Numbered from the stretch's first letter, positions 1 through 64,000 are shown. The stretch is DNA of 64,000 bases from Anaeromyxobacter sp. (GCA_049840735.1 JASGJN010000017.1:320001-384000), one strand, 5' to 3'. Notes: a model not told the origin generated them from the sequence alone. Made by a program: numbers and translations.

Positions 1-55
1 CCGCACTCGCACGCCCCGGCAGCAGCGCCGACGTGAGCTGGATCCAGAGGCTCAT
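1..55 (-). CDS. 5' end of the next operon gene (MSLWIQLTSALLPGRASA...), runs off the window; product unknown
   Basis: ATG at 55-53 overlaps the fliJ stop (ATGA), the same coupling seen throughout the operon. Confidence 0.5.
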   Translation of the reverse strand, partial: MSLWIQLTSALLPGRASA

Positions 56-543
56 CCCTGCCGCTCCCCGGGCCCTGCGCCCCGGCCCCCGCGCGAAGCG
101 TGCCGGCGCGAGAGCCACTCCTGGTCGTTCTCCCGGGCGCTGCGCGCCAGCGCGTCGCGCACGAACTCCGCCTGCCGCTCGTCCCGGTGCTTCTCGATCA
201 CGTCCACCCGCTGCTGATGCTCCAGGACCGAGCGGAGGACCTGGGTGCGCTCTGCCTCCAGCTCCGCCACGGTCACCGAGGCGCCGGCGATGCCGTCGCG
301 CAGCTGCGCGAGCCAGCGGAGGCAGGTGGCGTAGGCCCCAGGATCCACCTTGGCCTGGAGGGCGCGCGCCGCGCAGCGGCCCTGCTCCTCGTGCTGCGCG
401 CGCAGCTCCTCCACCCGCCGGACGGCCTGCTCCAGCGCGCGCTGGACCCTCCCCAGCTCCGCCTGGACGGCCTCGAGCTGCCACTGCCGCTGCTTGCGCA
501 CCGGCTCCAGCTCGTACTCGAACCCCCGCAGGTCCACGGTCAT
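52..543 (-). CDS. fliJ: FliJ-like flagellar/T3SS export stalk protein
   Basis: 163 aa coiled coil starting with F-x-Y-x-L-x-x-V-x-x-x-R; lies directly after fliI. Confidence 0.7.
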   Translation of the reverse strand: MTVDLRGFEYELEPVRKQRQWQLEAVQAELGRVQRALEQAVRRVEELRAQHEEQGRCAARALQAKVDPGAYATCLRWLAQLRDGIAGASVTVAELEAERTQVLRSVLEHQQRVDVIEKHRDERQAEFVRDALARSARENDQEWLSRRHASRGGRGAGPGERQG

Positions 544-2096
544 CGGCCGCTCCTGGGCTGGGCCGGCGGGCCGGGCGGACGGGCCGGCGCAGCGGCGCCG
601 GCGCGCTGCGGCGTGGGCGCGGCAGGCGCCGCTGGCCGCCGGGCGTTGCCGCCGTAGTCCGCCCGCTGCGGCGCCGCCGGCTGCGCCGCCTGCTGGCTCG
701 CGTGCTGGGCCTTGAGCTGCAGCACCTCGGCCAGCCCCTTCAGCGCGTCAGCCCGGCGGACCCCACCCTCCGACTGCCGCAGCCAGGCCTGCAGCCGCGC
801 CTGGCAGGCCAGGGCGGCGTCCAGCTCCGGGTTGGTCCCGGCCTCGTAGGCGCCCAGCTCCACCATCTGGCGGCTGCGCTCGAGCAGCGCCAGCAGCTTC
901 ACCGCCTCGGTCACCAGCAGCCGCTCCAGGTCGCTGGTGAGATCCGGGAGCAGGCGGCTCGCCGACTTGAGCAGGTCGATGGCCGGGTACAACCCCTGGT
1001 GCGCGATCGATCGGGAGAGGACGATGTGCCCGTCCAGGATGGCCCTGAGCGCGTCGGAGACCGGCTCGTTCAGGTCGTCTCCCTCGACCAGCACCGTGAG
1101 CAGCGCGGTGATGGAGCCGCCCGAGGCGGCCGTGCCGCACCGCTCGCACAGCTCCGGCAGCTCGGCGAAGACCGAGGGCGTGTAGCCGCGGGCGGTGGGC
1201 GGCTCGCCGGCGGAGAGCCCCACCTCGCGGCGCGCCATGGCGAAGCGGGTGATGGAGTCCATCATCAGCAGGACGTGCTTGCCCTCCTCGCGGAAGTGCT
1301 CGGCGATGGAGAGCGCGGCGTGGGCGGCGCGGATGCGGGCCAGCGCCGGCTGGTCCGCGGTGGCCACCACCACCACCGAGCGCCGGAGCCCCTCGGCCCC
1401 CAGGTGCTTCTCGATGAACTCCCGGACCTCGCGCCCGCGTTCGCCGATGAGCGCGATGACGTTCACGTCGGCCCGCACGTGGCGGGCGATCATCCCGAGC
1501 AGCGTGCTCTTGCCCACGCCGCTGCCGGCGAAGATGCCGGTGCGCTGCCCCTGCCCCAGCGTGAGCAGCGAGTCGATGGTCCGGATGCCGGTCTCCAGCA
1601 CGTGCTGGATGCGGGGCCGGGTCATCGGGTTGATGGGCGAGCCGCGCAGCGGCCGGGTTCGCGCGGGGCGCGGCGCCGCCAGGGCGTCGAGCGGCCGCCC
1701 GAAGCCGTCCACCACGCGGCCGATCAGCTCCTGCCCCACCCCGATGTCAGAGGCGTCGCCCAGCGCCAGGACCGTGCTGCCCACCGCCAGCCCCTTGGCC
1801 GTCCCGTAGGGCATGAGCGTCACCACGCCCGGCTGGACGCCCACCACCTCGGCCAGCACCGCCGGCGAGCAGGCGTCCTCGCCAGAGGCGATGGCCCCCC
1901 CGATCAGCCGCGCCACCAGGCCGTCCGAGTCGGCCACCGCATCCACGCCCGGCGGGACGACGGCGCAGAGCTCACCGACGCGGCTGCGCGGCCCCTCGGC
2001 CTCGATGGCCAGGCCGTGCAGCTTGCGCACGACGCCCACGCGCCGGTCGAGCTCGGTGCGCCGGATCGCGCCCGTGAGCCTGGCCAGGCGGCTCAT
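540..2096 (-). CDS. fliI: FliI/SctN export ATPase
   Basis: Walker A GIFAGSGVGKSTL, ALIGERGREVREF, Walker B LLMMDSITRFAMA, GEPPTARGY. Start MSRLARL at 2096 overlaps the fliH stop. Pro/Ala-rich C tail. Confidence 0.95.
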   Translation of the reverse strand: MSRLARLTGAIRRTELDRRVGVVRKLHGLAIEAEGPRSRVGELCAVVPPGVDAVADSDGLVARLIGGAIASGEDACSPAVLAEVVGVQPGVVTLMPYGTAKGLAVGSTVLALGDASDIGVGQELIGRVVDGFGRPLDALAAPRPARTRPLRGSPINPMTRPRIQHVLETGIRTIDSLLTLGQGQRTGIFAGSGVGKSTLLGMIARHVRADVNVIALIGERGREVREFIEKHLGAEGLRRSVVVVATADQPALARIRAAHAALSIAEHFREEGKHVLLMMDSITRFAMARREVGLSAGEPPTARGYTPSVFAELPELCERCGTAASGGSITALLTVLVEGDDLNEPVSDALRAILDGHIVLSRSIAHQGLYPAIDLLKSASRLLPDLTSDLERLLVTEAVKLLALLERSRQMVELGAYEAGTNPELDAALACQARLQAWLRQSEGGVRRADALKGLAEVLQLKAQHASQQAAQPAAPQRADYGGNARRPAAPAAPTPQRAGAAAPARPPGPPAQPRSGR

Positions 2097-3100
2097 CGGA
2101 AGAAGTCCTCCGTGTCGAACGGGACCGGCCTGGGGAGGGGCTCGGGCGGCGGCGCCGCCGCCGCCGGCCCGGCGATGACCGGGCGCGCCGCTGCTGGGGG
2201 CGCCACCTCGACCGCGGCCTCGCCGGTCGCCACCCCGTGCGCGGACTGCAGCGCCCGGGTCAGCGCCCGCAGCTGCGTCTCGAGCCTGGCGTCGAGCGTC
2301 CCCTCGGTGGTGCGGACCACGCACCCGCCCGCCTCGAGCCGCTCGTCCGCGACCAGCGCCACCGACTCGGCGCTCCCCGCCCGGTGACGGTCGATCCACT
2401 CGACGAGCTGCGCGTCGCCCTCCAGCAGCGCGCGGTCAACCGGGTGCAGGTGGATTGACAGGAGCGGCCCCCCGCTGCCGGCACCCGCCCGGCCGGTGGC
2501 CTCGTGCACGGCACGGCGCACCGCGGCCTCGACGCCCGCGCGCGTGACCAGCTGCTCCCCCACCAGCTTCGCGACGGCGGAGTGGCAGAGCGCCACCATC
2601 TCGTCCTCCGCCGCCTCGAGCCGCGCCATGAACGCCTGCTGGGCGCCAGCCAGGACGCGGTCGAGCAGCTGCAGCCGGCGCACGACCTCCTCGCGCCCTG
2701 CCCGCGCCTCCTGGTCCACCGTCCGCTGGGCCGCGCTCCGCCCCTCCGCCGACCCCTGCGCCCGCCCCTCCTCCAGGCCGCGGGCGAACCCCGCCTCCGC
2801 CGCCCGCTGCTCCGCCTGCTGCTGCTGCGACTCGCCCTGGTGGCGCGCGGCCCGCACGCCCTCCTCGTAGGCCGCGCGCAGCTCGGCCTCGCGGGTCCTG
2901 GCAGGCTCCTGCGCCGGCGCCTGCGGCACCGGCGCCGTCGGCGCCTCCGTCGCGGCGGGCGCGGCGTGGCGTGCGCGCGCGGCCCCCGGCCGCCGCAGCG
3001 AACGGGGCTGCTCAGCCAGCGTCACCTCCCGGAGCACGGCGCCGCCGGCGGCGGGCGCCGTCGGCCCCTGCGCAGGGCCTGGCGGCGGACGGCGCGTCAT
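2093..3100 (-). CDS. fliH: FliH/SctL ATPase regulator
   Basis: AxxxGxxxG repeats (AYEEG, GFARGLEEGRAQG) and C-terminal LEAGGCVVRTTEGTLDARLETQL; ATG at 3100 with GGAGG upstream. Confidence 0.9.
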   Translation of the reverse strand: MTRRPPPGPAQGPTAPAAGGAVLREVTLAEQPRSLRRPGAARARHAAPAATEAPTAPVPQAPAQEPARTREAELRAAYEEGVRAARHQGESQQQQAEQRAAEAGFARGLEEGRAQGSAEGRSAAQRTVDQEARAGREEVVRRLQLLDRVLAGAQQAFMARLEAAEDEMVALCHSAVAKLVGEQLVTRAGVEAAVRRAVHEATGRAGAGSGGPLLSIHLHPVDRALLEGDAQLVEWIDRHRAGSAESVALVADERLEAGGCVVRTTEGTLDARLETQLRALTRALQSAHGVATGEAAVEVAPPAAARPVIAGPAAAAPPPEPLPRPVPFDTEDFFR

Positions 3101-3705
3101 CGCCTCCCTCCGCGCCACAGCCCCCAGCGCGCCAGCCACCCGCGCTTCGTGCGCACGGGCTCAGCGGTGGTCACGACCTCCTCTAGCCTCGAGAGCAGGG
3201 CCTCCACCAGCGCCGCCTCGAGCGCCGGCGCCCGCCGGACCGGGGAGGCCGAGCCCAGCAGGTCGACCGTCAGCTGCTCCGAGCCCTCGAGGCGGCGGAG
3301 CACCTCCTCCTTCCACCGCCACGCGCGGATGCCGAGCACCCGCACCCGCAGGCCCGCGGGCTCGGACTCCAGCAGCTCCGCCAGCAGCCGGGGGTGCGCC
3401 GCCCCCAGGGCGTCGAGCCGGTCCTCCGGCAGCTCGGCCGCGGTCGGGACGGGCTGCTCCGGCTGGAGCGAAGGCGCCGGTGCCGATCCGGCCAGCGCCT
3501 CCTCCACGAACCGGGCCTCGGCGGGGATGCCGAGCTGCGCCAGCTCGCCGAGCAGCGTCTCCACGCCGCGCCGCTCCGACTCGGAGAGGCGCTCCAGGAT
3601 CCACCCGCGATCGTCCGGAGCGAGCGCGTGCAGGGTCAGGGCAGCCTGGCGAAGCCCTGGCGCGGGCTCCGCGGTGGTGGGGCCGAGCTGCTCGACGGGC
3701 CTCAT
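3097..3705 (-). CDS. Short, divergent protein at the fliG position (FliG N-terminal-like)
   Basis: Sits between fliF and fliH. LRQAALTLHALAPDD resembles the FliG-N KAAILLL-LG motif. Only ~202 aa. Confidence 0.5.
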   Translation of the reverse strand: MRPVEQLGPTTAEPAPGLRQAALTLHALAPDDRGWILERLSESERRGVETLLGELAQLGIPAEARFVEEALAGSAPAPSLQPEQPVPTAAELPEDRLDALGAAHPRLLAELLESEPAGLRVRVLGIRAWRWKEEVLRRLEGSEQLTVDLLGSASPVRRAPALEAALVEALLSRLEEVVTTAEPVRTKRGWLARWGLWRGGRR

Positions 3706-5168
3706 CGCCACTCCCCCTGGGCGCGGCTGTTGGTCCCGCGCATCCAGGCCCTGACCTGCTCCAGGGCTGCCTGGCGCTCCAGGTCGGTGAGCGGCTTGCG
3801 CGCCCGGCCCTGGCCGTCGCCGCGCCGCCCCGCCATCCGCCAGGCGAGCGCGATCAGGGCCAGGAGCCCCGCGACCCCGGCGGCCACTGCGAGCGGCCCG
3901 ACCGGCACCTCGCGCACCGTCGCGGTGGCCTCCGTCGCTGCCTTGGCCGGGGGCTCACCCCAGGAGGCCGCGACCGGCACCTCCGGCTTGGGCTGCAGCG
4001 GTCCGCTCAGCGCGTCGATCGACTGCACGACCACCGTGTCGCCGCGCTCCAGGTTGGCCCCGATGCTGGCCGCCACCACGCGCCGGAGCTGCTCCTCGCG
4101 CTGGGGGTCCAGCGGCACCTTCACCACGGCCACGGCCTGGATGCGCCGGATGGTGCCGGGCTGGCTGATGACCTGCTCCACGCGCCGTCCCACCGCGTAC
4201 TCCACTTCGCGCTGCGAGCTCCCTGCGCTCGGCGCCTCGCCGCTCGCCGCCGCCTGCACCGGCCCCCCCACGTCCCGGAGCGTCGCGCGCTCGTGCACCA
4301 CCACGCCCGTCGGGTTCCGGCCCTGGGCGCCGGGGGGCGCCATGACGTCCTCGGTCGTGGTCTGCACCCGGTCCATGTCGAGCGTGACGTCCACCGTGGC
4401 GAGCGCCTGCCCGGCGCCCAGCGTGCGGTCGAGGATCTCCGCCACCTTGCGGGCCAGGTAGGACTCGGTGTCCTTCTTGAGATCGAGCCGCCCGCCCCCG
4501 CCCTCCGCCGCGCCCTCCCCGGCGCTGCGGGTGAGCGCGACCCCGCTCTGGTCCACGATGGTCACGTCCTGGGTGGCGATGCCCGGGACGGCCGCCGAGA
4601 CCAGCCGCTGGATCCCGGCCACCTGCGCCGGCGCCAGCGCGCGGCCCTGCTTGAGCGTGAGGGTGATGGAGGCCGTGGACTTCTGGTGGGACGCCTTGAA
4701 GAGCCCCTGCTCCGGGAGGGCCAGGAGCACCCGGGCCTCGCGGACCTCGGACAGGGACAGGATGGTGCGGGTGAGCTCACCCTGCAGCGCCCGCTGGTAG
4801 TTGATGCGCTGCGCGAACTCGGTCATGCCGAAGTCGCTGTTGTTGAAGAGCTCGAAGCCGACCGCGCCGTGGAGCGGGAGGTCGCGCCCCATCAGCTTGA
4901 GGCGCGTGTTGTAGACGTCCTTCCGGTCCACCAGGAGCGCGGTCGCCCCCTCCTCGCCCGACGCCTCCACCTTGAACGGGACCTTGAGCCGCTCCAGCTC
5001 CTCGCTCATGGCCGCCGCGTCCTGCGCCGAGAGGTCGGCGAAGAGGATCTGGTAGTCGGTGCGCATGAGCCAGTAGCCGAGGACCGCGGTCATCGCGCAG
5101 ATGACCACCACGCCCCCGACCAGCCCGATGCGGGCCGCTCGCCCCAGCCGTCTCCAGAACTCCATCAT
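3702..5168 (-). CDS. fliF: FliF MS-ring protein
   Basis: N-terminal TM, GFELF..SDFGMTEF..RINYQRALQGELTRTI, ARVLLALPEQGLF, second TM, C-terminal VRAWM. Confidence 0.95.
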   Translation of the reverse strand: MMEFWRRLGRAARIGLVGGVVVICAMTAVLGYWLMRTDYQILFADLSAQDAAAMSEELERLKVPFKVEASGEEGATALLVDRKDVYNTRLKLMGRDLPLHGAVGFELFNNSDFGMTEFAQRINYQRALQGELTRTILSLSEVREARVLLALPEQGLFKASHQKSTASITLTLKQGRALAPAQVAGIQRLVSAAVPGIATQDVTIVDQSGVALTRSAGEGAAEGGGGRLDLKKDTESYLARKVAEILDRTLGAGQALATVDVTLDMDRVQTTTEDVMAPPGAQGRNPTGVVVHERATLRDVGGPVQAAASGEAPSAGSSQREVEYAVGRRVEQVISQPGTIRRIQAVAVVKVPLDPQREEQLRRVVAASIGANLERGDTVVVQSIDALSGPLQPKPEVPVAASWGEPPAKAATEATATVREVPVGPLAVAAGVAGLLALIALAWRMAGRRGDGQGRARKPLTDLERQAALEQVRAWMRGTNSRAQGEWR

Positions 5169-5249
5169 CTCCGCGACCTCTCCGCCGGCGTCCCTGCCGG
5201 CCGCTCACGTCCGCTGCCCTGCACCTCGACGAGCTCTTGCCGCGCCCGA

Positions 5250-5585
5250 TCAGACCTGCATCTTCATCAGGTCCTGGTACGCCTCGAGCAGGCGGTTCCG
5301 GACCTGCATCACCAGCTGGAAGGAGAGCCGGCTCTCCTCCATCCGGATCATCACCTGGTGCAGGTTCTGGACGTCCCCGACCGCCAGCCGCTGCATGTCG
5401 GCCTGCGAGGCCATGAGCTGCGTGTTCACCTTGTCGAGCCCCTGGGCCACCAGCTCGCCGAAGCTGGCGCCGCGGGCGGCCTCCGGCGCGACCACGCCGC
5501 CGTGGAGTCCGTTGTCGGTCGAGGCGGCCGCCTGCGCGGACGCGCCCTGCACCGCCGTCAGCCCCTGGATCGCGTCCCAGTTCAC
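5250..5585 (-). CDS. fliE: FliE basal body protein
   Basis: LHQVMIRMEESRLSFQLVMQVRNRLLEAYQDLMKMQV is the FliE signature C-terminus. Confidence 0.95.
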   Translation of the reverse strand: MNWDAIQGLTAVQGASAQAAASTDNGLHGGVVAPEAARGASFGELVAQGLDKVNTQLMASQADMQRLAVGDVQNLHQVMIRMEESRLSFQLVMQVRNRLLEAYQDLMKMQV

Positions 5586-6040
5586 TGGCCGCTCCCGATC
5601 TCCAGCGTGCGGAGCGCCAGCGTGCGGGCGGTGTTCATCGCCGCCAGGTTGGCCTCGTACGAGCGCAGCGCGCTCGACAGCTCGATCATCTCGGTGGCGC
5701 TGTCGACGCCGGGGTAGCTGATGAAGCCCTGGGCGTCGGCCAGCGGGTGGCCCGGCTCGTACACCCGGCGCGGCGCGGCGCCGGTCGTCTCCACGATCGC
5801 CTCCGGCACGCCCAGCGCCTGGGCCGAACGGTCCAGCCCGGTCTCGACCTGATCGGCGAAGGAGGGGGCGGCGGCGCCCAGGTGCGCGGTGCGGGCCAGC
5901 ACCCGGACAGGCTGGTAGGCGGCGCCGTCGGCGCCCTGCACGGTGTTGGCGTTGGCCAGGTTGGAGGCCGCAGCCTCCACCCGCGCGCGCTCCACCGACA
6001 TGCCGGCGGCGCTGATGGCGAAGGTCTTCGAGAAGTCCAT
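5582..6040 (-). CDS. flgC: FlgC proximal rod protein (alternative GTG start at 6079)
   Basis: ISAAGMSVER..NLANANT, YEPGHPLADAQGF..YPGVD, RSYEAN. Confidence 0.95.
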   Translation of the reverse strand: MDFSKTFAISAAGMSVERARVEAAASNLANANTVQGADGAAYQPVRVLARTAHLGAAAPSFADQVETGLDRSAQALGVPEAIVETTGAAPRRVYEPGHPLADAQGFISYPGVDSATEMIELSSALRSYEANLAAMNTARTLALRTLEIGSGQ

Positions 6041-6075
6041 CGACGTGTCTCCCTGTCCGTTCGCGCCCGAGGGCG

Positions 6076-6459
6076 TCACTTCTTCCCGTCGCTGACGGCC
6101 GCCGAGAGCACCGCCAGGTGCTTCGACATCGCCTTCAGCAGCGCCTGGTACTGGGTGGCGTTCTGGGCCATGCCCGCGACCTCCAGGTCCAGCTGCACCT
6201 TGGCCGGCACACCGCCGGCGGTGGAGACCGGCACCAGCCGGGCCTCCACGCCCTCCAGCGAAGTGGCGTCCAGGTAGCCCTGGGCCCCCAGCGCCGACCG
6301 GGCGTCCTCGAGCTGTCCCTCGAAGCTGACCGTGACGGGCACGTAGCCCTCCACGCTGGCGTTCGCGATGTTGGCGGCTGCCGCCTGCTGCCGGAGCGCC
6401 GCCGCGTCGAGCGCCTTGCCCAGCGCGGCCATGGTGATCGCCTCGATTCCCTCGGTCAC
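6076..6459 (-). CDS. flgB: FlgB proximal rod protein
   Basis: ALDAAALRQQAAAANIANA..GY.P..VSFE; V.LD.E...MAQNATQY. Confidence 0.9.
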   Translation of the reverse strand: MTEGIEAITMAALGKALDAAALRQQAAAANIANASVEGYVPVTVSFEGQLEDARSALGAQGYLDATSLEGVEARLVPVSTAGGVPAKVQLDLEVAGMAQNATQYQALLKAMSKHLAVLSAAVSDGKK

Positions 6460-6469
6460 GGCGCCTCCT

Positions 6470-7606
6470 CTACTGGATGACCAGCTCGGCGCGGAGCGCG
6501 CCGGCCGTCTTGATGGCCTGCAGGATGGAGATGATGTCGCGCGAGTTGGTCTTGAGCCGGGCCAGCGACTGCACCAGGTCCGCCACCGTGTTGTTGTCCG
6601 AGGTGGTGACCACGCCCGTGTCCTTGCCCTCGTGCACGTTCACGTAGGTGTTGGTCACGATCTCGGTCCGGACGCCCGGCCCGCTGCGCCAGGCGATGCC
6701 GGGCTGCGAGGCGTAGTTCTCCTCGACGATGGAGACCTTCAGGTCGCCGTGGGTGATGGCCACCGGCGAGATCCGGACGTCCCCGCCGGCCACCACCGTC
6801 CCGGTCCGCTCGTTCACCACCACGCGCGCGCGGCGGTCCGGATCGACGGTGACCGCCTCCAGCCGGGCCACGAACCGGACCAGCTGCGGCTGGTCGTCCG
6901 GGACCTTGATCGACACGGCCGACGCGTCGGTGGCCTCGGCGAAGGTCCCGCCCAGCTCGCTGTTGAGGGCCGCGGCGATCCGGTCGGCGGTGGTGTAGTC
7001 AGGATCCGCCAGCAGGAAGGTGATGTGCCGGTCCTCGCTCATCACCTGGGCGCTGACCCCGACCTCCACCGTGGCGCCGCCCGGCACGGAGCCCACCGTG
7101 GGGTGGTTCTTCTGCACCACGTTCCCGTTGGCGTCGTAGCGGTAGCCGCCCACCGAGAGCGGCCCCTGGGCCAGGGCGTGCACCACGCCGTCGGGCCCCT
7201 TGAGCGGGGTGAGGAGCAGGCTGCCGCCCAGCAGGCTCCGGGCGTCGCCGGCCGAGGTGACGGTCACGTCCAGCGTGTCGCCCTCGCGGGAGAAGGGCGG
7301 CAGCGAGGCGGACACCATCACCACGGCCACGTTCCGGCTCTGGATCTGGTCGGCGGGGACGGTGAGGTTGAACTGCGAGAGCACGTTGGAGAGCGTCTGG
7401 CGCGTGGTCCGGTTGTTGGGCGAGTCCCCGGTGCCGGCCAGGCCGGTCACGATGCCGTACCCGACCAGCGCGTTCTCGCGCCAGCCGCGCAGCTTCCCCA
7501 GGTCCTTCACCCGCACGGCCTCGGCGCCGCGCGCCGTCGGCGCAGCGAGCACGCCGGCCAGCAGCGCGGCGCAGAGGAGGATCGATCGACGGAGGTCGGT
7601 GCGCAT
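6470..7606 (-). CDS. flgI: FlgI P-ring protein
   Basis: RVKDL..LRGWRENALVGYGIVTGLAGTGD, NVAVVMVSASLPPF, VVVNERTGTVV, ILQAIKTAGALRAEL. Confidence 0.95.
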   Translation of the reverse strand: MRTDLRRSILLCAALLAGVLAAPTARGAEAVRVKDLGKLRGWRENALVGYGIVTGLAGTGDSPNNRTTRQTLSNVLSQFNLTVPADQIQSRNVAVVMVSASLPPFSREGDTLDVTVTSAGDARSLLGGSLLLTPLKGPDGVVHALAQGPLSVGGYRYDANGNVVQKNHPTVGSVPGGATVEVGVSAQVMSEDRHITFLLADPDYTTADRIAAALNSELGGTFAEATDASAVSIKVPDDQPQLVRFVARLEAVTVDPDRRARVVVNERTGTVVAGGDVRISPVAITHGDLKVSIVEENYASQPGIAWRSGPGVRTEIVTNTYVNVHEGKDTGVVTTSDNNTVADLVQSLARLKTNSRDIISILQAIKTAGALRAELVIQ

Positions 7607-8187
7607 CACAGCCCCAGGGCGTCCAGCAGCTGGCGCCACCAGCCGCGCTTGTTGCGCTCGGCCACGTCGCCCGCGCCGGTGTAGCTGATGCGGGCGTCGG
7701 CGAGCCGGGTCGAGAGCACGATGTTCCCGGCGGTCACGTCCTGCGGCCGGACCCGCCCCTCCAGCTTGACGTGCTGCGCCTCGCCGTTGACGGTCAGCGA
7801 CTGCTCGCCGCCGAGCCTGAGCTCGCCGTTCGGCAGCACCTCCTGCACCGTGACGGTGAGCGCGGCCAGGACGCGGTTGGCGCGCTGCGTGCTCCCGCCG
7901 CCGTCGAAGGTCCCGCGGACGTTGACCGAGCCGCCGTAGGCCTTGCGCGTGTCGTTGGCGGCGAGCCCCAGCGAGGCGTCGATGCCGTTGTTGCGCTGCG
8001 TGGAGGTCTCGGCGCTGGTGGCCGCCGAGGAGTTCTCGATGACCTGGACGGTGATGGCGTCCCCGACCTGGAAGGCCTTGGCATCGCCCGCCAGCGACCG
8101 GTAGGCCGTCCCCGGGTACAGGCTGTCGGCGCGCGCGACGCCCCCTGCCCCGGCCACCGCCAGCAGCAGCGCTGCGACCACTCTCAT
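7606..8187 (-). CDS. flgH: FlgH L-ring protein without a lipobox cysteine
   Basis: D.KAFQVGDAITVQV.E, V.EVLPNG.L...GE, G.VRPQD, STRLADARISY.G.G. Start MRVVAALLL at 8187 overlaps the flgA stop. Confidence 0.9.
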   Translation of the reverse strand: MRVVAALLLAVAGAGGVARADSLYPGTAYRSLAGDAKAFQVGDAITVQVIENSSAATSAETSTQRNNGIDASLGLAANDTRKAYGGSVNVRGTFDGGGSTQRANRVLAALTVTVQEVLPNGELRLGGEQSLTVNGEAQHVKLEGRVRPQDVTAGNIVLSTRLADARISYTGAGDVAERNKRGWWRQLLDALGL

Positions 8188-9203
8188 GGCTCCACCTCCA
8201 CCGCCCCCGGACCGGTGACCCGGGCCAGGAGGGCAGCCTTCGAAGACGGCAGCTTCACGCGGACGGACTGGCCGACGTGCCCGTCCTCCAGGACCTCGAC
8301 CTGCCCTTCCAGCGCGACGCGCCCCTGCACCGACCGGAGCGTGGCCAGGCTGCCGCGCGCCACGTCCGGCGCCGGCTCGACCTGGGCGCGCGTGAGCGGG
8401 GCCCCGGGGGCCACCGGCGCCTTCACCCGGACCGGCCGGACCACGTCCCGGTCGACCGGCAGGACGTCCAACCCGGTCCACCGCGTCTCCTTGACCTCGA
8501 GCTCCCCCGGCTCCAGCCGCTCCCCGGGCGCAGCCCGGCGGGCGATCACGTAGGCGGGCCCGTAGACGGTCAGGTCGAAGCGGACCGGCGCGAGGCGGAC
8601 GAAGGTGCCGGCCGACCAGACCTCGACCCAGACCGTGGGGCGGCGCGACCGGAGCTCCGCCTCGCCGATGGCCCGCGGGTTGAGCTCGAGCGGCCCGGCC
8701 GGCGCCACCAGGTCGCGTGGCGCCTGCGCCTCCTGGATCTCCGCCCGGAGCCCCGCACGCTGCGCCGCGGCCACCAGCGCGCCCCGGGCCACCTCGGCCA
8801 CCGCCGGCCCCGGCACCTGCTGGCTGGCCAGCGACACCTTCGCCACCGCGGCCCCGGCCCACTCCATCTCGTCGGGGCGGACGCCCCCGCGCACCGCCAC
8901 CCAGCGGCCCAGGTGATCCCGATCCACCCGGACCGGGACGCCGGCGCGGACCAGCGCGCCCAGCGGCAGCGCGGCGAGCCGCTCCAGCAGCGGGAGCTCG
9001 CGGGTGGTGATCACCGCCACGTCCCCCAGCGTCAGCGCGCGGTGGTTCACCTCGACCTCCGGGCGCAGCTCGATGCGGACGCGCGCAGCCCCGGCCGCGA
9101 CCGACGGCTGGGCCGCAGCGGCGACGCAGGGCAGCGCGGCCAGCGCCCCGGCGAGCAGGCCGGAGCGCAGGCGCGCCGCGAGGTGGCGCAGCGGTCGGCT
9201 CAC
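8184..9203 (-). CDS. flgA: FlgA P-ring assembly chaperone
   Basis: Signal peptide, TLGDVA motif, C-terminal EDGHVGQSVRV..ARVTGPG.V; located between flgG and flgH. Confidence 0.85.
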   Translation of the reverse strand: MSRPLRHLAARLRSGLLAGALAALPCVAAAAQPSVAAGAARVRIELRPEVEVNHRALTLGDVAVITTRELPLLERLAALPLGALVRAGVPVRVDRDHLGRWVAVRGGVRPDEMEWAGAAVAKVSLASQQVPGPAVAEVARGALVAAAQRAGLRAEIQEAQAPRDLVAPAGPLELNPRAIGEAELRSRRPTVWVEVWSAGTFVRLAPVRFDLTVYGPAYVIARRAAPGERLEPGELEVKETRWTGLDVLPVDRDVVRPVRVKAPVAPGAPLTRAQVEPAPDVARGSLATLRSVQGRVALEGQVEVLEDGHVGQSVRVKLPSSKAALLARVTGPGAVEVEP

Positions 9204-9991
9204 TTGCGCAGCCCGTTCACCAGGCCGAGCATCTCGTCGGCCGCCTGGATGACCTTGACGTTGGCCTCGTACGCCCGCTGCGCCACCATCAGGTTCACCA
9301 TCTCGTCCACCAGCTTGACGTTCGAGCCCTCCAGGTAGCCCTGGGCCAGCCCGCCCACCCCGTCCTCGCCCGGCCGCGCCGCGATGGCCTCACCCGAGGT
9401 CTCGCTGGCCGTGTAGACGTTGTTGCCCAGCGCCGTGAGGCCGGCCGGGTTGGTGAAGCGGACCAGCTCCAGCCGCCCGGCCGTCAGCGGCTGCTGCTGG
9501 TTCGGCAGGGTCAGCTGCACCGTGCCCTCGGCGTCGATGGCGATGCCGGTCGCATCCGCCGGGACGGTGATCCCCGGCTGCAGCGGGTACCCAGCCTCGG
9601 TGACCAGCAGCCCGTCGGCGTTGACCCGCAGCGAGCCGCTGCGGGTGTAGCCGGTGGTGCCGTCGGGGAGCGTCACGGCCAGGAACCCGTCCCCCCGGAT
9701 GGCCAGGTCGAGCGGCGACCCGGTCTGGCGCATCTCGCCGGCCTCGAAGACCTTGCCCACCGAGGCGATGCCCACGCCGGCGCCCAGCGGCGGCGCGCTG
9801 GCCAGGAGCCCCGCCTCGCCCGTGCCGGCCACCTGCCGGGCGGCGGCGTCCTGCAGCATCAGATCGGTGAAGGTGACCCGGCCGCGCTTGAAGGCCGGGG
9901 TGTTCACGTTGGCCAGGTTGTTGGCCACCGTGTCCACCGACAGCTGCTGCGCCTGCATGCCGGTCGCCGCGATGTAGAGCCCCTCGAACAT
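9200..9991 (-). CDS. flgG: FlgG distal rod protein
   Basis: LYIAATGMQAQQ..ANNLANVNTPAFK, LDLAIRGDGF, QGYLEGSNV..EMVNLMVAQRAYEAN. Confidence 0.95.
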   Translation of the reverse strand: MFEGLYIAATGMQAQQLSVDTVANNLANVNTPAFKRGRVTFTDLMLQDAAARQVAGTGEAGLLASAPPLGAGVGIASVGKVFEAGEMRQTGSPLDLAIRGDGFLAVTLPDGTTGYTRSGSLRVNADGLLVTEAGYPLQPGITVPADATGIAIDAEGTVQLTLPNQQQPLTAGRLELVRFTNPAGLTALGNNVYTASETSGEAIAARPGEDGVGGLAQGYLEGSNVKLVDEMVNLMVAQRAYEANVKVIQAADEMLGLVNGLRK

Positions 9992-10037
9992 GCCTCTTCC
10001 TCCTCGCACCTGTGGCCCGCCCGCGGCGGGCGCCCGC

Positions 10038-10823
10038 TCAAGAGAGATCGCCCAGCTTCCGGATGGCGTTGCCCAGCAGCTCGTCGTAGCCCTGCGCCAC
10101 CCGCGTCATCGACTCGAAGTGCCGCATGGCCTGCATCAGCTCGACCAACTCGTGCATGGCGCTGACGTTTGAGTTCTCGAGCGCGCCCTGGCGGACCTGC
10201 GCGCCGCCCTCCGGGACCACCGTCATCCCGGGACCGCCCGCCAGCAGCCCCGCGCCGAGCCGCGGCAGCGCGCCGGGGTGCTCGAACCGGACCACCTTGA
10301 GCTGGCCGACCGGTTGGCCGGCGGCCGTGAGCGTGGAGGTGGCCCTGGGCTCGGTGATCCTTCCGGCGGCGTCGATGACCGGGGTGGTGGTGGTGAGCTG
10401 GATGGGACCGTTCAGCCCCATCACCGGGTTGCCCGCCGCGGTGACCAGGCGGCCGCTCGCGTCCACGCGGAAGTCGCCCTGGCGCGTATAGGCCGGGCCG
10501 GCCGGCGTCTCCACCTCGAAGAAGCCGTCCCCCTCCAGCGCCACGTCCAGCGGCTGCCCCGTCATCCGGAGCGTGCCGGGGCGGGCGTCGGTCAGGACCT
10601 GCAGCCCGGCCGTCGCGTCCACCGCGCCCGCGAGCCCCACCGGCGCGCGCTCGCCCGCGGCCCGGGCCGCGTCCACCGCCTCCGCGAACGGCCGCACCGT
10701 GGCGACCTCGCGCTTGTAGCCGGGCGTGCTGGCGTTGGCCAGGTTCTGGGCGATCCGGTCCACCCGGCCCATGTCCTGCTGCAGGCTCACCAGCGTCACG
10801 CCGAAGACGTCCTTCATGCCCAC
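10038..10823 (-). CDS. flgF: FlgF rod protein
   Basis: AQNLANASTPGYK, TGQPLDVALEGDGFF, YTRQGDF, QGALENSNV. Confidence 0.85.
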   Translation of the reverse strand: MGMKDVFGVTLVSLQQDMGRVDRIAQNLANASTPGYKREVATVRPFAEAVDAARAAGERAPVGLAGAVDATAGLQVLTDARPGTLRMTGQPLDVALEGDGFFEVETPAGPAYTRQGDFRVDASGRLVTAAGNPVMGLNGPIQLTTTTPVIDAAGRITEPRATSTLTAAGQPVGQLKVVRFEHPGALPRLGAGLLAGGPGMTVVPEGGAQVRQGALENSNVSAMHELVELMQAMRHFESMTRVAQGYDELLGNAIRKLGDLS

Positions 10824-10842
10824 CGCTCCTCCTCTCCTCGCC

Positions 10843-12963
10843 TCACGGCGACACCACGCCCCAGGACTTCAGCTCGATGTTCTGGGGGACCTCGGCCATC
10901 GACAGGACGCGCAGGTGCGGCATCACCCGCTCCGACAGCGCCCGGAGGTGCCGGCGCAGCTCGGGGGAGCAGAGCAGCACCGGCAACAGGTTGCTCTTCA
11001 TCATCCGCTCGGCCTGCTGCGCCATGCGGCCCATCACCTTCTCCGCCAGCGCCGGCTCGATCACGAACGGGCGCGGCGCGCCCTCGGGATCCCGGGCCGC
11101 GGCCAGGCTGTGGAGCAGCTCGCTCTCGATGGAAGGGTCCAGCGTCATCACCTGCAGCGCCGTGGCGTCGCCCAGGAGCCCCTGGCAGATGGCGCGTCCC
11201 AGCCGCTGGCGGACGGCCTCGGTGAGCTGCAGGGTGTCCTTGGTGTGGCGCCCGGCGTCCGCGAGCGTCTCGAGGATCGCCTCCATGTGCCGGATGGAGA
11301 CCTTCTCGCGCAGGAGCCCCTGCAGCACCCGCTGCACGTCGCTGACGCCCAGCACCGTGGGGATGAGCTCCTCCACCAGGCTGGCCTGCGTCTGGCGGAT
11401 CCGTCCCAGCAGCCGCTCGGTCTCGGCCCGGGTGAGCAGCGTCGCGGCCTCGCGGTGCAGCACCTCGGTGAGGTGGGTGAGGAACACCGTGGGCGCGTCC
11501 ACCAGCGTGTACTTGGCCGCGGCGGCGCTGGCGCGCTGGTGGTCCTCGATCCAGAGCGCCGGCAGGCCGTAGGTCGGGTCCCGCGTCACCTCTCCCGGGA
11601 TCGACCGCACGTCGCCGTTCGGGTGGATGGCCAGGAAGCGATCGAAGCGGGCCTCTCCCCGGGCACACGGGACACCGTCGATGACGATCTCGTAGCGGTC
11701 GGGTGCGAGCCGCGCGTCGTCGCGGAACCGGACCCGCGGCAGGACCATGCCGTGGTCCATGGCGAACGAGTGCCGGAAGGCGGAGATCCGGGCCATGAAC
11801 GGGCTGTTGGGCGTCTTGACGACGGGGATCCAGTGCGCGCCCAGCCCGACCTCGATCGGCTCCAGCGTGAGCGCGGCGTACGGATCCTCGCCGCCCGGCT
11901 CCGCCGTCGGGGCGCCCGCCCCCGCCGCGCCTCCGGCCGCCGCCGCCCCGGCGCCAGCCCCGGCCGCAGCCGGCTGCCCCCCCTGCCCGACCTGCGCCTC
12001 CCGCCCCTTGCCCAGCTTGTAGACCAGGAAGGCCACGGAGAGGACGCACCCCTCCAGCACCAACGTCGGCAGCGCCGGGATCCCAGGCAGCAGCAGCAAG
12101 CCGCCCAGGGCCGCCGCCACGATGAGCAGCGCCTTGGGGAAGGACGTCACCTGGCGCAGCACCTCGGCGCTCAGGTTGGAGTCGGAGGCCGACCGGGTGA
12201 CGATGATGCCGGTGCCGACCGCGATCACCAGCGCCGGCACCTGCGTGACGATGCCGTCGCCGATGGTGAGGAGCGTGTACCGCTGGAGCGCCTCGCCCCA
12301 GGCCAGGCCGTGCTGCATCACGCCGATGATCAGGCCGCCCACGATGTTGATGAGCAGGATGATGATGCCGGCGATGGCGTCGCCCTTCACGAACTTGGAG
12401 GCGCCGTCCATGGCGCCGTAGAACGCGGCCTCCTTCTCGAGGTTCTTCCGCCGGCGCTGCGCCTCGGCCTGGTCGATGAACCCCATGTTCAGGTCGGCGT
12501 CGATGCTCATCTGCTGGCCGGGCATCGAGTCGAGCGTGAACCGCGCCGCCACCTCGGACACGCGCTGCGCGCCGTTGGTGACGACCACGTACTGCACGAC
12601 GATCAGGATCAGGAAGACGATCAGGCCGATGACGTAGTTGCCGCCCACCACGAAGGCGCCCACCGCCGCGATGACCCGGCCGGCGTTGCCGTCGGACAGG
12701 ATCAACCGGGTGGCCGCCACGTTGAGCGAGAGCCGGAACAGCGTGGCGATGAGCAGCAGCGAGGGGAAGGTCGAGAACTCGACCGGCCGCGCCATGTAGA
12801 ACGTCAGCAGCAGGATCAGGAAGGCGAAGTTGAAGTTGGTGAGGATCAGGAAGTCGAGCATCCCCGAGGGGATGGGCGCGAACAGCACCACCAGGACGCC
12901 CAGCACCAGGGCGACCATGGCCACGTCGCGGTGCCGGCCGACGATCCGCTTCAGCGACTCCAC
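10843..12963 (-). CDS. flhA: FlhA/SctV export gate
   Basis: FPSLLLIATLFRLSLNVA, RVSEVAARFTLDSMPGQQMSIDADL, FYGAMDGASKFVKGDAIAG. Confidence 0.97.
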   Translation of the reverse strand: MESLKRIVGRHRDVAMVALVLGVLVVLFAPIPSGMLDFLILTNFNFAFLILLLTFYMARPVEFSTFPSLLLIATLFRLSLNVAATRLILSDGNAGRVIAAVGAFVVGGNYVIGLIVFLILIVVQYVVVTNGAQRVSEVAARFTLDSMPGQQMSIDADLNMGFIDQAEAQRRRKNLEKEAAFYGAMDGASKFVKGDAIAGIIILLINIVGGLIIGVMQHGLAWGEALQRYTLLTIGDGIVTQVPALVIAVGTGIIVTRSASDSNLSAEVLRQVTSFPKALLIVAAALGGLLLLPGIPALPTLVLEGCVLSVAFLVYKLGKGREAQVGQGGQPAAAGAGAGAAAAGGAAGAGAPTAEPGGEDPYAALTLEPIEVGLGAHWIPVVKTPNSPFMARISAFRHSFAMDHGMVLPRVRFRDDARLAPDRYEIVIDGVPCARGEARFDRFLAIHPNGDVRSIPGEVTRDPTYGLPALWIEDHQRASAAAAKYTLVDAPTVFLTHLTEVLHREAATLLTRAETERLLGRIRQTQASLVEELIPTVLGVSDVQRVLQGLLREKVSIRHMEAILETLADAGRHTKDTLQLTEAVRQRLGRAICQGLLGDATALQVMTLDPSIESELLHSLAAARDPEGAPRPFVIEPALAEKVMGRMAQQAERMMKSNLLPVLLCSPELRRHLRALSERVMPHLRVLSMAEVPQNIELKSWGVVSP

Positions 12964-14060
12964 GGAGCACCTCCCGTGGCCGGGGCGGCCTGCTGCTGGG
13001 CCCGCTCGCGCATGGCGAACACCCAGACGATGATGCGCGCCACCTGGGCGAAGAGCTCGGGCGGCACGTGCTGGTCGACCGGCAGGTCGCGGTAGAGGCG
13101 CCGCGCCAGGGTCGGGTTCTGGACCACCGGGATGCGGTGCTTGGCGGCGATGGAGCGGATCACCGCCGCCAGGTGGCCCGAGCCCTTGGCCACCAGCTGG
13201 GGCGAGGGCATCTCGCCGTGGACGTAGCGCAGCGCCACGGCGTAGTGGGTCGGGTTGGTGATCACCACGTCCGCCTGGCGGGCCTTCTTGAGCGCCAGGA
13301 TGCGCTTCAGCATCTCGCGCCGCAGCTCGCGCAGCCGGGCCCGGATGCGCGGATCGCCCTCGCGGTGCTTGTGCTCGTCCTTGAGCTCCCGCCGGCTCAT
13401 CCGCATCTGCTTCGCGAACTCGCGCCGCGTGTAGGCCAGGTCCAGCACCGCGATGACCGCGAGCGCCAGCCCCAGCTGCAGCCCCAGCGCGCCGATGTCG
13501 TCGAGCAGGGTCCGCACCACCCCGAGCGGCGGGAGCGTGGAGATCAGGTAGAAGTGTGGCACCAGGTTGCGGAGCGCCAGGAAGACCACCCAGCTCAGCA
13601 CCACCAGCTTGAGCAGCGACCGCACCGCCACGAAGAGCGTCCGGAGCGAGAGATCCGCTTGAACCCGGTCACCGGGTTGAGGCGGGTCCAGTCCGCCTTG
13701 AGCGGCTCTAAGGTGATGAGCGGGCCGGTCTGGAGCAGGTTGCCGGCCACCGCCGCCAGCATCAGGGTCAGGAAGAACGGGATGGAGAGCGAGAACCGCC
13801 GTCGAGAGCGTGCGGGAGAGGAGCGACCAGAGCGCCCCGGCCCCGTCGGCGCGCCCGGCCTGGATGAGCAGCGCCCGGTCGAAGCGGAAGACCTCTCGCC
13901 AAGCGCCCCAGCCGCGCCACGCCAGGAAGACCATGGCCGCGATGAAGACCATCGCCGAGACCACCTCGGGGCTCTTCGCGACCTGCCCCTTCTCGCGCGC
14001 CTTCTGCAGCTTGTACGGGGTGGCCGCCTCGTTGCGGTCCAGCTCCTGCTCGGCCATCAC
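12951..14060 (-). CDS. flhB: FlhB/SctU switch protein with two compensating indels around 13650-13790
   Basis: ATPYKLQKAREKGQVAKS, EGDPRIR, NPTH autocleavage motif. The conserved LLQTGP..RLNPVTGFKRI segment lies in a shifted frame. Confidence 0.93.
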   Translation of the reverse strand: MMAEQELDRNEAATPYKLQKAREKGQVAKSPEVVSAMVFIAAMVFLAWRGWGAWREVFRFDRALLIQAGRADGAGALWSLLSRTLSTAVLALHPVLPDPDAGGGGRQPAPDRPAHHLRAAQGGLDPPQPGDRVQADLSLRTLFVAVRSLLKLVVLSWVVFLALRNLVPHFYLISTLPPLGVVRTLLDDIGALGLQLGLALAVIAVLDLAYTRREFAKQMRMSRRELKDEHKHREGDPRIRARLRELRREMLKRILALKKARQADVVITNPTHYAVALRYVHGEMPSPQLVAKGSGHLAAVIRSIAAKHRIPVVQNPTLARRLYRDLPVDQHVPPELFAQVARIIVWVFAMRERAQQQAAPATGGAPWSR

Positions 14061-14923
14061 GCACCTCCCGGGCGACCGGCGAGGAGCGCGGCCAGGCGAG
14101 CCGGCGGCGCGGTGAGGTCCACCGCCGCCGCGACCGGGAAGATGGCGTCCCAGGTCCGGTAGATGCTGGCGTAGACGCGGTCCAGCGTGGGGCCCACGCC
14201 GCCGAGCCAGACCGACAGCGCGATGATCCCGACGATGATCTTCACCGGGATGCCCATGGTCAGCATGTTGATCTGCGGCATGTTCCGGGCGACCACGCCC
14301 AGCGCCACCTCGACCATCAGCACGCAGAACACCACCGGCGCCGCCAGGGCGAAGCCGAGCGTGAAGAGCCCGCCCACCTGCTGCAGCACCGGCTCCACCG
14401 CCCGCTCGAGCGGCCAGGGCTGACCGAGGGGGAAGCGCTCCAGGCTGTACGCCAGCCCGCGCAGCAGCGCGTGGTGGCCGTTGACGAGGAAGAAGGCCAG
14501 CACGGCCAGCTGGTCGAAGGCCGCGGCGACGATGGGCACCTGGCGCCGGGTGGCGGGGTCGATCACCTGCCCCAGCCCGAACCCCATCTGCACGCCCAGG
14601 AGCTGCCCCGCCATGGAGATGGACGCGAAGGCCACCAGGATCCCCAGCCCCAGGGTCGCGCCCAGGGCCAGCTCGCAGAAGCCCGCCTGCAGCAGCGCTC
14701 CGCCGCCGCCCATCGCGCCCCCCGGCGCCCGCGCGGCGACCTCCGCGCCCGGGAGCCCCAGCGACAGGACCGCCGCCAGCCCCAGCACGATCAGCGCCCG
14801 GATGGTGAGCGGGACGCTCTGCGAGCCGAGCAGCGGGGTGGCGATGAAGGCCGCGCCCAGCCGGAGCGAGAGCAGGACGACCGTCACCAGCCAGCCCGCG
14901 TCGATGGAGATGGCAGCGTGCAC
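14057..14923 (-). CDS. fliR: FliR/SctT export protein
   Basis: Multi-TM; AGQLLGVQMGFG, NGHH, ARNMPQIN. Confidence 0.95.
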   Translation of the reverse strand: MHAAISIDAGWLVTVVLLSLRLGAAFIATPLLGSQSVPLTIRALIVLGLAAVLSLGLPGAEVAARAPGGAMGGGGALLQAGFCELALGATLGLGILVAFASISMAGQLLGVQMGFGLGQVIDPATRRQVPIVAAAFDQLAVLAFFLVNGHHALLRGLAYSLERFPLGQPWPLERAVEPVLQQVGGLFTLGFALAAPVVFCVLMVEVALGVVARNMPQINMLTMGIPVKIIVGIIALSVWLGGVGPTLDRVYASIYRTWDAIFPVAAAVDLTAPPARLAALLAGRPGGA

Positions 14924-14934
14924 GCCGGCCGGCC

Positions 14935-15201
14935 CTAGAACAGCGACGGGATGGACGACCAGAGCTGCGTCCAGTAGTGGCCCACGCTCCTGAGCATCCA
15001 GGAGCCGAAGGCGATGAGCCCCAGGGTGGCCGCCAGCAGCTTCGGCACGAACGCCAGCGACATCTCCTGGACCTGCGTGACCACCTGCAGGACGCTGACG
15101 ATGAGCCCGACCAGCATGGTCAGCGCCAGCACCGGCGCCGAGACCACGATGGCCGTCCAGAACAGCTCGCTCATCAGCTGCAGCGCAAGGTCAGCGCGCA
15201 T
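14935..15201 (-). CDS. fliQ: FliQ/SctS export protein; apparent first gene of the operon
   Basis: VGLIVSVLQVVTQVQEMSLAFVPKL. Confidence 0.95.
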   Translation of the reverse strand: MRADLALQLMSELFWTAIVVSAPVLALTMLVGLIVSVLQVVTQVQEMSLAFVPKLLAATLGLIAFGSWMLRSVGHYWTQLWSSIPSLF

Positions 15202-15676
15202 GGTTCCCCCCTTGCGCTGCCCCGCGTGGAGGCGGCGCCAGTTCCCCAGCCGTTTCGTCTGCGCGCCCCCCGGCGCGCCGCCCCCGCACTTGGCGGTGCA
15301 CTGCCCAGGTCGCGCTCTGGTTCGGGGCTTCCCAGCCCGGATCAGCCGCTCACCTGCCGACCGCCACCTGCGTGACGTTGTCCGTTCCGGGTACTACGGC
15401 TGCCGCGAGCCAAACAAGTCCCACGCCTTCACGCCGGGTGAGACCGCATTCAGACTTGGCGTCAAGTCGGCCGACGGGTGCGACAGAAACCGTCAAGCAG
15501 GACCGGGAGTTGGTGTGGCGAACATGGGGATTTCCTCATTCACCCCGCGTGCTCATGCGATCTGTCGTCGCACCACCTCAACTCGTGGCGGGCGCGGGTG
15601 CAACGCGCGCCGCGCAGGCGCGCCCGGCGGCCGCCCGGTGTGCGCGCAAACGTTTGTAGGACCTGACAGTGTCGGC

Positions 15677-16429
15677 TCAGCGAGCCGGATGGCGCGGAGC
15701 TACCGGAAAACGCACGCCCCGCGCCTCCAGCATGGCGATGACCTTGGCCTGCCAGGAGCGCTGCGGCTCCAGGTCCACCCGGCCGGTGGAGACCAGCCGG
15801 CCCAGGTATTCGAGATCGCGCGAGTATCCTCGCTCGAGCAGCTCGGCCACGCGGTCGTACTGGTTCAGCGCCGCGGCCTGGAACGCGATGGTCCAGCCGG
15901 ACGAGTCGGCGCGTTCCAGGTCGGCCCTGTCCAGCAGGAGCTCGTACCCGGCCCATCCCCGGCCGTGCACGCCGAGCGCAAGCGCGGCGGCGATGGCCGT
16001 CTTGCCGGACTTTCGGTCCAGGGCGTTGGCATCGCCTCCCCGCGCCAGCAGCACGCGCAGGCAGGCCGGGTCGTGGCGGGTGGCCGCCGCGAACACCGGC
16101 GAGAACCGGCCGTTGTCGTGGTTGGGGTCGGCACCGGCCTCGAGCAGCGCCTCGACGCCCGCCTCGCTACCGCATCCGACGGCCCAGAGCAGCGGGGTCG
16201 TCCGCTCGGCCCCCTCACCCTCCAGGTCGGCCCCGGAGGCCAGCGCGGCCTGGAGCGCCTGGCGGTCCCCCGCGCAGGCTGCGCGCGCCAGCGCTGCCTG
16301 CGCAGGCACCTCGAACACGGCTGCCGCATCCCGTTCCTTCACTCCGCGCTCCCCAGCCGACGCGACGGACGCGAGCGCGGCCGCCAGCAACACGGCTGCG
16401 GCCCGACAGCTTCCGCCGGCCGGCCGCAT
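15677..16429 (-). CDS. Ankyrin-repeat protein with signal peptide; likely immunity protein of the lipase toxin
   Basis: TPLLWAV..GADPN and SPVFAAA..LLARGGDAN repeats; hydrophobic N-terminus; ATG overlaps the toxin stop (TGATG). Confidence 0.8.
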   Translation of the reverse strand: MRPAGGSCRAAAVLLAAALASVASAGERGVKERDAAAVFEVPAQAALARAACAGDRQALQAALASGADLEGEGAERTTPLLWAVGCGSEAGVEALLEAGADPNHDNGRFSPVFAAATRHDPACLRVLLARGGDANALDRKSGKTAIAAALALGVHGRGWAGYELLLDRADLERADSSGWTIAFQAAALNQYDRVAELLERGYSRDLEYLGRLVSTGRVDLEPQRSWQAKVIAMLEARGVRFPVAPRHPAR

Positions 16430-19400
16430 CAATTGCCCCAGGTCCCCTGGGAGAAGGCGGACCACATCCCGAACACCACGTTGTCCATCATGTGCTGGTT
16501 CACCATCTCGAGAGGGCTGAGCATGTCGAACCAGCTGACGGGCTGCCCCAGCGCGAGGCCGCCGTCGCTGCCGAGCGTCGGCGGGCGGACAGCTTCGAAG
16601 CCAAACCGCTCTCCAGCCGCGGTTGGGATGCCCCCGAACAGCGAGCCCCCCGAGTAGACCAGCGGGAGGCCAAACCCGCCCAGTCCCCCGGTGGCCGCCA
16701 GGAGGCCGCCCGCCACCCCGGCGGCCAGTCCCCACTCGATCACGTCCTGCCCCGTGGAGAGCACCTCACCCTTCACGAAGTAGGCGTCCACCAGCTCGCC
16801 GGCCCGATCCCGGTTCACGCCGTAGGGCGCGAGGGTCGCCTCGTGGACCCCCGCTGCGTTGAACGTCACCGCGGTGGCCCCGGTGGCGAGCGCCTGCGCA
16901 GAGGCCAGCCCGCCGCCCAGCGAGTGGCCGGTGAAGCTCACGTTCTCCACGCCCACCGCCGCAACCAGCTTGCGGCCGGCCACGATGGCCCGGTCGTACT
17001 GCTCCGCCGACAGGCCCGCTCCCTGGGTCAGGTTGTTCCACCAGTCGACACCGCTCTCGGTGCCCCGGTCGGTCATGATCAGGCGCCCGCCGGGGGCACG
17101 ATAGACCGCGGCCGCATAGCCGGAGCCGTCGTTCCGGAGGTCCTCGTTGCTAAGGTTCAGGTTCGCCAGCTCGCGGTCTCCCAGGCGCTGGTATCCCTCG
17201 GGCAACAGGGCCTCGACCGCCTCGTCGAAGTAGACGTCCGTGCAGAGCAGAGCCCGCTCGAAGACGGGCTTGAAGGCGTCCAGCTTGGCCTGCAGCTTGG
17301 GATCGGGGTGCGCGGCGAGCTCCCTCTCGAGCGCCTCCAGCTGCTCGCGCACGGCGACCATCTGGGCGATCTTGCGGGCGTCGTCGTCCGCCTTGTCGGC
17401 CGCAGTGCCCGCGGCCAGCAGCTGGTCGCGCGCGTCCTCGTAGGCCGCCTTCTGCGCCTCGGTCTGGGGTTCCCAGGGCGCCTGCCACGCCTCCTTGACG
17501 GCCGTCACCAGGCCGTTCGCGAGCGCGTTGCCGAAGGCATCGGCGGCCACCTGCACGAACTCGACCTTGCCCTGACGCGCCAGCGAGGTGGCCGTCCCCG
17601 CGACCACGCCGGACACGGACGCGGTCAGGAAGGCCTTGCCGAAGTCATAGCCCTTCGACGCATCGTAGCCCTGCGCCCAGTCCATGCCCGCCGCGGTGGC
17701 TGAACCCACCGCGCCGCCCACCGAAGCAGCGGCGACATTCCACCAGTCGAAGTTCTCCTGCAGGTGCGCCAGGCAAGCGATGCCCTGCGTGCCGGCGTTC
17801 GCGACGGACGCGCGGAGCGCCGCCAGGGCCGAGGTCGTGACCACGTCGGCGGTCTTCACGATCGAGAACGCCGCCCCCGTGACTGCCGACACCGAGCTGC
17901 CGATGGCCCCCATGGCCACGGCGCCCCAGTCGAACTCCTTTTGCAGGCCGAAGGCCATCCCGGTGAGCTGGCCCGCCGCCGAGCCCACCGCCCCGCCCAG
18001 CGCCGCGGCGCCCACCAGCATCGCGGCGGTGGTGAGCGACGCCGCCCCCGCGATGGCGCTGCCGCCCACCACGGCTGCGCCGGCCCCGAAGACCCCGGCG
18101 CTGGCGCTGACCGCACCCATGGCGATGGCCGCCGCGCCGGCCGTGACCACCGTCGCCACGATGGTGACCACCACCGCCAGGATGATGCCGATCACGCCGC
18201 AGGCGTTGGACTGGGAGGTCGCGGCCGGCGCCGGCAGGTTGGGCGAGGTGTTGCCCACCACCTTGGACGGGTCGTAGGGCTGGAAGGTGCCCGAGTTGTT
18301 CCGCGACCCCGCGGCGCTGCTGGGGATGATGAGCGTCTGCCCGACCCGGAGCTCAGCGTCGCTGCGCACGCCGTTGGCGTCGCCGATCACGTACCAGAGG
18401 CTGGCGTCGCCGTACGCCGCCAGCGCCACCGAGCGCAGCGAGTCGCCCGCCCGCACGGCGTAGGTGCCGACCGCCGCCGAGGGGTAGGCGTTGGTGATGG
18501 CCTGGTAGGTGAGGCCGAAGCTGCCCTGGACGGTGTAGTTGGGGTTCCCGTCCTTGGTCGGATCGTTGGGATCCGTCCCCTGGCCGTAGACGCCGAGCAC
18601 GTTCCCGTCCACCACCAGCTGGCGCAGGACCCGTCCCTCCTGCACCTTCATCAGCACGTGGCCCGCCGAGTCGTTCACGAAGCGGCGGTCGAAGGCGTTC
18701 TTGCTGGTGTCGTCCACCCCGACCAGGAAGCCGTTGACGTCGTAGCTGTCGGTGGTGGTCCCCTTGTTCGAGGCGTTGTCCTCGCGGTACCCCACCACCT
18801 TGCTCTCGCGGTAGCCCTCCAGCTTCGCGAAGGACACGTCGTAGAACAGCCGGATGCCCTCGGAGCCCAGCGAGGTGTAGTGCACCACGTTGCCGGCGGA
18901 GTCGTAGCCGCTGCGCCACTCGTAGACCGGCGAGTAGCCGATGATGGAGGTGGTCGAGCCCCCGTACCCGTAGGACGAGGAGCTGCTGGTGGTGCTGTAG
19001 ATGGGGGTGGTACCGGTCTGGACGCGCTCCTCGTACCGGGTCTCGCTGTCCAGCGAGCCGTTGGCCTTCGTGACCTTCACGGAGCGCAGGCGCCCGTTCT
19101 CGTCGTAGCGCGAGACGCGGACCCGCGCGCCGTTGGCCTCGTCGTCACCGCCGGCCACGGCCGCGATGAAGGACGCAGCGGTACCGCTGGCGATCCCCAC
19201 CTTCACCACCCGCGAGGCGCCGTCGTAGAGCCGCTCGTCCACCGTGAGCGCCGAACCGGCACCGAGCGCGGTCCAGTTCTCGTCGAAGCCGCCCGCCTTC
19301 ACCGCGATGAGCCGGTTCAGCGCGTCGTAGGTGTAGTACTCGTAGGCGATGCCGTCGCGCGCCTGGTAGAGGGCCACGCCGGCGGTGGAGCCGTAGGCGA

Positions 19401-22400
19401 CCTGTGACACCACCTGCTTGCCCCAGGACACGTCCTTGATGCGGTTGCCGTTCTTGTCGTAGCCGAGGATGTGCCCCTGGGCCTGCGTGACGTTGGCCAG
19501 GTCGCCGGCGTCCCCGTTCTTGGCCCCCTCCACCAGGATCTGGCGGTTCATCGCGTCGTACGCGTACCAGAGGTCCTGGCTCTTGCCCGTCGCGTCGTAG
19601 ACCGCGCTCGAGTCCACCGTCCGGTAGGTCTGCACCCGGTAACTCGTGTGCTGGTGGATGCGGTTGCCGACGGCGTCGTACTCGAAGCTGAGCGTCACGC
19701 CGTCGGACGCCTCCACGTTGGCCAGCCGGCCCAGGTTGTCGTAGGAGAGCCGCTGATCCTGGTAGGTGACCAGGCCGCCGTAGCTGGAGTCGATGCCGTA
19801 GTTGGTGGGCGCACCACCGTACTGGACGGTCCGCTCCAGCACCTTCTTGCCGCCCGCGTTGTAGGCGAAGGTGGAGGTCTGCCCCAGCGCGCCGTCGGCG
19901 ATCTGCACCAGCTGGCCCGCGCCGTCGTAGGCGTAGGACAGGGACTGACCGCGCGAGCTGCGCTGGGAGAGGAGCTGTCGCGCGGCGTCGTAGGTGAACT
20001 GGTAGGTCGCACCGCCCAGGTCGGTGTGGCCCTGGAGGAGCCCGAAGCCGTCGTAGCTCCAGCTGGCCAGGGTCCCGTTCGCGTCCAGGCTGCCCAGCTG
20101 CCGGCCAGCCGCGTCGAAGGCGGCCTTGCTCACCTGGCCCATGGGCTGCTTGGTCTCCACCAGGTTGCCGCGGAGAATCGTAGGCGTAGGAGGTGGCTTC
20201 GCCGTCCCCGTTGGTCACGCGGAGCTTGCGGCCCGCCTCGTCGAACACCGTCGCCGTGACCAGGGCCCGGTCGGCCACCTTGGAGACGACGTACGCGTCG
20301 CTGGCGGTGTAGACCGACACCGCCTCGGTGGTGATGGCCGTGTTCCGGCCCAGCTTGTCGAAGCCATAGCCGGTCACGTGGCCCATGGCGTCGGTGACCC
20401 GGACCTGGTTCCCGAACGCGTCGTAGGCGCGGCTGATCACGCCGCCGTCCGCGTGGACTTCGCGCGCCAGCTGTCCGACCGAGTCCCACTCCTGCCGGTT
20501 GACGTTCCCCCTGGCGTCCTGGATGGCCACCTGCCGTCCCAGCGCGTCGTAGGACAGCCGGGTGACCGGGCCGGTGCCGGTGGTGCCGTTGGCCGGCGGA
20601 TCGGTCCGCATCACCATCCGGTCCAGGGCGGAGTAGCTGAACCGGGTCCAGAGCGCGCCTGCCGAGCCGAGGCTGCGGGGCGCGGCCTGGGCGGTGATGT
20701 TGCCCCAGCGGTCGAACTCCTGGTCCACCACCACCCGGTAGGCGGCGGCGTCGGTCGCGTCCTTGCGCTGCGGGAGGAGCTGCCGGACCAGGCGCCCGAG
20801 GGCGTCGTACTGGAAGTCGGTGCGGCGCATGGACGACTGGTCCGCCGCCGCGGCGCTGGCGTAGGTCGCCGCGTCCACAGCGCCCAGGCTGGTGAGCTCG
20901 GCCGCCTGGTGGCCCAGCAGGTCGTACAGGTAGATCTTCACCCGGCCGTCGCCGCTGTTGGTGCGCCAGAGGCGCCCGGCGCCGTCGTACTCGAAGGTCT
21001 CGATGCCCTGGCCGGTGGTGCTGCGCTGCACCAGCTCGCCGAAGGCGTCGTAGGTCGCCGCCACGCGGACCGAGCCGGCGGTGGCCTGGGAGACCGTGGT
21101 GATGGTGCTGCCGCCCACCACGCTGGTGGAGGCCGGCGTCAGGACCGCCGTCTGGCGGCCCAGCGCGTCGTACTGGTAGGCCGTGTAGAGCGTGCGGGTC
21201 ACGCCGTCGTTGCCGGTGACGCCTTGCCACTCCTTGGCCACGTGCCCGGCGCGATCGTAGGACCGGTAGTGGGTGAAGCCTCCGGCGTCGGTGACCGCCC
21301 GGGCCAGGCCGCGAGCGTCGTAGCGGGTCAGGGTGGTCCGATCCAGCGTGGCGCTGGGCGCCGCCGCGGTGCCGGTGGCCGCGGCGCTGGCGCCGTTCGC
21401 GTACTCGGTCTTCACCACCGCGTTGCCGAGGGCGTCGCGGAGGTAGGTGGTGAGGGGGGTGAGCGCGGTGCCGCCGGTGGTGCTGCTCCGGGTCGGCGCG
21501 ACGACGGCGCGGATCTGCCCGCGCGCGTCGTAGACCGTGTAGGTGGTGCCCCCGAGCGCATCGGTGACGGAGGTCCGGTTGCCGACCGCGTCGTAGCCGT
21601 AGGTGGTCGTGAGGTCCCGCCGGGCCGTGACGCCGGCCGCGTCGGTGCACTCGACGGCCTTGCGGGTCTCGGCCACGCGGCGGTTGAGACGGTCGTACTG
21701 GTAGGTCAGCTCGCAATCCAGCGTGGCGCTCTCCACCAGCGACGCCAGGTCATAGGTGGTCCGCCCCGCGACCGTGGTGCCGTCGAGCGCCGTGGCGTAC
21801 TCCCGGCGGCGGACCAGGTCGCCCGAGGCGTCGTAGGCCTGCTCGGTGAGGAACCCGAGCGCATCGACCGTCTTCACCTCCTGGCCGCGCTGGTCGAAGA
21901 CGTGCCGGATGCCCGCCCAGGAGAGCCCGCGGCCGGTGAGCGCCCAGACCTCGACGGCCTGGCCGAAGGCGTCATAGGTGGTCTCGACCACCGCCGACGC
22001 GGAGAAGCCCTCGGAGCCGGTGCCATCGCTCATCCAGGCCTGTGGCTGCGTCACGCGGACGGCCCGACCCATCGCGTCCCGATCGGTGACGATGGCGCGA
22101 TCGGCCTGATGCTGGGCGGCGGTGAGCGCGGCCAGGGCTGCGCCCACCTCTGCGGCCGTCGGGGCGGTGGTGCCGGTGGCGGCGAGCGTCGGCGCAGCGG
22201 CGTAGCGGGTGAGCCGCGTCACCTCGCCGAAGGTGTTGCGCTCGTACCCGGTGACGAACCCCAGCGCGTCCACCTCGAACCGCACGCGCCCCAGGGCGTC
22301 GTGGGCGCGGCAGGTCCGGTTGCCCGCCACGTCGATGTTCACCACCGCGTCGCCGAAGACGTCGTAGACCACCTGGCTGGTGAGCGTGACCGTGGTCTCG

Positions 22401-25400
22401 ACCCGGGCCGCCAGCGCCGTCGCGCCGTTCGAGGCCAGACTGGCCTCGGCCTCGCTGTACACGGCCACCGGCGGATAGGTGGTCTTCACCTGCCGCCCGC
22501 GGGCGTCGTAGGCGTAGGCGGTGGCCCGCTCCTGCCCGGCCAGCCCCGCCGCCTCGATGCGACGGGTCAGGTTGCCGAGCGCGTCGTACTCGAAGCGCGT
22601 GACCACCGCGGTGCTGACCGTGGTCCCGACCACCACCTTGCCGGTGGAGTCGTCCACCGTGGTGACGTCCACGGCCGGGTCGGTCTGCTGCACCAGCCGT
22701 CCCGCAGCGTCGTAGGCGTAGGTCCAGGTGACGCCCTTGGCGTTGGTGGTCGAGAGCCTCCGTCCGGCGCCGTCGTAGGTGCTGGACTCGACCTGCCCCA
22801 GCGCGTCGGTGCGGGCCGAGAGCTGGCTGGCGCCGTCGTAGGCGGAGGTCGTGACCTGGTCGCGCGCCGCGTCCGAGATCAGCGCGGCCGCGATGGCCGC
22901 TCCGCTCGCGCCGGGCGCCAGCCCGACCGTGGCGGTGGCGTAGAGCCGCGTGGAGGCCACCCGGCCCACGCCGTCATAGGACGTGCGGGTCACGTACCCG
23001 AGCGCGTCCACCGTGTAGGCCAGCCGCCCGGCGGCATCGTAGGCCGCCACCGTGGTCCGGTCGGCCCCCGCCGTCTCGACCAACCCGGTCAGATCCCCGT
23101 CCGCCTCCACCGTGAGCGCGCCACCGGCAGCGATGCGGGCCGCGTAGGCGCGGGTGCCCACCACGTTGCCCGCCCCGTCGTACCAGCGGCGGGTCACCGC
23201 GCCGCTCGCGTCCACCTCGTAGATGCGCCGGCCGGCGGCGTCGTAGGCGGCGCTCGAGACGCGCTTTTCGCCGGTACCGGCGACCACCGGCGCCACGGCA
23301 GCGGCCAGGGCCGAGGCATCGGTGGCAGTCGTCGGCGCGGCGATGCGGGTCGCGTAGGCCACCTGCCGCACCACGCTGCCGCCCGCGTTGTAGACGAGCT
23401 GCCGGACGCTTCCCAGTGCATCGACCGAGGTCGTCTGGCGGCCCGCGCGATCGTAGCCGAACAGCGTCACCCGGTCAGCGGCGCTGGCCGCCGCGCTGCT
23501 GGGCGAGGCCGTGGAGGCCACCGCCGTGGCGTAGGCGATCACCTTCACCACGTTGCCGCCCGCGTCGTAGACCCGCTGGGTCACGCCGCCCAGGGCGTCG
23601 GCGGTGAAGGTGAGCCGCTGGGCGGCGTCGTAGACGGAGCGGACGCGCACGTCCAGCGCGGGATCCTTGACCAGCGCCACGTTGGCGGAGAGGGCCGCCT
23701 CGGTGGCCGCGGTGCTGGCCGGGATGTACCTGGCGTAGGCCACCCGCTCCACCACGTTGCCGCAGGCGTCGTACTTCTGCTCCACCACCGCGCCCAGGGC
23801 GTCCAGCGTGAACCGGACCCGGTTGGCCTTGTCGTAGACCGTCCGGACCACCTCGTCGCGGGCCCCATCGGCCGCGGCTGGCGGAGCGGTGCCCGGGGTC
23901 CAGGAGGCCAGCACGATGCGCGTCGCGTAGACCCGCCGCTCGATCACGTTGCCGGCGCCGTCGTACTGGTAGCGCGTCACGCCTCCGGCGCCGTCCACCG
24001 ACCAGACCAGCCGGCCGTCGCGATCGAGCACGCGCCGCTCCACCAGGTCCGGCTGGCCCGCCGCGGCCGGCTGGAGCCGGCCCGCAACGTCCGCCGCGGT
24101 GCAGGCGACGGGCAGCGAGGTCAGCGAGATGACCTTGCCGTAGCGAATGTAGGCGGTGACGCGCCCCTCCGCGTCGTAATCGGTCTTGTGGACGCTGCCG
24201 GTCGCGTCGACCGTGTAGACCAGGCGCCCGCCCGCGTCGTGGACGAAGCGCGTGACGGCGCCGCGCGGATCCGTCCGCGCGACCAGCTGGCCGTTGGCGT
24301 CGTAGGTGAAGGTGTCGGTGAGGACGAGGCCGCCCGGATCCACGGTGGTGGACGTGCGCCGGCCCGCCGCGTCGTAGGCGTGCTGGGTGACGGCACCGCC
24401 GGGCTGGGTGACGGTCAGGAGCCGGCCGCCCAGGTCGTAGGCGTAGCGGGTGACCAGGTTCAGGCCGCCCGGATCGACCGTCTGCGTGAGGACATTGCCG
24501 GCCAGGTCGAAGGCGGTGTCGGTGATCACGCCGCGCGGATCGGTGACCCGGATCCGCTGCCCCTTGGCGTCGTAGGCGTAGCGCGTGACCAGGTTCAGGC
24601 CGGAGGGATCGACCGCGCGGGTGAGGACCCGACCGGCCGCGTCGTAGGTGTAGCGGGTGACCGTGCCGCGGGCGTCGGTCTCCTCGACCAGCTCGTCGCC
24701 GTCGTAGGTGCGCCGGGAAATGGTGCCGTCGGCGGCGGTGGTCTGCGTCAGGTGCCCGTCGGCGTCGTAGGCATGGGCGGTGACATTGCCGCGACCGTCG
24801 GTGACGCGCAGGACCTGGCCATGCCGGGTGCGCTCGGTGACCAGGGTCACGCCCTCCGGCGTGGTCACCGTCACGCTCCGCGCGGCCAGGTCGTAGCGGT
24901 AGCTGGTGACGTTGCCCAGCGCGTCCCGCTGCGTGAGCCTGCCGCCGAAGGCGTCGTAGGTGGTGACCCGCGTCCCGCCCAGCGCATCGACGGTCTGCAC
25001 CACCCGGCCCAGCCGGTCGTAGGTGGAGAGCTCGCGGTCCACGCCGTTCGGGTCGGTGATGCGGACCACCCGGCCGAAGGCGTCGAAGGCGAAGCTGCGG
25101 GTGAGGGCCAGGCCGGCGGGGTCGTCGATGGTGCGGGTGACCAGGCCGCGGCGATCGAAGAGGGCGGTCTCGACCAGCGTGCGTGCGTCCACCTGCTGGG
25201 TGGTCCGGCTCACCTCGCCGAACGCGTTGACCTCGGCGTCGGTGCGCGCCCCCAGCGCGTCGATGCTCGCGATGCGGGCACCGCGGGCGTCATACTCGCT
25301 TCGCTGAGTGGAGTTGCTGCTGGAGGCGCTGCGGGCCGCCGCCAGTGCGGCCGCGGCGGCCGTGTTGGCCGAGCTGGACAGCACGCCACCGACCAGGGCC

Positions 25401-28400
25401 GCCACCGTGGAGGCGGACAGGCGGGTGGCGAAGGCGCTGGTGGACTTGACGTGGCCCAGGGCGTCGTAGGTGGTCTCGGAGACCTCCCCAAGCGCGTTGA
25501 CCGTGAAGCGGAGCCGGCCGGCGTCGTCGTGGAAGAAGGCGGTGCGGCTGCCGGAGGCGTCGGTGGTGCTGATGCGCCGCCCCGCGGCGTCGTAGGCGTG
25601 CTTCACCCCGTGCTCCGCCCACACCGCGTCGATCTGGGCCTGGGTCAGGCCCGCCACGATCAGCGCCGCGCCGGTGGCGGAGAGCTCGGCCGTCACCCTC
25701 CCCTGCACGTCGAAGCGCTGCAGCAGTGTGCGCTGCTCGGTCGTGCCGAGCGCCACGGTGGTGCGGACCAGGTTACCGCTGCCGTCGTACTGGTACTCGG
25801 TGACGGTCCCTTCGGCGTTGGTCTGCCGGGAGAGCCGGCCCAGGGCGTCCCAGGTGGCGGTCGAGACCCCATCGGCAGCCTGGGTGGCCGGACGCAGCGA
25901 CGCCAGCGTTGCGGCGGTGGTGGGCGCGGCCGTGACCTTCCCGGCGTAGCGCCGCGACTGGACCAGCTGACCGTCCAGGTCGTAGGCCAGCTCGGTGAGG
26001 TAGCCCTCGCCGTCCACCTCGGCCACCCTCTGGCCGCGGGCGTCGTAGTACGCGAAGGTCGAGACGTCCCGGGCCGCGTCGGGGTCCACCAGGGCAGCCA
26101 CGTTGCCGCTGGTCCGGGCCGCCGCCACCGCCGCGGCGATGCCGGCAGCGTCGGTGAAGCCGCGCACCTTGGTGGCGTAGGCGATGGTCTGCACCAGCCG
26201 GCCCGAGCCGTCGTAGCGCAGCTCGGTCAGGTACCCCTCGCCGTCGATGGTGCCGCGCAGCCGGCCGTCGCGGTCGAATATCTGGCTGATGACGCGGTCC
26301 GCCGCGCTGGCCGTGACCTGCACCGTCCCCGCCGTCGGGGCCAGCGCCAGGGTCACGCCGATGCCGTTGCCCAGCGCGCTGGTCGGGACGGCGGTCGCGT
26401 AGCGCGTGGTGGAGAGCACGCGCGAGGCCGCGTCGTACTCGGTGCGGGTCACGTAGCCGAGCGCGTCCACCTGCCAAGCCAGCCGCCCGGCGGCGTCGTA
26501 CAGGTACCAGGCCTTGGCGTCCTGCGCGGTGATGGCCGGCCGGAGCGTGGCCAGCGCCGGGCAGGTCGGCGCTCCAGCCCCGTCCACCAGCTTCGAGACG
26601 TCGACCGGGGTGGCGTAGGCGATGGTCTGCGTGAGCTGGCCGGCCGCGTCGTAGGCGAACTCGGTCAGCGCGCCCGCCGACCCCACCTCGGCCACCTTGC
26701 GCCCGGCGGCGTCGTACAGCACCCAGCTCCGCTGGCCGGTGGGGCCCTGCGTCATGAGCAGCCGGCCGTCGGCGTCGTAGCTGTAGCGGGTGGTCCCCAG
26801 GGTGGTTCCAGCGGAGGACTCGACCAGGCTCACCAGCCGGCCCGCGCCGTCGAAGGTCGAGGTCCGGACCAGCCCGCCGGCCAGCGTGACCGAGATCTTC
26901 CCGCCGGCGTCGTCGTAGAGCACCACCGTCGGCAGCGACAGCGTCCCGTCGGAGGAGCGGCTAAGCGAGGAGACCACCCGGCCCAGCCCGTCGTAGACGG
27001 TCTGGGTGAGCCCCTTCCCGTCCGGCGTGACGGTCTGCAGCAGCTGGCCGCGGTCGTCGTACACGTACTGCGTGCTGGCCCCCGTGCCCGCCTTGCCCAC
27101 CCCGGTCGCGTCCACCTCGGCGTAGACCGTGGAGAGCTTCAGCTGGCCGCGCAGGTCGTAGGCGTAATCGGTGCGGGTGGTGCGGGTCAGGTCCTGCGCC
27201 GCCGCCCAGGCCTGCAGCTGGGCCTCGGTCGGCACCGCCGTCTCGGCCAGTGCGGAGACGTCGTAGACCGCGCCGCGGTACTCGATGGCGGCCGTCCGCT
27301 GCCCGGCCGCGTCGTACCGGTACTCCGTCACCCGCCCCTCGGCGCTGAGGACGAAGCGGAGCAGGCCGCGCTGGGCGGCGTCGCGGACGTAGCGGGTGGT
27401 GAGCGGCTGCGTGGCCCCGGCGCCGGCCTGGGCCGACTCGGTGAGGAGCTGGTTGCGCGCGTCGTAGGTGCGCTCCAGCGTGTTCCCGGCCGCGTCGACC
27501 TGCCGGAGCAGGTTGCCGCTGGCATCGTAGGTCATGGCCACCGTGCGGCCCAGGCCGTCGACGATGGAGGCGACGTCGCCCAGCGCCGTGTAGGCGTAGT
27601 CGAGCCGCGTGAGGCCGGCCGGGTTGCCCACCGTGACCCCGCTGCGGACCTGCGTCAGCTGCCCCTTGGCGTCGTGCTGGTAGACCGTGGCGACGCCCAG
27701 CGGGTCGGTGACCGTGGTCTTGCCCGCCGCGGCGTCGTAGGCGAACTGCGTCACCTTCTCTTCGCCGTCGGTGACCGAGGCGACCTTGTAGAGGCCGTCC
27801 AGCAGCACGTAGGTGAAGCTGAGCGTTGTGCCGTCGCCCTGGGTGAGGGAGGCGATGCGGTTGCTGGTCCCGTCGTAGGCGTAGGTCGTCTTGAAGACCG
27901 TCCCCGTCTCGCCCGCCGCCACCGCGGCCTGGCTGCGCGGGTTCAGGACCACGCTGACCGACTCGAGCCGGTTGAGCGCGTCGTAGCCGTAGGAGACGTC
28001 CAGGACCGTGAGCGCGCCATCGATCGAGAGCACCGTGCGGACCTCGAGCAGGTTGCGCCCGCTCGGCCCACCGTAGGTGAAGGTGATCGACTCCCCGCTG
28101 GCGCTGCTGATGCGCGTGAGCAGGTTGGAGGCGTCGTAGCCGTAGGTGAGCGCGTTCCCGCTCGCGTCCACCGAGGTCAGGATCCGCCCGAAGCTCCCCG
28201 CCTGATAGGTCTCGCGCCCGCCCAAGGCGCCGTCCGTCCAAGTGTAGGTGCCGTCGGCGTTGACGACGATGGCGTCGCGCGCCGAGCCCGCCGTCACCGA
28301 GGCCAGGTAGGCCTGCCGGGTCGCGTCCCAGAGGTAGTCGCAGAACGAGCCGTCCGCGTCATGCCGCCGCAGCTTCCCGCCGCCCAGGTCCTCGATGGCC

Positions 28401-28669
28401 CGCGTAGGCGCGCCCTGCCAGCCGTCGCCGTTGCCGTCGAAGTCGTAGCCGCCCTGGCTGTTGTAGGTGCGCAGCGCCGTCGCATCCGGCCCCCGCCCCG
28501 CCAGCAGCACGTCCGCGCGCTGCAGGACCAGATTGCCGGTGAAGGCGTTGACGTAGGCCCGCTCGCCGCCCTGCCCCTGCGCCGCCGAGCCCGACTGCCC
28601 CCGCAGACCGAGCGCGGAGAGCGAGCTGAGGTTGAGGCCGAGCGAATTCCCCGAAAAGACTGCGACCAT
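16429..28669 (-). CDS. Giant YD/Rhs-repeat + LysM + TM polymorphic toxin 1 (~4080 aa) with C-terminal alpha/beta-hydrolase (lipase) tip; 1-nt insertion near 20175
   Basis: ORFs 19145..28669 and 16429..20160 join as YDLRGNLVETKQP if the extra A is removed (compare 36720-36740). Dozens of YDxxGR repeats; LysM at ~18323-18463; TM helices; tip RGTE..DW..N..QG, GHSLGG, TFNAAG, late His. Confidence 0.9.
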
Positions 28670-28675
28670 GCGTCA

Positions 28676-28873
28676 CCCGTAGCCACCGCGCGCGGACGGG
28701 TCCGCCAGGTCAGGTCTGGCGGGCGGTCACGGGTGGTATGGGGTTATCCGCGGGGAGGAGAGGGAGTTAAGCGAAAGCCCCATCAGGGGCGTCACGGCTG
28801 GCTACCGGAAAGTTCTCGCCCGAGGCGGGGGACAGTTGCGCGTGGGGCGTCGCCTTGTCCCAGGAAGCCTGCT
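28676..28873. repeat. Toxin-1 upstream leader, duplicated at 30191-30389
   Basis: Near-identical ~200 bp (ccgtagccaccgcgcgcggacggg...caggaagcctgctg). Confidence 0.9.
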
Positions 28874-28922
28874 GGGCCCGCCCGCGGCCTGTAATGTAGG
28901 ATGACGCGACCCCTCCCCCCCC
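28874..28922 (+). repeat. Cassette-junction repeat, copy 1 (internally deleted)
   Basis: ggcccgcccgcggcct-gtaatgtaggatgacgcgacccctcccccc. Confidence 0.85.
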
Positions 28923-29246
28923 ACTTCAGCCGCTGTGGCGCGATTCCCGTCGCCTCTCGGAACGCCACGAACGTGAGGCCGCTCGCCTCGAACGCCGCCA
29001 GCGCCGCTCGCCCATCGGCTTCGCCCCAGTACCGCCCGGCGGCGAGCCTGCGCAGTTGCGCCCGATCCACCCCGCTGATCCTCTTCGTCGTCGCCACGGT
29101 CACCTCCGTGGCGAAGCCTGCCGAACTGCCGCCAGGCTCGTCAGATGCGGTTCACCGGGCGCTTACAGATGCGGTTCACCGGGCGCTTACGCGAAGCCTG
29201 CCTCGGCGCCCTCACGCTCGGCAGATGCGGTTCACCGGGGGCTTAC
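28923..29246 (-). mobile_element. IS66-family left-end remnant: truncated tnpA plus three copies of the terminal repeat
   Basis: W..A..AFEASGLT..F..GI..RL.W tnpA-like ORF cut at the junction repeat. GTAAGC(G/C)CCCGGTGAACCGCATCTG at 29142-29166, 29166-29190 and 29222-29246. Confidence 0.7.
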
Positions 29247-29249
29247 GCT

Positions 29250-29590
29250 CCGACACCATCCTCGCGGTGTGCTCTACCGCCATCGGCACGAACTTCGGCG
29301 AGTCCGCTGGCCGCGGCGCACTCGACCAGAGCTTGATCGATCGTTGCGGGATCGAGCACGAGGGCCGCCGCCTCGAACTGCACCCGGTGGACCCGGTCGC
29401 CAACGCCCGCCGCAAACGCCTGCCCCGCAGGCCTGGCGAGGCTCCGGCCACCAGCACCGACTTTGACCCCACCCAGACGCTGCTCGACGCGGCCACCGGC
29501 CGCCGCCGCAAGGAGAACGACCGATGAGGGACTCGTACCTGACCGCCTTCGGGCTGCAGGAGCCGCCGTTCTCGAAAGAGATCGCCGACC
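29250..29590 (+). mobile_element. Remnant of a DDE/Mu-like transposase C-terminus plus start of an ExeA-like AAA gene
   Basis: LHPVDPVANARRKR..DFDP; followed by YLTAFGLQEPPFSKEI. Confidence 0.55.
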
Positions 29591-29637
29591 AGTGACTGGC
29601 CTCCTGCCGCATCAACCGGCGTGGCGAGACGTCACGC

Positions 29638-29898
29638 TCATTTCTGCCTTCGAGTCAATCGCCGCAGCACCGCGGCAAGGACCTCGGCGACGGTCCAAAG
29701 AACACCCACGACCAGGAGCGCAAGCGCGGAGTACGCAAGGATGGCCGCGTTCCTCACATGGATTGAATACTCAGCGTACTGCTCCGGCGTTGGGTCCTGA
29801 TATGGAATACCTACATAGTTGACCCAATACAGGAAGGCCAAGAGCCCAAACACTAACCCAGAGACAACAACAGTACGCCGCCATTTATGCCGATTCAT
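29638..29898 (-). CDS. Small 2-TM membrane protein (GIPYQDPT motif); probable orphan immunity protein
   Basis: Lower GC, two hydrophobic helices, GGAGG upstream of the ATG, preceded by a truncated ORF end at 29934-30060. Confidence 0.6.
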   Translation of the reverse strand: MNRHKWRRTVVVSGLVFGLLAFLYWVNYVGIPYQDPTPEQYAEYSIHVRNAAILAYSALALLVVGVLWTVAEVLAAVLRRLTRRQK

Positions 29899-30135
29899 CT
29901 GGCCCTCCCGCAACTCCGTCGGGCAGTCGTCTATCACTGCATGGATTTCGAAATTGGCGGCGGCATCTCAATGCCAAAAGGACTAGTCGGCGGCTCCGGC
30001 ACGGTGACCGCCAGGTCCGATGGAGCCCACCCTGGTTCCGACACTCCCAGCCCACGCACCGCCGGGGCCCGGGCAGCGGTGATGCCGGTGGAAGTGGGCT
30101 CACCCGAGAACCGGTGGCGACACAGCAAGCCTGCC

Positions 30136-30572
30136 GGGCTCGCCCGCGGCCTGCATATCCGAAACCGTAATGTAGAATGACGCGCCCCCCCCCGTAGCCA
30201 CCGCGCGCGGACGGGTCCGCCAGGTCAGGTCTGGCGGGCGGTCACGGGTGGTATGGGGTTTTCCACGGGGAGGAGAGGGAGTTAAGCGAAAGACCCATCA
30301 GGGGCGTCACGACCGGCTACCGGAAAGTTCTCGCGCGAGGCGGGGGAACAGTTGCGCGTGGGGCGTCGCCTTGCCCCAGGAAGCCTGCTGGGCCCGCCCG
30401 CGGCCTGCATATCCGAAAGTGTAATGTAGGATCACGCGACCCCTACCCCACGAGACCGGTGGCGACACAGCAAGCCTGCCGGGCTCGCCCGCGGCCTGCA
30501 TATCCGAAAGTGTAATGTAGAATGACGCGACCCCTCCCCCCTTAATGTAGAATGACGCGACCCCTCCCCCCC
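30136..30572 (+). repeat. Junction-repeat copies 2-5 (30136-30192, 30390-30450, 30481-30541, 30543-30572) enclosing the duplicated leader
   Basis: cgcccgcggcctgcatatccgaaa(gt/cc)gtaatgtag(a/g)at(g/c)acgcg(a)cccc repeated. Confidence 0.9.
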
Positions 30573-30704
30573 TGCCCGGCGCGGCAGCGTCGATCCGCGT
30601 GGCGAGGTCTCCAACGAGTGGATCCTTGGAGGTGAAGACTCGGGGGACCCGGGTGGCTGCTGCGTCCTGAATGAGGGGATCAGTCAGGGCGGAGGCCGCA
30701 ATAT

Positions 30705-31169
30705 CTAGCGGGATGCCTCCCGTCTCCCCGGCGGGATCGCTGGGTATGGGGCGGAGTCCTTATCGGTCGGATATCCATCACAGCACCAACGAATGGAACT
30801 GAACCGTTCCAACAGGGCGGCGTGTAACTGAATCGCCACCTCATAGCAGCACGCAGAACTGGCCGATGGAGCTCGACGCATGAGCGAACTCAATAAACCA
30901 ACGTTGCGTGTGGGCGCTATGGTGACGAGCCACTCGCCCGCTACCCCACTCGGCGCCCCCACTATCACTTGAATACTGCTCGCACCTTTCTCCGCGGTAA
31001 CGAACCAGCCGCAGTCTCGCCAATTCTCGAACTCACTGAACTGCCAGCCCTTGCCGACCAGAACCGCCATGAAGAACCTCAGCACCGGCAGACCCGCTGG
31101 CCTGTCATACTCATCGTCTGGAGCCACGTCTCCGACAAAAACAGCATTCTGCGTTACAGCACGCCGCAT
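30705..31169 (-). CDS. Hypothetical protein; probable immunity protein of orphan toxin 2
   Basis: Lower-GC 154-aa ORF directly downstream of the toxin-2 tip. Confidence 0.65.
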   Translation of the reverse strand: MRRAVTQNAVFVGDVAPDDEYDRPAGLPVLRFFMAVLVGKGWQFSEFENWRDCGWFVTAEKGASSIQVIVGAPSGVAGEWLVTIAPTRNVGLLSSLMRRAPSASSACCYEVAIQLHAALLERFSSIRWCCDGYPTDKDSAPYPAIPPGRREASR

Positions 31170-31285
31170 TTACCACTCCCGAGGATCGAGATCGTTGCGC
31201 TGGTCTCCAAATTACTCGCACGCATGGACTGAACTGGAACGGGGACGAGAAGCAGGACAGTCCATCACCCGCAGGGTCGGCCCCC

Positions 31286-34200
31286 TCACCTCCTCCAGCT
31301 ATCCCCGATACCATGGGCCCTCGGCGGGGGCGTCCGAGTCGGAGCATGTATCAGCGCATCCAAGCCTTGCCCTACCTTGACCCCCAGGTATCCTGCCACC
31401 GACGCCGCGGCAGGCGGAACTACTCTGCACGCCCAATCCACCGTCCTCGCATACAGCGCGGTCGAAGGAATTCCCCATTCCGGGGCCATTCCTTTCCAGT
31501 AATTCAGGCTGAGGGTGCGATGAAAGACCCCCCTCAGCGCCGGCTGATTCCACAAGTTGAACCCAGCATTCCGGATTCCCTGCGGAACCCAGGTCCACCT
31601 TTGTGGGAACAGCCAATGATCAAGGCTTCTACCCAATGCTGGACCGTTTTCCGCCCAGTACTCTCTACTGATCCTACCGTAGGAGCGCGGATCATAGAAG
31701 AAGCGCTGGACCCCCGTTGGCAAGCGGTTCCAAGCCCCACGGAAGAAGGCCCCGCCGCCAGCCTCGAGGGCGACGAACGACATCTGAATGCCGGCCGAGA
31801 CCTGGCCTACTTTCAGCGCCAAATCTCCGGCCGGCTGGCCCCCGAGTGCATCCATAACCTGCGAACGCGCGCCCGCCTCACCGGGCCGGCCGCACTGCTG
31901 AGCATACGTAATCAATTTCCATTTTGCATCATCATTGAACTGGGAAACTCCCGCCTCATTTGCGAGCGCGGCAGCAACCGTTCCAGGGGTAGGCACCCAC
32001 CCCCCAATGCTCATAAGCGTCCCCGTGGAACCCTTGTAATGTAGCCCGAGGGACTTCTCCGGATCGAAGCGGGACACAGTCGGACACTTCCCCTCTAGTT
32101 GTCCCCACTCTCCGGGTGGCGGAGCCATTTCCAACTCCCCCGTTTCGACACGATAGCGGGAACCGGCGTCCGCGTCTCCCTTGCTTCGTGGATTGGGGAT
32201 CGCATTTGGCTCGGAGGGAGTCGCACCAAGGAGCATGGACTGTAGAAGCGCCAGCCCACCACTGAAGCCAAAACCGCCCCCACCTGGTGATCCTCCCAAT
32301 GCAGCTTCACGGAGACTCGGCGAGGTACCTGTACCCGAGTCGCCAGGGCCAGCATTCGAGGTCGCTCCCAAGCCCGTCGAATCTCCGGGCGATACGCTCT
32401 CGGCGCCGGCGCGGGCTGACTCGTCATCCAGAGCCGCAGGAGGCGACGCATCCCCCGATTCATCCGGCTGGTCCTTGGCCGCGCCCGAGGCTGACAGCAC
32501 CAACCGATCCATACCTTCCGCATCCGCCCCATCGCTAGTCGACGACGGGCCGTCCCCAGCCGAGGCGGCCGTCGCCGTCACAGAAGCGCCCGCATTCGCC
32601 TTGGCCGGAGGCGGACCAGACACAAGTGCCTCGGTCGCATGCCTCAATCGATTGAACGCGTCTCTGCCGAAACCGTTATCCAATGCCTGCACAATTGCAC
32701 CACCCAGAGCGTTTCCGAATGAATCCGTGGCCACCTGCTTAATGTCCACGCGGCCGTTGACGACAATAGAAACGGCGCTTTGACGAATGATGCCGTTCAT
32801 GGTCTCGCGGAGCACCTGTAGTGTCCACCCTCTGTCAAGACAGTGCCGCCGGCGGTAATCGGGCGGGTTGAGCGGCACGGTCCCTGGTTGCTACGCAGCC
32901 GTCACGACGACGTCCCCGAGCTTCTCGGCCCGGTACTCCGCAGGCGTCTTCCAGCCCAGCGCCTGGTGCGGCCGCTGGGTGTTGTAGCGGTGCTGCCAGG
33001 CCAGCACCGCCTCACGGAGCTGCTCGGCGGTGTCCCAGTCGCGCAGCCAGATGACCTCCTCCTTCATCGTCCGGATCACCCGCTCCGCGACCGCGTTGCC
33101 GGTGGGCCGACCCACCGGGGCGAAGGTGTGGGTCAGGCCCCAGGCCGCCACCAGGGCGGCGCAGTCAGCGCCGGTGTACTGCGGCCCGTGGTCGGAGCGC
33201 AGTTCGACGCCGGGCGGCACGCCCCGCGGCATTCCAAACGCCGCTCGCAGGGCCTCCTGGACCGATTCCAGGACCGCCGGGCCGTGCTGGTCCTTGGTCA
33301 CCTGCAGCCCCAGCACGCTGCGGCAGCCGCAGTCGATGGTGGGGACCACCGCCACCCACCCGTCCTGCTTCGTCCAGGTCGTCGTGAAGTCGGTGGCGAT
33401 GCGGCGGTTCGGCTCCGGGACCACCACGTGGCCGCGGGTGGGTCTCACCCGGCTCGCGATCACGGGCCAGCACGAGGCCGTGGGCCCGCATCAGCGCGTG
33501 GACCCGCTTCTTGGAAACCTTGAGCCCCTGGCGCTTCAGCGTCGCCCAGACCTTCCGGACGCCCCAGGCCGGCTCCGCCTGGATGATCTGGCGGATCGCC
33601 TCCAGCACCACCTCGTTGGAGGTGTGCCGCGGCGCCCGCCGCAGCGTCACCACCCGGGCCGCTGGCCGGGGCCTCTTCGCGGCGTAGTACGCCGCCCTCG
33701 AGATGTTGAACGCCTCACAGAGCTGGGTCACAGTAGCGACGCCCGCCCGAGGTTCTCCCTGCTCATTTCCGCGACCTCGCGGGCCGAGAAGGGCGGGGCT
33801 TGATGCCCCATCGCCTTCTGCAGCAGCGTCACTGCACCGTCGCGTTCAGGGCCGTCTCCCGCATGACCTCGAGCTCCGCCTCCAGCTCGGTCTCCCGGGC
33901 CGACTTCCCCCGTGCCCTGCCGCAACGCAGCGTCGATGCCGGCCAGCGCGTCCGCCCGCCAGCCCTCCACCGTCTCCGGCAGGACTCCGAACCGCATCGC
34001 CACCTGGTCCACGGTGGCCTTGCCGCCCAGCAGCTCCAGCACGGCCCTGCGCCGATCCTCGGCGCTGCGCCGGCCCGGCCGTCCCCGCACGTTCTCCGGG
34101 GCCGCCGCGGCCTTCGCCGCCTCCGTCTTCTCCGCAGTCTTCTCGTCCTTCTTCACAGCCAGCCTTCTACCCGATCCGCTCCGGGTTTACCGACCCGAGG

Positions 34201-37105
34201 ACTGTCAACCTCGGCGAGGGGAACACCGTAGTCTCGCGGAGCACCGTCTCCCCAGCGCCGACCAACTGGTTCCCGCGAATGAGCGAATTATCAGAATGCC
34301 CAAGGTTCGAAAGCGCCCCGCCATAGAACACCTTGTCCGCTGCAGTGTTAAGCCCCGCAGACAAACTGGCCATCGCCATCGACTTCCAACTGAACTTGTC
34401 CTGCGTGCCCACCAGGATAGCAATGCCCTGCGACGCGGCGTTCTGAGCCGCAGCATTCAAGGCTGCTGCCCCAACCCGCAATGCGGTGTTCTGGATGCCG
34501 GAGATAGCTCCACTGCCCGCTCCAAGCACAGACGTGGCGGCGGCGACAGCAACCTGCTTCCAGCTGAAGCTCTCCTGCATGCCCATGGCCATTCCGACGA
34601 GCTGACCGGCAGCGGATCCCACAGCGGCACCGATGGCACCTGCGACCGTGCTAGCCGCGAAGCCCACGCTGAGGGCCCCCATCGCCGGTCCGAGCACCGC
34701 CAGTGCAGCCCCGGCGGTGAAGTACGCGGCCACCGCGGTGACCACGATCACCATGATCATCCCGATGACGCCGCACCCCTTGTTGGCGGGCATCGGGATG
34801 TTCGGCGTGGTGCTGCCGACGATCCGGGACTGGTCGTAGGGCTGGTACGTGTCGGCGGTGTTCTTGGAGCCGATCGCTCCGTTCGGGATGACCAGGGTCT
34901 GGCCGACGCGCAGGTCTGCGTCGGTGCGCAGGCCGTTGGCGTCGGCGATCAGGTACCAGAGGCTCGAGTCGCCGTAGGACGACTGGGCGATGGACTTGAG
35001 CGTGTCGCCCGCGCGGACCGGGTACTGGCCCACGGCGGCGGAGGGGTAGGCGTTGGTGATGGGCTGGTAGGTGAGGCCGAAGTTGCCCTGCGCGACGTAG
35101 TTCGGGTCGCCGTTGTCCTTGTTCTGCTTGTGCGGGTCGGTCCCCTCCCCGTACACGCCCATCACGTTGCCGTTGACCACCAGCTCGCGGAGGATGCGCT
35201 CCTCCTGCAGCTTCTGCAGGACGTGGCCGTCGGCGTCGTTGATGAAGCTGCGGTCGTAGGCGTTCTTGGAGGAGTCGTCGAGACCGATCAGGAAGCCGTT
35301 CCCGTCGTAGGTCTCGGTGGTGGTGCCCTTGTTGCCGGCGTCGTCCTCGCGATAAGCGACCACCTTGGCTTCCTTGTAGCCCTCCAGCTTCGCGAAGCTG
35401 ACCTCGAAGACCTGCTTGGCGCCGCTCGAGCCCTTGCTGGTGTAGTTCTTGACGTTGCCGGCGTCGTCGTAGCCGGCGCCGTCCGTCCACACCCCGGAGA
35501 CCTTGGCCTCGTAGCGGGTCTCGTTGTCGAAGGCCCCGTTGGCGTTCATCACCTTCATCGACTTCACGCGCCCGTTCTGGTCGTAGCGGGTCACGCGGTT
35601 GCGGGCGCCGTTGGCCTCTGCGTCGTTCTCCACCAGCTTGGCGCGGTAGCCCGGATCGACGTCGTCGGTGGTGCCGACCTTCACCACGCGCGAGGCGCGG
35701 TCGTACAGGCGTTCATCCAGCTTGAGCGCGTACTTCGGATCGAGCGCGTTCCAGTTCTGGTCGAACACGCCGGTCTTCACCGACTCGAGGCGGTTCAGGG
35801 CGTCGTAGGTGTAGTACTCGTAGTTCACGCCATCGCGCGACTCGAACACGGTCCAGGTCGTGGGCCCCGCGTAGTCCGAGCCCTGGGCGCGCGCCACCAC
35901 CTGCTTGCCCCAGGACACGTCCTTGATGCGGTTGCCGTTCTTGTCGTAGGCGAGGATGTGACCCTGGTCCTTGGTGATGTTGGCCAGGTCGCCGGCGTCG
36001 CCGTTGACCGCGCCGTCCACCAGGATCTGGCGGTTCATGGCGTCGAAGGCGAAGAACTGGTTCTTGGTGCTCGCCTTGGTGTCGTAGACGGTGTGGGTGC
36101 CGATCACCGGCGCGCCGTAGGCGCCGACCGGGCCGTAGTCGGTGACCACCCGCCGGGTCTGCGCCTGGTAGGTGGTCAGCTGGTGGATGCGGTTGCCGAC
36201 GGCGTCGTACTCGAAGAGCACCGAGACGCCGTCCATGGCCTCCACGGTCGCGAGTCGGCCCAGCGTGTCGTAGCCGAGCCGCTGGTTCTGGTAGGTGACG
36301 GCGTCGGTGGGTAGCGCCTCGTTGGCCTGGATGCCGACACCCGAGGCCAAGCCGCTGACCGGCGTGCCCTGGGTGGTCTGCTCGAGGATCCGCTTTCCGC
36401 CGTAATTGTAGGCGTAGACGGTGCGCTGGCCGATGGCCCGGTCGCGGATCTCGATCAGCTGACCGGCGGCATCATAGGCGTAGCCGAGGTTCTGGGCCGA
36501 GCGCTCGGTCGTCGCCGTGCTCCACTTGGCCACGAGCTGGTTGGCCTTGTCGTAGGCGAAGAGCGTCTCCGTACCGCCGATGTCCTTGTGCGACTTGAGC
36601 TGGCCCTTGTCGAAGGTCCAGGTGGCAACGGCGCCGTTCGCGTCCTTGTCCCCCACCTGGCGACCGGCCTCGTCGTACACCTGCTGGCTGATCTGGCCGC
36701 CCGGCTGCTTGGTGGCGATCAGGTTGCCGCGGAGATCGTAGGTGTACTCGACGCGCTCGGCGTTGGGATTCACCTGGGCGATCTTCCGCCCGGCCTGGTC
36801 GTACTCCATGGTCGTGGTGAGCTCGACCTTGCCGGCGACGGCCTCGGCGACCAGCGAGACGGCGTACGTGTCGCTGACCGTGTACGCCCCCACGCCCTCG
36901 CTCTTGATGCTGGTGTTCCGGCCCAGCTTGTCGAAGCCGTAGCGGGTGAGGTGGCCTTCGCCGTCCTCGACCTGGACCTGGTTGCCGAAGGCGTCGAAGG
37001 AGCGGGTGATCTCGCCGCCGTCGGCGTGGATCTCGCGCGTCAACTGGCCACCCTCGTCCCAGACCTGCTGGTTGAGATTGCCGTTGGCGTCCCGGTTGCC
37101 GATCT
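31286..37105 (-). pseudogene. Orphan LysM-Rhs toxin 2: C-terminal half only, cut at 37105 by IS66 and split by an IS3-family element at 32817-34230
   Basis: 34231-37105 is near-identical to toxin 3 (~55940-58810). The frame resumes across the IS as ...GETVLRETMNGIIRQSAV...; different tip after ATDSFGNAL. Confidence 0.9.
32817..34230 (-). mobile_element. IS3-family element copy 1 (orfA HTH + orfB rve integrase) with a 15-bp flanking direct repeat
   Basis: orfB motifs ATDFT, LRSDHGPQYT, GNAVAERVIRTMKEE, YNTQRPHQAL. Ends TGTAGTGTCC.../...GAACACCGTA; gtctcgcggagcacc at 32802-32816 and 34231-34245. Confidence 0.9.
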
Positions 37106-38270
37106 GTAACCGCTGCACGGACCCCGGTTAGCGGCGCGGGGCGGCCCACCGCACGCTGGCCGGCATGTCGAGTCGGGAGATCTGGGCGGAGCGGGTGGCA
37201 GAGTGGAGGGCGAGCGGGCTCAGCTCCCCCCGGTTCTGCGAGGGCAAGGGGTTCACGGCGGGCGGCCTGCGGCACTGGTCGCATCGGCTGAGGCACGGCG
37301 GCAAGTCGGCCGGCGCGGATCCGCGTGGCGAAGGTGGTGCGCCTGCCGGCAGTCCCGAGCGCGCCCGCGGCCCCGGACCTGGTGGTCGAGGTCGGCATGG
37401 CGCGCATCGTGGTTCGTCCGGGGTTCGACCGGGCGACCTTCGCCGCCGTGCTCGAGACGCTGGCCGCGCGTGCGGAGGGCACCGCGATGATCCCGCACGG
37501 GCGTGGATGTGTTCGTGGGGCTCGACCCGGATCGACCTGCGGTGGAGCTTCGACCGGCTCGCCGGCATCGGTGACGGAGCGGATCCGGCCGGGAGGCCCC
37601 GGGTGCGCGGCGCGCTCCTTCGTCTTCTTCGGGAAGCGGCGTGACGCGATGAAGGTCGCTCTTTCTGCGATGGGACGGGAGATGTGCACTCTTCTACAAG
37701 CGCCTCGACCGCGGCACACTGCAGGCTGCCGGACGCGCCGGAGGGTGCGACGAGCATCGCCATCGACGAGCGGGCGCTGGGACGACCTGCTCCGACGGGG
37801 ATCGAAGTGCAGGAGAAGTAAAGCGAAGGTCGCGGTGGTCCGCACCCTTTGACAGATCGCGCCGGCGTTTGACTACCAACGTGGTCGCGATGGCGGCGAC
37901 GACGGTGGAGGATCGGATCAAGGAGCTCGAGGCGGCGCTCGCTGCCCGCGATGCCGCCCTGGCCGCCACCGAGGCGGAGCTGGCGAAGGTGACGCAGGAG
38001 CGTGATCTGCTCCGCGCCTCGCACGAGCGGCTGCGGTTCGAGCTGGAGCTGCTGGAAGCGCCGCATCTTCGTGGCCAAGGTTGAGCGGGTGGACCACCGC
38101 GCAGCTCGAGAATGGAGTTCGCCGCGAAGCTGGCCGAGCTGAACCGGCTCGGGGGGTGGCTTGCCGCCGAAGGCAGGCGGCGAGGACGGCGCCGAGCCGA
38201 AGGAGAAGCGCAAGCCAACCGTAGCGCCGGGAACGCCGCGTCTCCAGGTCAGTCCGGAGGCAGAGAAGAC
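37106..38270 (+). mobile_element. IS66-family element, left part (tnpA, tnpB, start of tnpC), frameshifted and truncated
   Basis: Starts GTAACCGCTGCACGG; W..RV.EWRASGLS..FC tnpA; DLRWSFDRL..FVFFGKRRD tnpB; coiled-coil tnpC N-terminus. Confidence 0.85.
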
Positions 38271-38273
38271 GGT

Positions 38274-38575
38274 CGTTCTTGGGGGTGGGGCCTCGCCGGC
38301 TCCACCCCTTCTCTCTTTGCGCGGGCGGATGATCACCGAGGAGGATCGCGGCGTCGATCATCGGCGATCAGAAATCGGCGCGGCGGACAGGCGAGGCGCG
38401 CTCGCTCCACGAAACGGACCCAGATCTCGGCGCGCACAGGATCTTCAAGCGCCGCAGGCGCGAGACCGGCGGCGCGAAGGGTCAGCGGGAATCAGGTCTG
38501 GGCCCGCCCGCGGCCTGAATATCCGAAAGTGTAATGTAGGATGACGCGACCCCTACCCACGCGACCCCTACCCCA
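38274..38575 (+). repeat. ISAs1-type left end fused to junction-repeat copy 6 (38501-38575)
   Basis: Near-identical to 43813-44108 and to the inverse of 42346-42633; homologous to 51405-51635. Confidence 0.9.
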
Positions 38576-38858
38576 GGGGCCCGGGCTACGTCCGCCAGAC
38601 GGGGTTCGCCGGCCGGTTACAGCTCGCCTCCGGCAAGCGCGCCGTCGTCGAGAGCCTCGTCTACGCGGCGCTGATCGGCCTCGCCGTCAGCCGCTCGAAT
38701 CTGGCGCTCCCTGCGCGCTCGCGCCGACGCAGCCCGGCGCGTCTCGGAGCGGCGTGTCACCGACGCGCTCGCCACGATCGCCGGCGATCTCGTTGGCGCG
38801 CTCCTGGGCGACGTCCCCGATGCTGCCCAGCTCCGGAGGTGGAACCGGCTGCTATCAC

Positions 38859-39713
38859 GTAAGCGCTGCACGAACCCCGTCTGGCGGCGGGCGGGCCGGG
38901 GAGGCAGGCTGGGCGCGTGGACTGGAACCACGCGCGAGCGCCAGGAGCGGCCCGGTCAGCCCGGCGACACCTGCTCACCCGCCACCGGGAGCGGCGGCGG
39001 GACGGTGAGCGTGCCGATCTCGTTGGCGAGCTCGGCGGGGTCGAGGCGCGCGCGGGTCTGGGCCCAGTACCTGGGTGCGAGCTCGAGGTAGCGGTCGCGC
39101 GGCCAGTGCGCGAGGACGCGGAAGAGGTCGCGCAGGTAGGCCTCGGGGTCGAGCCGGTGCAGCCGGGCCGAGGCGACGAGGGACAGGATGTGAGGCCGGC
39201 GAGTCCTCGCCGTGGTCGTGGCTGCCGACGAAGAGCCAGCTCTTCCTGCCGACGGCGACCCTGCGCAGCTCGCGCTCCGAGCGGTTGTTCTCGAGTTGGA
39301 GCCGCCCGTCCTCGAGCACGCGCATGAGCGCGTCCTTCTGCCGGACGGCGTAGCCGAGCGCCGAGGCGGACGAGCCCGCGCTGATCGCGGACGCGCTCGT
39401 ACTCCGCCTCGGCCCAGGCGAAGAAGTCGACCAGGTGCACGCGCAGGTGCTGACTACGCTGGCGCAGGATGGTCTCGGGCGGATCATTTCGCCAGAAGTC
39501 ATCGAGCGCGAACACGTACCCGATGCGCGCCAATCCCTCGCGGGCGACCTCGCTCTTCGTGCAGGTCGCCTCCCAGAACTTGCGTCGCGCGTGGGACCAG
39601 CAGCCGACCTCGACGCGGGTGTCCACCTCGCCGTCCTCGGGCGGCTTGTCCGGCTCGCGGAAGAGCACGTCGTAGACGCTCTTGGCGTCTGCCTGGATGT
39701 AGCCGGAGTACCC
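38859..39713 (-). mobile_element. IS66 tnpC 3' part and terminal repeat
   Basis: GYIQADA, GCWSHARRKF, LENNRSERELR.VAVGRKSWLF; end GTAAGCGCTGCACGAACCCC at 38859. Confidence 0.85.
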
Positions 39714-41125
39714 TGTAGTGTCCACCCTGTGTCAAGACAGTGCCGCCGGCGGTAATCGGGCGGGTTGAGCGGCACGGTCCCTGGTTGCTACGCAGCCGTC
39801 ACGACGACGTCCCCGAGCTTCTCGGCCCGGTACTCCGCAGGCGTCTTCCAGCCCAGCGCCTGGTGCGGCCGCTGGGTGTTGTAGCGGTGCTGCCAGGCCA
39901 GCACCGCCTCACGGAGCTGCTCGGCGGTGTCCCAGTCGCGCAGCCAGATGACCTCCTCCTTCATCGTCCGGATCACCCGCTCCGCGACCGCGTTGCCGGT
40001 GGGCCGACCCACCGGGGCGAAGGTGTGGGTCAGGCCCCAGGCCGCCACCAGGGCGGCGCAGTCAGCGCCGGTGTACTGCGGCCCGTGGTCGGAGCGCAGT
40101 TCGACGCCGGGCGGCACGCCCCGCGGCATTCCAAACGCCGCTCGCAGGGCCTCCTGGACCGATTCCAGGACCGCCGGGCCGTGCTGGTCCTTGGTCACCT
40201 GCAGGCCCCAGCACGCTGCGGCAGCCGCAGTCGATGGTGGGGACCACCGCCACCCACCCGTCCTGCTTCGTCCAGGTCGTCGTGAAGTCGGTGGCCATGC
40301 GGCGGTTCGGCTCCGGGACCACCACGTGGCCGCGGGTGGTCTCACCCGGCTCGCGATCACGGGCCAGCACGAGGCCGTGGGCCCGCATCAGCGCGTGGAC
40401 CCGCTTCTTGGAAACCTTGAGCCCCTGGCGCTTCAGCGTCGCCCAGACCTTCCGGACGCCCCAGGCCGGCTCCGCCTGGATGATCTGGCGGATCGCCTCC
40501 AGCACCACCTCGTTGGAGGTGTGCCGCGGCGCCCGCCGCAGCGTCACCCACCCGGGCCGCTGGCCGGGGCCTCTTCGCGGCGTAGTACGCCGCCCTCGAG
40601 ATGTTGAACGCCTCACAGAGCTGGGTCACAGTAGCGACGCCCGCCGAGGTCTCCCTGCTCATTTCCGCGACCTCGCGGGCCGAGAAGGGCGGGGCTTGAT
40701 GCCCATCGCCTTCTGCAGCAGCGTCACCTGCACCGTCGCGTTCAGGGCCGTCTCCCGCATGACCTCGAGCTCCGCCTCCAGCTCGGTCTCCCGGGCCGAC
40801 TTCCCCGTGCCCTGCCGCAACGCAGCGTCGATGCCGGCCAGCGCGTCCGCCCGCCAGCCCTCCACCGTCTCCGGCAGGACTCCGAACCGCATCGCCACCT
40901 GGTCCACGGTGGCCTTGCCGCCCAGCAGCTCCAGCACGGCCCTGCGCCGATCCTCGGCGCTGCGCCGGCCCGGCCGTCCCCGCACGTTCTCCGGGGCCGC
41001 CGCGGCCTTCGCCGCCTCCGTCTTCTCCGCAGTCTTCTCGTCCTTCTTCACAGCCAGCCTTCTACCCGATCCGCTCCAGGTTTACCGACCCGAGGACTGT
41101 CAACCTCGGCGAGGGGAACACCGTA
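39714..41125 (-). mobile_element. IS3-family element copy 2, without matching flanks
   Basis: Near-identical to 32817-34230 with indels at different positions. Confidence 0.9.
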
Positions 41126-41331
41126 CGGCTCTACTGTTGACGCCTGTCGCCGAGCTGTCCGCGGCGACCGTGGTTGGTGCAGTGGTGGTGGCTGGTGCCG
41201 CGGGGGTGGGCATCGGGTACGCTGCACGCAAGCTATCAGGCGGGTGGATCGACGATCAGATGCAGCGCTTCTTCGACTGGGCGCTCGGCGACGCAGACAC
41301 CGCTTACGCACGAGAGCATCCAGTTGCTTGA
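41126..41331 (+). pseudogene. Orphan toxin C-terminal fragment (hydrophobic, glycine-zipper-like)
   Basis: ...ATVVGAVVVAGAAGVGIGYAARKLSGGWIDDQMQRFFDW...stop; 5' end removed by the IS. Confidence 0.5.
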
Positions 41332-41435
41332 GGGGCGCCGCCGGTGCCGAGGTCATTGCGGCTGGATGACGTGCGGCGACGGAAAGGGTATAGAAGGGGA
41401 TAGGTGGATCGGGCGCTCGATGTGCCCGGCTTTTC

Positions 41436-42305
41436 ATGGGCCTCGCTTGTTCGTACGTGAAGTCAGGAGGGGCTGTGATTCTGGCGGGAGTGATTGCGGC
41501 GGCGGCCGTGCTCGCGGTTCCTTATGGTCGGCTCGATCCCTTGTCTGGGTGCGTGGTGCATCAGGTTCAGTCGGGTGCGCAGTATGTTTGCGACTCTTAC
41601 GTGGTCTCTATCGAGGATTACCCCACGGCCGAGTCGGCTCGCCAACGCGTAAGCGAAGTTGTTGCTGCGCTTCGCCGGGAAGCTCAAGGCGCTGCCGTGG
41701 TGGGGAAGCAGAAGTTGAGTGTCGCCGGGGTTGATCGGGAAGTGACGCGTATCGCCTACCAGGGAAAGGGTCGCGAAGCGTATCTTCTAGAGGTCAAGCG
41801 GCGCGAAGGGACTCGGATTCTGGGGTGTCGGGCTGCAGAACAAATTCGTGTCTGCGAGGCGGCGTTTAGCAGTGTTGTGAATCGCCAATGGGGTGAGGTG
41901 CCGCTAAATGTCGCGGGGCGGCTGATCGCTGAGCCAAAGGGCTGTCGGTGGTCGTCGCGCTGGGACGGAGGCAGAATCGAGTGCGGGACTGATTATCGCG
42001 CTGAGTGGGGGGTGGCTCCAAGTGAGGAGGAGGGCGTTCGCCGCTCTAACGAACTCGCAGATATCGTGTTCAATAGCTTCAGCCGCGCTGCCGGAGTTGT
42101 TGTGGAGCGTGGCATTGTGAAATGCACCCTTGGTGGTGTTGCGACTGAGTGCCAGCGGATTGTTGTTGAAATCGGACATCCTCGGGAGTCCGTGTACTTG
42201 ACGGCGGGTGCAATTATTGAGGGCCGACCTGTGTTTGCGTATTGCTCCTCGGCTGGGAAAGACGGCTCCCGAGCACCCTGCTCTGTGCTCTTCGCGGCTC
42301 CGTAG
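41436..42305 (+). CDS. Cys-rich exported or membrane-anchored hypothetical protein; probable immunity protein
   Basis: 289 aa, lower GC, N-terminal hydrophobic helix, follows the toxin fragment. Confidence 0.6.
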   Translation: MGLACSYVKSGGAVILAGVIAAAAVLAVPYGRLDPLSGCVVHQVQSGAQYVCDSYVVSIEDYPTAESARQRVSEVVAALRREAQGAAVVGKQKLSVAGVDREVTRIAYQGKGREAYLLEVKRREGTRILGCRAAEQIRVCEAAFSSVVNRQWGEVPLNVAGRLIAEPKGCRWSSRWDGGRIECGTDYRAEWGVAPSEEEGVRRSNELADIVFNSFSRAAGVVVERGIVKCTLGGVATECQRIVVEIGHPRESVYLTAGAIIEGRPVFAYCSSAGKDGSRAPCSVLFAAP

Positions 42306-42345
42306 TGGTCGGGGGTGCCGCCCATCAGGCATCGGGTGCACCCTT

Positions 42346-42676
42346 GGGGGTAGGGGTCGCGTCATCCTACATTACACTTTCGGATATTCAGGCCGCGGGC
42401 GGGCCCAGACCTGATTCCCGCTGACCCTTCGCGCCGCCGGTCTCGCGCCTGCGGCGCTTGAAGATCCTGTGCGCGCCGAGATCTGGGTCCGTTTCGTGGA
42501 GCGAGCGCGCCTCGCCCGTCCGCCGCGCCGATTTCTGATCGCCGATGATCGACGCCGCGATCCTCCTCGGTGATCATCCGCCCGCGCAAAGAGAGAAGGG
42601 GTGGAGCCGGCGAGGCCCCACCCCCAAGAACGGCCTACTCGCGCAAAGAGAGGCAGGCCGAGGAGCAGGAATCATG
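42346..42676 (-). repeat. Junction-repeat copy 7 (42346-42405, inverted) plus ISAs1-type left end
   Basis: ggggtaggggtcgcgtcatcctacattacactttcggatattcaggccgcgggcgggcc then cagacctgattcccgctgac. Confidence 0.9.
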
Positions 42677-43103
42677 CTGTCGCCACCGGTCTCGGGTGAG
42701 CCCAGTTCCACCGGTCCCACCGAGCACCCGGTTCCCACCTGAGATGGTGGATCGCCTCTTCGATCTGGCGTTCTTCCTCGTCGGAGCCATTCACCGGTGG
42801 TCAACTGCCTTGACCTTGGTGTTCGCGGAGGACCTTGAACGAGCCCACCAGCCCGTCTCTGCCCTGACCTGGAGGGATTCTGTTCGGCCCAGGCAGCAGG
42901 GGCCGGCGCTCGCCGGTGCCCAGGCGCCGATATGCCTCCACCCCACCGGGTGGGCTCATTGTTGCCGCTCACGCTGGTTGATGGAGACGCGAACAGCCTC
43001 GCTGCTGGCCATCGCGGCGTGAGCGCGGCGCGCGCAGTGGCGTGATGGAGGTCGCGGGCCGCCCGACCGCCGGGCGCGGGGGCCGCGGCGACGGGCGGGG
43101 ACG

Positions 43104-43290
43104 CGATGGACGTGGTGCTGGGCGAGGACGATGGCCACCCCTGCCAGGCGAACCGCGACGCCATCGAGACGGTCAGCTGGCTGCGGATCATCGGCTACAA
43201 CGCGCTGAGCGCCTGGCGGGCCCTGGCGCCTCGCAAGGACGGGAAACCCGTCGCCTGGGCCCGCGCCACGGAGACCCGGACGCGCCTCGT
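43104..43290 (+). mobile_element. ISAs1 transposase 3' fragment
   Basis: DVVLGEDDGHPCQANRDAIETVSWLRIIGYNAL, nearly the same as the C-terminus encoded at ~50140-50320. Confidence 0.8.
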
Positions 43291-43599
43291 CCACGGTGGG
43301 GAGCTTGGCCGCCCAGGACTTGACGTCGATGCGGAAGTAGACGATTCGAGAACTGCTCTGGCTTCCTCCAAGCAAGTAAGTCAGGGCACGACGGGGTGCG
43401 TGTTTGCGGCACGCCCCCGTCACCTTTTTGTGGTCAGCGACGCGCCAGCGCCCCGCCTACACCTAAACCGACTACCATCACCGTGAGTGACCGCCAGTTT
43501 GCATGCTGGGCGGCGGGCACCTACATGGCGCTGCCGGCCCGCCCGTCAGCCAGCCTGCGCGAAATCCGGCCTCCGACCCTCAACGGGCTCGCGCGCTAA

Positions 43600-44108
43600 C
43601 AGCGAACGAGATCGGCACGCTCACCGTCCCGCCGCCGCTCCCGGTGGCGGGTGAGCAGGTGTCGCCGGGCTGACCGGGCCGCCCCTGGCGCTCGCGCGTG
43701 GTTCGCGTCCACGCACCCAGCTTGCCGCCTCGGCCTACCCGCCGCCAGACGGGGTTCGTGCAGCGGTTACTGATCTCCTGCTCCTCGGCCTGCCTCTCTT
43801 TGCGCGAGTACGCCGTTCTTGGGGGTGGGGCCTCGCCGGCTCCACCCCTTCTCTCTTTGCGCGGGCGGATGATCACCGAGGAGGATCGCGGCGTCGATCA
43901 TCGGCGATCAGAAATCGGCGCGGCGGACGGGCGAGGCGCGCTCGCTCCACGAAACGGACCCAGATCTCGGCGCGCACAGGATCTTCAAGCGCCGCAGGCG
44001 CGAGACCGGCGGCGCGAAGGGTCAGCGGGAATCAGGTCTAGGCCCGCCCGCGGCCTGAATATCCGAAAGTGTAATGTAGGATGACGCGACCCCTACCCCA
44101 CTACCCCA
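43600..44108 (+). mobile_element. IS66 end (to 43770) + ISAs1 left end (43771-44040) + junction-repeat copy 8 (44041-44108)
   Basis: Inverse match to 38859-39025 ending in ...cagcggttac, followed by the same unit as at 38274-38575. Confidence 0.85.
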
Positions 44109-44417
44109 CACGAACACTCGCGAGACACAAACTGCCGACATAGCCGGGCGCTTTCGCCAGCCGGCGGGGATGATTTCGGCCGAGGATCAGGTCACCCGCT
44201 TCGACTGGGCGAGGTGCCCCGACCTTGCAGGACGCCTAAAGACTTGCTCGTGCTCATGGCGGCGGAAGGCCGGGAACATGCCCTCGGCAGAATCGAGTGG
44301 GCTACGAATACAACGTGCCTGGAGTAGCTACCGCCCGCGTTCGAGGCTCGGCTTGAAGAGTAGTTCGCAGACGCCTGTCGACCGCCCTCCCGACATCCGA
44401 ACCGGATTCGAATCCGT

Positions 44418-45059
44418 TCAGGATCCACTCCGCAAGCCAAAAAGCCACACATTGAGCGCAGCCTCCTGTCCATCGAAGTCCTCGGTCAACACAAGCAATG
44501 CTCGCTGTCCCAACATATGGATTCCGCAGAAGCATGCATCATCCGAGACCGCAACATCCTGCGACACCCAACGCCTCCCATTGTCCGACACCACAACTGC
44601 CACACGAAGAGCATAGCTACCAATCGTGTTCGACGTCGCATAAACGACCAAAGCCTCCCGCTCACCGCGCGTACGAACAGACTTAATGCGCCCCCCGCGA
44701 GGCAGGATGGCCGCCAGCTCGGCTTCTTCACCAGAGTGATCAACTGCGTTCCCGAAATCACAACGAGGAGGCGGGAGCGCTGAGCCGCGAGGCAAGTGGT
44801 GATCGAAGTCCTTCAGCCACTCACCATTTCTCCACCGGATCGAAATAACGCTGCCGTGAGGCCTACCGGCCTCTTTTGCCGAATTACGCCAAAACGCCAC
44901 CGTACCTGCGTACAGCGTCACCGCCTCGCCACTCAACGCGACAGAAGCATTTCCTCCGGACAACACGATCGGAGGCTGCAGCGGCCCCTGGTCTGCCAAG
45001 ACCACGTCACCACACACGAGACAGAGAACCGCAAAGGCGACTCTCCGAGCGCCATTCAC
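44418..45059 (-). CDS. Exported hypothetical protein; probable periplasmic immunity protein
   Basis: Signal peptide MNGARRVAFAVLCLVCGDVVLA; GTG overlaps the stop of the upstream toxin fragment (GTGA); lower GC. Confidence 0.65.
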   Translation of the reverse strand: MNGARRVAFAVLCLVCGDVVLADQGPLQPPIVLSGGNASVALSGEAVTLYAGTVAFWRNSAKEAGRPHGSVISIRWRNGEWLKDFDHHLPRGSALPPPRCDFGNAVDHSGEEAELAAILPRGGRIKSVRTRGEREALVVYATSNTIGSYALRVAVVVSDNGRRWVSQDVAVSDDACFCGIHMLGQRALLVLTEDFDGQEAALNVWLFGLRSGS

Positions 45060-45602
45060 ACTGCGCCCCCCTTCGTCTTCATTGCCGACCGAATCACTTC
45101 AGTCCTGTACCAATGCAAGAAATGGTAGTCGCGATTATCGTTGTAGCCACCCTCTCTTCGGCCCATGCGATAGTCATACTTATTGCCCGGCGGCTTCTCC
45201 CCCACACCACCACAATCCCCCTTCTCGAGAACCCTGTTCGCCTGGGTGCATGCGCCTCATATCGGGTATCGGGCCCGGCTATTTGAACCAGCGTTATATC
45301 CGGAACACGTCCGTTGCGCTATCGTTTCGGCCGAAGCCCCGGCATATCCGCGATCGCTTGACGGTACGCGCGCACAACCATGGCTACCCCAAAATCCACA
45401 TTCCTTTCCCAGTTTCCCTCAACATCGGCCGCCACCGGCGTGAACAGTTTGCCGTTGGGGGCCACGATATTGTATTTCGCCAACGCATCCTTGTCAACGA
45501 GCCCCGGGGGCGGCAGATTGCGACTATTTACCTGCATAACACCCCGATCGATTGACGCCACCCTATACTTTACATTGCCCCAGAGTTCGTACGTAGCTGG
45601 TC
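45056..45602 (-). pseudogene. Orphan lytic transglycosylase/lysozyme-like toxin tip, 5'-truncated and frameshifted
   Basis: SIDRGVMQVNS (GLMQ-like), NVDFGVAMV, and after a shift near 45338 SGYNAG. Confidence 0.6.
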
Positions 45603-45604
45603 AG

Positions 45605-48099
45605 TCACTTGAGCACCCAGCGTAGGCGGCGGCGGTCTGGATCGCCTGGCAGGGAGAGGCGCATGCGGGTAACATCGCGGAGGAAGACGCGGAGCGCGTC
45701 GCGCTCGGAGTCGTTGGCCGCCGGCATGAGCGTCACGGTGGCCGCCCTCGGGGAGATGCGAACGGTACCCGGTGCGCTGAACAGGGTGCGCTGAACAGGG
45801 TGGCGAGCAGCTTCTTCACCTCGCGGGGCCGGGTTGAGCTCTGGCGCGGGCTTCACCGCGAGGTCGGCTTCCGCGTTGGCCAGGGCGATTGCGCAGCGTG
45901 TCCAGGACCGTTCTTGTAGCCCTGGTCGTGGCGGCGGAGCTTGCCGGCCGGCGGCGTGTCGCTCACCTTCGCCACGCCTGGGCACGCTGGCGCGCTGCGG
46001 CCATCAGGTCCCGCTGGCCGGTCCATGTGGCCCGGTCGGCGTCCTGCCTCGCGTGGCCGCGCTCCGGATCGTCCTCGGGCGCCCGGACCCACCGCCGGCC
46101 ACGCCTCGCCTTCGGCGGTGTGCGAGAGCTTGAGGAGCCGATCGAGCCGACGCCGCGCCGGGTTTGGGGGATCAGCGTGTCCGTCGGCGGATACTCCTCC
46201 ACCCTGCGGCCATCGAGGTGGTTGATGCCCCACCGCTCGACTTCGTACTTGGAAGCTGGCTCTCCCTGCCGACCCCAGCGCGCCACCAGGCCGCGGATGA
46301 GGGTCGCTGCCGGGAGCTCGGAGACGGCGAGCACGTTCACCTGCGCCCCGTCCTCGGTGAGCATCGCGATGCGCCGCACCCGGCCACGCTCGCGACCCAG
46401 GTTCTTCTGCGGCGCCTCCACGTAGGAGATCCGGATCGGGCGCCGCGGGTCGCTGGCCAGCGTGATGGTGAGCGACTCCCGGGAACTCGGTGGGCGCCGA
46501 TCTCGCGAGTACGGCTTCCGCTCGTAGGTGACGAACTCGGCCCCTGCGTCGCGCAGCCCCGCCCATCATGTCCGGGTAGGAACCGCCGCGTGTCGAACAC
46601 CAGCGCCGGCTTCACCTCCTCGCCCAGCGCCAGGTCCGCGAAACTCCACCACCGGCATGAGCCACGCGCAGAGCGAGTCGTGCGAGGTGGTCGAGCAGCC
46701 GGAACAGCGCGGCAGCCCTCCTCGTCGTGCACGTAGTAGTCCGTCGTCCCCCGGCACCGCGCACTTGTCCTGCATCCGCCAGCCCTTGCGGATGACGTGC
46801 TTCCCCGTGTACGGCCGCAGGTGGTTGTCCACGTACAGCCAGACCCGGTCCTCGCCCTCGCCAGTCCGGGCCAAGAGGCGCGTCGCCATGAGCCCAGGGA
46901 ACGTCTCGTTTGCAGAGATCGGCGAAGTCGTGCAGCACCCTCCGCGCCCAGCTCGCCGAGAGGCCGTCGGCGGTGGCGCAGCAGCGTGCCCACGCTCGGC
47001 GTCTCCAGCCGCCGGATGCCCTCGACCGAGCCCTCTCCCAGCGCCAGCGAGATGGCGAACGGCGTCGAGCGCCGGCCGCAGCGAGGTCAGCGGCACGTCC
47101 CCTCGCTCTCCCGCCGCCACGTCGTAGAACCCCATCCGCTCCAGCATGCCGAGCAGGAGCCACGACCCGACGTGCTGCACCACCGCGCCGCGGGCAGGCG
47201 CCACCGCCTCCAGCGTCGGCTCCGCGGCCTCCGCCTCCGACTCCTCCGGCACCGCGGCCGGCGCAGGCGCGGCAGCGCTCGCCGCCTCGTCCCGCGCCGT
47301 CTCTGCCACGCACCCGCCGAACGCGAGCGCCGACTGGCTCGCCGCCGGCTCAGGGACCACCGAAAGCATCCCCTTCCCCAAGGCGCTGCCCGCTGCCAGT
47401 CCTGCGTGAACCGCGTACACCGTGCCGTAGCTCGCCTTCTTCGCCATCGCCTGGTGCGCCCGCGCGCGCCCCAAGCCCTTTATCGAACAAGCTCCCCCAG
47501 CCGCTTCTCCAGCGCTGGCGTCCGAGACCCGCCTCCCGCCGTGCCTCCCGTGGTCGGCCACCGCGCGTAGCCCGCCTTCGTTGAACCGCGTGACCACCCG
47601 GCCCACCGTCGCCGGCGACACCCGGAACGCCCGCGCCAGCTCCTCTCGCTCGGCCTGATCCCTCACCACCGCGATGAAGACGTCCCGGGTCCCCACGTCC
47701 TCCGCGGCGTACACGCCCAGGAGCTCGCCGCGCACGAACACCGCGTAGGTGCCGTCGTCATGCTGCTCGACGCACCCGCCTCGACCGAACCAGATCCGCC
47801 TCGGCTCCGTCTCCGACCACGCCCGCCAGCATCGCACCGCTCGCCGTCGCGATCATCGACTACCATCGTCCCGCCGACGGCCCTTCGCCCATAGCTCCGG
47901 GCTTGTCCCATCCCCACCTGGATCTTCGGGCCGTTCATCCCCGCCGAATCCCGCTCACGCGAGTTGACTGTGCGTCGCTCGCGCAACCCCGCGGAACTCG
48001 ATCGGTCTGCTCGGGCGGGACACGGCCAGGTCCGAACTCTGGCGCCCAGCCTGCCTCCCCGCCGCCCCTGTCGCCAGACGGGGTTCGTGCAGCGGTTAC
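45605..48099 (-). mobile_element. Degraded large putative transposase element with a GTAACC-type end
   Basis: HTH (FRVSPATVGRVV), LYVDNHLRPYTGKHVIRKGWRMQDK, RWG.Q..FKYEVERWGINHLD-like pieces across frames; end at 48099. Confidence 0.65.
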
Positions 48100-48602
48100 C
48101 CACCTTCGCCACGCGGATCCGCGCCGGCGATTTGCCGCCGTGCCTCAGCCGATGCGACCAGTGCCGCAGGCCGCCCGCCGTGAACCCCTTGCCCTCGCAG
48201 AACCGGGGGGAGCTGAGCCCGCTCGCCCTCCACTCTGCCACCCGCTTCGCCCAGATCTCCCGACTCGACATGCCGGCCAGTGTGCGGTGGGCCGCCCCGC
48301 GCCGCTAACCGGGGTCCGTGCAGCGGTTACTGATCTCCTGCCTCTCGGCCTCCTTCTCGTTTGCGCGAGTTCGGCCGTTCTGGGGGTGGGGCCCGCAAGC
48401 TCCACCCCTTCTTCATTTGCGCGGGGCGGATGATCGCCGAGGAGGATCGCGGCGTCGATCTTCGGCGATCAGAAATCGCCGTCATCAGCGGGCAGGGCGC
48501 GCCCTCACCACGAAACCGACCCCGAAACTCGGCGCGTGTCGGATCTTCAAGCGCCCCAGGCAGGAGCGCGGTGGCGCGAGAGGTCAGCGGGAATCAGGTC
48601 TG
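48100..48602 (-). mobile_element. IS66 left end/tnpA fragment (48100-48330) abutting an ISAs1-type left end (48331-48602)
   Basis: Inverse copy of 37106-37335; ends gtcagcgggaatcaggtctg. Confidence 0.8.
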
Positions 48603-48628
48603 CCCCGCAGAACCCGCCGCGCGACAGA

Positions 48629-51600
48629 TCAGTGCCCCGTCAGCGCGCGCAAGGGCAGCCAGGTTCCAGGCGTGCCTGCGCGAGTACACTTCCAGCCCGT
48701 AATCACATACTTCTCAAGAATAGCCCCCAACTCCACGGGGACGCCGTTCTCGATGGTGTCACCCACGTTGCACCTGATCTTTCCAGCGAACGCCACGTCG
48801 GGACTCGCATCAACACCCGCATCCAAGTACCGAAACCCGACCGGCAACGCGGGCGATTGATTTATGTAGCTCAAATACGATCCTGGCTCGATCCAATTGC
48901 CGCGCACTTGGTGCCCGACCGTACCTGACACGTTCAGCGCATACGGCACCGGAGAAGTCGCACTTCCAAGGAAAAAGTTCCCCTCAACAATGGCCGCCCC
49001 GTTGTCCACCAGCGACACATACCCATTGCGGATGGAGTTGCCCTTGAACACCAGCCCATAGCCACCGACGCGGATCTCCCGGCCAGCGGAGCTCAGATCG
49101 AAGCGGTTTCCTTCGAAGATGACGCCCGCCCGGGAATTCCAAGCCTGCGGCCCGAACGTGTTGGAGCACACATTGTTGGCGAAGACCAGTCCATCCTTGA
49201 GCCGGCCTCCCGCGTAATAGTCCCCAACGCAGTGACCGCCATTGACGAACACGTTGCCGGCGATCGTCACATGCTCGTTGTTCGCGTTGATCTCGCTCGT
49301 GAACAGAACGTGCTCGGTCAAATCGGTCGACGTGGATGCGTTTCCAGTAATAGTGATGTTCGATGCGTCACATATCTCCACGAACCTGCCCCCGCCCGTC
49401 TTGACATTGGCGGAGATGGTCGTGGGCCCGACATTACGCGTCGGCGTGATGCGAGACTGAACGCCAAGCGGGTTGATGAACCTGTTCCCCTCAACCACTG
49501 CGTTCGCCGTCCCGTCCGAAAGCGCAACATCTTCGCCAAACGTATGCCAGCTGCGGCCAGTGCCCTCGCAATGATTGCCGGCGAACCGAACCCCGTCAGC
49601 ATTCCGCGCAAGAATCGAGTAGTTCGCTACCCCCCCAAACTCATTGTCGTGAACATTGATGTTTCTATTGGCCGCACCATGGTAGGCATCCGCAAACACC
49701 GCGGTCCGAGGCGTGACAAACTTGCACCCCACGACCTCCACACCGACATTGCCCTCCAGCGCAAGCGGATACCAGTTCTCGGTCGGCAGATAGGTCGTTC
49801 CCCCGTGGGAGGTCTGGGTATTCGAGAGGCCAAACCCGAGGTTCTCGACCTTCACACTGCTGCAGCCGGAAAAGAAGAAGGCGACGCGCTCTTCCTCCAC
49901 CCCCTCCACCACGATATTGACCACCCCTTCGCCCCCAGACCCGATCCGCGCTGACGCGGGATGATCTTCGCCGGCATCTCGGCGCCGCTCTCGCAGCGGC
50001 GGGACGCAGGTCGCCCAGCGGCGTCGGCCGCGGGACGGGTCAGGTTGTCAGCGCGCAATGAAGAAGGGGCGGCCTGCGGGCCGGTGATTCAGGTGACGGC
50101 GGCGGGCCCGTGCTGATCGGCGACCCGGGTGACGAGCAGCGCGTCGCGGAGGGTCTCCGCGGCGCGGGCCCAGGCGATGGGGCTGCCGTCCTTGCGAGGC
50201 GCCAGGGCCCGCCAGGAGCTCAGCGCGTTGTAGCCGATGATCCGCAGCCAGCTGACAGTCTCGATGGCGGCGCGGTTCGCCTGGCAGGGGTGGCCATCGT
50301 CCTCGCCCAGCACCACGTCCAGGGTCCAGTGGCAGCGGTTCTCGATGCCCCAGTGCAGACGGACGAGCGCCAGCTCCTGGTTGTGGGTCAGGTTCCCAGC
50401 CGGGATCGAGGTGACGAAGTACCGCTGCTCGACCGCCACGATCTCGCCGCGCCGGTCGGTCGTGGTCTGGCAGACGTACCAGAGCTGCTGGGCGCCCTCC
50501 ATGACGACGGATGGGCTGCCGGCGACGTCGCGGACGTACAGCTCGCGCACGATGGTGTGGCCCCTGTACCGCTCGGCGGTCCGGGCGACCGGGTCACCAA
50601 TCGTGTACTCGCCGTGCTCGCGGGCGAAGGCGTGCAGGTACGGCTGGTTGCCCTTGAGGCCGAACAGGTACCAGCAGCCGAGCGAGCTCACGAGCTCCGC
50701 GTTCTCACGGGCGCAGAGACCGGCGTCGCCGGTGACGATGCGGAAATGCGCGCCCAGCGCGTCGTGGACCTTGGGGAGCAGTTCCCGGAACGCCGGGGAC
50801 TCGCCCTCCTTGGAGCCGATGATCCGCTGCCCTACGCAGGGACAGGCCGCGGACGAGGTCAGCGCGGCGCGGAGGGTGCCGAAGGTCTGCACCGACGAGC
50901 CCTCGGCGTCGTAGGCGGACTGCAGGGCGCCCGGCAGCTGCTCGCCGTCGACCCGGGACCAGGTCCCCTTGCCGTCGAAGCTCATCACGCCGACGGGGAA
51001 GCGGTCGTGCCTCACCACCTTGCGGGCGAAGAAGATCCTTCGCCTGCGCCAGGACCGTCTGCTCCAGGCCGGCAGGCGACTGCTGGGCGAGCAGGCGGTA
51101 GAGGGTGGTGTCGCATGGTTTCCCCACGACCGAGAGCCCCAGCGTTCGACGGGCGCCGAGGCCGAGGTCGGCGAAGAAGTCTTCGGCGCGACGCAGGCTC
51201 CGACAGCCCACGGAGAAGGCGGCGGCCAGGCCTCCCAGCAGGCCGAGGTGGTCGTGGACCACCCAGGCGTCCTCTCGAGGATCCTCGACCTCCCGGTCCC
51301 AGGGGATGTCGGCGTGCCGCAGGGCACGTCGGGCTTGTGCTTCGGTGATCGGCATGATCTTCTTCCTCTCGGCCTTCCTCACTTCATTACGCGCGAGGTT
51401 CCGGCCGTTCTTGGGGGGTGGGGGCCCGCGAAGCCTCCACCCCTCTTTCACTACGCGCGAACGGATGATCGCCGAGGAGGAACCCGGCGTCGATCTTGCC
51501 GATCAGGAGTTCGAGGCGATGGCGGGCGGAGCCGGCCCGAGCCACGAAACTCACCCTCGTCTCGGGGCGAAGTGGAGTCTCAAGCGCCCCAGGCGCGAGA

Positions 51601-52029
51601 ACCGCGAGGCGACGGGTCAGCGGGAATCAGGTCTGCCCCTTCGCCCCGCAGAATCAGATTCTTCTTCCCGCGAACCTGGACGATCGTCATTCTCCTTCCG
51701 TACGGGGCGCCCAGATCTTTGTAGTCAACCCAATGAGCATCGTACTCCCGGAAGGCAGCAGCATTGAGGCGATACGTTCCCGCCGGAAAGATGATGATGG
51801 CGTTATCCGGAGCCGCAGCAACAGCCGCCACGATTCCTCGGGTGTCGGCCGTTGCGTTTCCGACCCCTGATGCCCCAAAGTCCATGACATCAACTCGAGT
51901 GGCGAACCTGTCGGCAATGTACCGCGCGGTTGTCGAGCCGGTCGCCCGCGCCCAAGATTCAGACACGTCCCCGCTAACCGCCTGAGACAGTACCCATGCA
52001 CTCATCACCGCAGCAAACGTGGTCATCAC
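48629..52029 (-). pseudogene. Tailspike-like right-handed beta-helix (pectate-lyase-like) protein, ~562 aa, split by ISAs1
   Basis: N part: VDVMDFGA.G....DT.....A....IIFPAGTYRL. C part: Asn-ladder beta-helix repeats and GWKCTRAGTPGTW. Removing the IS and one target copy restores ...LILRGEGVVNIVVEG... in frame (1689 nt). Confidence 0.85.
49936..51635 (-). mobile_element. Complete ISAs1-family element; transposase 50089-51355 with an indel near 51030
   Basis: SFDGK, IVTGDAG, LKGNQP, RLHWGIENRCHWTLDVVLGED. IRs CAGACC(C/T)GAT(C/T)C(G/C)CGCTGAC; ccccttcgcccc repeated on both sides. Confidence 0.93.
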
Positions 52030-52111
52030 AGCCCCCAGATGAGATCAAAGCCGCATTCACATAATCGCCGGCATGCCATTTGCGCATGCCCGCCACAACG
52101 ACAATCTACAC

Positions 52112-52590
52112 TGTCGCCACCGGCGTCCAAGGGCACCGGTTCCACCGGTATCACCGGTGCCCATGAGCCCGCCCGGCGGGTCGGAGGCAGATCACGGCCC
52201 GGGCACCCGCGAGCGCGGCTGCTGCCTGGGCCCTCCAGGCCAGAGCAAAGACAGGCTGCTCGCGACTGAGCTGGGTAAGCCGCCGCTCAGCGACGACCTC
52301 GCGACCCTGCAGCAGATCATGAACCAAGACCTGGAGCGCGACCCCGGCGGCAGCGGGAAGATCCGCGAGGGCGTGGCCCCGGACCGCCGGGCCTCCTTTC
52401 AGCTGGTGTCCACCGAACCGGATCAAGCCCAACTCGCTCCCTGTAGCGCCCCGACGGTGGCGTTGGCGAGCGAGGCCACGCGCTTGGCGTGGAGGTCGCA
52501 GTCGAGGATCGAGGACACGAAGTCGTGCACGCGGTGGGGGCGAATGGCTTGGGTGCGCATGGGCCCCGCACCATGATTCCAGGTCCACCG
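52112..52590. mobile_element. Mosaic of IS scraps: TGTCGCCACCGG end, IS1182-like piece, IS4-like N-terminus
   Basis: QDLERDPGGSGKIREGVAPDRR (+); DLHAKRVASLANATVGAL (-); the same TGTCGCCACCGG end occurs at 42678 and, inverted, near 30122 and 30467. Confidence 0.5.
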
Positions 52591-52629
52591 ACCGTCTACA
52601 ACGGCGCCCATCCCATGACGGAGGGACGT

Positions 52630-52875
52630 TCAGGGCGTCCGAGGAACCGCGGCTACTGCGACGAGAGTATCAGAGCCACCGAGCACTCGGCGCTCCACGC
52701 GAACAAGCGTCCCCGGTGTGAACTCCCACTCCTCGTCGGCAGCGTCGTACCCTTCCGGCTCCAAGAGCAGTACCGCGTCCGCACCGACAGGCGTGGCGGG
52801 TGCGGGCCGGTAGACTTCGATCCCTTCGCCGAGAAGGCGCACGTAGACGCGCGTCGTATCAGTACTTGAATCCAT
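52630..52875 (-). CDS. Small immunity protein of the colicin E5-like RNase
   Basis: VYVRLLGEG..VYRP...E.WEF.PG; overlaps the toxin stop. Confidence 0.75.
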   Translation of the reverse strand: MDSSTDTTRVYVRLLGEGIEVYRPAPATPVGADAVLLLEPEGYDAADEEWEFTPGTLVRVERRVLGGSDTLVAVAAVPRTP

Positions 52876-53105
52876 CGCCGCCGGCATGGATGACCTCCTT
52901 GGTGACGTTGTCAACCACCACGGACCGCAACGTCTGCGGGTGCACGTACCTTGTGGCCGCGTTGCCGGGATTCACGAGATTCTCTGCGGCGAACGCCTGA
53001 CCGCTCCGCATCGCCTCGCCGATCTGCTCCGGCGTCCACCCCCGCTTCGTCATCTGGCTCGCCCACTTAGCATCCAACTTGAACGCACCGAGCTTCCAGT
53101 CAGGG
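52859..53105 (-). pseudogene. Orphan colicin E5-like ribonuclease toxin tip
   Basis: KW.SQM.KRGWT.EQI..A...N..N.ATRY.HP...SVVVDNVT.EVIH; no start codon, abuts the IS21 fragment. Confidence 0.8.
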
Positions 53106-53404
53106 ATGGGGGGATCGGTCAGAGTACAGGCAGTTCTGCGCGCGCTATCTGGAGTGGGCGCGGCCGCTCTCGGCAACGCTGCGGCAGGCCCACCACGCCG
53201 GCGAGAAGACCTTCATCGACTTCAGCGGCAGCGGCCTGGATGTCGTGGACCCGATCACCGGCGACCGGAGCAAGGCGGTGCTCTTCGTCGCGGTGCTGGG
53301 CGCGTCGAACCTGACCTACGCCGAGTCGGTGCTCCACCAGGACCTGCCGACGTGGGTGGGCTGCCACCCCCGGGCCTTCGAGTACTTCGGCGGCACCAGC
53401 GAGA
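53106..53404 (+). mobile_element. IS21-family istA internal fragment
   Basis: GEKTFIDFSG..DPITG..LFVAVLGASNLTYAE..W..CH.RAFEYFGG. Confidence 0.85.
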
Positions 53405-53406
53405 TC

Positions 53407-53487
53407 GGGTCAGCGGGAATCAGGTCTGGCCCGCCCGCGGCCTGAATATCCGAAAGTGTAATGTAGGATGACGCGACCCCTACCCCA
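53407..53487 (+). repeat. ISAs1 terminal 22 bp plus junction-repeat copy 9 (53429-53487)
   Basis: gggtcagcgggaatcaggtctg-gcccgcccgcggcctgaatatccgaaagtgtaatgtaggatgacgcgacccctacccca. Confidence 0.9.
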
Positions 53488-53649
53488 TACGTTCGGACGC
53501 TCTCGCTGCTGAACCAGGGCCTCTTTCACTACGCGGCGCTGCCGAGGATGAAGGAGGAGCGTGCCGAGGCGCTCATGGCGAAGTTCGGTGAGCTGCTCCG
53601 CGAACACCGGATCTTCCGGGAGGTCTTCGGCCTGATATGAGGGGATGGC

Positions 53650-53871
53650 TCAGGCGCGCCGCTTCAGCATGTGAAGCACCCGAAGCAACCCGCCGATGTG
53701 GCCACTGGTCGTGTCCTCATAGGTCTTCGGATGTAGGCGTCCTAACGCGTCCCGCATCGCGGCTGAATTCCATGCACTCGCCCACGGTCCGAACTCGCCG
53801 CGCGCGCTGGCAAGTGACAAGAGACGCCTAACAAGACGGTCCTGAACTTCCCCGTCAGAAGCGGAGGCCAT
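53650..53871 (-). CDS. Hypothetical second gene downstream of toxin 3; may extend to ~53490 through a frameshift
   Basis: ATG overlaps the end of the upstream ORF; lower GC. Confidence 0.4.
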   Translation of the reverse strand: MASASDGEVQDRLVRRLLSLASARGEFGPWASAWNSAAMRDALGRLHPKTYEDTTSGHIGGLLRVLHMLKRRA

Positions 53872-54472
53872 CCGCGCCGCCGCGAGCCGGATTCCTCTCG
53901 ATGGCGTCCCCCTCGCCGTCCGGATCCCACACGTCTACAACGTGAGCAAACCTGAGTTCAACAAACCGAACAAACGAAACGACCCCCTCAGACGTCGCGT
54001 AACGAAAACGCGCCAGCACAACCGAATTCCGCAACAGCATCTCTATGCGAGCCGCGACTCGCGTGGACGAGTTGGGCGGCGCCTCGCATGCCGCCTCAAT
54101 CAGTGTCCACCAGAGATTCTGCATTTCAAAGCCCCTTAGGGCCTCTTCAAAGAAGCGACGATACTGCTCCCCCATTTTCGACCAAGCCTCAAATCGAATA
54201 CGATCCCCGAGCCAAAGATGCCACACCTCCCCGCCTTCACGGGTCTCCAAGGCCCCATCATCAACGCACAACACATCCCCAGCAGAAACGGGCGAGAGCG
54301 GCGGCGGCGTAACCGCCCCCCCGCTCACCCAATCTCGGCTCCAAGCAGCGCCGGCAAGCTCACAGAGACGCAAGACGCCCTCAGAGCCACCCCGAAGAAA
54401 TGTCGGCAGCCTCAACTCCGCAACATCCGTCATGAGCACTCTCCACGCCCTAGCTTTCACCTCTAGTCTCAT
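53855..54472 (-). CDS. Probable cytoplasmic immunity protein of toxin 3
   Basis: Overlaps the toxin-3 stop; no signal peptide; lower GC. Confidence 0.65.
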   Translation of the reverse strand: MRLEVKARAWRVLMTDVAELRLPTFLRGGSEGVLRLCELAGAAWSRDWVSGGAVTPPPLSPVSAGDVLCVDDGALETREGGEVWHLWLGDRIRFEAWSKMGEQYRRFFEEALRGFEMQNLWWTLIEAACEAPPNSSTRVAARIEMLLRNSVVLARFRYATSEGVVSFVRFVELRFAHVVDVWDPDGEGDAIERNPARGGADGLRF

Positions 54473-57400
54473 CGTCAGCAAACGCTACCCTGGGAAGGGG
54501 AAGACGCCGCGGGGGCGGCGGGACAGGAAGCCGCGGCTGGGGACCAGAAGGGCCAGGCACTGGGGAGGGCCGCGGCCGGAGCGGAATCACATTTGAATCA
54601 TCTCGCGGCGCACTAGGAGCCCTGGGAATTGGGGTCTTGAGATCCTGAACGCCACGCCAGGCGGTAAGCAAGTTGTATATCTGGGCCACCAAATCGATCG
54701 CGGTGCTCGCAGCATCTCTATACCCCATCGACGCCCATCGCGCCTCAGCCCCAAACGTCGCCTCCTTCGCCACCTCCGCCGCCCACGGCCTCGCTTCGGT
54801 GGAAGTAACGAAGTGCCATGCGACCGGCTTGCCGCCGTACCTGGGCAGCGGCGCTAGATCCCGGCCAGGCGCCACCTTATCCCAAGACCAGCCGGCCGCA
54901 TGGTCCCCCGCCGCCTGCTTCCTGAGATCCGCCCTTAGCCAAGCGTACTGCGCAGCCCCCTCGTCGGTGGTGCGCCACGTGAGGAGCAAGAAGGATTTCG
55001 GGTCCCGGGGATCCGGAATTAGCTTGTCACCATCGAATGACCCCACGGGAGCACCGCGATACTCGATTCCCTCATAGGCGCCCCTATTTAGCCCACGGAG
55101 ATAGATGCGCTCCTCCCGCTTGGCGAGCTCCCGATAGTACGCCGACCGCTCAGGAGTATTGCCGGCCGGCTTAATCTCCATGCCGTCCATCTCAGAGCTG
55201 TTAGTAATGTCGGGTTTCATGTCCTTCTCAAAGTCCAACAACGAATCAGGATCGCCGGTTCGAGAGCGCTCTAGAATATAGGGAATGCGGTAATGATTGG
55301 CATAGATCTTCTCTCCGATTCTACCCAAGTCCGCCGCATAGGTGATTCCGATAATCTCGTGTGCGGCGAGGCCAAGCCAAAGCTGCTCAGCGCTCATCCC
55401 CGGCTCACCAAAGTCGTACGGATCGATGCCGAGAGCTTTTGCGCGCGCAAAGATCTCGTCTAGGGTGAGATTGCTGGGAGGAACTCCACCCGCGACCTGC
55501 AGCAACCCCGGGGCCACCGGCCCGGCCAGAACGGCTGGAGACACGACGCCCGCCGCCCCTGCTCTGGGCATCCCAGACATGAGGCTGCCCCGGGAGTCTA
55601 CCAGGGCACCACCATAGAACCCCCGGATGTCACCATCGGCATAGTAGTCGGACTCCTCAGCGCCGCCTGGAGCGTCGACAACTTGCCCGCCATACGCGGG
55701 ACTTCTCCCTACACCCGGAGCCCCCCCAGGCCCTGGCAAAGGCTTCTGGCCGTGAATGGCATTCTGTACGAAGCCGCCGAGTTTGTTGAATAGCCACTCC
55801 GGCCCTCCGGAGTGCTGCAGCGCGTTGACGGTAGCGCTGGCGAGCGCGTTTCCGAACGAATCGGTCGCGACCTGCTTGATGTTCACGCGGCCATTTACGA
55901 CCATTGAAACAGCGCTCTGACGAATGACGCCGTTCATGGCCTCACGGAGCACCGTCTCCCCCGCGCCCACCAACTGGTTCCCGCGAATGAGCGAATTGTC
56001 CGAGTGCCCGAGGTTTGACAGCGCCCCGCCATAGAACACCTTGTCCGCTGCAGTGTTAAGCCCCGCAGACAAACTGGCCATCGCCATCGATTTCCAGCTG
56101 AACTTGTCCTGCGTGCCCACCAGGATAGCAATGCCCTGCGACGCGGCGTTCTGAGCCGCAGCATTCAAGGCTGCTGCCCCAACCCGCAATGCGGTGTTCT
56201 GGATGCCGGAGATAGCTCCACTGCCCGCTCCAAGCACAGACGTGGCGGCGGCGACAGCAACCTGCTTCCAGCTGAAGCTCTCCTGCATGCCCATGGCCAT
56301 TCCGACGAGCTGACCGGCAGCGGATCCCACAGCGGCACCGATGGCACCTGCGACCGTGCTAGCCGCGAAGCCCACGCTGAGGGCCCCCATCGCCGGTCCG
56401 AGCACCGCCAGTGCAGCCCCGGCGGTGAAGTACGCGGCCACCGCGGTGACCACGATCACCATGATCATCCCGATGACGCCGCACCCCTTGTTGGCGGGCA
56501 TCGGGATGTTCGGCGTGGTGCTGCCGACGATCCGGGACTGGTCGTAGGGTTGGTACGTGTCGGCGGTGTTCTTGGAGCCGATCGCGCCGTTCGGGATGAC
56601 CAGGGTCTGGCCGACGCGCAGGTCTGCGTCGGTGCGCAGGCCGTTGGCGTCGGCGATCAGGTACCAGAGGCTCGAGTCGCCGTAGGACGACTGGGCGATG
56701 GACTTGAGCGTGTCGCCCGCGCGCACGGGGTACTGGCCCACGGCGGCGGATGGGTAGGCGTTGGTGATGGGCCGGTAGGTGAGGCCGAAGTTGCCCTGCG
56801 CGACGTAATTCGGGTCGCCGTTGTCCTTGTTCTGCTTGTTCGGATCGGTGCCCTCCCCGTACACGCCCATCACGTTGCCGTTGACCACCAGCTCGCGGAG
56901 GATGCGCTCCTCCTGGACCTTCTGCAGGACGTGGCCATCGGCGTCGTTGATGAAGCTGCGGTCGTAGGCGTTCTTGGTCGAGTCGTCGAGGCCGATCAGG
57001 AAGCCGTTCCCGTCATAGGTCTCGGTGGTGGTGCCCTTGTTGCCGGCGTCGTCCTCGCGGTAGGCGACGACCTTGGCTTCCTTGTAGCCCTCCAGCTTCG
57101 CGAAGCTGACCTCGAAGACCTGCTTGGCGCCGCTCGAGCCCTTGCTGGTGTAGTTCTTGACGTTGCCGGCGGCGTCGTAGCCGGCCCCGTCGGTCCAGAC
57201 GCCATTGACCTTGGCCTCGTAGCGCGTCTCGTTGTCGAAGGCCCCGTTGGCCTTCATCACCTTCATCGACTTGACGCGCCCGTTCTCGTCGTAGCGGGTC
57301 ACGCGGTTGCGGGCGCCATTCGCCTCGGCGTCGTTTGCCACCAGGGCCGTGCGGTAGCCGGGCGCAACATCGTCGCTGGTGCCAACCTTCACCACCCGCG

Positions 57401-60400
57401 AGGCGCGGTCGTAGAGCCGCTCGTCCAGCTTGAGCGCAAGATCCTCGCTGAGTGCATTCCAGTTCTCGTCGAAGACACCGGTCTTCACCGAGGAGAGCCG
57501 GTTCAGGGCGTCGTAGGTGTAGTACTCGTAGTTGACGCCCTCGCGCGCGGAGTAGGTCACGTAGGTCATGTCCGAGCCGTAGAACGGGCCAACCAGGCTC
57601 GTCGTGACCTGCTTGCCCCAGGACACGTCCTTGATGCGGTTACCGTTCTTGTCGTAGGCGAGGATGTGGCCCTGGTCCTTGGTGATGTTGGCCAGGTCGC
57701 CGGCGTCGCCGTTGACCGCGCCGTCCACCAGGATCTGGCGGTTCATGGCGTCGAAGGCGAAGAACTGGTTCTTGGTGCTCGCCTTGGTGTCGTAGACGGT
57801 GTGGGTGCCGATGACCGGCGCGCCGTAGGCGCCGACCGGGCCGTAGTCGGTGACCACCCGCCGGGTCTGCGCCTGGTAGGTGGTCAGCTGGTGGATGCGG
57901 TTGCCGACGGCGTCGTACTCGAACAGCACCGAGACGCCGTCCATGGCCTCCACGGTCGCGAGTCGGCCCAGCGTGTCGTAGCCGAGCCGCTGGTTCTGGT
58001 AGGTGACGGCGTCGGTGGGTAGCGCCTCGTTGGCCTGGATGCCGACACCCGAGGCCAAGCCGCTGACCGGCGTGCCCTGGGTGGTCTGCTCGAGGATCCG
58101 CTTTCCGCCGTAGTTGCAGGCGTAGACGGTGCGCTGGCCGATGGCCCGGTCGCGGATTCGACCAGCTGACCGGCCGCGTCGTAGGCGTAGCCGAGGTTCT
58201 GGGCGGAGCGCTCGGTCGTGGCGCTGCTCCACTTGGCAACGAGCTGGTTGGCCTTGTCGTAGGCGAAGAAGGTCTCGGTGCCGCCGATATCCTTGTGGGA
58301 CTTGAGCTGGCCCTTCACGAAGGTCCAGGTGGCAACGGCGCCGTTGGCGTCCTTGTCCCCCACCTGGCGGCCGGCCTCGTCGTAAACCTGCTCGCTCTTC
58401 TGGCCCCCGGGCTGCTCGGTGGCGATCAGGTTTCCGCGGAGGTCGTAGGTGTACTCGACGCGCTCGGCGTTCGGGTTCACCTGGGCGATCTTCCGCCCGG
58501 CCTGGTCGTACTCCATGGTGGTCGTGAGCTCGACCTTGCCGGCGACGGCCTCCGGAACCAGCGTGACGGCGTACTGGTCGCTGACTGTGTAGGCAGCCAC
58601 GCCGTCGCTCTTGATGCTGATGTTCCGCCCCAGTTTGTCGAAGCCGTACCGGGTGGTGTGACCCTCGGCGTCCTCGACCTGGACTTGGTTACCGAAGGCG
58701 TCGAAGGAGCGGGTGATCTCGCCGCCGTCGGCGTGGATCTCGCGCGTCAACTGGCCACCCTCGTCCCAGACCTGCTGGTTGAGGTTGCCGTTGGCGTCCC
58801 GGTTGCCGATCTCGCGCCCCAGCTCATCGTAGGAGCTGAACGACGTCGGTCCGCTCGCCCCGCCGTTCAGATCCGGCTGGGTCCGCTTCAGCAGCTTGTT
58901 CTGCGCGTTGTACTGGAACAGCGTGAGCCAGCCGCTGTTCCGGGCGTCGCTCTGGCTGGTGATGTTGCCCCAGCGGTCGAAGACCTGGTTCACCTCCGGC
59001 CGGATCGCCTGGGCGTCGGTCGAGTCCTGCCGCCACGGGAGCAGCTGCTTGGTCGCCCGCCCCAGCGCGTCCACCACGAACTCGGTGCGCCGGACGCCGC
59101 CCGTCTTGGCATCGAGCGTGTCCACGGCCGCTGCGGTGCTGTAGGCCGACAGGGACAGATCCAGCGCGCCTGCGCTGGAGATCTCGGCGGTCTTGTTGCC
59201 CAGCAGGTCGTACAGCGTGACCTTGATGGTCCCCTCACCCGAGCTGGTCCGCCACTGGCGCCCGGCCCCGTCGTAGTCGAAGGTCTCGACCTCCGACGCC
59301 GTCGTGCGGGAGGTCATCTCCCCGAAGGCGTTGTAGACCATCGTGCAGACGACCTCGACCGGCGAGGTCACGGGATCGACGATCGCTCCACCGTACTGGT
59401 TGACCCCGAGCTTGGTGGCCAGCCCCGGCGTGATGATGCGCTTCTGCTGGCCGAGGGCGTCGTACTCGAACCGCGTGAAGAGCGTCCGGTTGATGTGGTC
59501 GTTGCCGGTCACGGTCTGCGACTGGCTGAGCGCGTGGCCAGCCTTGTCGTAGGTCATGGAGTGCGAGTACCCCATGGCGTCCTTGACCTGGACGGCGTTT
59601 CCGGCCCGGTTGTACCGGGTGATGGTCTTCCGCTCCTCGCCAGCGACGGCCTCGCCGGTCTCGAGATTCGAGGCGCCGCCTGCCCACTCGTGCTGCACGG
59701 TGACATTGCCGAACGCGTCGCGCTCATACGTGGTCAGCGGGGCGAGGGCCGAGTTGTCCGCCGTGCTGGTGCGCGTCGGGGCCACCACCGCCTGGGTCCG
59801 GCCCAGCGCGTCGTAGATGGACCGGGTCACCTTCCCCAGGGCGTCGGTGGTGAGGGTCAGGTTCCCAACGCCATCGTAGGCGTAGCGGGTGGTGAGGTCT
59901 TTCTTGACCCCTAGCTTGGGATCAACGCTCAGCACCACGTCCTTGAGCGTCTCGGCCACCTTGCGGTTGAGGAGGTCGTACTCGTACGCCACGACCCGAT
60001 CGTCGGCCGAGGTCGTGGTGGACGTGAGGGTCTGGTTCGGTGTGGCGTACTCGGCCCGCTTGGTCAGGTTGCCGAGCGCGTCGTACTCCTGCACGGTGAG
60101 GTACTTCCCCGGATCGAGCGTCCGCACCTCGCGCCCGAGCCGGTCGTAGAGGTGGCTGGTCGTGACCCAGACCTGCTCCACGCCCGAGTTGTTGACGCTC
60201 TTGAGGGCGCGGACCTCGGAGACCTGCCCGAAGGCGTCGTAGGTGGTCTGCGTCTTCGCCCGCGCGCTCACGTGACCATAGGTGTCGCTCACCCAGGCCG
60301 AAGGCTGGCGCACCTCGGTCGCCCGGCCGAGCCGGTCGTAGTCGGTCTCGACCACGCGGTCGTCGGTGTGGGACTTGGGGGTGATCAGGTCCCTTACCGT

Positions 60401-63400
60401 CGTCGTGGTCGGCCAGGTGCCGTCCGCGATCGGAAGCCCGCTCTTGATGTCGGCCGCGTAGCGGGTGAGCTTCAGCGCTTCGCCGAAGGCGTTCCGCTCG
60501 TAGCCGGTGACGTACCCGGCCGCGTCCACCTCGTAACGGACCCGCCCGGCCTTGTCGTAGGCCTTGAACGCCTTGTTCCCGAGCACGTCGCGGTTGGCGA
60601 CGGCGTTGCCGAACACGTCGTACCAGACCTGCGTAAAGGTCTCGGTCCCGTCGTCGGTGGGCAGGCTGGTCCGGACCTGCCGGCCCATGGAGTCGTACTG
60701 GTAGCTCGTGATCCGCTGGTCGCTGCGGTCGGCCGCCTCGGTCCGGGTGAGCACGTTGCCCAGCCCGTCGTAGGTCATCCGCGTGGCCAGGCGCTCGTTC
60801 TTCTGCTCCACGTTCAGCTGGGCGTCGACGTACGTCAGCTGCACGGCGGGATCGAGCTGCTCCGTGAGCCGCCCGGCCGCGTCGTACGTGTAGTCCCAGA
60901 CGACGTTGTTCTTGTTCGTGTACCGGATCTTGCTGCCGACCGCGTCGTACTCGAACTTCTCGGTCTGGAGCAGCGCATCCCTGGAGAGCACCACGCGCCC
61001 CGAGGCGTCGTACTCGTAGCTGTCGGTCCGGTCGGCAGCCGGCGACTCCACCACCGCGCGCCAGATCTGGACCGCGCCCGCGCCGATGGACAGGCCGGAG
61101 AGGACCGGCGTGGCGTAGGACGTGGTCCGCGTGACCCGGCCGGCGCCGTCGTACTCGGTCCCCTTCACGCCGCCCTGGGCATCCACCGTGTAGCGCTGAC
61201 GGCCCGCGGCGTCGTACGCGACCAACGTGATCCGATCGTTGTTCGCATCCGCTGCCGGCAGTCCGCTGCGCACCCCGAGCGCGCTGATGGTCGGCGCGGT
61301 GTCGGGCGTGATCCTGTTGGCATATGCCGTGGTGCCGATCACGTGGCCCGCGCCGTCGTAGGTCCGCTCGACCACCGCCCCGATCCCGTCGACGCTGAAG
61401 ACCAGCCTGTTGGCGCTGTCATAGACGGCGCGAGTGATCCGGTCGCTGCCAGCGGTCACCACCGGCGTGAACCCGGAGGCCACGCCGGTCCATCCGCTGA
61501 CCACGGACAGCGGATCCTGGGCATAGGCGTAGGCGATGCTCCGGATGACGTTCCCGGCGGCGTCGTACTCCTGCTTGGTGATGCCGCCTGCGGCGTTCAG
61601 CTGGTACACGAGCCGGTTGGCCGTGTCGTAGGCGAAAAGCGTGACGCGGTCATCCGCGGTGAACGAGAGCACCTTGTCCACCGCGTCGGTGGACAGCAGC
61701 GCGGTGGCATAGGCCACCTGCTTGATCACGGCGCCATTCGCGCCGAAGGTCCGGTCGATGACTCCGCCGGCGCCGTCGATGGTGCGGCGCACGCGGCCCG
61801 CGCGGTCGCCCACCTGGCGGGTGGTCACGCCGGCGCGCGTCGTGTTGAGCCAGGTGTCCAGGTCGGTCTTGAGCGCCGCTCCGGTGGCCGTGGGCGAAAG
61901 GCCTTCCGGACGCTCCTTGTAAGCCACGTTCGTGGTCACGCTGCCGACGGTGGCGTTCACGTTAGCGTCGTAGATGAACTTCACCACCGCATTCGTGCCG
62001 TCTACCGTGTAGATCACCCGGTTGAGCGCGTCATAGACGGTACGGACACGCTGGTCGACGTCGGTGCCCTCGGGCCTGGCAAGCGGGTGAAGCGGATCCG
62101 GAGCCCAGGTCGGCTGCTTCTTGGCGTAGGTGCGGCGATCCACGACGTTGCCTGAGCCGTCGTAGGTCAGCTCGGTGATGCCGCCCAGGGCATCGATGGT
62201 GTACTGCAGCTGCCCGTCCGAGTTGTAGAAGCGGCTCTCCACCATGTTGGGCAGGGCCGCGGTACCCGGCTTCAGCCGATTGGTGATCTCGGTCCGCTTC
62301 GCCGCGCCGTCCGTGATCGCATCAAGCCCCTTGGTTTCGATGGGCGTGGCGTAGGTGGTGACCTGGGTGACCCGGCCATCCTTGTCGTAGGCCGTCTGCT
62401 GCACGCCGCCCGCCGGATCGACGGTGAAGGCCAGCCGGTTGGCCTCGTCGTACGCCATCCGCGTGACGTTGCCGTTGCCGTCGGTCCGGCGGACCACGTT
62501 TCCATTCTTGTCGTAGGCGAAGGCCTGGGTGAGCTTGAGCCCGTCCGGATCCACCACCGTCGCGACTCGCCGGCCCAGGGCATCGTACTGGTGCTCGGTG
62601 GTGGTCCCGCCGACGACCGTCACGCGCAGCGTGCGGCCAGCCAGGTCGTAGCTGTAGCGCGTGGTGATGCCGTTCTGGGTGACCTCCGTCACCTGCCCCT
62701 TGGCGTCGTACTTGGTGCTGGTGTTCTCGCCGGGGCCGGTGACGCAGGTGGTCTGCCCCTTGGCGTCGAAGCCGTACGTCGTGACGAGGTTGAGGCCGCC
62801 GGTCCCCGGATCCACGGTGCGGGTGCAGACACGGTTGACGGCGTCATAGCCGTACTCGACCACGTTCCGATTGAGATCATAGGTCCGGAGCAGCCGGCCG
62901 TGATCGTAGGTCCGCTCCTCCACCAGCGTGCCGCCGGCGAAGGACTTGGTCAGGTTGCCGTTGACGTCGTACTGCGACGTCCGCAGCAGCTCCTGCACGC
63001 CCCCCTTGCTGGTCGACACCTCGACGGTCGCGCCGAAGCGGTCGTGGGTGGTCTTGATGGCCACGTTCTCGGGCGTGGTCATGGTCACCGACCGGCCCGC
63101 CGTGTCGTAGGTGTACACGGTGGCCGGGTGGCCGGCCGCGTCGAACTGCTTGAGCACGCGGCTGAACGCGTCGTACTCGGTGACCCGCCTGTTGGTCAGC
63201 GGGTCGATGCTCTCGACCACCCGCCCGAGCTGGTCGTAGGTCTGCTTCCACTCTCCACCGTTCGCATCGACGGTGCGAATCAGTCGGCCGAACGCGTCGT
63301 ACTGCTTGGCGGTCTTGACCGCGAGACCGCCCACGTCGGCGACCGTCGAGGTCTGCTGACCGCGCCGGTCGTAGAAGATCGCGCTCACGACCTCCTTCCC

Positions 63401-64000
63401 GGCGAGATCGAGCTTCTGCACGGTGCGGACGGCCTGCCCGAAGGCGTCGTAGCTGGTGCGGACCCCGCCCCCGTAGGCGTCGATGGCTGCGTTCTGGCTG
63501 CCGCGGGCGTCGTACTGGAAGGTGGTGCGCTGGTTGAGGACCTGCTCGGACGCGTCGCCGCGCGCGCTGTCCAGCTTGGCCAGCGCGTCGCTGGTGAGCA
63601 CCCCGCCCGCCAGCGAGCCGAGATCGCTGGCCAGGATCGCCTTGGCGAAGCGGTTGGTGCTGAGCGCGTGGCCCAGGGCGGCGTAGGTGGTCTCGGCCAC
63701 CTCACCGGCAGCGTCCACCGTGAACCGGAGCCGCCCGGCCTCGTCGTAGAAGAAGACGGTCCGATGGCTGAAGACGTCGGTGGTCGCGACCTTGCGGCCG
63801 GCGGCGTCGTAGGTGTGCCGCACGGCGTACAGGGCCCAGGCAGCGGCCTCGGTCAGCTCACCCGACACGACCTTGGCGGCGCCCTCGGGCAGCAGCTCCG
63901 CGGTCACCCGGCCCAGGGCGTCGTACTGCGTCCGGAGGACCCGCTGGTCGGCCGTGCTCGCGGCCACCGTCTTGCGGACCAGGTTCCAGGCCTGGTCGTA
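54450..64000 (-). CDS. Giant YD/Rhs-repeat + LysM + TM polymorphic toxin 3 with a PD-(D/E)xK nuclease-like tip; 5' part outside the window; 1-nt deletion near 58158
   Basis: ORFs 57884..63967 and 54450..58232 join as YDAAGQL.EIRDRAIG (compare toxin 2). Frame is open to the edge; LysM at ~56593-56733; tip G.AAH.II...KPDI...EIKP. Confidence 0.9.

What the first reader, a model, noticed from the sequence alone, without database searches (positions are those of the whole stretch)
52..28669. Candidate new system: stripped flagellum-derived T3SS paired with giant LysM-Rhs polymorphic toxins
Seen: a compact operon for the export gate, ATPase complex, MS ring, rod and L/P rings lies <500 bp downstream of, and co-oriented with, a ~4080-aa YD-repeat toxin and its immunity gene. 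More family members lie upstream. Seen: no hook (flgD/E/K/L), flagellin, motAB, flgJ or flhF/fliA within the 17 genes, and the FliG- and FlgH-position proteins are atypical. Seen: the toxin has no PAAR/VgrG domain or Sec signal, and no T6SS or TcB gene is present, so it has no visible export route. Established: flagellar export apparatuses can secrete non-flagellar proteins, and the injectisome evolved from the flagellum. Inference: an independent repurposing of the basal body (rod plus L/P rings instead of a secretin) as a toxin export or display device for interbacterial competition. I recall reports of flagellar-type export genes in non-flagellated Lysobacter, so novelty needs a literature check.
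Basis: partly seen in the sequence, partly recalled or inferred. Interest (0 to 1): 0.92.

Follow-up and report, generated by a model that had tools for sequence, protein, structure and literature searches.

The report
Flagellum-derived apparatus linked to giant toxins
A second flagellum-like gene set with no filament or motor genes sits beside giant YD-repeat toxin genes, and the same pairing recurs in dozens of other bacteria, which suggests a flagellum turned into a toxin-export device.

Summary
The flagellar-type cluster and the adjacent YD-LysM toxin with its immunity gene are real. The cluster is less "stripped" than reported. It continues past the left edge with FliK-like, FlgD, FlgE, FliM-like, FliN, FliO, FliP, a FliA-like sigma factor and a TPR protein.

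It has no flagellin, FlgK/L, FliD or MotAB. Its FliG is cut down to the N and M domains. The genome holds a separate full flagellar locus about 165 kb away and a third FlhA-family (FHIPEP) locus.

The same 26-gene cluster is conserved across Burkholderiales and is rare in the window's own order. In an FlhA tree the window's copy nests inside the Burkholderiales clade, so it was probably acquired horizontally.

The giant toxins share an invariant N-terminus (MVAIVSGNSLGL...). It was found in 65 of 74 genomes chosen only by FlhA, against 16 of 401 sampled Burkholderiales. At least 14 of those 16 also carry the cluster. The toxin gene usually lies next to the cluster, and many copies sit behind a sigma-28-type promoter.

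Best reading: a non-rotary hook-basal body that exports or displays these polymorphic toxins. Export itself is inferred, not shown. In this assembly the toxin genes and flhB are frame-broken.

The parts
52..543 (-). FliJ
   Evidence: Pfam FliJ E=7e-7
540..2399 (-). FliI ATPase. The ORF runs to 2399; the alignment to the P. acidicola FliI starts at 2096.
   Evidence: Pfam ATP-synt_ab and T3SS_ATPase_C. NCBIfam FliI_clade1 532 bits against SctN 488. 70% identical to the P. acidicola FliI.
2093..3139 (-). FliH
   Evidence: Pfam FliH E=9e-10
3097..3711 (-). Truncated FliG homolog (204 aa) with N and M domains and no C-terminal torque domain
   Evidence: No Pfam hit on its own. A profile of 52 homologs matches PDB FliG 3hjl_A residues 59-189 at E=2e-6. 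hhalign against the genome's own FliG gives 77% probability. The eight best Foldseek hits are FliG chains, but E>=0.02. The genome's only FliG_C match lies in the other locus.
3702..5168 (-). FliF MS ring
   Evidence: Pfam YscJ_FliF and YscJ_FliF_C. TIGR00206 220 bits, cut-off 130.
5250..6459 (-). FliE, FlgC, FlgB (proximal rod)
   Evidence: Pfam
6470..7639 (-). FlgI P ring
   Evidence: Pfam FlgI E=5e-119
7606..8187 (-). FlgH L ring. The likely start, MRVVAALL..., has a signal peptide.
   Evidence: Pfam FlgH E=4e-46; translation
8184..9203 (-). FlgA
   Evidence: Pfam ChapFlgA
9200..10823 (-). FlgG and FlgF (distal rod)
   Evidence: Pfam; NCBIfam flgG_G_neg 309 bits, cut-off 253
10843..12963 (-). 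FlhA of the 'FlhA3' clade
   Evidence: Pfam FHIPEP E=8e-242. TIGR01398 FlhA 776 bits (cut-off 772); SctV 576 (cut-off 692). Tree.
12951..14060 (-). FlhB with the NPTH cleavage motif. In this assembly an internal stretch of about 135 nt (near 13655-13790) reads correctly only in another frame.
   Evidence: Pfam Bac_export_2; translations and comparison with the P. acidicola FlhB
14057..15201 (-). FliR and FliQ
   Evidence: Pfam
15677..16429 (-). Ankyrin-repeat protein with a signal peptide, the putative immunity protein. Its ATG overlaps the toxin stop codon by one base.
   Evidence: Pfam Ank_2/Ank; sequence
16429..28669 (-). Giant YD-repeat polymorphic toxin gene. From N to C it has the conserved N-terminus, DUF6531, YD repeats, LysM, a glycine/alanine-rich hydrophobic region and a lipase-like toxin domain. 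It is read as two ORFs, with a frame switch near 20190-20215.
   Evidence: Pfam RHS_repeat E=1e-197, DUF6531, LysM. Frame plot. The C-terminus matches PDB 7ubz_B 'T6SS lipase effector' at E=1.5e-19.
28744..28771 (-). Sigma-28-type promoter-like motif (CTTAAC-N16-GGATAA) about 100 nt upstream of the toxin start
   Evidence: The strict motif occurs 6 times in the 13.3 Mb scanned (both strands of the 6.67 Mb genome), and 4 of these lie upstream of YD genes. It is also present upstream of YD genes in other genera.
34167..37118 (-). Orphan YD-LysM C-terminal fragment in an IS-rich stretch
   Evidence: Pfam RHS_repeat and LysM; transposases nearby
54450..64000 (-). A second giant family member. It runs off the right edge, starts at window coordinate 74273, and is frame-broken near 58170 and again further upstream.
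   Evidence: Pfam; frame plot; N-terminus

Best explanation
The window holds one copy of a conserved two-part module.

Part 1 is a second, flagellum-derived type III apparatus, the 'FlhA3' cluster type, with 26 genes. It encodes the export gate FlhAB/FliOPQR, the ATPase complex FliHIJ, the MS ring, the rod, P and L rings, FlgA, the hook cap FlgD, the hook FlgE, a FliK-like protein, FliM-like and FliN proteins, a FliG cut down to its N and M domains, its own FliA-like sigma factor and a TPR protein. It has no flagellin, hook-filament junction proteins, filament cap or stator. It should therefore build a hook-basal body that cannot rotate or carry a filament (inferred).

Part 2 is a family of giant (4,000 to about 11,800 aa) YD-repeat polymorphic toxins. 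They share an almost invariant extreme N-terminus (MVAIVSGNSLGL..SSLATLG), followed by DUF6531, YD repeats, a LysM domain, a glycine-rich hydrophobic region and a variable C-terminal toxin with a cognate immunity gene. Here the toxin is lipase-like with an ankyrin immunity gene. In Paraburkholderia acidicola it is a GH-E nuclease with a SUFU immunity gene.

Proposed mechanism (inferred). Once the hook-basal body is complete, the sigma factor turns on the toxin gene from a sigma-28-type promoter, as flagellin genes are turned on in real flagella. The toxin's N-terminus serves as the export signal. The unfolded chain passes through the rod-hook channel and folds outside, either released or held at the hook tip. 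LysM and the hydrophobic region then help deliver the C-terminal toxin to neighbouring cells, and the immunity protein protects kin.

Shown: gene content, conservation, co-occurrence, adjacency and the promoter motif. Inferred: assembly, lack of rotation, export, and which cells are targeted.

In this genome the module was probably acquired horizontally from Burkholderiales. In this assembly it carries frame breaks in flhB and in the toxin genes, which may be assembly errors or decay.
For: Gene content:
- The genome's only Flagellin_N, FliD_N, FliG_C and FliM matches, and its flagellar-locus MotA match, lie in another locus at C17:485-538 kb.
- The FliG-position protein is a FliG N+M homolog.
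- FlhB keeps the NPTH motif.

Conservation:
- flhA is followed by flgF in 66 of 80 loci retrieved by FlhA, and 65 of these are fully colinear.
- A FliG-like hit was found in 52 of the 59 loci that reach FliF.

Co-occurrence:
- The toxin N-terminal profile (A1) was found in 45 of 50 and 21 of 25 genomes picked by FlhA similarity only, that is 65 of 74 distinct genomes.
- In an even sample of 401 Burkholderiales it was found in 16. All 10 genomes with FlhA3 at E<=1e-170 are among those 16, and 4 of the 5 further genomes checked also have an FlhA3-like gene.
- In the window's own order (363 genomes) the N-terminus occurs in 4. The cluster occurs in 3 of the 92 family genomes searched, and those 3 are among the 4.

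Adjacency:
In 15 the toxin start lies 18.9-27.3 kb downstream of the flhA start and is co-oriented, just after the sigma and TPR genes.
- Other arrangements keep the toxin gene next to the cluster: directly after flhA (L031, G530), divergent from TPR/fliQ (L005, L014, G743, G612), upstream and co-oriented (window, L008, L043, L056), and convergent on TPR (G069).

Regulation:
- The strict motif CT[AT]AAC-N14-17-[GCT]GAT[AG][AT] has sigma-28 spacing.
- It lies about 100 nt upstream of 17 of 38 YD genes examined.
- In the own genome there are 6 hits in 13.3 Mb, and 4 lie at YD genes. The other two YD copies differ from the motif by one base.
- Among the 7 background hits in 2.9 Mb of loci, two sit upstream of the TPR operon.

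N-terminus:
- It is invariant from Met1 in 29 sequences and has almost no charged residues in the first 22.
- In almost all of the 150 best of 1,212 library proteins (E<=1e-10) the match starts at or near residue 1.

Polymorphic-toxin logic.

Precedent:
- FliI-dependent secretion of non-flagellar toxins was shown in non-flagellated Lysobacter (PMC7688988, passages read).
- Carocin bacteriocins go through a flagellar T3SS (PMC8672553, listing and abstract only).
Against: - No experiment or structure shows export. Everything rests on comparative genomics.
- T3SS export of an unfolded chain of 4,000-11,800 aa would be unprecedented (my knowledge).
- G737, a complete genome, has two N-terminus-bearing genes but only 41% and 36% FlhA relatives. 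G065 (79% complete) also lacks FlhA3. G397 was not checked.
- 9 of the 74 FlhA3 genomes gave no N-terminal hit. All nine are MAGs.
- One search scored only two candidates per genome, and its threshold missed split alignments. The 401-genome table therefore undercounts FlhA3.
- The strict promoter motif is missing from 21 of 38 YD upstream regions. It cannot be assigned to the cluster's sigma rather than the primary FliA, because the primary flagellin promoters have a similar layout.
- Pfam Flagellin_N and FliD_N do not match the toxin N-terminus.
- The own genome has a T6SS sheath gene, and the toxin domain is homologous to a T6SS lipase effector. A T6SS route is therefore not excluded here.
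- In this assembly flhB and all six N-terminus-bearing toxin genes have broken frames.
- The genomes compared are relatives and not independent, so simple statistics overstate the association.
Confidence: 0.6

Rival explanations
1. The module is functional, but the apparatus is not the conduit. The hook-basal body acts as a checkpoint, sensor or surface organelle. Completion frees the cluster's sigma factor, which switches on the toxin. The toxin leaves by another route, such as T6SS, lysis or an unknown pathway.
For: The sigma-28-type promoter and the cluster-encoded sigma show regulatory coupling only. A T6SS sheath gene is in the genome. The toxin domain resembles a T6SS lipase effector. 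DUF6531 follows the N-terminus. G737 has the toxins without the cluster.
Against: No PAAR, VgrG or other known trafficking domain was found. The conserved signal-like extreme N-terminus tracks the FlhA3 cluster across genera. A full export apparatus with FlgD/FlgE is costly to keep for sensing alone.
Confidence: 0.2
2. The two are merely co-located. Cluster and toxin genes travel together on a mobile island, or the toxin genes simply accumulate there, with no functional tie.
For: The window's surroundings are rich in IS elements. Both parts are rare in the own order and were probably acquired together. Toxin copies also lie on other contigs.
Against: The linkage survives at least five different gene arrangements in distant genera. 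Co-occurrence is 65 of 74 against 16 of 401, and most of those 16 also carry the cluster. The promoter motif is shared with the TPR operon in two loci. The region upstream of fliQ is otherwise not conserved.
Confidence: 0.1
3. It is a true second motility flagellum that borrows flagellin, junction proteins, stator and FliG from the primary locus.
For: The genome has a complete flagellar locus 165 kb away on the same contig. FlhA passes the flagellar FlhA cut-off. Dual flagellar systems are well known (my knowledge).
Against: A truncated FliG is conserved in 52 of the 59 loci that reach FliF. No flagellin, FlgK/L, FliD or MotAB lies in the cluster here or in P. acidicola. The Xylophilus preprint also found no flagellin in this type. 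The primary and FlhA3 components are only about 30-57% identical.
Confidence: 0.05
4. In this particular genome the module is a decaying remnant: pseudogenised toxins and a broken flhB.
For: There are frame switches in the window toxin (near 20200), in the third copy (near 58170 and further upstream) and inside flhB. The open frames of the six N-terminus-bearing copies are only 316-3174 aa, against 4,000-11,800 aa elsewhere. IS elements are nearby.
Against: Unrelated genes of the primary flagellar locus are also frame-split: flhA in three pieces and fliD in two. That points to assembly indels. The other 20-odd cluster genes are intact and well conserved.
Confidence: 0.3

Closest known systems
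'FlhA3' third flagellar gene cluster of Xylophilus (bioRxiv 10.64898/2026.02.05.703958; passages read)
   Same: The gene content matches: FlgA-I, FlhAB, FliA/E/F/H/I/J/M/N/O/P/Q/R, no flagellin, and hypothetical proteins at the fliG and fliK positions. It is in the same order (Burkholderiales), has a patchy distribution, and its FlhA sits beside the flagellar class.
   Different: The preprint treats it as a candidate flagellar system of unknown role. It does not contain the term 'Rhs' (0 occurrences). The link to giant toxins, the truncated FliG and the promoter are not described in the passages I read. I could not see its supplements.
FT3SS-like system of non-flagellated Lysobacter enzymogenes OH11 (PMC7688988; passages read)
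   Same: Flagellar export genes are kept without flagellin. FliI- and FlhB-dependent secretion of non-flagellar toxic proteins is used in microbial antagonism.
   Different: There it is the degenerate primary flagellar set of a gammaproteobacterium. The cargo is small enzymes, and no dedicated linked toxin family or conserved N-terminal domain is reported. Here it is a separate conserved second system, present beside a full flagellar locus in this genome at least, with a dedicated giant polymorphic toxin.
Injectisome (non-flagellar T3SS)
   Same: It is a flagellum-related type III export apparatus used for protein delivery rather than motility.
   Different: This cluster keeps the flagellar rod, P and L rings, FlgD/FlgE and flagellar-type FlhA, FliF and FliP. 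Pfam assigned no secretin or needle protein to any cluster ORF.
T6SS-delivered Rhs/YD polymorphic toxins
   Same: Both have YD repeats, a variable C-terminal toxin with an adjacent immunity gene, and orphan C-terminal cassettes. The toxin domain is homologous to a T6SS lipase effector.
   Different: There is no PAAR or VgrG. No Rhs-associated core domain was found at E<=0.01, and no DPxG[LWIVM]-type core motif lies in the C-terminal ORF. The proteins are 3 to 8 times longer, carry LysM and a glycine-rich hydrophobic region, and have a distinct invariant N-terminus that tracks a flagellar-type cluster rather than a T6SS.
Carocin S1/S3 bacteriocins secreted via the flagellar T3SS of Pectobacterium (PMC8672553; search listing and abstract start only)
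   Same: Antibacterial toxins leave through a flagellar-type export apparatus.
   Different: That system uses the motility flagellum itself. The toxins are small, and no dedicated apparatus is involved.

Membership tests
Bacterial motility flagellum | Flagellin filament, hook-filament junction (FlgK/FlgL) and cap (FliD) encoded with or for the system | tested here: not met
   All Flagellin_N and FliD_N matches, and the FlgK-type Flg_bbr_C match, lie at C17:525-538 kb and none in the cluster. None was found in the P. acidicola cluster.
Bacterial motility flagellum | Torque generation: MotAB stator and the FliG C-terminal domain | tested here: not met
   The genome has one FliG_C match, in the other locus. 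None of the 10 MotA_ExbB matches lies within 160 kb of the cluster. The cluster's FliG homolog covers only the N and M domains.
Bacterial motility flagellum | Flagellar-type export gate, MS ring, rod, P/L rings and hook | tested here: met
   FlhA 776 bits (cut-off 772), FliF, FliP and FlgG above their equivalog cut-offs. FlgI, FlgH, FlgB/C/F/G, FlgD and FlgE are present.
Injectisome (NF-T3SS) | SctV-type gate protein, secretin ring, needle | tested here: not met
   The SctV model scores 576 bits, below its cut-off of 692. Every cluster ORF is assigned to a flagellar family or left unassigned, and none is a secretin or needle protein by Pfam. I did not run a dedicated secretin search of the genome.
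'FlhA3' cluster type (Xylophilus preprint) | Gene set FlgABCDEFGHI, FlhAB, FliAEFHIJMNOPQR, with no flagellin | tested here: met
   The same set is found in the window plus L001. The order is the same in 66 of 80 loci. I did not align directly with the Xylophilus sequences.
Rhs/YD polymorphic toxin | YD/RHS repeats with a variable C-terminal toxin and an adjacent immunity gene | tested here: met
   RHS_repeat E=1e-197. Lipase-like C-terminus with an overlapping ankyrin gene. The P. acidicola homolog ends in a GH-E nuclease followed by SUFU.
Rhs/YD polymorphic toxin | Rhs-associated core domain with a DPxGL-type autocleavage motif before the toxin | tested here: not met
   NCBIfam lists no Rhs-associated core model at E<=0.01. 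NF041261 RHS_core scores 294 bits against a cut-off of 2000. No DPxG[LWIVM] motif was found in the C-terminal ORF.
T6SS Rhs effector | N-terminal PAAR or VgrG, or genetic linkage to a T6SS | tested here: not met
   No PAAR or VgrG domain was found. The linkage is to the flagellar-type cluster. A T6SS sheath gene exists elsewhere in the genome, so use of that route is not excluded.
Flagellar late (filament-type) export substrate | N-terminal similarity to flagellin, FliD or FlgK | tested here: not met
   Flagellin_N (E<=0.001) and FliD_N (E<=10) searches of the genome do not hit the toxin N-termini. Pfam finds nothing in residues 1-60. The resemblance to the genome's own FliD N-terminus seen by eye has no statistical support.
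Flagellar late (filament-type) export substrate | Transcription from a sigma-28-type promoter | tested here: inconclusive
   The motif with sigma-28 spacing is present in 17 of 38 YD upstream regions and is highly specific in the own genome. Which sigma factor reads it cannot be tested with these tools.

The most novel reading that the evidence does not exclude
A third functional lineage of type III machines, beside the flagellum and the injectisome. It would be a non-rotating hook-basal body whose 'filament' is replaced by a single giant YD-repeat polymorphic toxin. The toxin is exported through the hook, held at its tip by the invariant N-terminus, and used as a contact-dependent weapon against neighbouring bacteria. 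The module is widespread in Burkholderiales and can transfer horizontally to other phyla.
Probability: 0.25. Interest if true: 0.95.

Novelty: new variant of a known kind. Interest (0 to 1): 0.85.

Why it matters
If the toxins leave through this apparatus, it would be a new secretion route for polymorphic toxins. It would also be a second, independent case of a flagellum converted into a delivery device, one that keeps the rod, L/P rings and hook rather than evolving a secretin and needle. That makes the long-discussed flagellum-to-injectisome transition directly testable in culturable soil bacteria.

It would give a function to the 'third flagellar system' that genome papers list as incomplete. 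It would also give a trafficking class to a family with at least 1,212 cluster representatives, whose members reach about 11,800 aa. The chain length would set a new upper bound for type III substrates.

Tried and rejected
- Complex prediction of the TPR protein (A3) with the toxin N-terminus (A1) gave no verdict. It is not used as evidence either way.
- My GC3-based frameshift scan was too noisy to estimate an assembly error rate. It gave about 160 candidates on C17, and some of those in the window stretch lie near ordinary gene boundaries.
- The 1047-aa ORF beyond the TPR gene (L001:8724-11867) was considered as another substrate. I set it aside because it is a repeat lipoprotein with no family hit.
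- No gene is conserved upstream of fliQ across loci.
- The search of earlier findings returned nothing for this genome or for the FliG-like protein.
- Seven literature searches found no paper linking a flagellar-type cluster to Rhs/YD toxins. The library lacks most subscription journals, so this is not proof of absence.
- The passages retrieved from Zhang et al. 2012 (PMC3482391) mention only an RNase linked to flagellar operons in Firmicutes.
- The first, strict peptide pattern for the N-terminus missed the homologs in other loci. Translating upstream of the tblastn hits recovered them.

Full report
WHAT IS IN THE WINDOW

The window is G000:C17:320001-384000 of a 6.67 Mb, 26-contig, 74% G+C genome that is 94% complete.

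On the minus strand, Pfam identifies FliJ, FliI, FliH, FliF, FliE, FlgC, FlgB, FlgI, FlgH, FlgA, FlgG, FlgF, FlhA, FlhB, FliR and FliQ between 52 and 15201. A 204-aa protein with no hit lies between FliF and FliH.

About 475 bp upstream and co-oriented lie two more genes:
- An ankyrin-repeat gene at 15677-16429. It has a signal peptide, and its ATG overlaps the preceding stop codon by one base.
- A YD-repeat gene spanning 16429-28669.

The YD gene is not one open frame in this assembly. The GC3 signal and the protein sense switch frame near 20190-20215, between ORF 19145-28669 and ORF 16429-20160. A second family member at 54450-74273 is broken as well.

THE OPERON CONTINUES PAST THE LEFT EDGE

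Reading C17 leftwards (locus L001) shows more genes: a FliK-like protein, FlgD (69% identical to the Paraburkholderia acidicola protein), FlgE, a FliM-like protein, FliN, FliO, FliP, a FliA/WhiG-like sigma factor and a TPR protein.

FlgH is ordinary once the over-extended ORF is trimmed to the signal-peptide start at 8187. FlhB keeps the NPTH motif. In this assembly, however, a stretch of about 135 nt (near 13655-13790) matches FlhB only in another frame.

WHAT THE CLUSTER LACKS

Searches of the whole genome gave these results:
- All 4 Flagellin_N matches lie at C17:531-538 kb, as do the FliD_N match and the FlgK-type match.
- The single FliG_C match lies at C17:488 kb, and the only FliM match above its cut-off lies at C17:512 kb.
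- A MotA match lies at C17:496 kb. None of the 10 MotA_ExbB matches is within 160 kb of the cluster.

The genome therefore has a separate full flagellar locus. It also has a third FHIPEP locus on C13, with YscJ/FliP/FlhB relatives.

The 204-aa protein is a FliG homolog that stops after the middle domain:
- A profile of 52 homologs matches PDB FliG 3hjl_A residues 59-189 at E=2e-6, and the 11 best PDB rows are FliG.
- hhalign against the genome's own FliG gives 77% probability over the middle domain.
- An AlphaFold model (pLDDT 82) has FliG chains as its eight best Foldseek hits, but with weak E-values of 0.02 or more.

No stator, no torque domain and no filament genes argue for a non-rotating hook-basal body. 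This is an inference.

THE CLUSTER IS A WIDESPREAD, KNOWN-BUT-UNEXPLAINED TYPE

FlhA retrieved 80 loci from genome contigs. Almost all are Burkholderiales: Ramlibacter, Variovorax, Acidovorax, Ralstonia, Cupriavidus, Paraburkholderia, Pandoraea, Massilia, Chitinimonas and others. tblastn identity over the aligned segment ranges from 51 to 82%.
- In 66 of 80 loci flhA is followed by flgF, and 65 of these are fully colinear with the window.
- 52 of the 59 loci that reach FliF have the FliG-like gene.

A 2026 preprint on Xylophilus describes the same gene set as a third, flagellin-less 'FlhA3' type that sits beside the flagellar class. It assigns no function and does not contain the term Rhs (passages only, supplements not seen).

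The components are flagellar rather than injectisome type. FlhA scores 776 bits against a cut-off of 772, while SctV scores 576 against 692.

PROBABLE HORIZONTAL TRANSFER INTO THIS GENOME

In the window's own order (363 genomes) the FliG-like marker was found in 2 genomes. In its family, FlhA3 was found in 3 of 92 genomes: G000, G043 and G069.

In a 90-row FlhA tree the FlhA3 sequences form a clade with 100% support, apart from nine other FlhA paralogs taken from the same genomes. The three sequences from the own genus nest deep among the Burkholderiales sequences. The tree was a quick LG+G4 search with a small outgroup.

THE TOXIN FAMILY

The six copies in G000 share their first 60 or so residues. 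Homologs next to the cluster in Telluria, Ramlibacter and Chitinimonas share the same start. In 29 N-termini the consensus is MVAIVSGNSLGL(S/N)L(S/T)SLATLG, invariant from Met1 and almost free of charged residues.

A profile of residues 1-110 finds 1,212 representatives at E<=1e-10 among 1.84 billion. In almost all of the 150 listed, the match starts at or near residue 1. Open frames in other genomes run from 4,000 to 11,836 aa.

The architecture, from N to C, is: N-terminus, DUF6531, YD repeats, LysM, a glycine/alanine-rich hydrophobic stretch, then a variable toxin.
- In the window the toxin is lipase-like. It matches PDB 7ubz_B 'T6SS lipase effector' at E=1.5e-19.
- In P. acidicola it is a GH-E nuclease followed by a SUFU-family gene.

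No PAAR, VgrG or Rhs-associated core domain was found.

THE LINKAGE TEST

(a) Genomes chosen only by FlhA similarity. The N-terminal profile hit 45 of 50 and 21 of 25, which is 65 of 74 distinct genomes. The nine misses are all MAGs. Five loci were left out of this count because they either supplied rows of the query alignment (L005, L014, L031) or had been searched beforehand (L008, L056).

(b) An even sample of 401 Burkholderiales.
- 16 genomes have the N-terminus.
- 10 have FlhA3 at E<=1e-170, and all 10 are among the 16.
- Of the other six, five were checked. G394, G612, G726 and G563 carry an FlhA3-like gene, seen as split or partial alignments. G737, a complete genome, does not. G397 was not checked.
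- One search scored only two candidates per genome and misses split alignments, so FlhA3 is undercounted there.

(c) The window's own order. The N-terminus is in 4 of 363 genomes: G000, G043, G065 and G069. Three of these carry the cluster. G065 is 79% complete and showed only a 42% FlhA relative.

(d) Position.
In 15 the toxin start lies 18.9-27.3 kb downstream of the flhA start and is co-oriented, right after the sigma and TPR genes. One is upstream and co-oriented (L043), and one is convergent at about 36 kb (L020).
- Other layouts also keep the gene adjacent. It lies 249 bp after flhA in L031 and directly after flhA in G530. It is divergent from TPR/fliQ in L005, L014, G743 and G612. It is convergent on TPR in G069.
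- The TPR gene tends to stay beside the toxin gene when the order changes.

These genomes are relatives, so the counts are not independent events. Even so, the pairing persists through several rearrangements and across families.

A SHARED PROMOTER MOTIF

About 100 nt upstream of many toxin starts lies CT(A/T)AAC-N14-17-(G/C/T)GAT(A/G)(A/T). The spacing is that of the sigma-28 consensus, which I recall rather than take from a call.

The strict form was found in 13 of 21, 3 of 5 and 1 of 12 upstream regions examined, 17 of 38 in all.

In the whole own genome it occurs 6 times in the 13.3 Mb scanned (both strands). Four of these lie upstream of toxin N-termini, and the other two toxin copies differ from the motif by one base.

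In the 80 loci there are 7 hits in 2.9 Mb. One is the L031 toxin promoter, and two lie just upstream of the TPR operon.

The cluster encodes its own FliA-like sigma factor. The motif cannot be assigned to it rather than to the primary FliA, because the primary flagellin promoters have a similar layout.

READING

The best-supported explanation is a dedicated module. A non-rotary, filament-less hook-basal body has as its late, sigma-28-type-controlled product a giant polymorphic toxin, which is exported or displayed through it.

Shown: content, conservation, co-occurrence, adjacency and the motif. Inferred: assembly, export, the signal role of the N-terminus, the chaperone role of the TPR protein, and the target.

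Points against:
- There is no direct evidence of export.
- The substrate size would be unprecedented.
- G737 and G065 carry the toxins without the cluster.
- 21 of 38 upstream regions lack the strict motif.
- No flagellin or FliD model matches the N-terminus.
- The genome has a T6SS sheath gene, and the toxin domain is related to a T6SS effector.

STATE OF THE MODULE IN THIS GENOME

flhB, the window toxin and the other toxin copies are frame-broken. So are flhA and fliD of the primary flagellar locus, which suggests assembly indels. Real decay cannot be excluded. No sequencing run was listed for checking.

LITERATURE

Seven searches of the held library found no report that links a flagellar-type cluster with Rhs/YD toxins.

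Precedents for non-flagellar cargo through flagellar export apparatuses are Lysobacter enzymogenes OH11 (PMC7688988, passages) and Pectobacterium carocins (PMC8672553, listing and abstract start only).

The passages retrieved from Zhang et al. 2012 (PMC3482391) do not describe this family.

VERDICT

The cluster type has been noted in print. Its pairing with a dedicated giant toxin family, the truncated FliG and the shared promoter appear to be new.

Noticed in passing
window 13655-13790 (-): Inside flhB a stretch of about 135 nt encodes the conserved FlhB sequence only in a different frame from the rest of the gene. The ORF stays open by chance.
   Followed up: partly
window 29000-54000: This is a stretch of lower G+C (62-72%) with IS3-type (32891-34156 and 39788-41051), IS66-type (38757-39725) and DDE (50089-51327) transposase genes. 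It also holds an orphan YD-LysM C-terminal fragment (34167-37118).
   Followed up: partly
window 54450-64000 and beyond, to window coordinate 74273 (L002): This is a second giant family member. It would be about 6,600 aa if read through at least two frame breaks, and it has its own copy of the promoter motif at window coordinate 74381.
   Followed up: partly
G000:C17:485000-538000: This is a complete primary flagellar locus with FliG, MotA, FliM, FlgK/L, two flagellins and FliD. Its flhA reads in three frame pieces and its fliD in two, so frame breaks are not confined to the toxin genes.
   Followed up: partly
G000:C13:678000-693400: This is a third FHIPEP locus with YscJ/FliF-, FliP- and FlhB-like genes. 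In the FlhA tree it groups apart from the two flagellar-type groups of FlhA and is probably an injectisome-type T3SS. A separate FliI-like gene lies at C17:171981-173123.
   Followed up: no
G000:C17:398041 (+) and C2:114740 (-): These are the two strict promoter-motif hits in the genome that are not upstream of a YD gene N-terminus. Their downstream genes were not examined.
   Followed up: no
L001:8724-11000 (-): This gene encodes a lipoprotein with about ten tandem domains of roughly 90 aa and no family hit. It lies directly beyond the TPR gene and is not conserved next to the cluster in P. acidicola.
   Followed up: partly
L056 (record titled MAG: Ensifer sp.): Its FlhA3 nests among Comamonadaceae sequences in the tree and the locus has the Burkholderiales gene order. 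The contig may be misbinned or the cluster may have been transferred.
   Followed up: no
G365 (genome of L014) and G839 (genome of L081): These Chitinibacteraceae genomes carry 7 and 8 matches to the toxin N-terminus. One open frame reaches 11,836 aa.
   Followed up: no
L025, L026, L031, L046, L057, L072, L073: In these Oxalobacteraceae loci the cluster is permuted or split. The order fliI-fliJ-flgE-...-fliP-sigma-TPR precedes fliQ-fliR-flhB-flhA, and the rod and ring genes are not within 10 kb.
   Followed up: no

Follow-up and report, generated by a model that had tools for sequence, protein, structure and literature searches.

The 64,000-nucleotide stretch of an Anaeromyxobacter sp. genome analysed here (the window, on contig C17) holds two Rhs genes on the minus strand: Rhs1 (19145..28669), with YD/RHS repeats, and Rhs2 (54450..64000), which runs off the window. 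Between them lies an orphan Rhs C-terminal fragment (31286..37118, minus strand), which matches part of Rhs2 at ~94% identity. An IS3 copy (32808-34230) interrupts it, an IS66-like end cuts it at 37106, and its candidate immunity ORF is 30705-31169. A full-length ISAs1/IS4-like insertion sequence (49918..51648, plus strand) with DDE_Tnp_1 and DDE_Tnp_1_assoc domains and the terminal repeats CAGACCYGATYCGCGCTGAC is also present. Rhs elements of E. coli are known for insertions of the ISAs1-family H-repeat, and the Rhs loci described here likewise carry ISAs1-type elements and orphan C-terminal fragments. The cassette ORFs reside in low-GC islands (57-63% versus ~71% elsewhere), and those at 30705..31169 (-), 44418..45059 (-), 41436..42305 (+) and 53650..53871 (-) end where the original prediction had placed their ends. 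Their designation as toxin/immunity cassettes is less firm, supported only by the Rhs repeats, the base composition and one colicin-E5-like match (E 6e-6); none of the five putative immunity ORFs (these four and 53855-54481) has a Pfam match at or below E 0.001.

Interspersed with these genes are nine copies of a 60-bp repeat, as had been predicted, of which seven are full, one has lost its core and one is a half copy; eight of the nine share the same orientation. A search with the 21-nt core, allowing up to 3 mismatches, returned seven matches in the window and none in 100 shuffles. The matches lie at 30155, 30409, 30500, 38519, 42367 (minus), 44059 and 53446 and correspond to the copies at 30136, 30390, 30481, 38501, 42346 (inverted), 44041 and 53429, and direct reading together with approximate matching added the remaining two. 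The first of these (28874..28930, minus strand), which has lost the 14-nt core (cctg[..]taatg), is separated by 205 nt from the downstream Rhs1 start at 28669, and its outer end is joined to an IS66-like ORF fragment. The claim that an IS66 tnpA is cut at 28922 is less firm: a 103-aa ORF and terminal repeats of IS66 type do run into the box, but the ORF itself has no Pfam support. Four minus-strand copies follow in close succession: 30136..30193, the most diverged in the window, with a type B inner flank; 30390..30449, whose inner flank (30191-30389) is ~91% identical to the region upstream of Rhs1 (28676-28873), a figure taken from the alignment of 30191-30449 with 28676-28919; 30481..30541, which also has a type B inner flank and was inserted immediately on the outer side of the 30390 copy; and the half copy 30543..30572, in which the outer 30 nt are duplicated in tandem, located 130 nt downstream of the ORF 30705-31169. 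The copy at 38501..38560 (minus strand) abuts on its inner side the right end of an ISAs1/IS4-like fragment (38270-38500) and has a 15-nt micro-duplication at its outer end. The same IS-end fragment borders the inner side of the inverted copy 42346..42405 (plus strand; fragment 42406-42677), 40 nt downstream of the plus-strand ORF 41436-42305, and of the minus-strand copy 44041..44100 (fragment 43771-44039), downstream of the ORF 44418-45059. The last copy (53429..53487, minus strand) is found downstream of the Rhs2 C-terminal region and of the small ORFs 53855-54481 and 53650-53871, and retains only ~25 nt of the IS end on its inner side. Micro-duplications at the CCCC end are visible at 30543-72, 38561-75 and 44101-08, and the sequence beyond this end is indeed unrelated between copies, since BLAST of the outer flanks yielded nothing beyond trivial overlaps between the tandem neighbours at 30136-30572. 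By its behaviour, the CCCC end is a sharp element end or breakpoint.

The repeat could have been the end of a known insertion sequence, either IS66 or ISAs1/IS4-like, but this was rejected because full-length ISAs1-like copies are not adjoined by it. The nine full-length copies inspected across the genome end in ...AATCAGGTCTG, beyond which comes unrelated host sequence without the repeat; short (~10-bp) direct repeats could be read at the ends of several of them. In this respect the loci differ from E. coli Rhs with its H-repeat: the 60-mer is not part of the ISAs1-type element.

The conserved half of the 60-bp repeat is a 30-nt box that reads, on the strand of the upstream gene, (G/C)TAG followed by GGGTCGCGTCC(T/A)T..ACATTAC(A/C)CTTTCG; the Rhs-locus copies carry an extra GC-rich ~28 nt, GGATATKCAGGCCGCGGGCGGGCC. 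The genome (G000) contains 33 boxes: nine in the window, three in a second Rhs locus on contig C4, 19 dispersed and two flanking a transposase gene described below. The 60-bp subfamily comprises 12 copies, which are 89-100% identical and all lie within the two Rhs loci; three of them represent one triplicated unit of IS end plus box (98-99% identical). The genome-wide search does not bear out a link specific to toxin cassettes, with 21 of the 33 copies outside the Rhs loci, most of them immediately behind the stop codon of an ordinary gene. Scattering of this kind had been named as grounds for abandoning the original prediction, and it is half of what is seen: the copies are scattered, but everywhere they are strictly oriented with respect to the upstream gene. 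The dispersed copies are all outside long ORFs. TAG adjoins the box in 22 of the 31 full copies (GTAG 16, CTAG 5, ATAG 1; counted manually), and both strands of the box offer a stop codon, TAG on one and TAA within GGGTAATG on the other. The TAG-side end forms a sharp boundary against unrelated host DNA. No outer flank is common to different copies, while the 12 Rhs-locus copies share inner flanks over contiguous stretches of 24-294 nt, and where the C17 and C4 Rhs loci share segments, homology stops at the outer end of the box in three out of three. A box model found no match in 91 other genomes of the family, and exact-pattern scans of species-genome and metagenome collections returned only chance matches, without the TAG and CTTTC parts.

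Most dispersed copies are placed exactly at native TAG stop codons. Fourteen of the 17 examined are preceded, at a distance of 0-7 nt, by the end of a same-strand ORF of at least 87 aa, and the stop codon is TAG in 12 cases and TGA in two. Against a baseline TAG share of 930 in 2514 long ORFs this is an excess (P ~3e-4). The upstream genes are unrelated judging from the Pfam identities of ten of them (AdoHcyase, G3P_acyltransf, PhoU, RibD_C, PLDc, Aldose_epim, Esterase, MCPsignal, SBP_bac_1 and TPR), and the box is often located between convergent genes. Relatives provide a view of the empty sites. Their ahcY gene ends in TAG, followed by 13 nt and the ATG of the next gene; in G000 ~885 bp are inserted right after the same TAG, and this gene-bearing insert ends ...GGGCTAG. 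At the phoU locus ~1.2 kb are inserted in G000 versus 20-93 nt in relatives, and the orthologues of gene X and plsY in relatives end in TAG without a box. The inserted unit has TAG on both sides at the ahcY locus only; at phoU the far TAG is absent, and the other loci are without synteny for this comparison. The outer junctions in the Rhs loci mostly do not coincide with a stop codon, one being in the IS66-like ORF and another in the C4 Rhs coding sequence, so that simple TAG-targeted insertion fails to explain them.

The original prediction had pointed to an enzyme encoded elsewhere, naming an HUH/RAYT type as one option, and a gene of this description exists on the same contig, 220-285 kb from the window repeats. 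It is present in single copy in G000 (one match at E 1e-10 or better) and encodes a RAYT-like Y1 HUH transposase of 305 aa (G000:C17:604621-605535) with the HUH motif HYH, the tyrosine in AYIHLNP and a C-terminal HTH/DnaA-C-like domain. The protein matches Pfam Y1_Tnp (E 2e-9) and scores 71.3 bits against NCBIfam REP_Tyr_transpos ("REP-associated tyrosine transposase"), under the curated cut-off of 80. While phmmer of the protein against the PDB gave no match, the best PDB match in a RAYT profile search is E. coli TnpArep (4ER8, E 2e-5), with the IS200/IS605 TnpAs ranking below it (E 0.07). Homologues are named RayT by JGI; one of them is labelled Anaeromyxobacter by one source. The gene is flanked by two boxes in inverted orientation, at C17:604543 (+) and 605629 (-), which belong to a minor variant (GGGGTCAAGCCC / GGGGTCAATCC) that is ~76-87% identical to the main family by manual count on the alignment. 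A second Y1 gene (C17:580.5-581.2 kb) has no box-like flanks. A search for Y2 (IS91-type) transposases found none, but its control too matched nowhere. Judging from the gene and its flanks, an HUH/RAYT-type enzyme encoded away from the Rhs loci is the likely enzyme for the repeat.

The same arrangement recurs in congeners. Two of 36, G009 and G008, encode RAYT homologues at ~60% identity, each flanked by that species' own box variant in the same inverted layout. The own-variant boxes number 13 and 20 in G009 and G008, respectively, as opposed to 1 and 0 in controls; these counts were made with a tightened pattern, since GGGGTCRNNNSCTTCCAC proved too loose for a GC-rich genus and gave counts near those of controls. 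Several of the G008/G009 boxes occur as inverted doublets that fold into long hairpins. G017 carries eight box-like copies without a RAYT homologue at E 1e-10.

Taken together, the 60-bp repeat is probably a locus-restricted subfamily of a REP-like element that is species-specific, GTAG-tagged and served in trans by one RAYT. The box system looks like a GTAG-tagged REP/RAYT system of known type and not like a special toxin-shuffling system; a tempting but wrong reading, that of a dedicated machinery for Rhs toxin cassettes, is thereby replaced by a documented one. Akin to the REPs of E. coli, Pseudomonas and Stenotrophomonas (REPIN-RAYT), the box is a short (~20-40 nt) repeat in many extragenic copies, with a species-specific sequence and a GTAG/TAG tag at its end, from which the ORF upstream often takes its TAG stop, and its single-copy Y1 HUH transposase lies between two inverted repeats; long-hairpin doublets, too, are seen in the congeners. 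REPs carry a conserved terminal tetranucleotide, GTAG or CGTC (see also PMC3733652), and so does the box. The likeness is incomplete. Classical REPs are hairpins, whereas the 30-nt box is not even an imperfect palindrome, and a consensus fold of 14 copies contains no conserved hairpin. G000 harbours only singlets at low copy number (33) and no inverted doublets (REPINs), the nearest pair on opposite strands being 1740 bp apart, the RAYT flanks (1086 bp) excepted. The C-terminal domain of the RAYT and the confinement of the 60-bp subfamily to Rhs loci are further differences. The diverged boxes that flank the RAYT, its subthreshold NCBIfam score, the G017 boxes without RAYT and the off-stop junctions in the Rhs loci also speak against the REP/RAYT reading. 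A 'variable GC hairpin' beside the box was considered and dropped: the adjoining 45 nt fold at a mean of -9.8 kcal/mol, no better than random genomic 45-mers (-8.7), with shuffles at -10.2 kcal/mol. IS200/IS605 elements and the non-autonomous PATEs resemble the box system in their Y1 HUH enzyme, in asymmetric ends that lack terminal inverted repeats and in a mode of insertion immediately 3' of a short target word that leaves no obvious target duplication. They differ in that the enzyme gene here is single copy with no complete multi-copy IS, no conserved subterminal hairpins were detected, and their TnpAs are the more distant ones in the profile search.

IS200/IS605 elements insert 3' of a short target word, and by analogy the RAYT would nick single-stranded DNA at or next to the junction of TAG and the following G and join the box end 3' of another TAG. 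Insertions may persist only where they are harmless, which would be behind an operon's final gene. The first landing places in the Rhs loci would have been downstream of immunity genes and in front of Rhs genes; segmental duplications, inversions and the traffic of insertion sequences would then have multiplied the box, with breaks occurring repeatedly at its outer end.

Could the 60-bp subfamily instead act as a 3' homology patch, which, together with the common Rhs core upstream, allows RecA-type exchange to swap and stack cassettes? Behind each of the five low-GC cassettes, the single plus-strand one included, there is a copy in cassette orientation within 40-370 nt, and both the identity among the 12 copies and their restriction to two Rhs loci would suit such a role. 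Homologous exchange, however, does not produce a sharp end of homology with micro-duplications on the outer side, 60 nt is a short substrate, and three copies trace to the one triplicated unit. Moreover, no copy-bounded cassette is common to both loci, the common pieces being inner flanks of 105-337 nt, and we regard this explanation as unlikely. It can coexist with a REP origin of the repeat. A site of the Xer/pdif or integron attC type, at which a tyrosine recombinase would capture or reorder cassettes, was suggested by the oriented copies at cassette ends, as in integrons and Acinetobacter pdif modules, by the AT-rich core with its short inverted ATCC..GGAT and by an 8/11 match to the E. 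coli XerD arm. The match is not a firm point, as chance yields ~0.11 such matches per 60-mer on both strands, or about one in nine 60-mers, and the ATCC..GGAT pairing is absent from dispersed copies. By reading, the 60-mer contains no attC core (GTTRRRY/RYYYAAC; GTT is on neither strand) and no second arm in dyad symmetry, as TAATG has no CATTA partner, and none of 107 ORFs (at least 80 aa, starting between 28792 and 54450) matches a tyrosine recombinase family. With most copies standing singly after ordinary chromosomal genes, cassette capture of this type is hardly credible.

A functional RNA or transcription signal (a terminator, 3'-UTR stabiliser or portable promoter) that is kept by selection and not by transposition would account for boxes immediately behind stop codons, many of them between convergent genes, and for the stop codons on both strands, and effects of REPs on termination and mRNA stability are reported in PMC3733652. 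Against this, the copies have no conserved structure, and Rfam returned nothing relevant for the whole window or for 28500-31000. A scan of 28500-31300 for sigma-70 promoters and terminators found no promoter, leaving the portable-promoter alternative raised at the outset without support, and two terminator-like sites, at chance level and outside the copies. The absence of the box from 91 of 91 other family genomes makes a signal of housekeeping genes unlikely, since a needed signal would not be missing, and we deem this explanation very improbable overall.

The REP/RAYT reading adds such a system in a high-GC lineage, and one with unusual traits: singlet, non-hairpin boxes, exact placement at TAG stops, and a subfamily with an outer end at which breaks recur in polymorphic-toxin loci. 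A bolder version, which we judge distinctly unlikely, is that the RAYT acts one-ended on single non-palindromic boxes, nicking between TAG and G and carrying the box plus variable adjoining DNA to a new TAG. If so, this would bear on how RAYTs move REPs, and toxin/immunity cassettes of the Rhs loci would be stacked and reshuffled by the action of the box. The box itself would transport cargo, for which the 885-bp ahcY insert, the RibD_C gene between two boxes and the regions upstream of the Rhs genes are candidates.

The repeat of about 60 bp is quite probably the local face of a species-specific REP-like family that is served by its own REP-associated tyrosine transposase (RAYT), an enzyme of the Y1 HUH family. 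Nine copies are present in the window at the predicted positions (28874, 30136, 30390, 30481, 30543, 38501, 42346, 44041 and 53429), eight in one orientation and the 42346 copy inverted. The 21-nt core with up to three mismatches matches seven times in the window and not once in 100 shuffles; reading and fuzzy matching added two more, a copy at 28874 with 14 nt of the core missing and a half copy at 30543. Four copies lie in the same orientation within 440 bp (30136-30572), and a unit of IS end plus box is triplicated at 38501, 42346 and 44041 with 98-99% identity. The micro-duplications described for the CCCC end can be seen in the sequence. The observation behind the original prediction is confirmed, and its interpretation holds in part.

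Searched genome-wide, the CCCC half of the 60-mer proved to be a dispersed motif that is not limited to the Rhs region. On the strand of the upstream gene this conserved 30-nt half, the box, reads (G/C)TAG at its outer end followed directly by GGGTCGCGTCC(T/A)T..ACATTAC(A/C)CTTTCG. The Anaeromyxobacter genome holds 33 copies: nine in the window, three at another Rhs locus (contig C4), two diverged ones flanking the RAYT gene and 19 dispersed. This count discards three of 34 loose regex matches that are without the ACATTAC core and adds the 28874 and 30543 copies from a separate fuzzy search. TAG adjoins the box in 22 of the 31 full copies and GTAG in 16, by hand count. A box model matched 30 times in this genome and in none of 91 further genomes from the family, and an exact-pattern search of 40 relatives was equally negative. 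Outside the window, same-orientation pairs occur 742 and 470 bp apart. Inverted doublets are absent from this genome, the box contains no palindrome, and its alignment folds without a consensus structure. A variable GC hairpin beside the box was considered and rejected, the 45-nt flank folding no better than random 45-mers of the genome or shuffles.

The position of the dispersed copies is highly regular. In 14 of the 17 examined, a same-strand ORF of at least 87 aa stops 0-7 nt before the box, the other three being without such an ORF. The stop is TAG in 12 of these 14 cases and TGA in two, against a genomic baseline of 930 TAG stops among 2514 long ORFs (chance of 12/14 about 3e-4). The genes concerned encode an AdoHcyase, a PlsY-type acyltransferase, PhoU, RibD_C and PLD proteins, an aldose epimerase, an esterase, an MCP, a solute-binding protein and a TPR protein. 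Because dispersed boxes thus follow unrelated same-strand genes, the orientation rule that the original prediction had noticed at immunity genes is a property of the whole family; the rule itself stands, its specificity for toxins does not. In three congeners, ahcY ends with TAC TAG, and 13 nt separate it from the ATG of the next gene; here the same TAG runs straight into the box and about 885 bp of additional sequence, which ends in GGGCTAG and is followed by 13 nt and the ATG. Similarly, phoU lies 20-93 nt from the next conserved gene in relatives versus about 1.2 kb here, with one box at the start of the insert and a second after an 87-aa ORF. The orthologues of plsY and of the TPR gene stop at TAG (or TGA) without a box, and the remaining box loci compared are accessory DNA without synteny. 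Since relatives show the same stops without it, comparison of the sequences indicates that the box was added directly after native stop codons.

The two sides of the box differ. Beyond the TAG, no flank is common to any two copies, bar trivial overlaps in the tandem array. On the opposite, inner side, the 12 Rhs-locus copies share sequence contiguous with the box for 24-294 nt, and one dispersed pair shares 81 nt. All three segments common to the Rhs loci of the window's contig, C17, and of C4 (337, 142 and 105 nt) end at the outer end of the box. This asymmetry, together with the halt of homology at one point, argues that the outer end is a real terminus or breakpoint, and this part of the original prediction is borne out.

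A candidate enzyme is encoded on the same contig. Scanning the genome for Y1 HUH transposases gave six matches, the best being a 305-aa ORF (C17:604621-605535) between two inverted box-like sequences whose GGGG ends point outward (GGGGGTCAAGCCCTTCTAGATTACCCTTTCG on one flank, the reverse complement of GGGGGGTCAATCCATCCGACATTACCCTTTG on the other). These flanking boxes are a minor variant that recurs in two dispersed copies (C20:99888 and C22:556416). The protein carries an HUH motif (HYH) and the tyrosine of AYIHLNP, and matches Pfam Y1_Tnp (E 2e-9); against the NCBIfam family 'REP-associated tyrosine transposase' it scores 71.3 bits, under the cut-off of 80. In a profile search the E. coli RAYT, TnpArep (4ER8), is its best solved relative at E 2e-5, with IS200/IS605 transposases behind at E about 0.07; the C-terminal part has a weak similarity to DnaA domain IV, and many homologues of the protein bear the JGI label RayT. 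It is single copy in the genome at E 1e-10 or better.

Among 36 congeners, a homologue (about 60% identity) is present in G009 and G008 only. In each, it lies between inverted copies of that congener's own box variant (GGGGTCAAGTCCTTCCACTTG... in G009, GGGGTCAGRCCCTTCCACTTTCCAC... in G008); these variants number 13 and 20 respectively, compared to 1 and 0 in controls. Several of them occur as inverted doublets (L078-L084) that form 25-30-bp near-perfect hairpins (-41 to -63 kcal/mol); flanked homologues and hairpin doublets together match the REPIN-RAYT pattern known from the literature. A further congener, G017, has eight box-like copies in two clusters (C1:465.9-467.6 kb and C9:25-26 kb), and no RAYT homologue was found in it at E 1e-10. 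Unlike textbook REPs, the box of the genome under study is not palindromic and occurs as singlets only, the copies beside the RAYT are a minor variant, and the outer junctions in the Rhs loci are mostly off stop codons. Most deserving of further attention are the boxes that stand singly and form no hairpin, along with the subfamily found only in the Rhs loci.

On the model of other Y1 HUH enzymes, the RAYT would cut single-stranded DNA at the junction of TAG and the first G of the box, or beside it, and would then attach the end of the box to the 3' side of another TAG; only insertions lying directly behind a stop codon would survive selection. Arrays of boxes in tandem and in one orientation are consistent with reuse of a TAG recreated or retained by each box.

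Other readings fare less well. An integron- or pdif-like site, favoured in the original prediction, finds no attC cores and no dyad on reading, the match to eight of 11 bases of the XerD arm is within chance, and the 107 ORFs scanned include no recombinase families. Nor did a consensus scan reveal the portable promoter offered as an alternative. A known RNA family was rejected too, there being no Rfam match. At 38501, 42346 and 44041 the inner flank is an ISAs1/IS4-like right end, of which 53429 has only 25 nt. The nine full-length copies of this IS that were inspected end in ...AATCAGGTCTG, followed by unrelated host sequence without a box; the repeat is not the end of an IS. Short direct repeats (about 10 bp) can be read at the ends of several ISAs1/IS4-like copies. 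The IS itself (DDE_Tnp_1 and DDE_Tnp_1_assoc) lies at 49918-51648, with about eight more copies in the genome, and end fragments of a diverged variant at 38270-38500, 42406-42677, 43771-44039 and 48331-48602. The E. coli Rhs-associated H-repeat belongs to the ISAs1/IS4-like family.

The surroundings of the repeat comprise two Rhs genes, an orphan Rhs C-terminal fragment, IS66-like pieces, ISAs1/IS4-like copies and several low-GC islands with ORFs without a family match; two IS3-family copies (32808-34230 and 39704-41125) are 99% identical, the first splitting the orphan fragment. A repeat copy follows each of five low-GC cassettes, and another lies 205 nt upstream of Rhs1, the homologous position upstream of an Rhs gene on C4 carrying a copy as well. 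The 60-bp repeat might serve here as a homology patch for Rhs cassette exchange, but this is rather improbable, and no cassettes swapped between copies were found. The extra stretch of about 28 nt (GGATATKCAGGCCGCGGGCGGGCC) is carried by 12 copies, all of them within the two Rhs loci, and the resemblance of this extension to a GC-rich stretch within the right flank of the RAYT is suggestive only. The outer junctions inside these loci are mostly away from stop codons, e.g. in an IS66-like ORF at 28922 and in Rhs coding sequence on C4. Under the RAYT scenario the box would have arrived after terminal genes, as elsewhere, and later have been swept into duplicated Rhs-upstream and IS-bearing segments, its outer end acting as a recurrent break site.

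Individual loci hold further features. The ahcY insert, specific to this genome and located between ahcY and bacA/uppP (L001:2002-2888; C26:186701-187587), has TAG on both sides and a 222-aa signal-peptide ORF on the opposite strand. The RibD_C-family gene (L002:2007-2783; C26:548206-548982) has its own TTGACC-type promoter region and is bracketed by two boxes of the same orientation, and an opposite-strand GNAT-like ORF enters the box and ends at a TAA within GGGTAATG. The last ~260 aa of the Rhs1 ORF (19145-20500) are Arg/Gly/Pro-rich and apparently out of frame, and DNA homologous to the Rhs2 core continues to about 18223; a frameshift or wrong frame at the Rhs1 3' end is probable. On the minus strand, a 105-aa ORF at 52859-53176 that encodes a colicin E5-like ribonuclease domain (E 6e-6) and is not preceded by an Rhs core is possibly an orphan toxin tip, and an 80-aa ORF at 45319-45561, without a Pfam match, contains VMQVNSRN, by eye like a lytic transglycosylase active-site region. 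An IS66-type terminal repeat (GTAAGCGCCCGGTGAACCGCATCTG, minus strand) stands in three tandem copies at 29126-29250. Finally, many of the genus's genomes have other short GC-rich repeat families dispersed in their intergenic DNA, e.g. ...CCTTCGACTCCG...CTACGCTCAGG... and CGTCGTCCCTCCGCGCCTCCGGAACGGCCGCTTCGCTCGGAC, which frequently adjoin the box (L001:2086-2161 and 3788-3840; L026/L028 downstream of plsY; L007:2100-2160 and 2530-2580).
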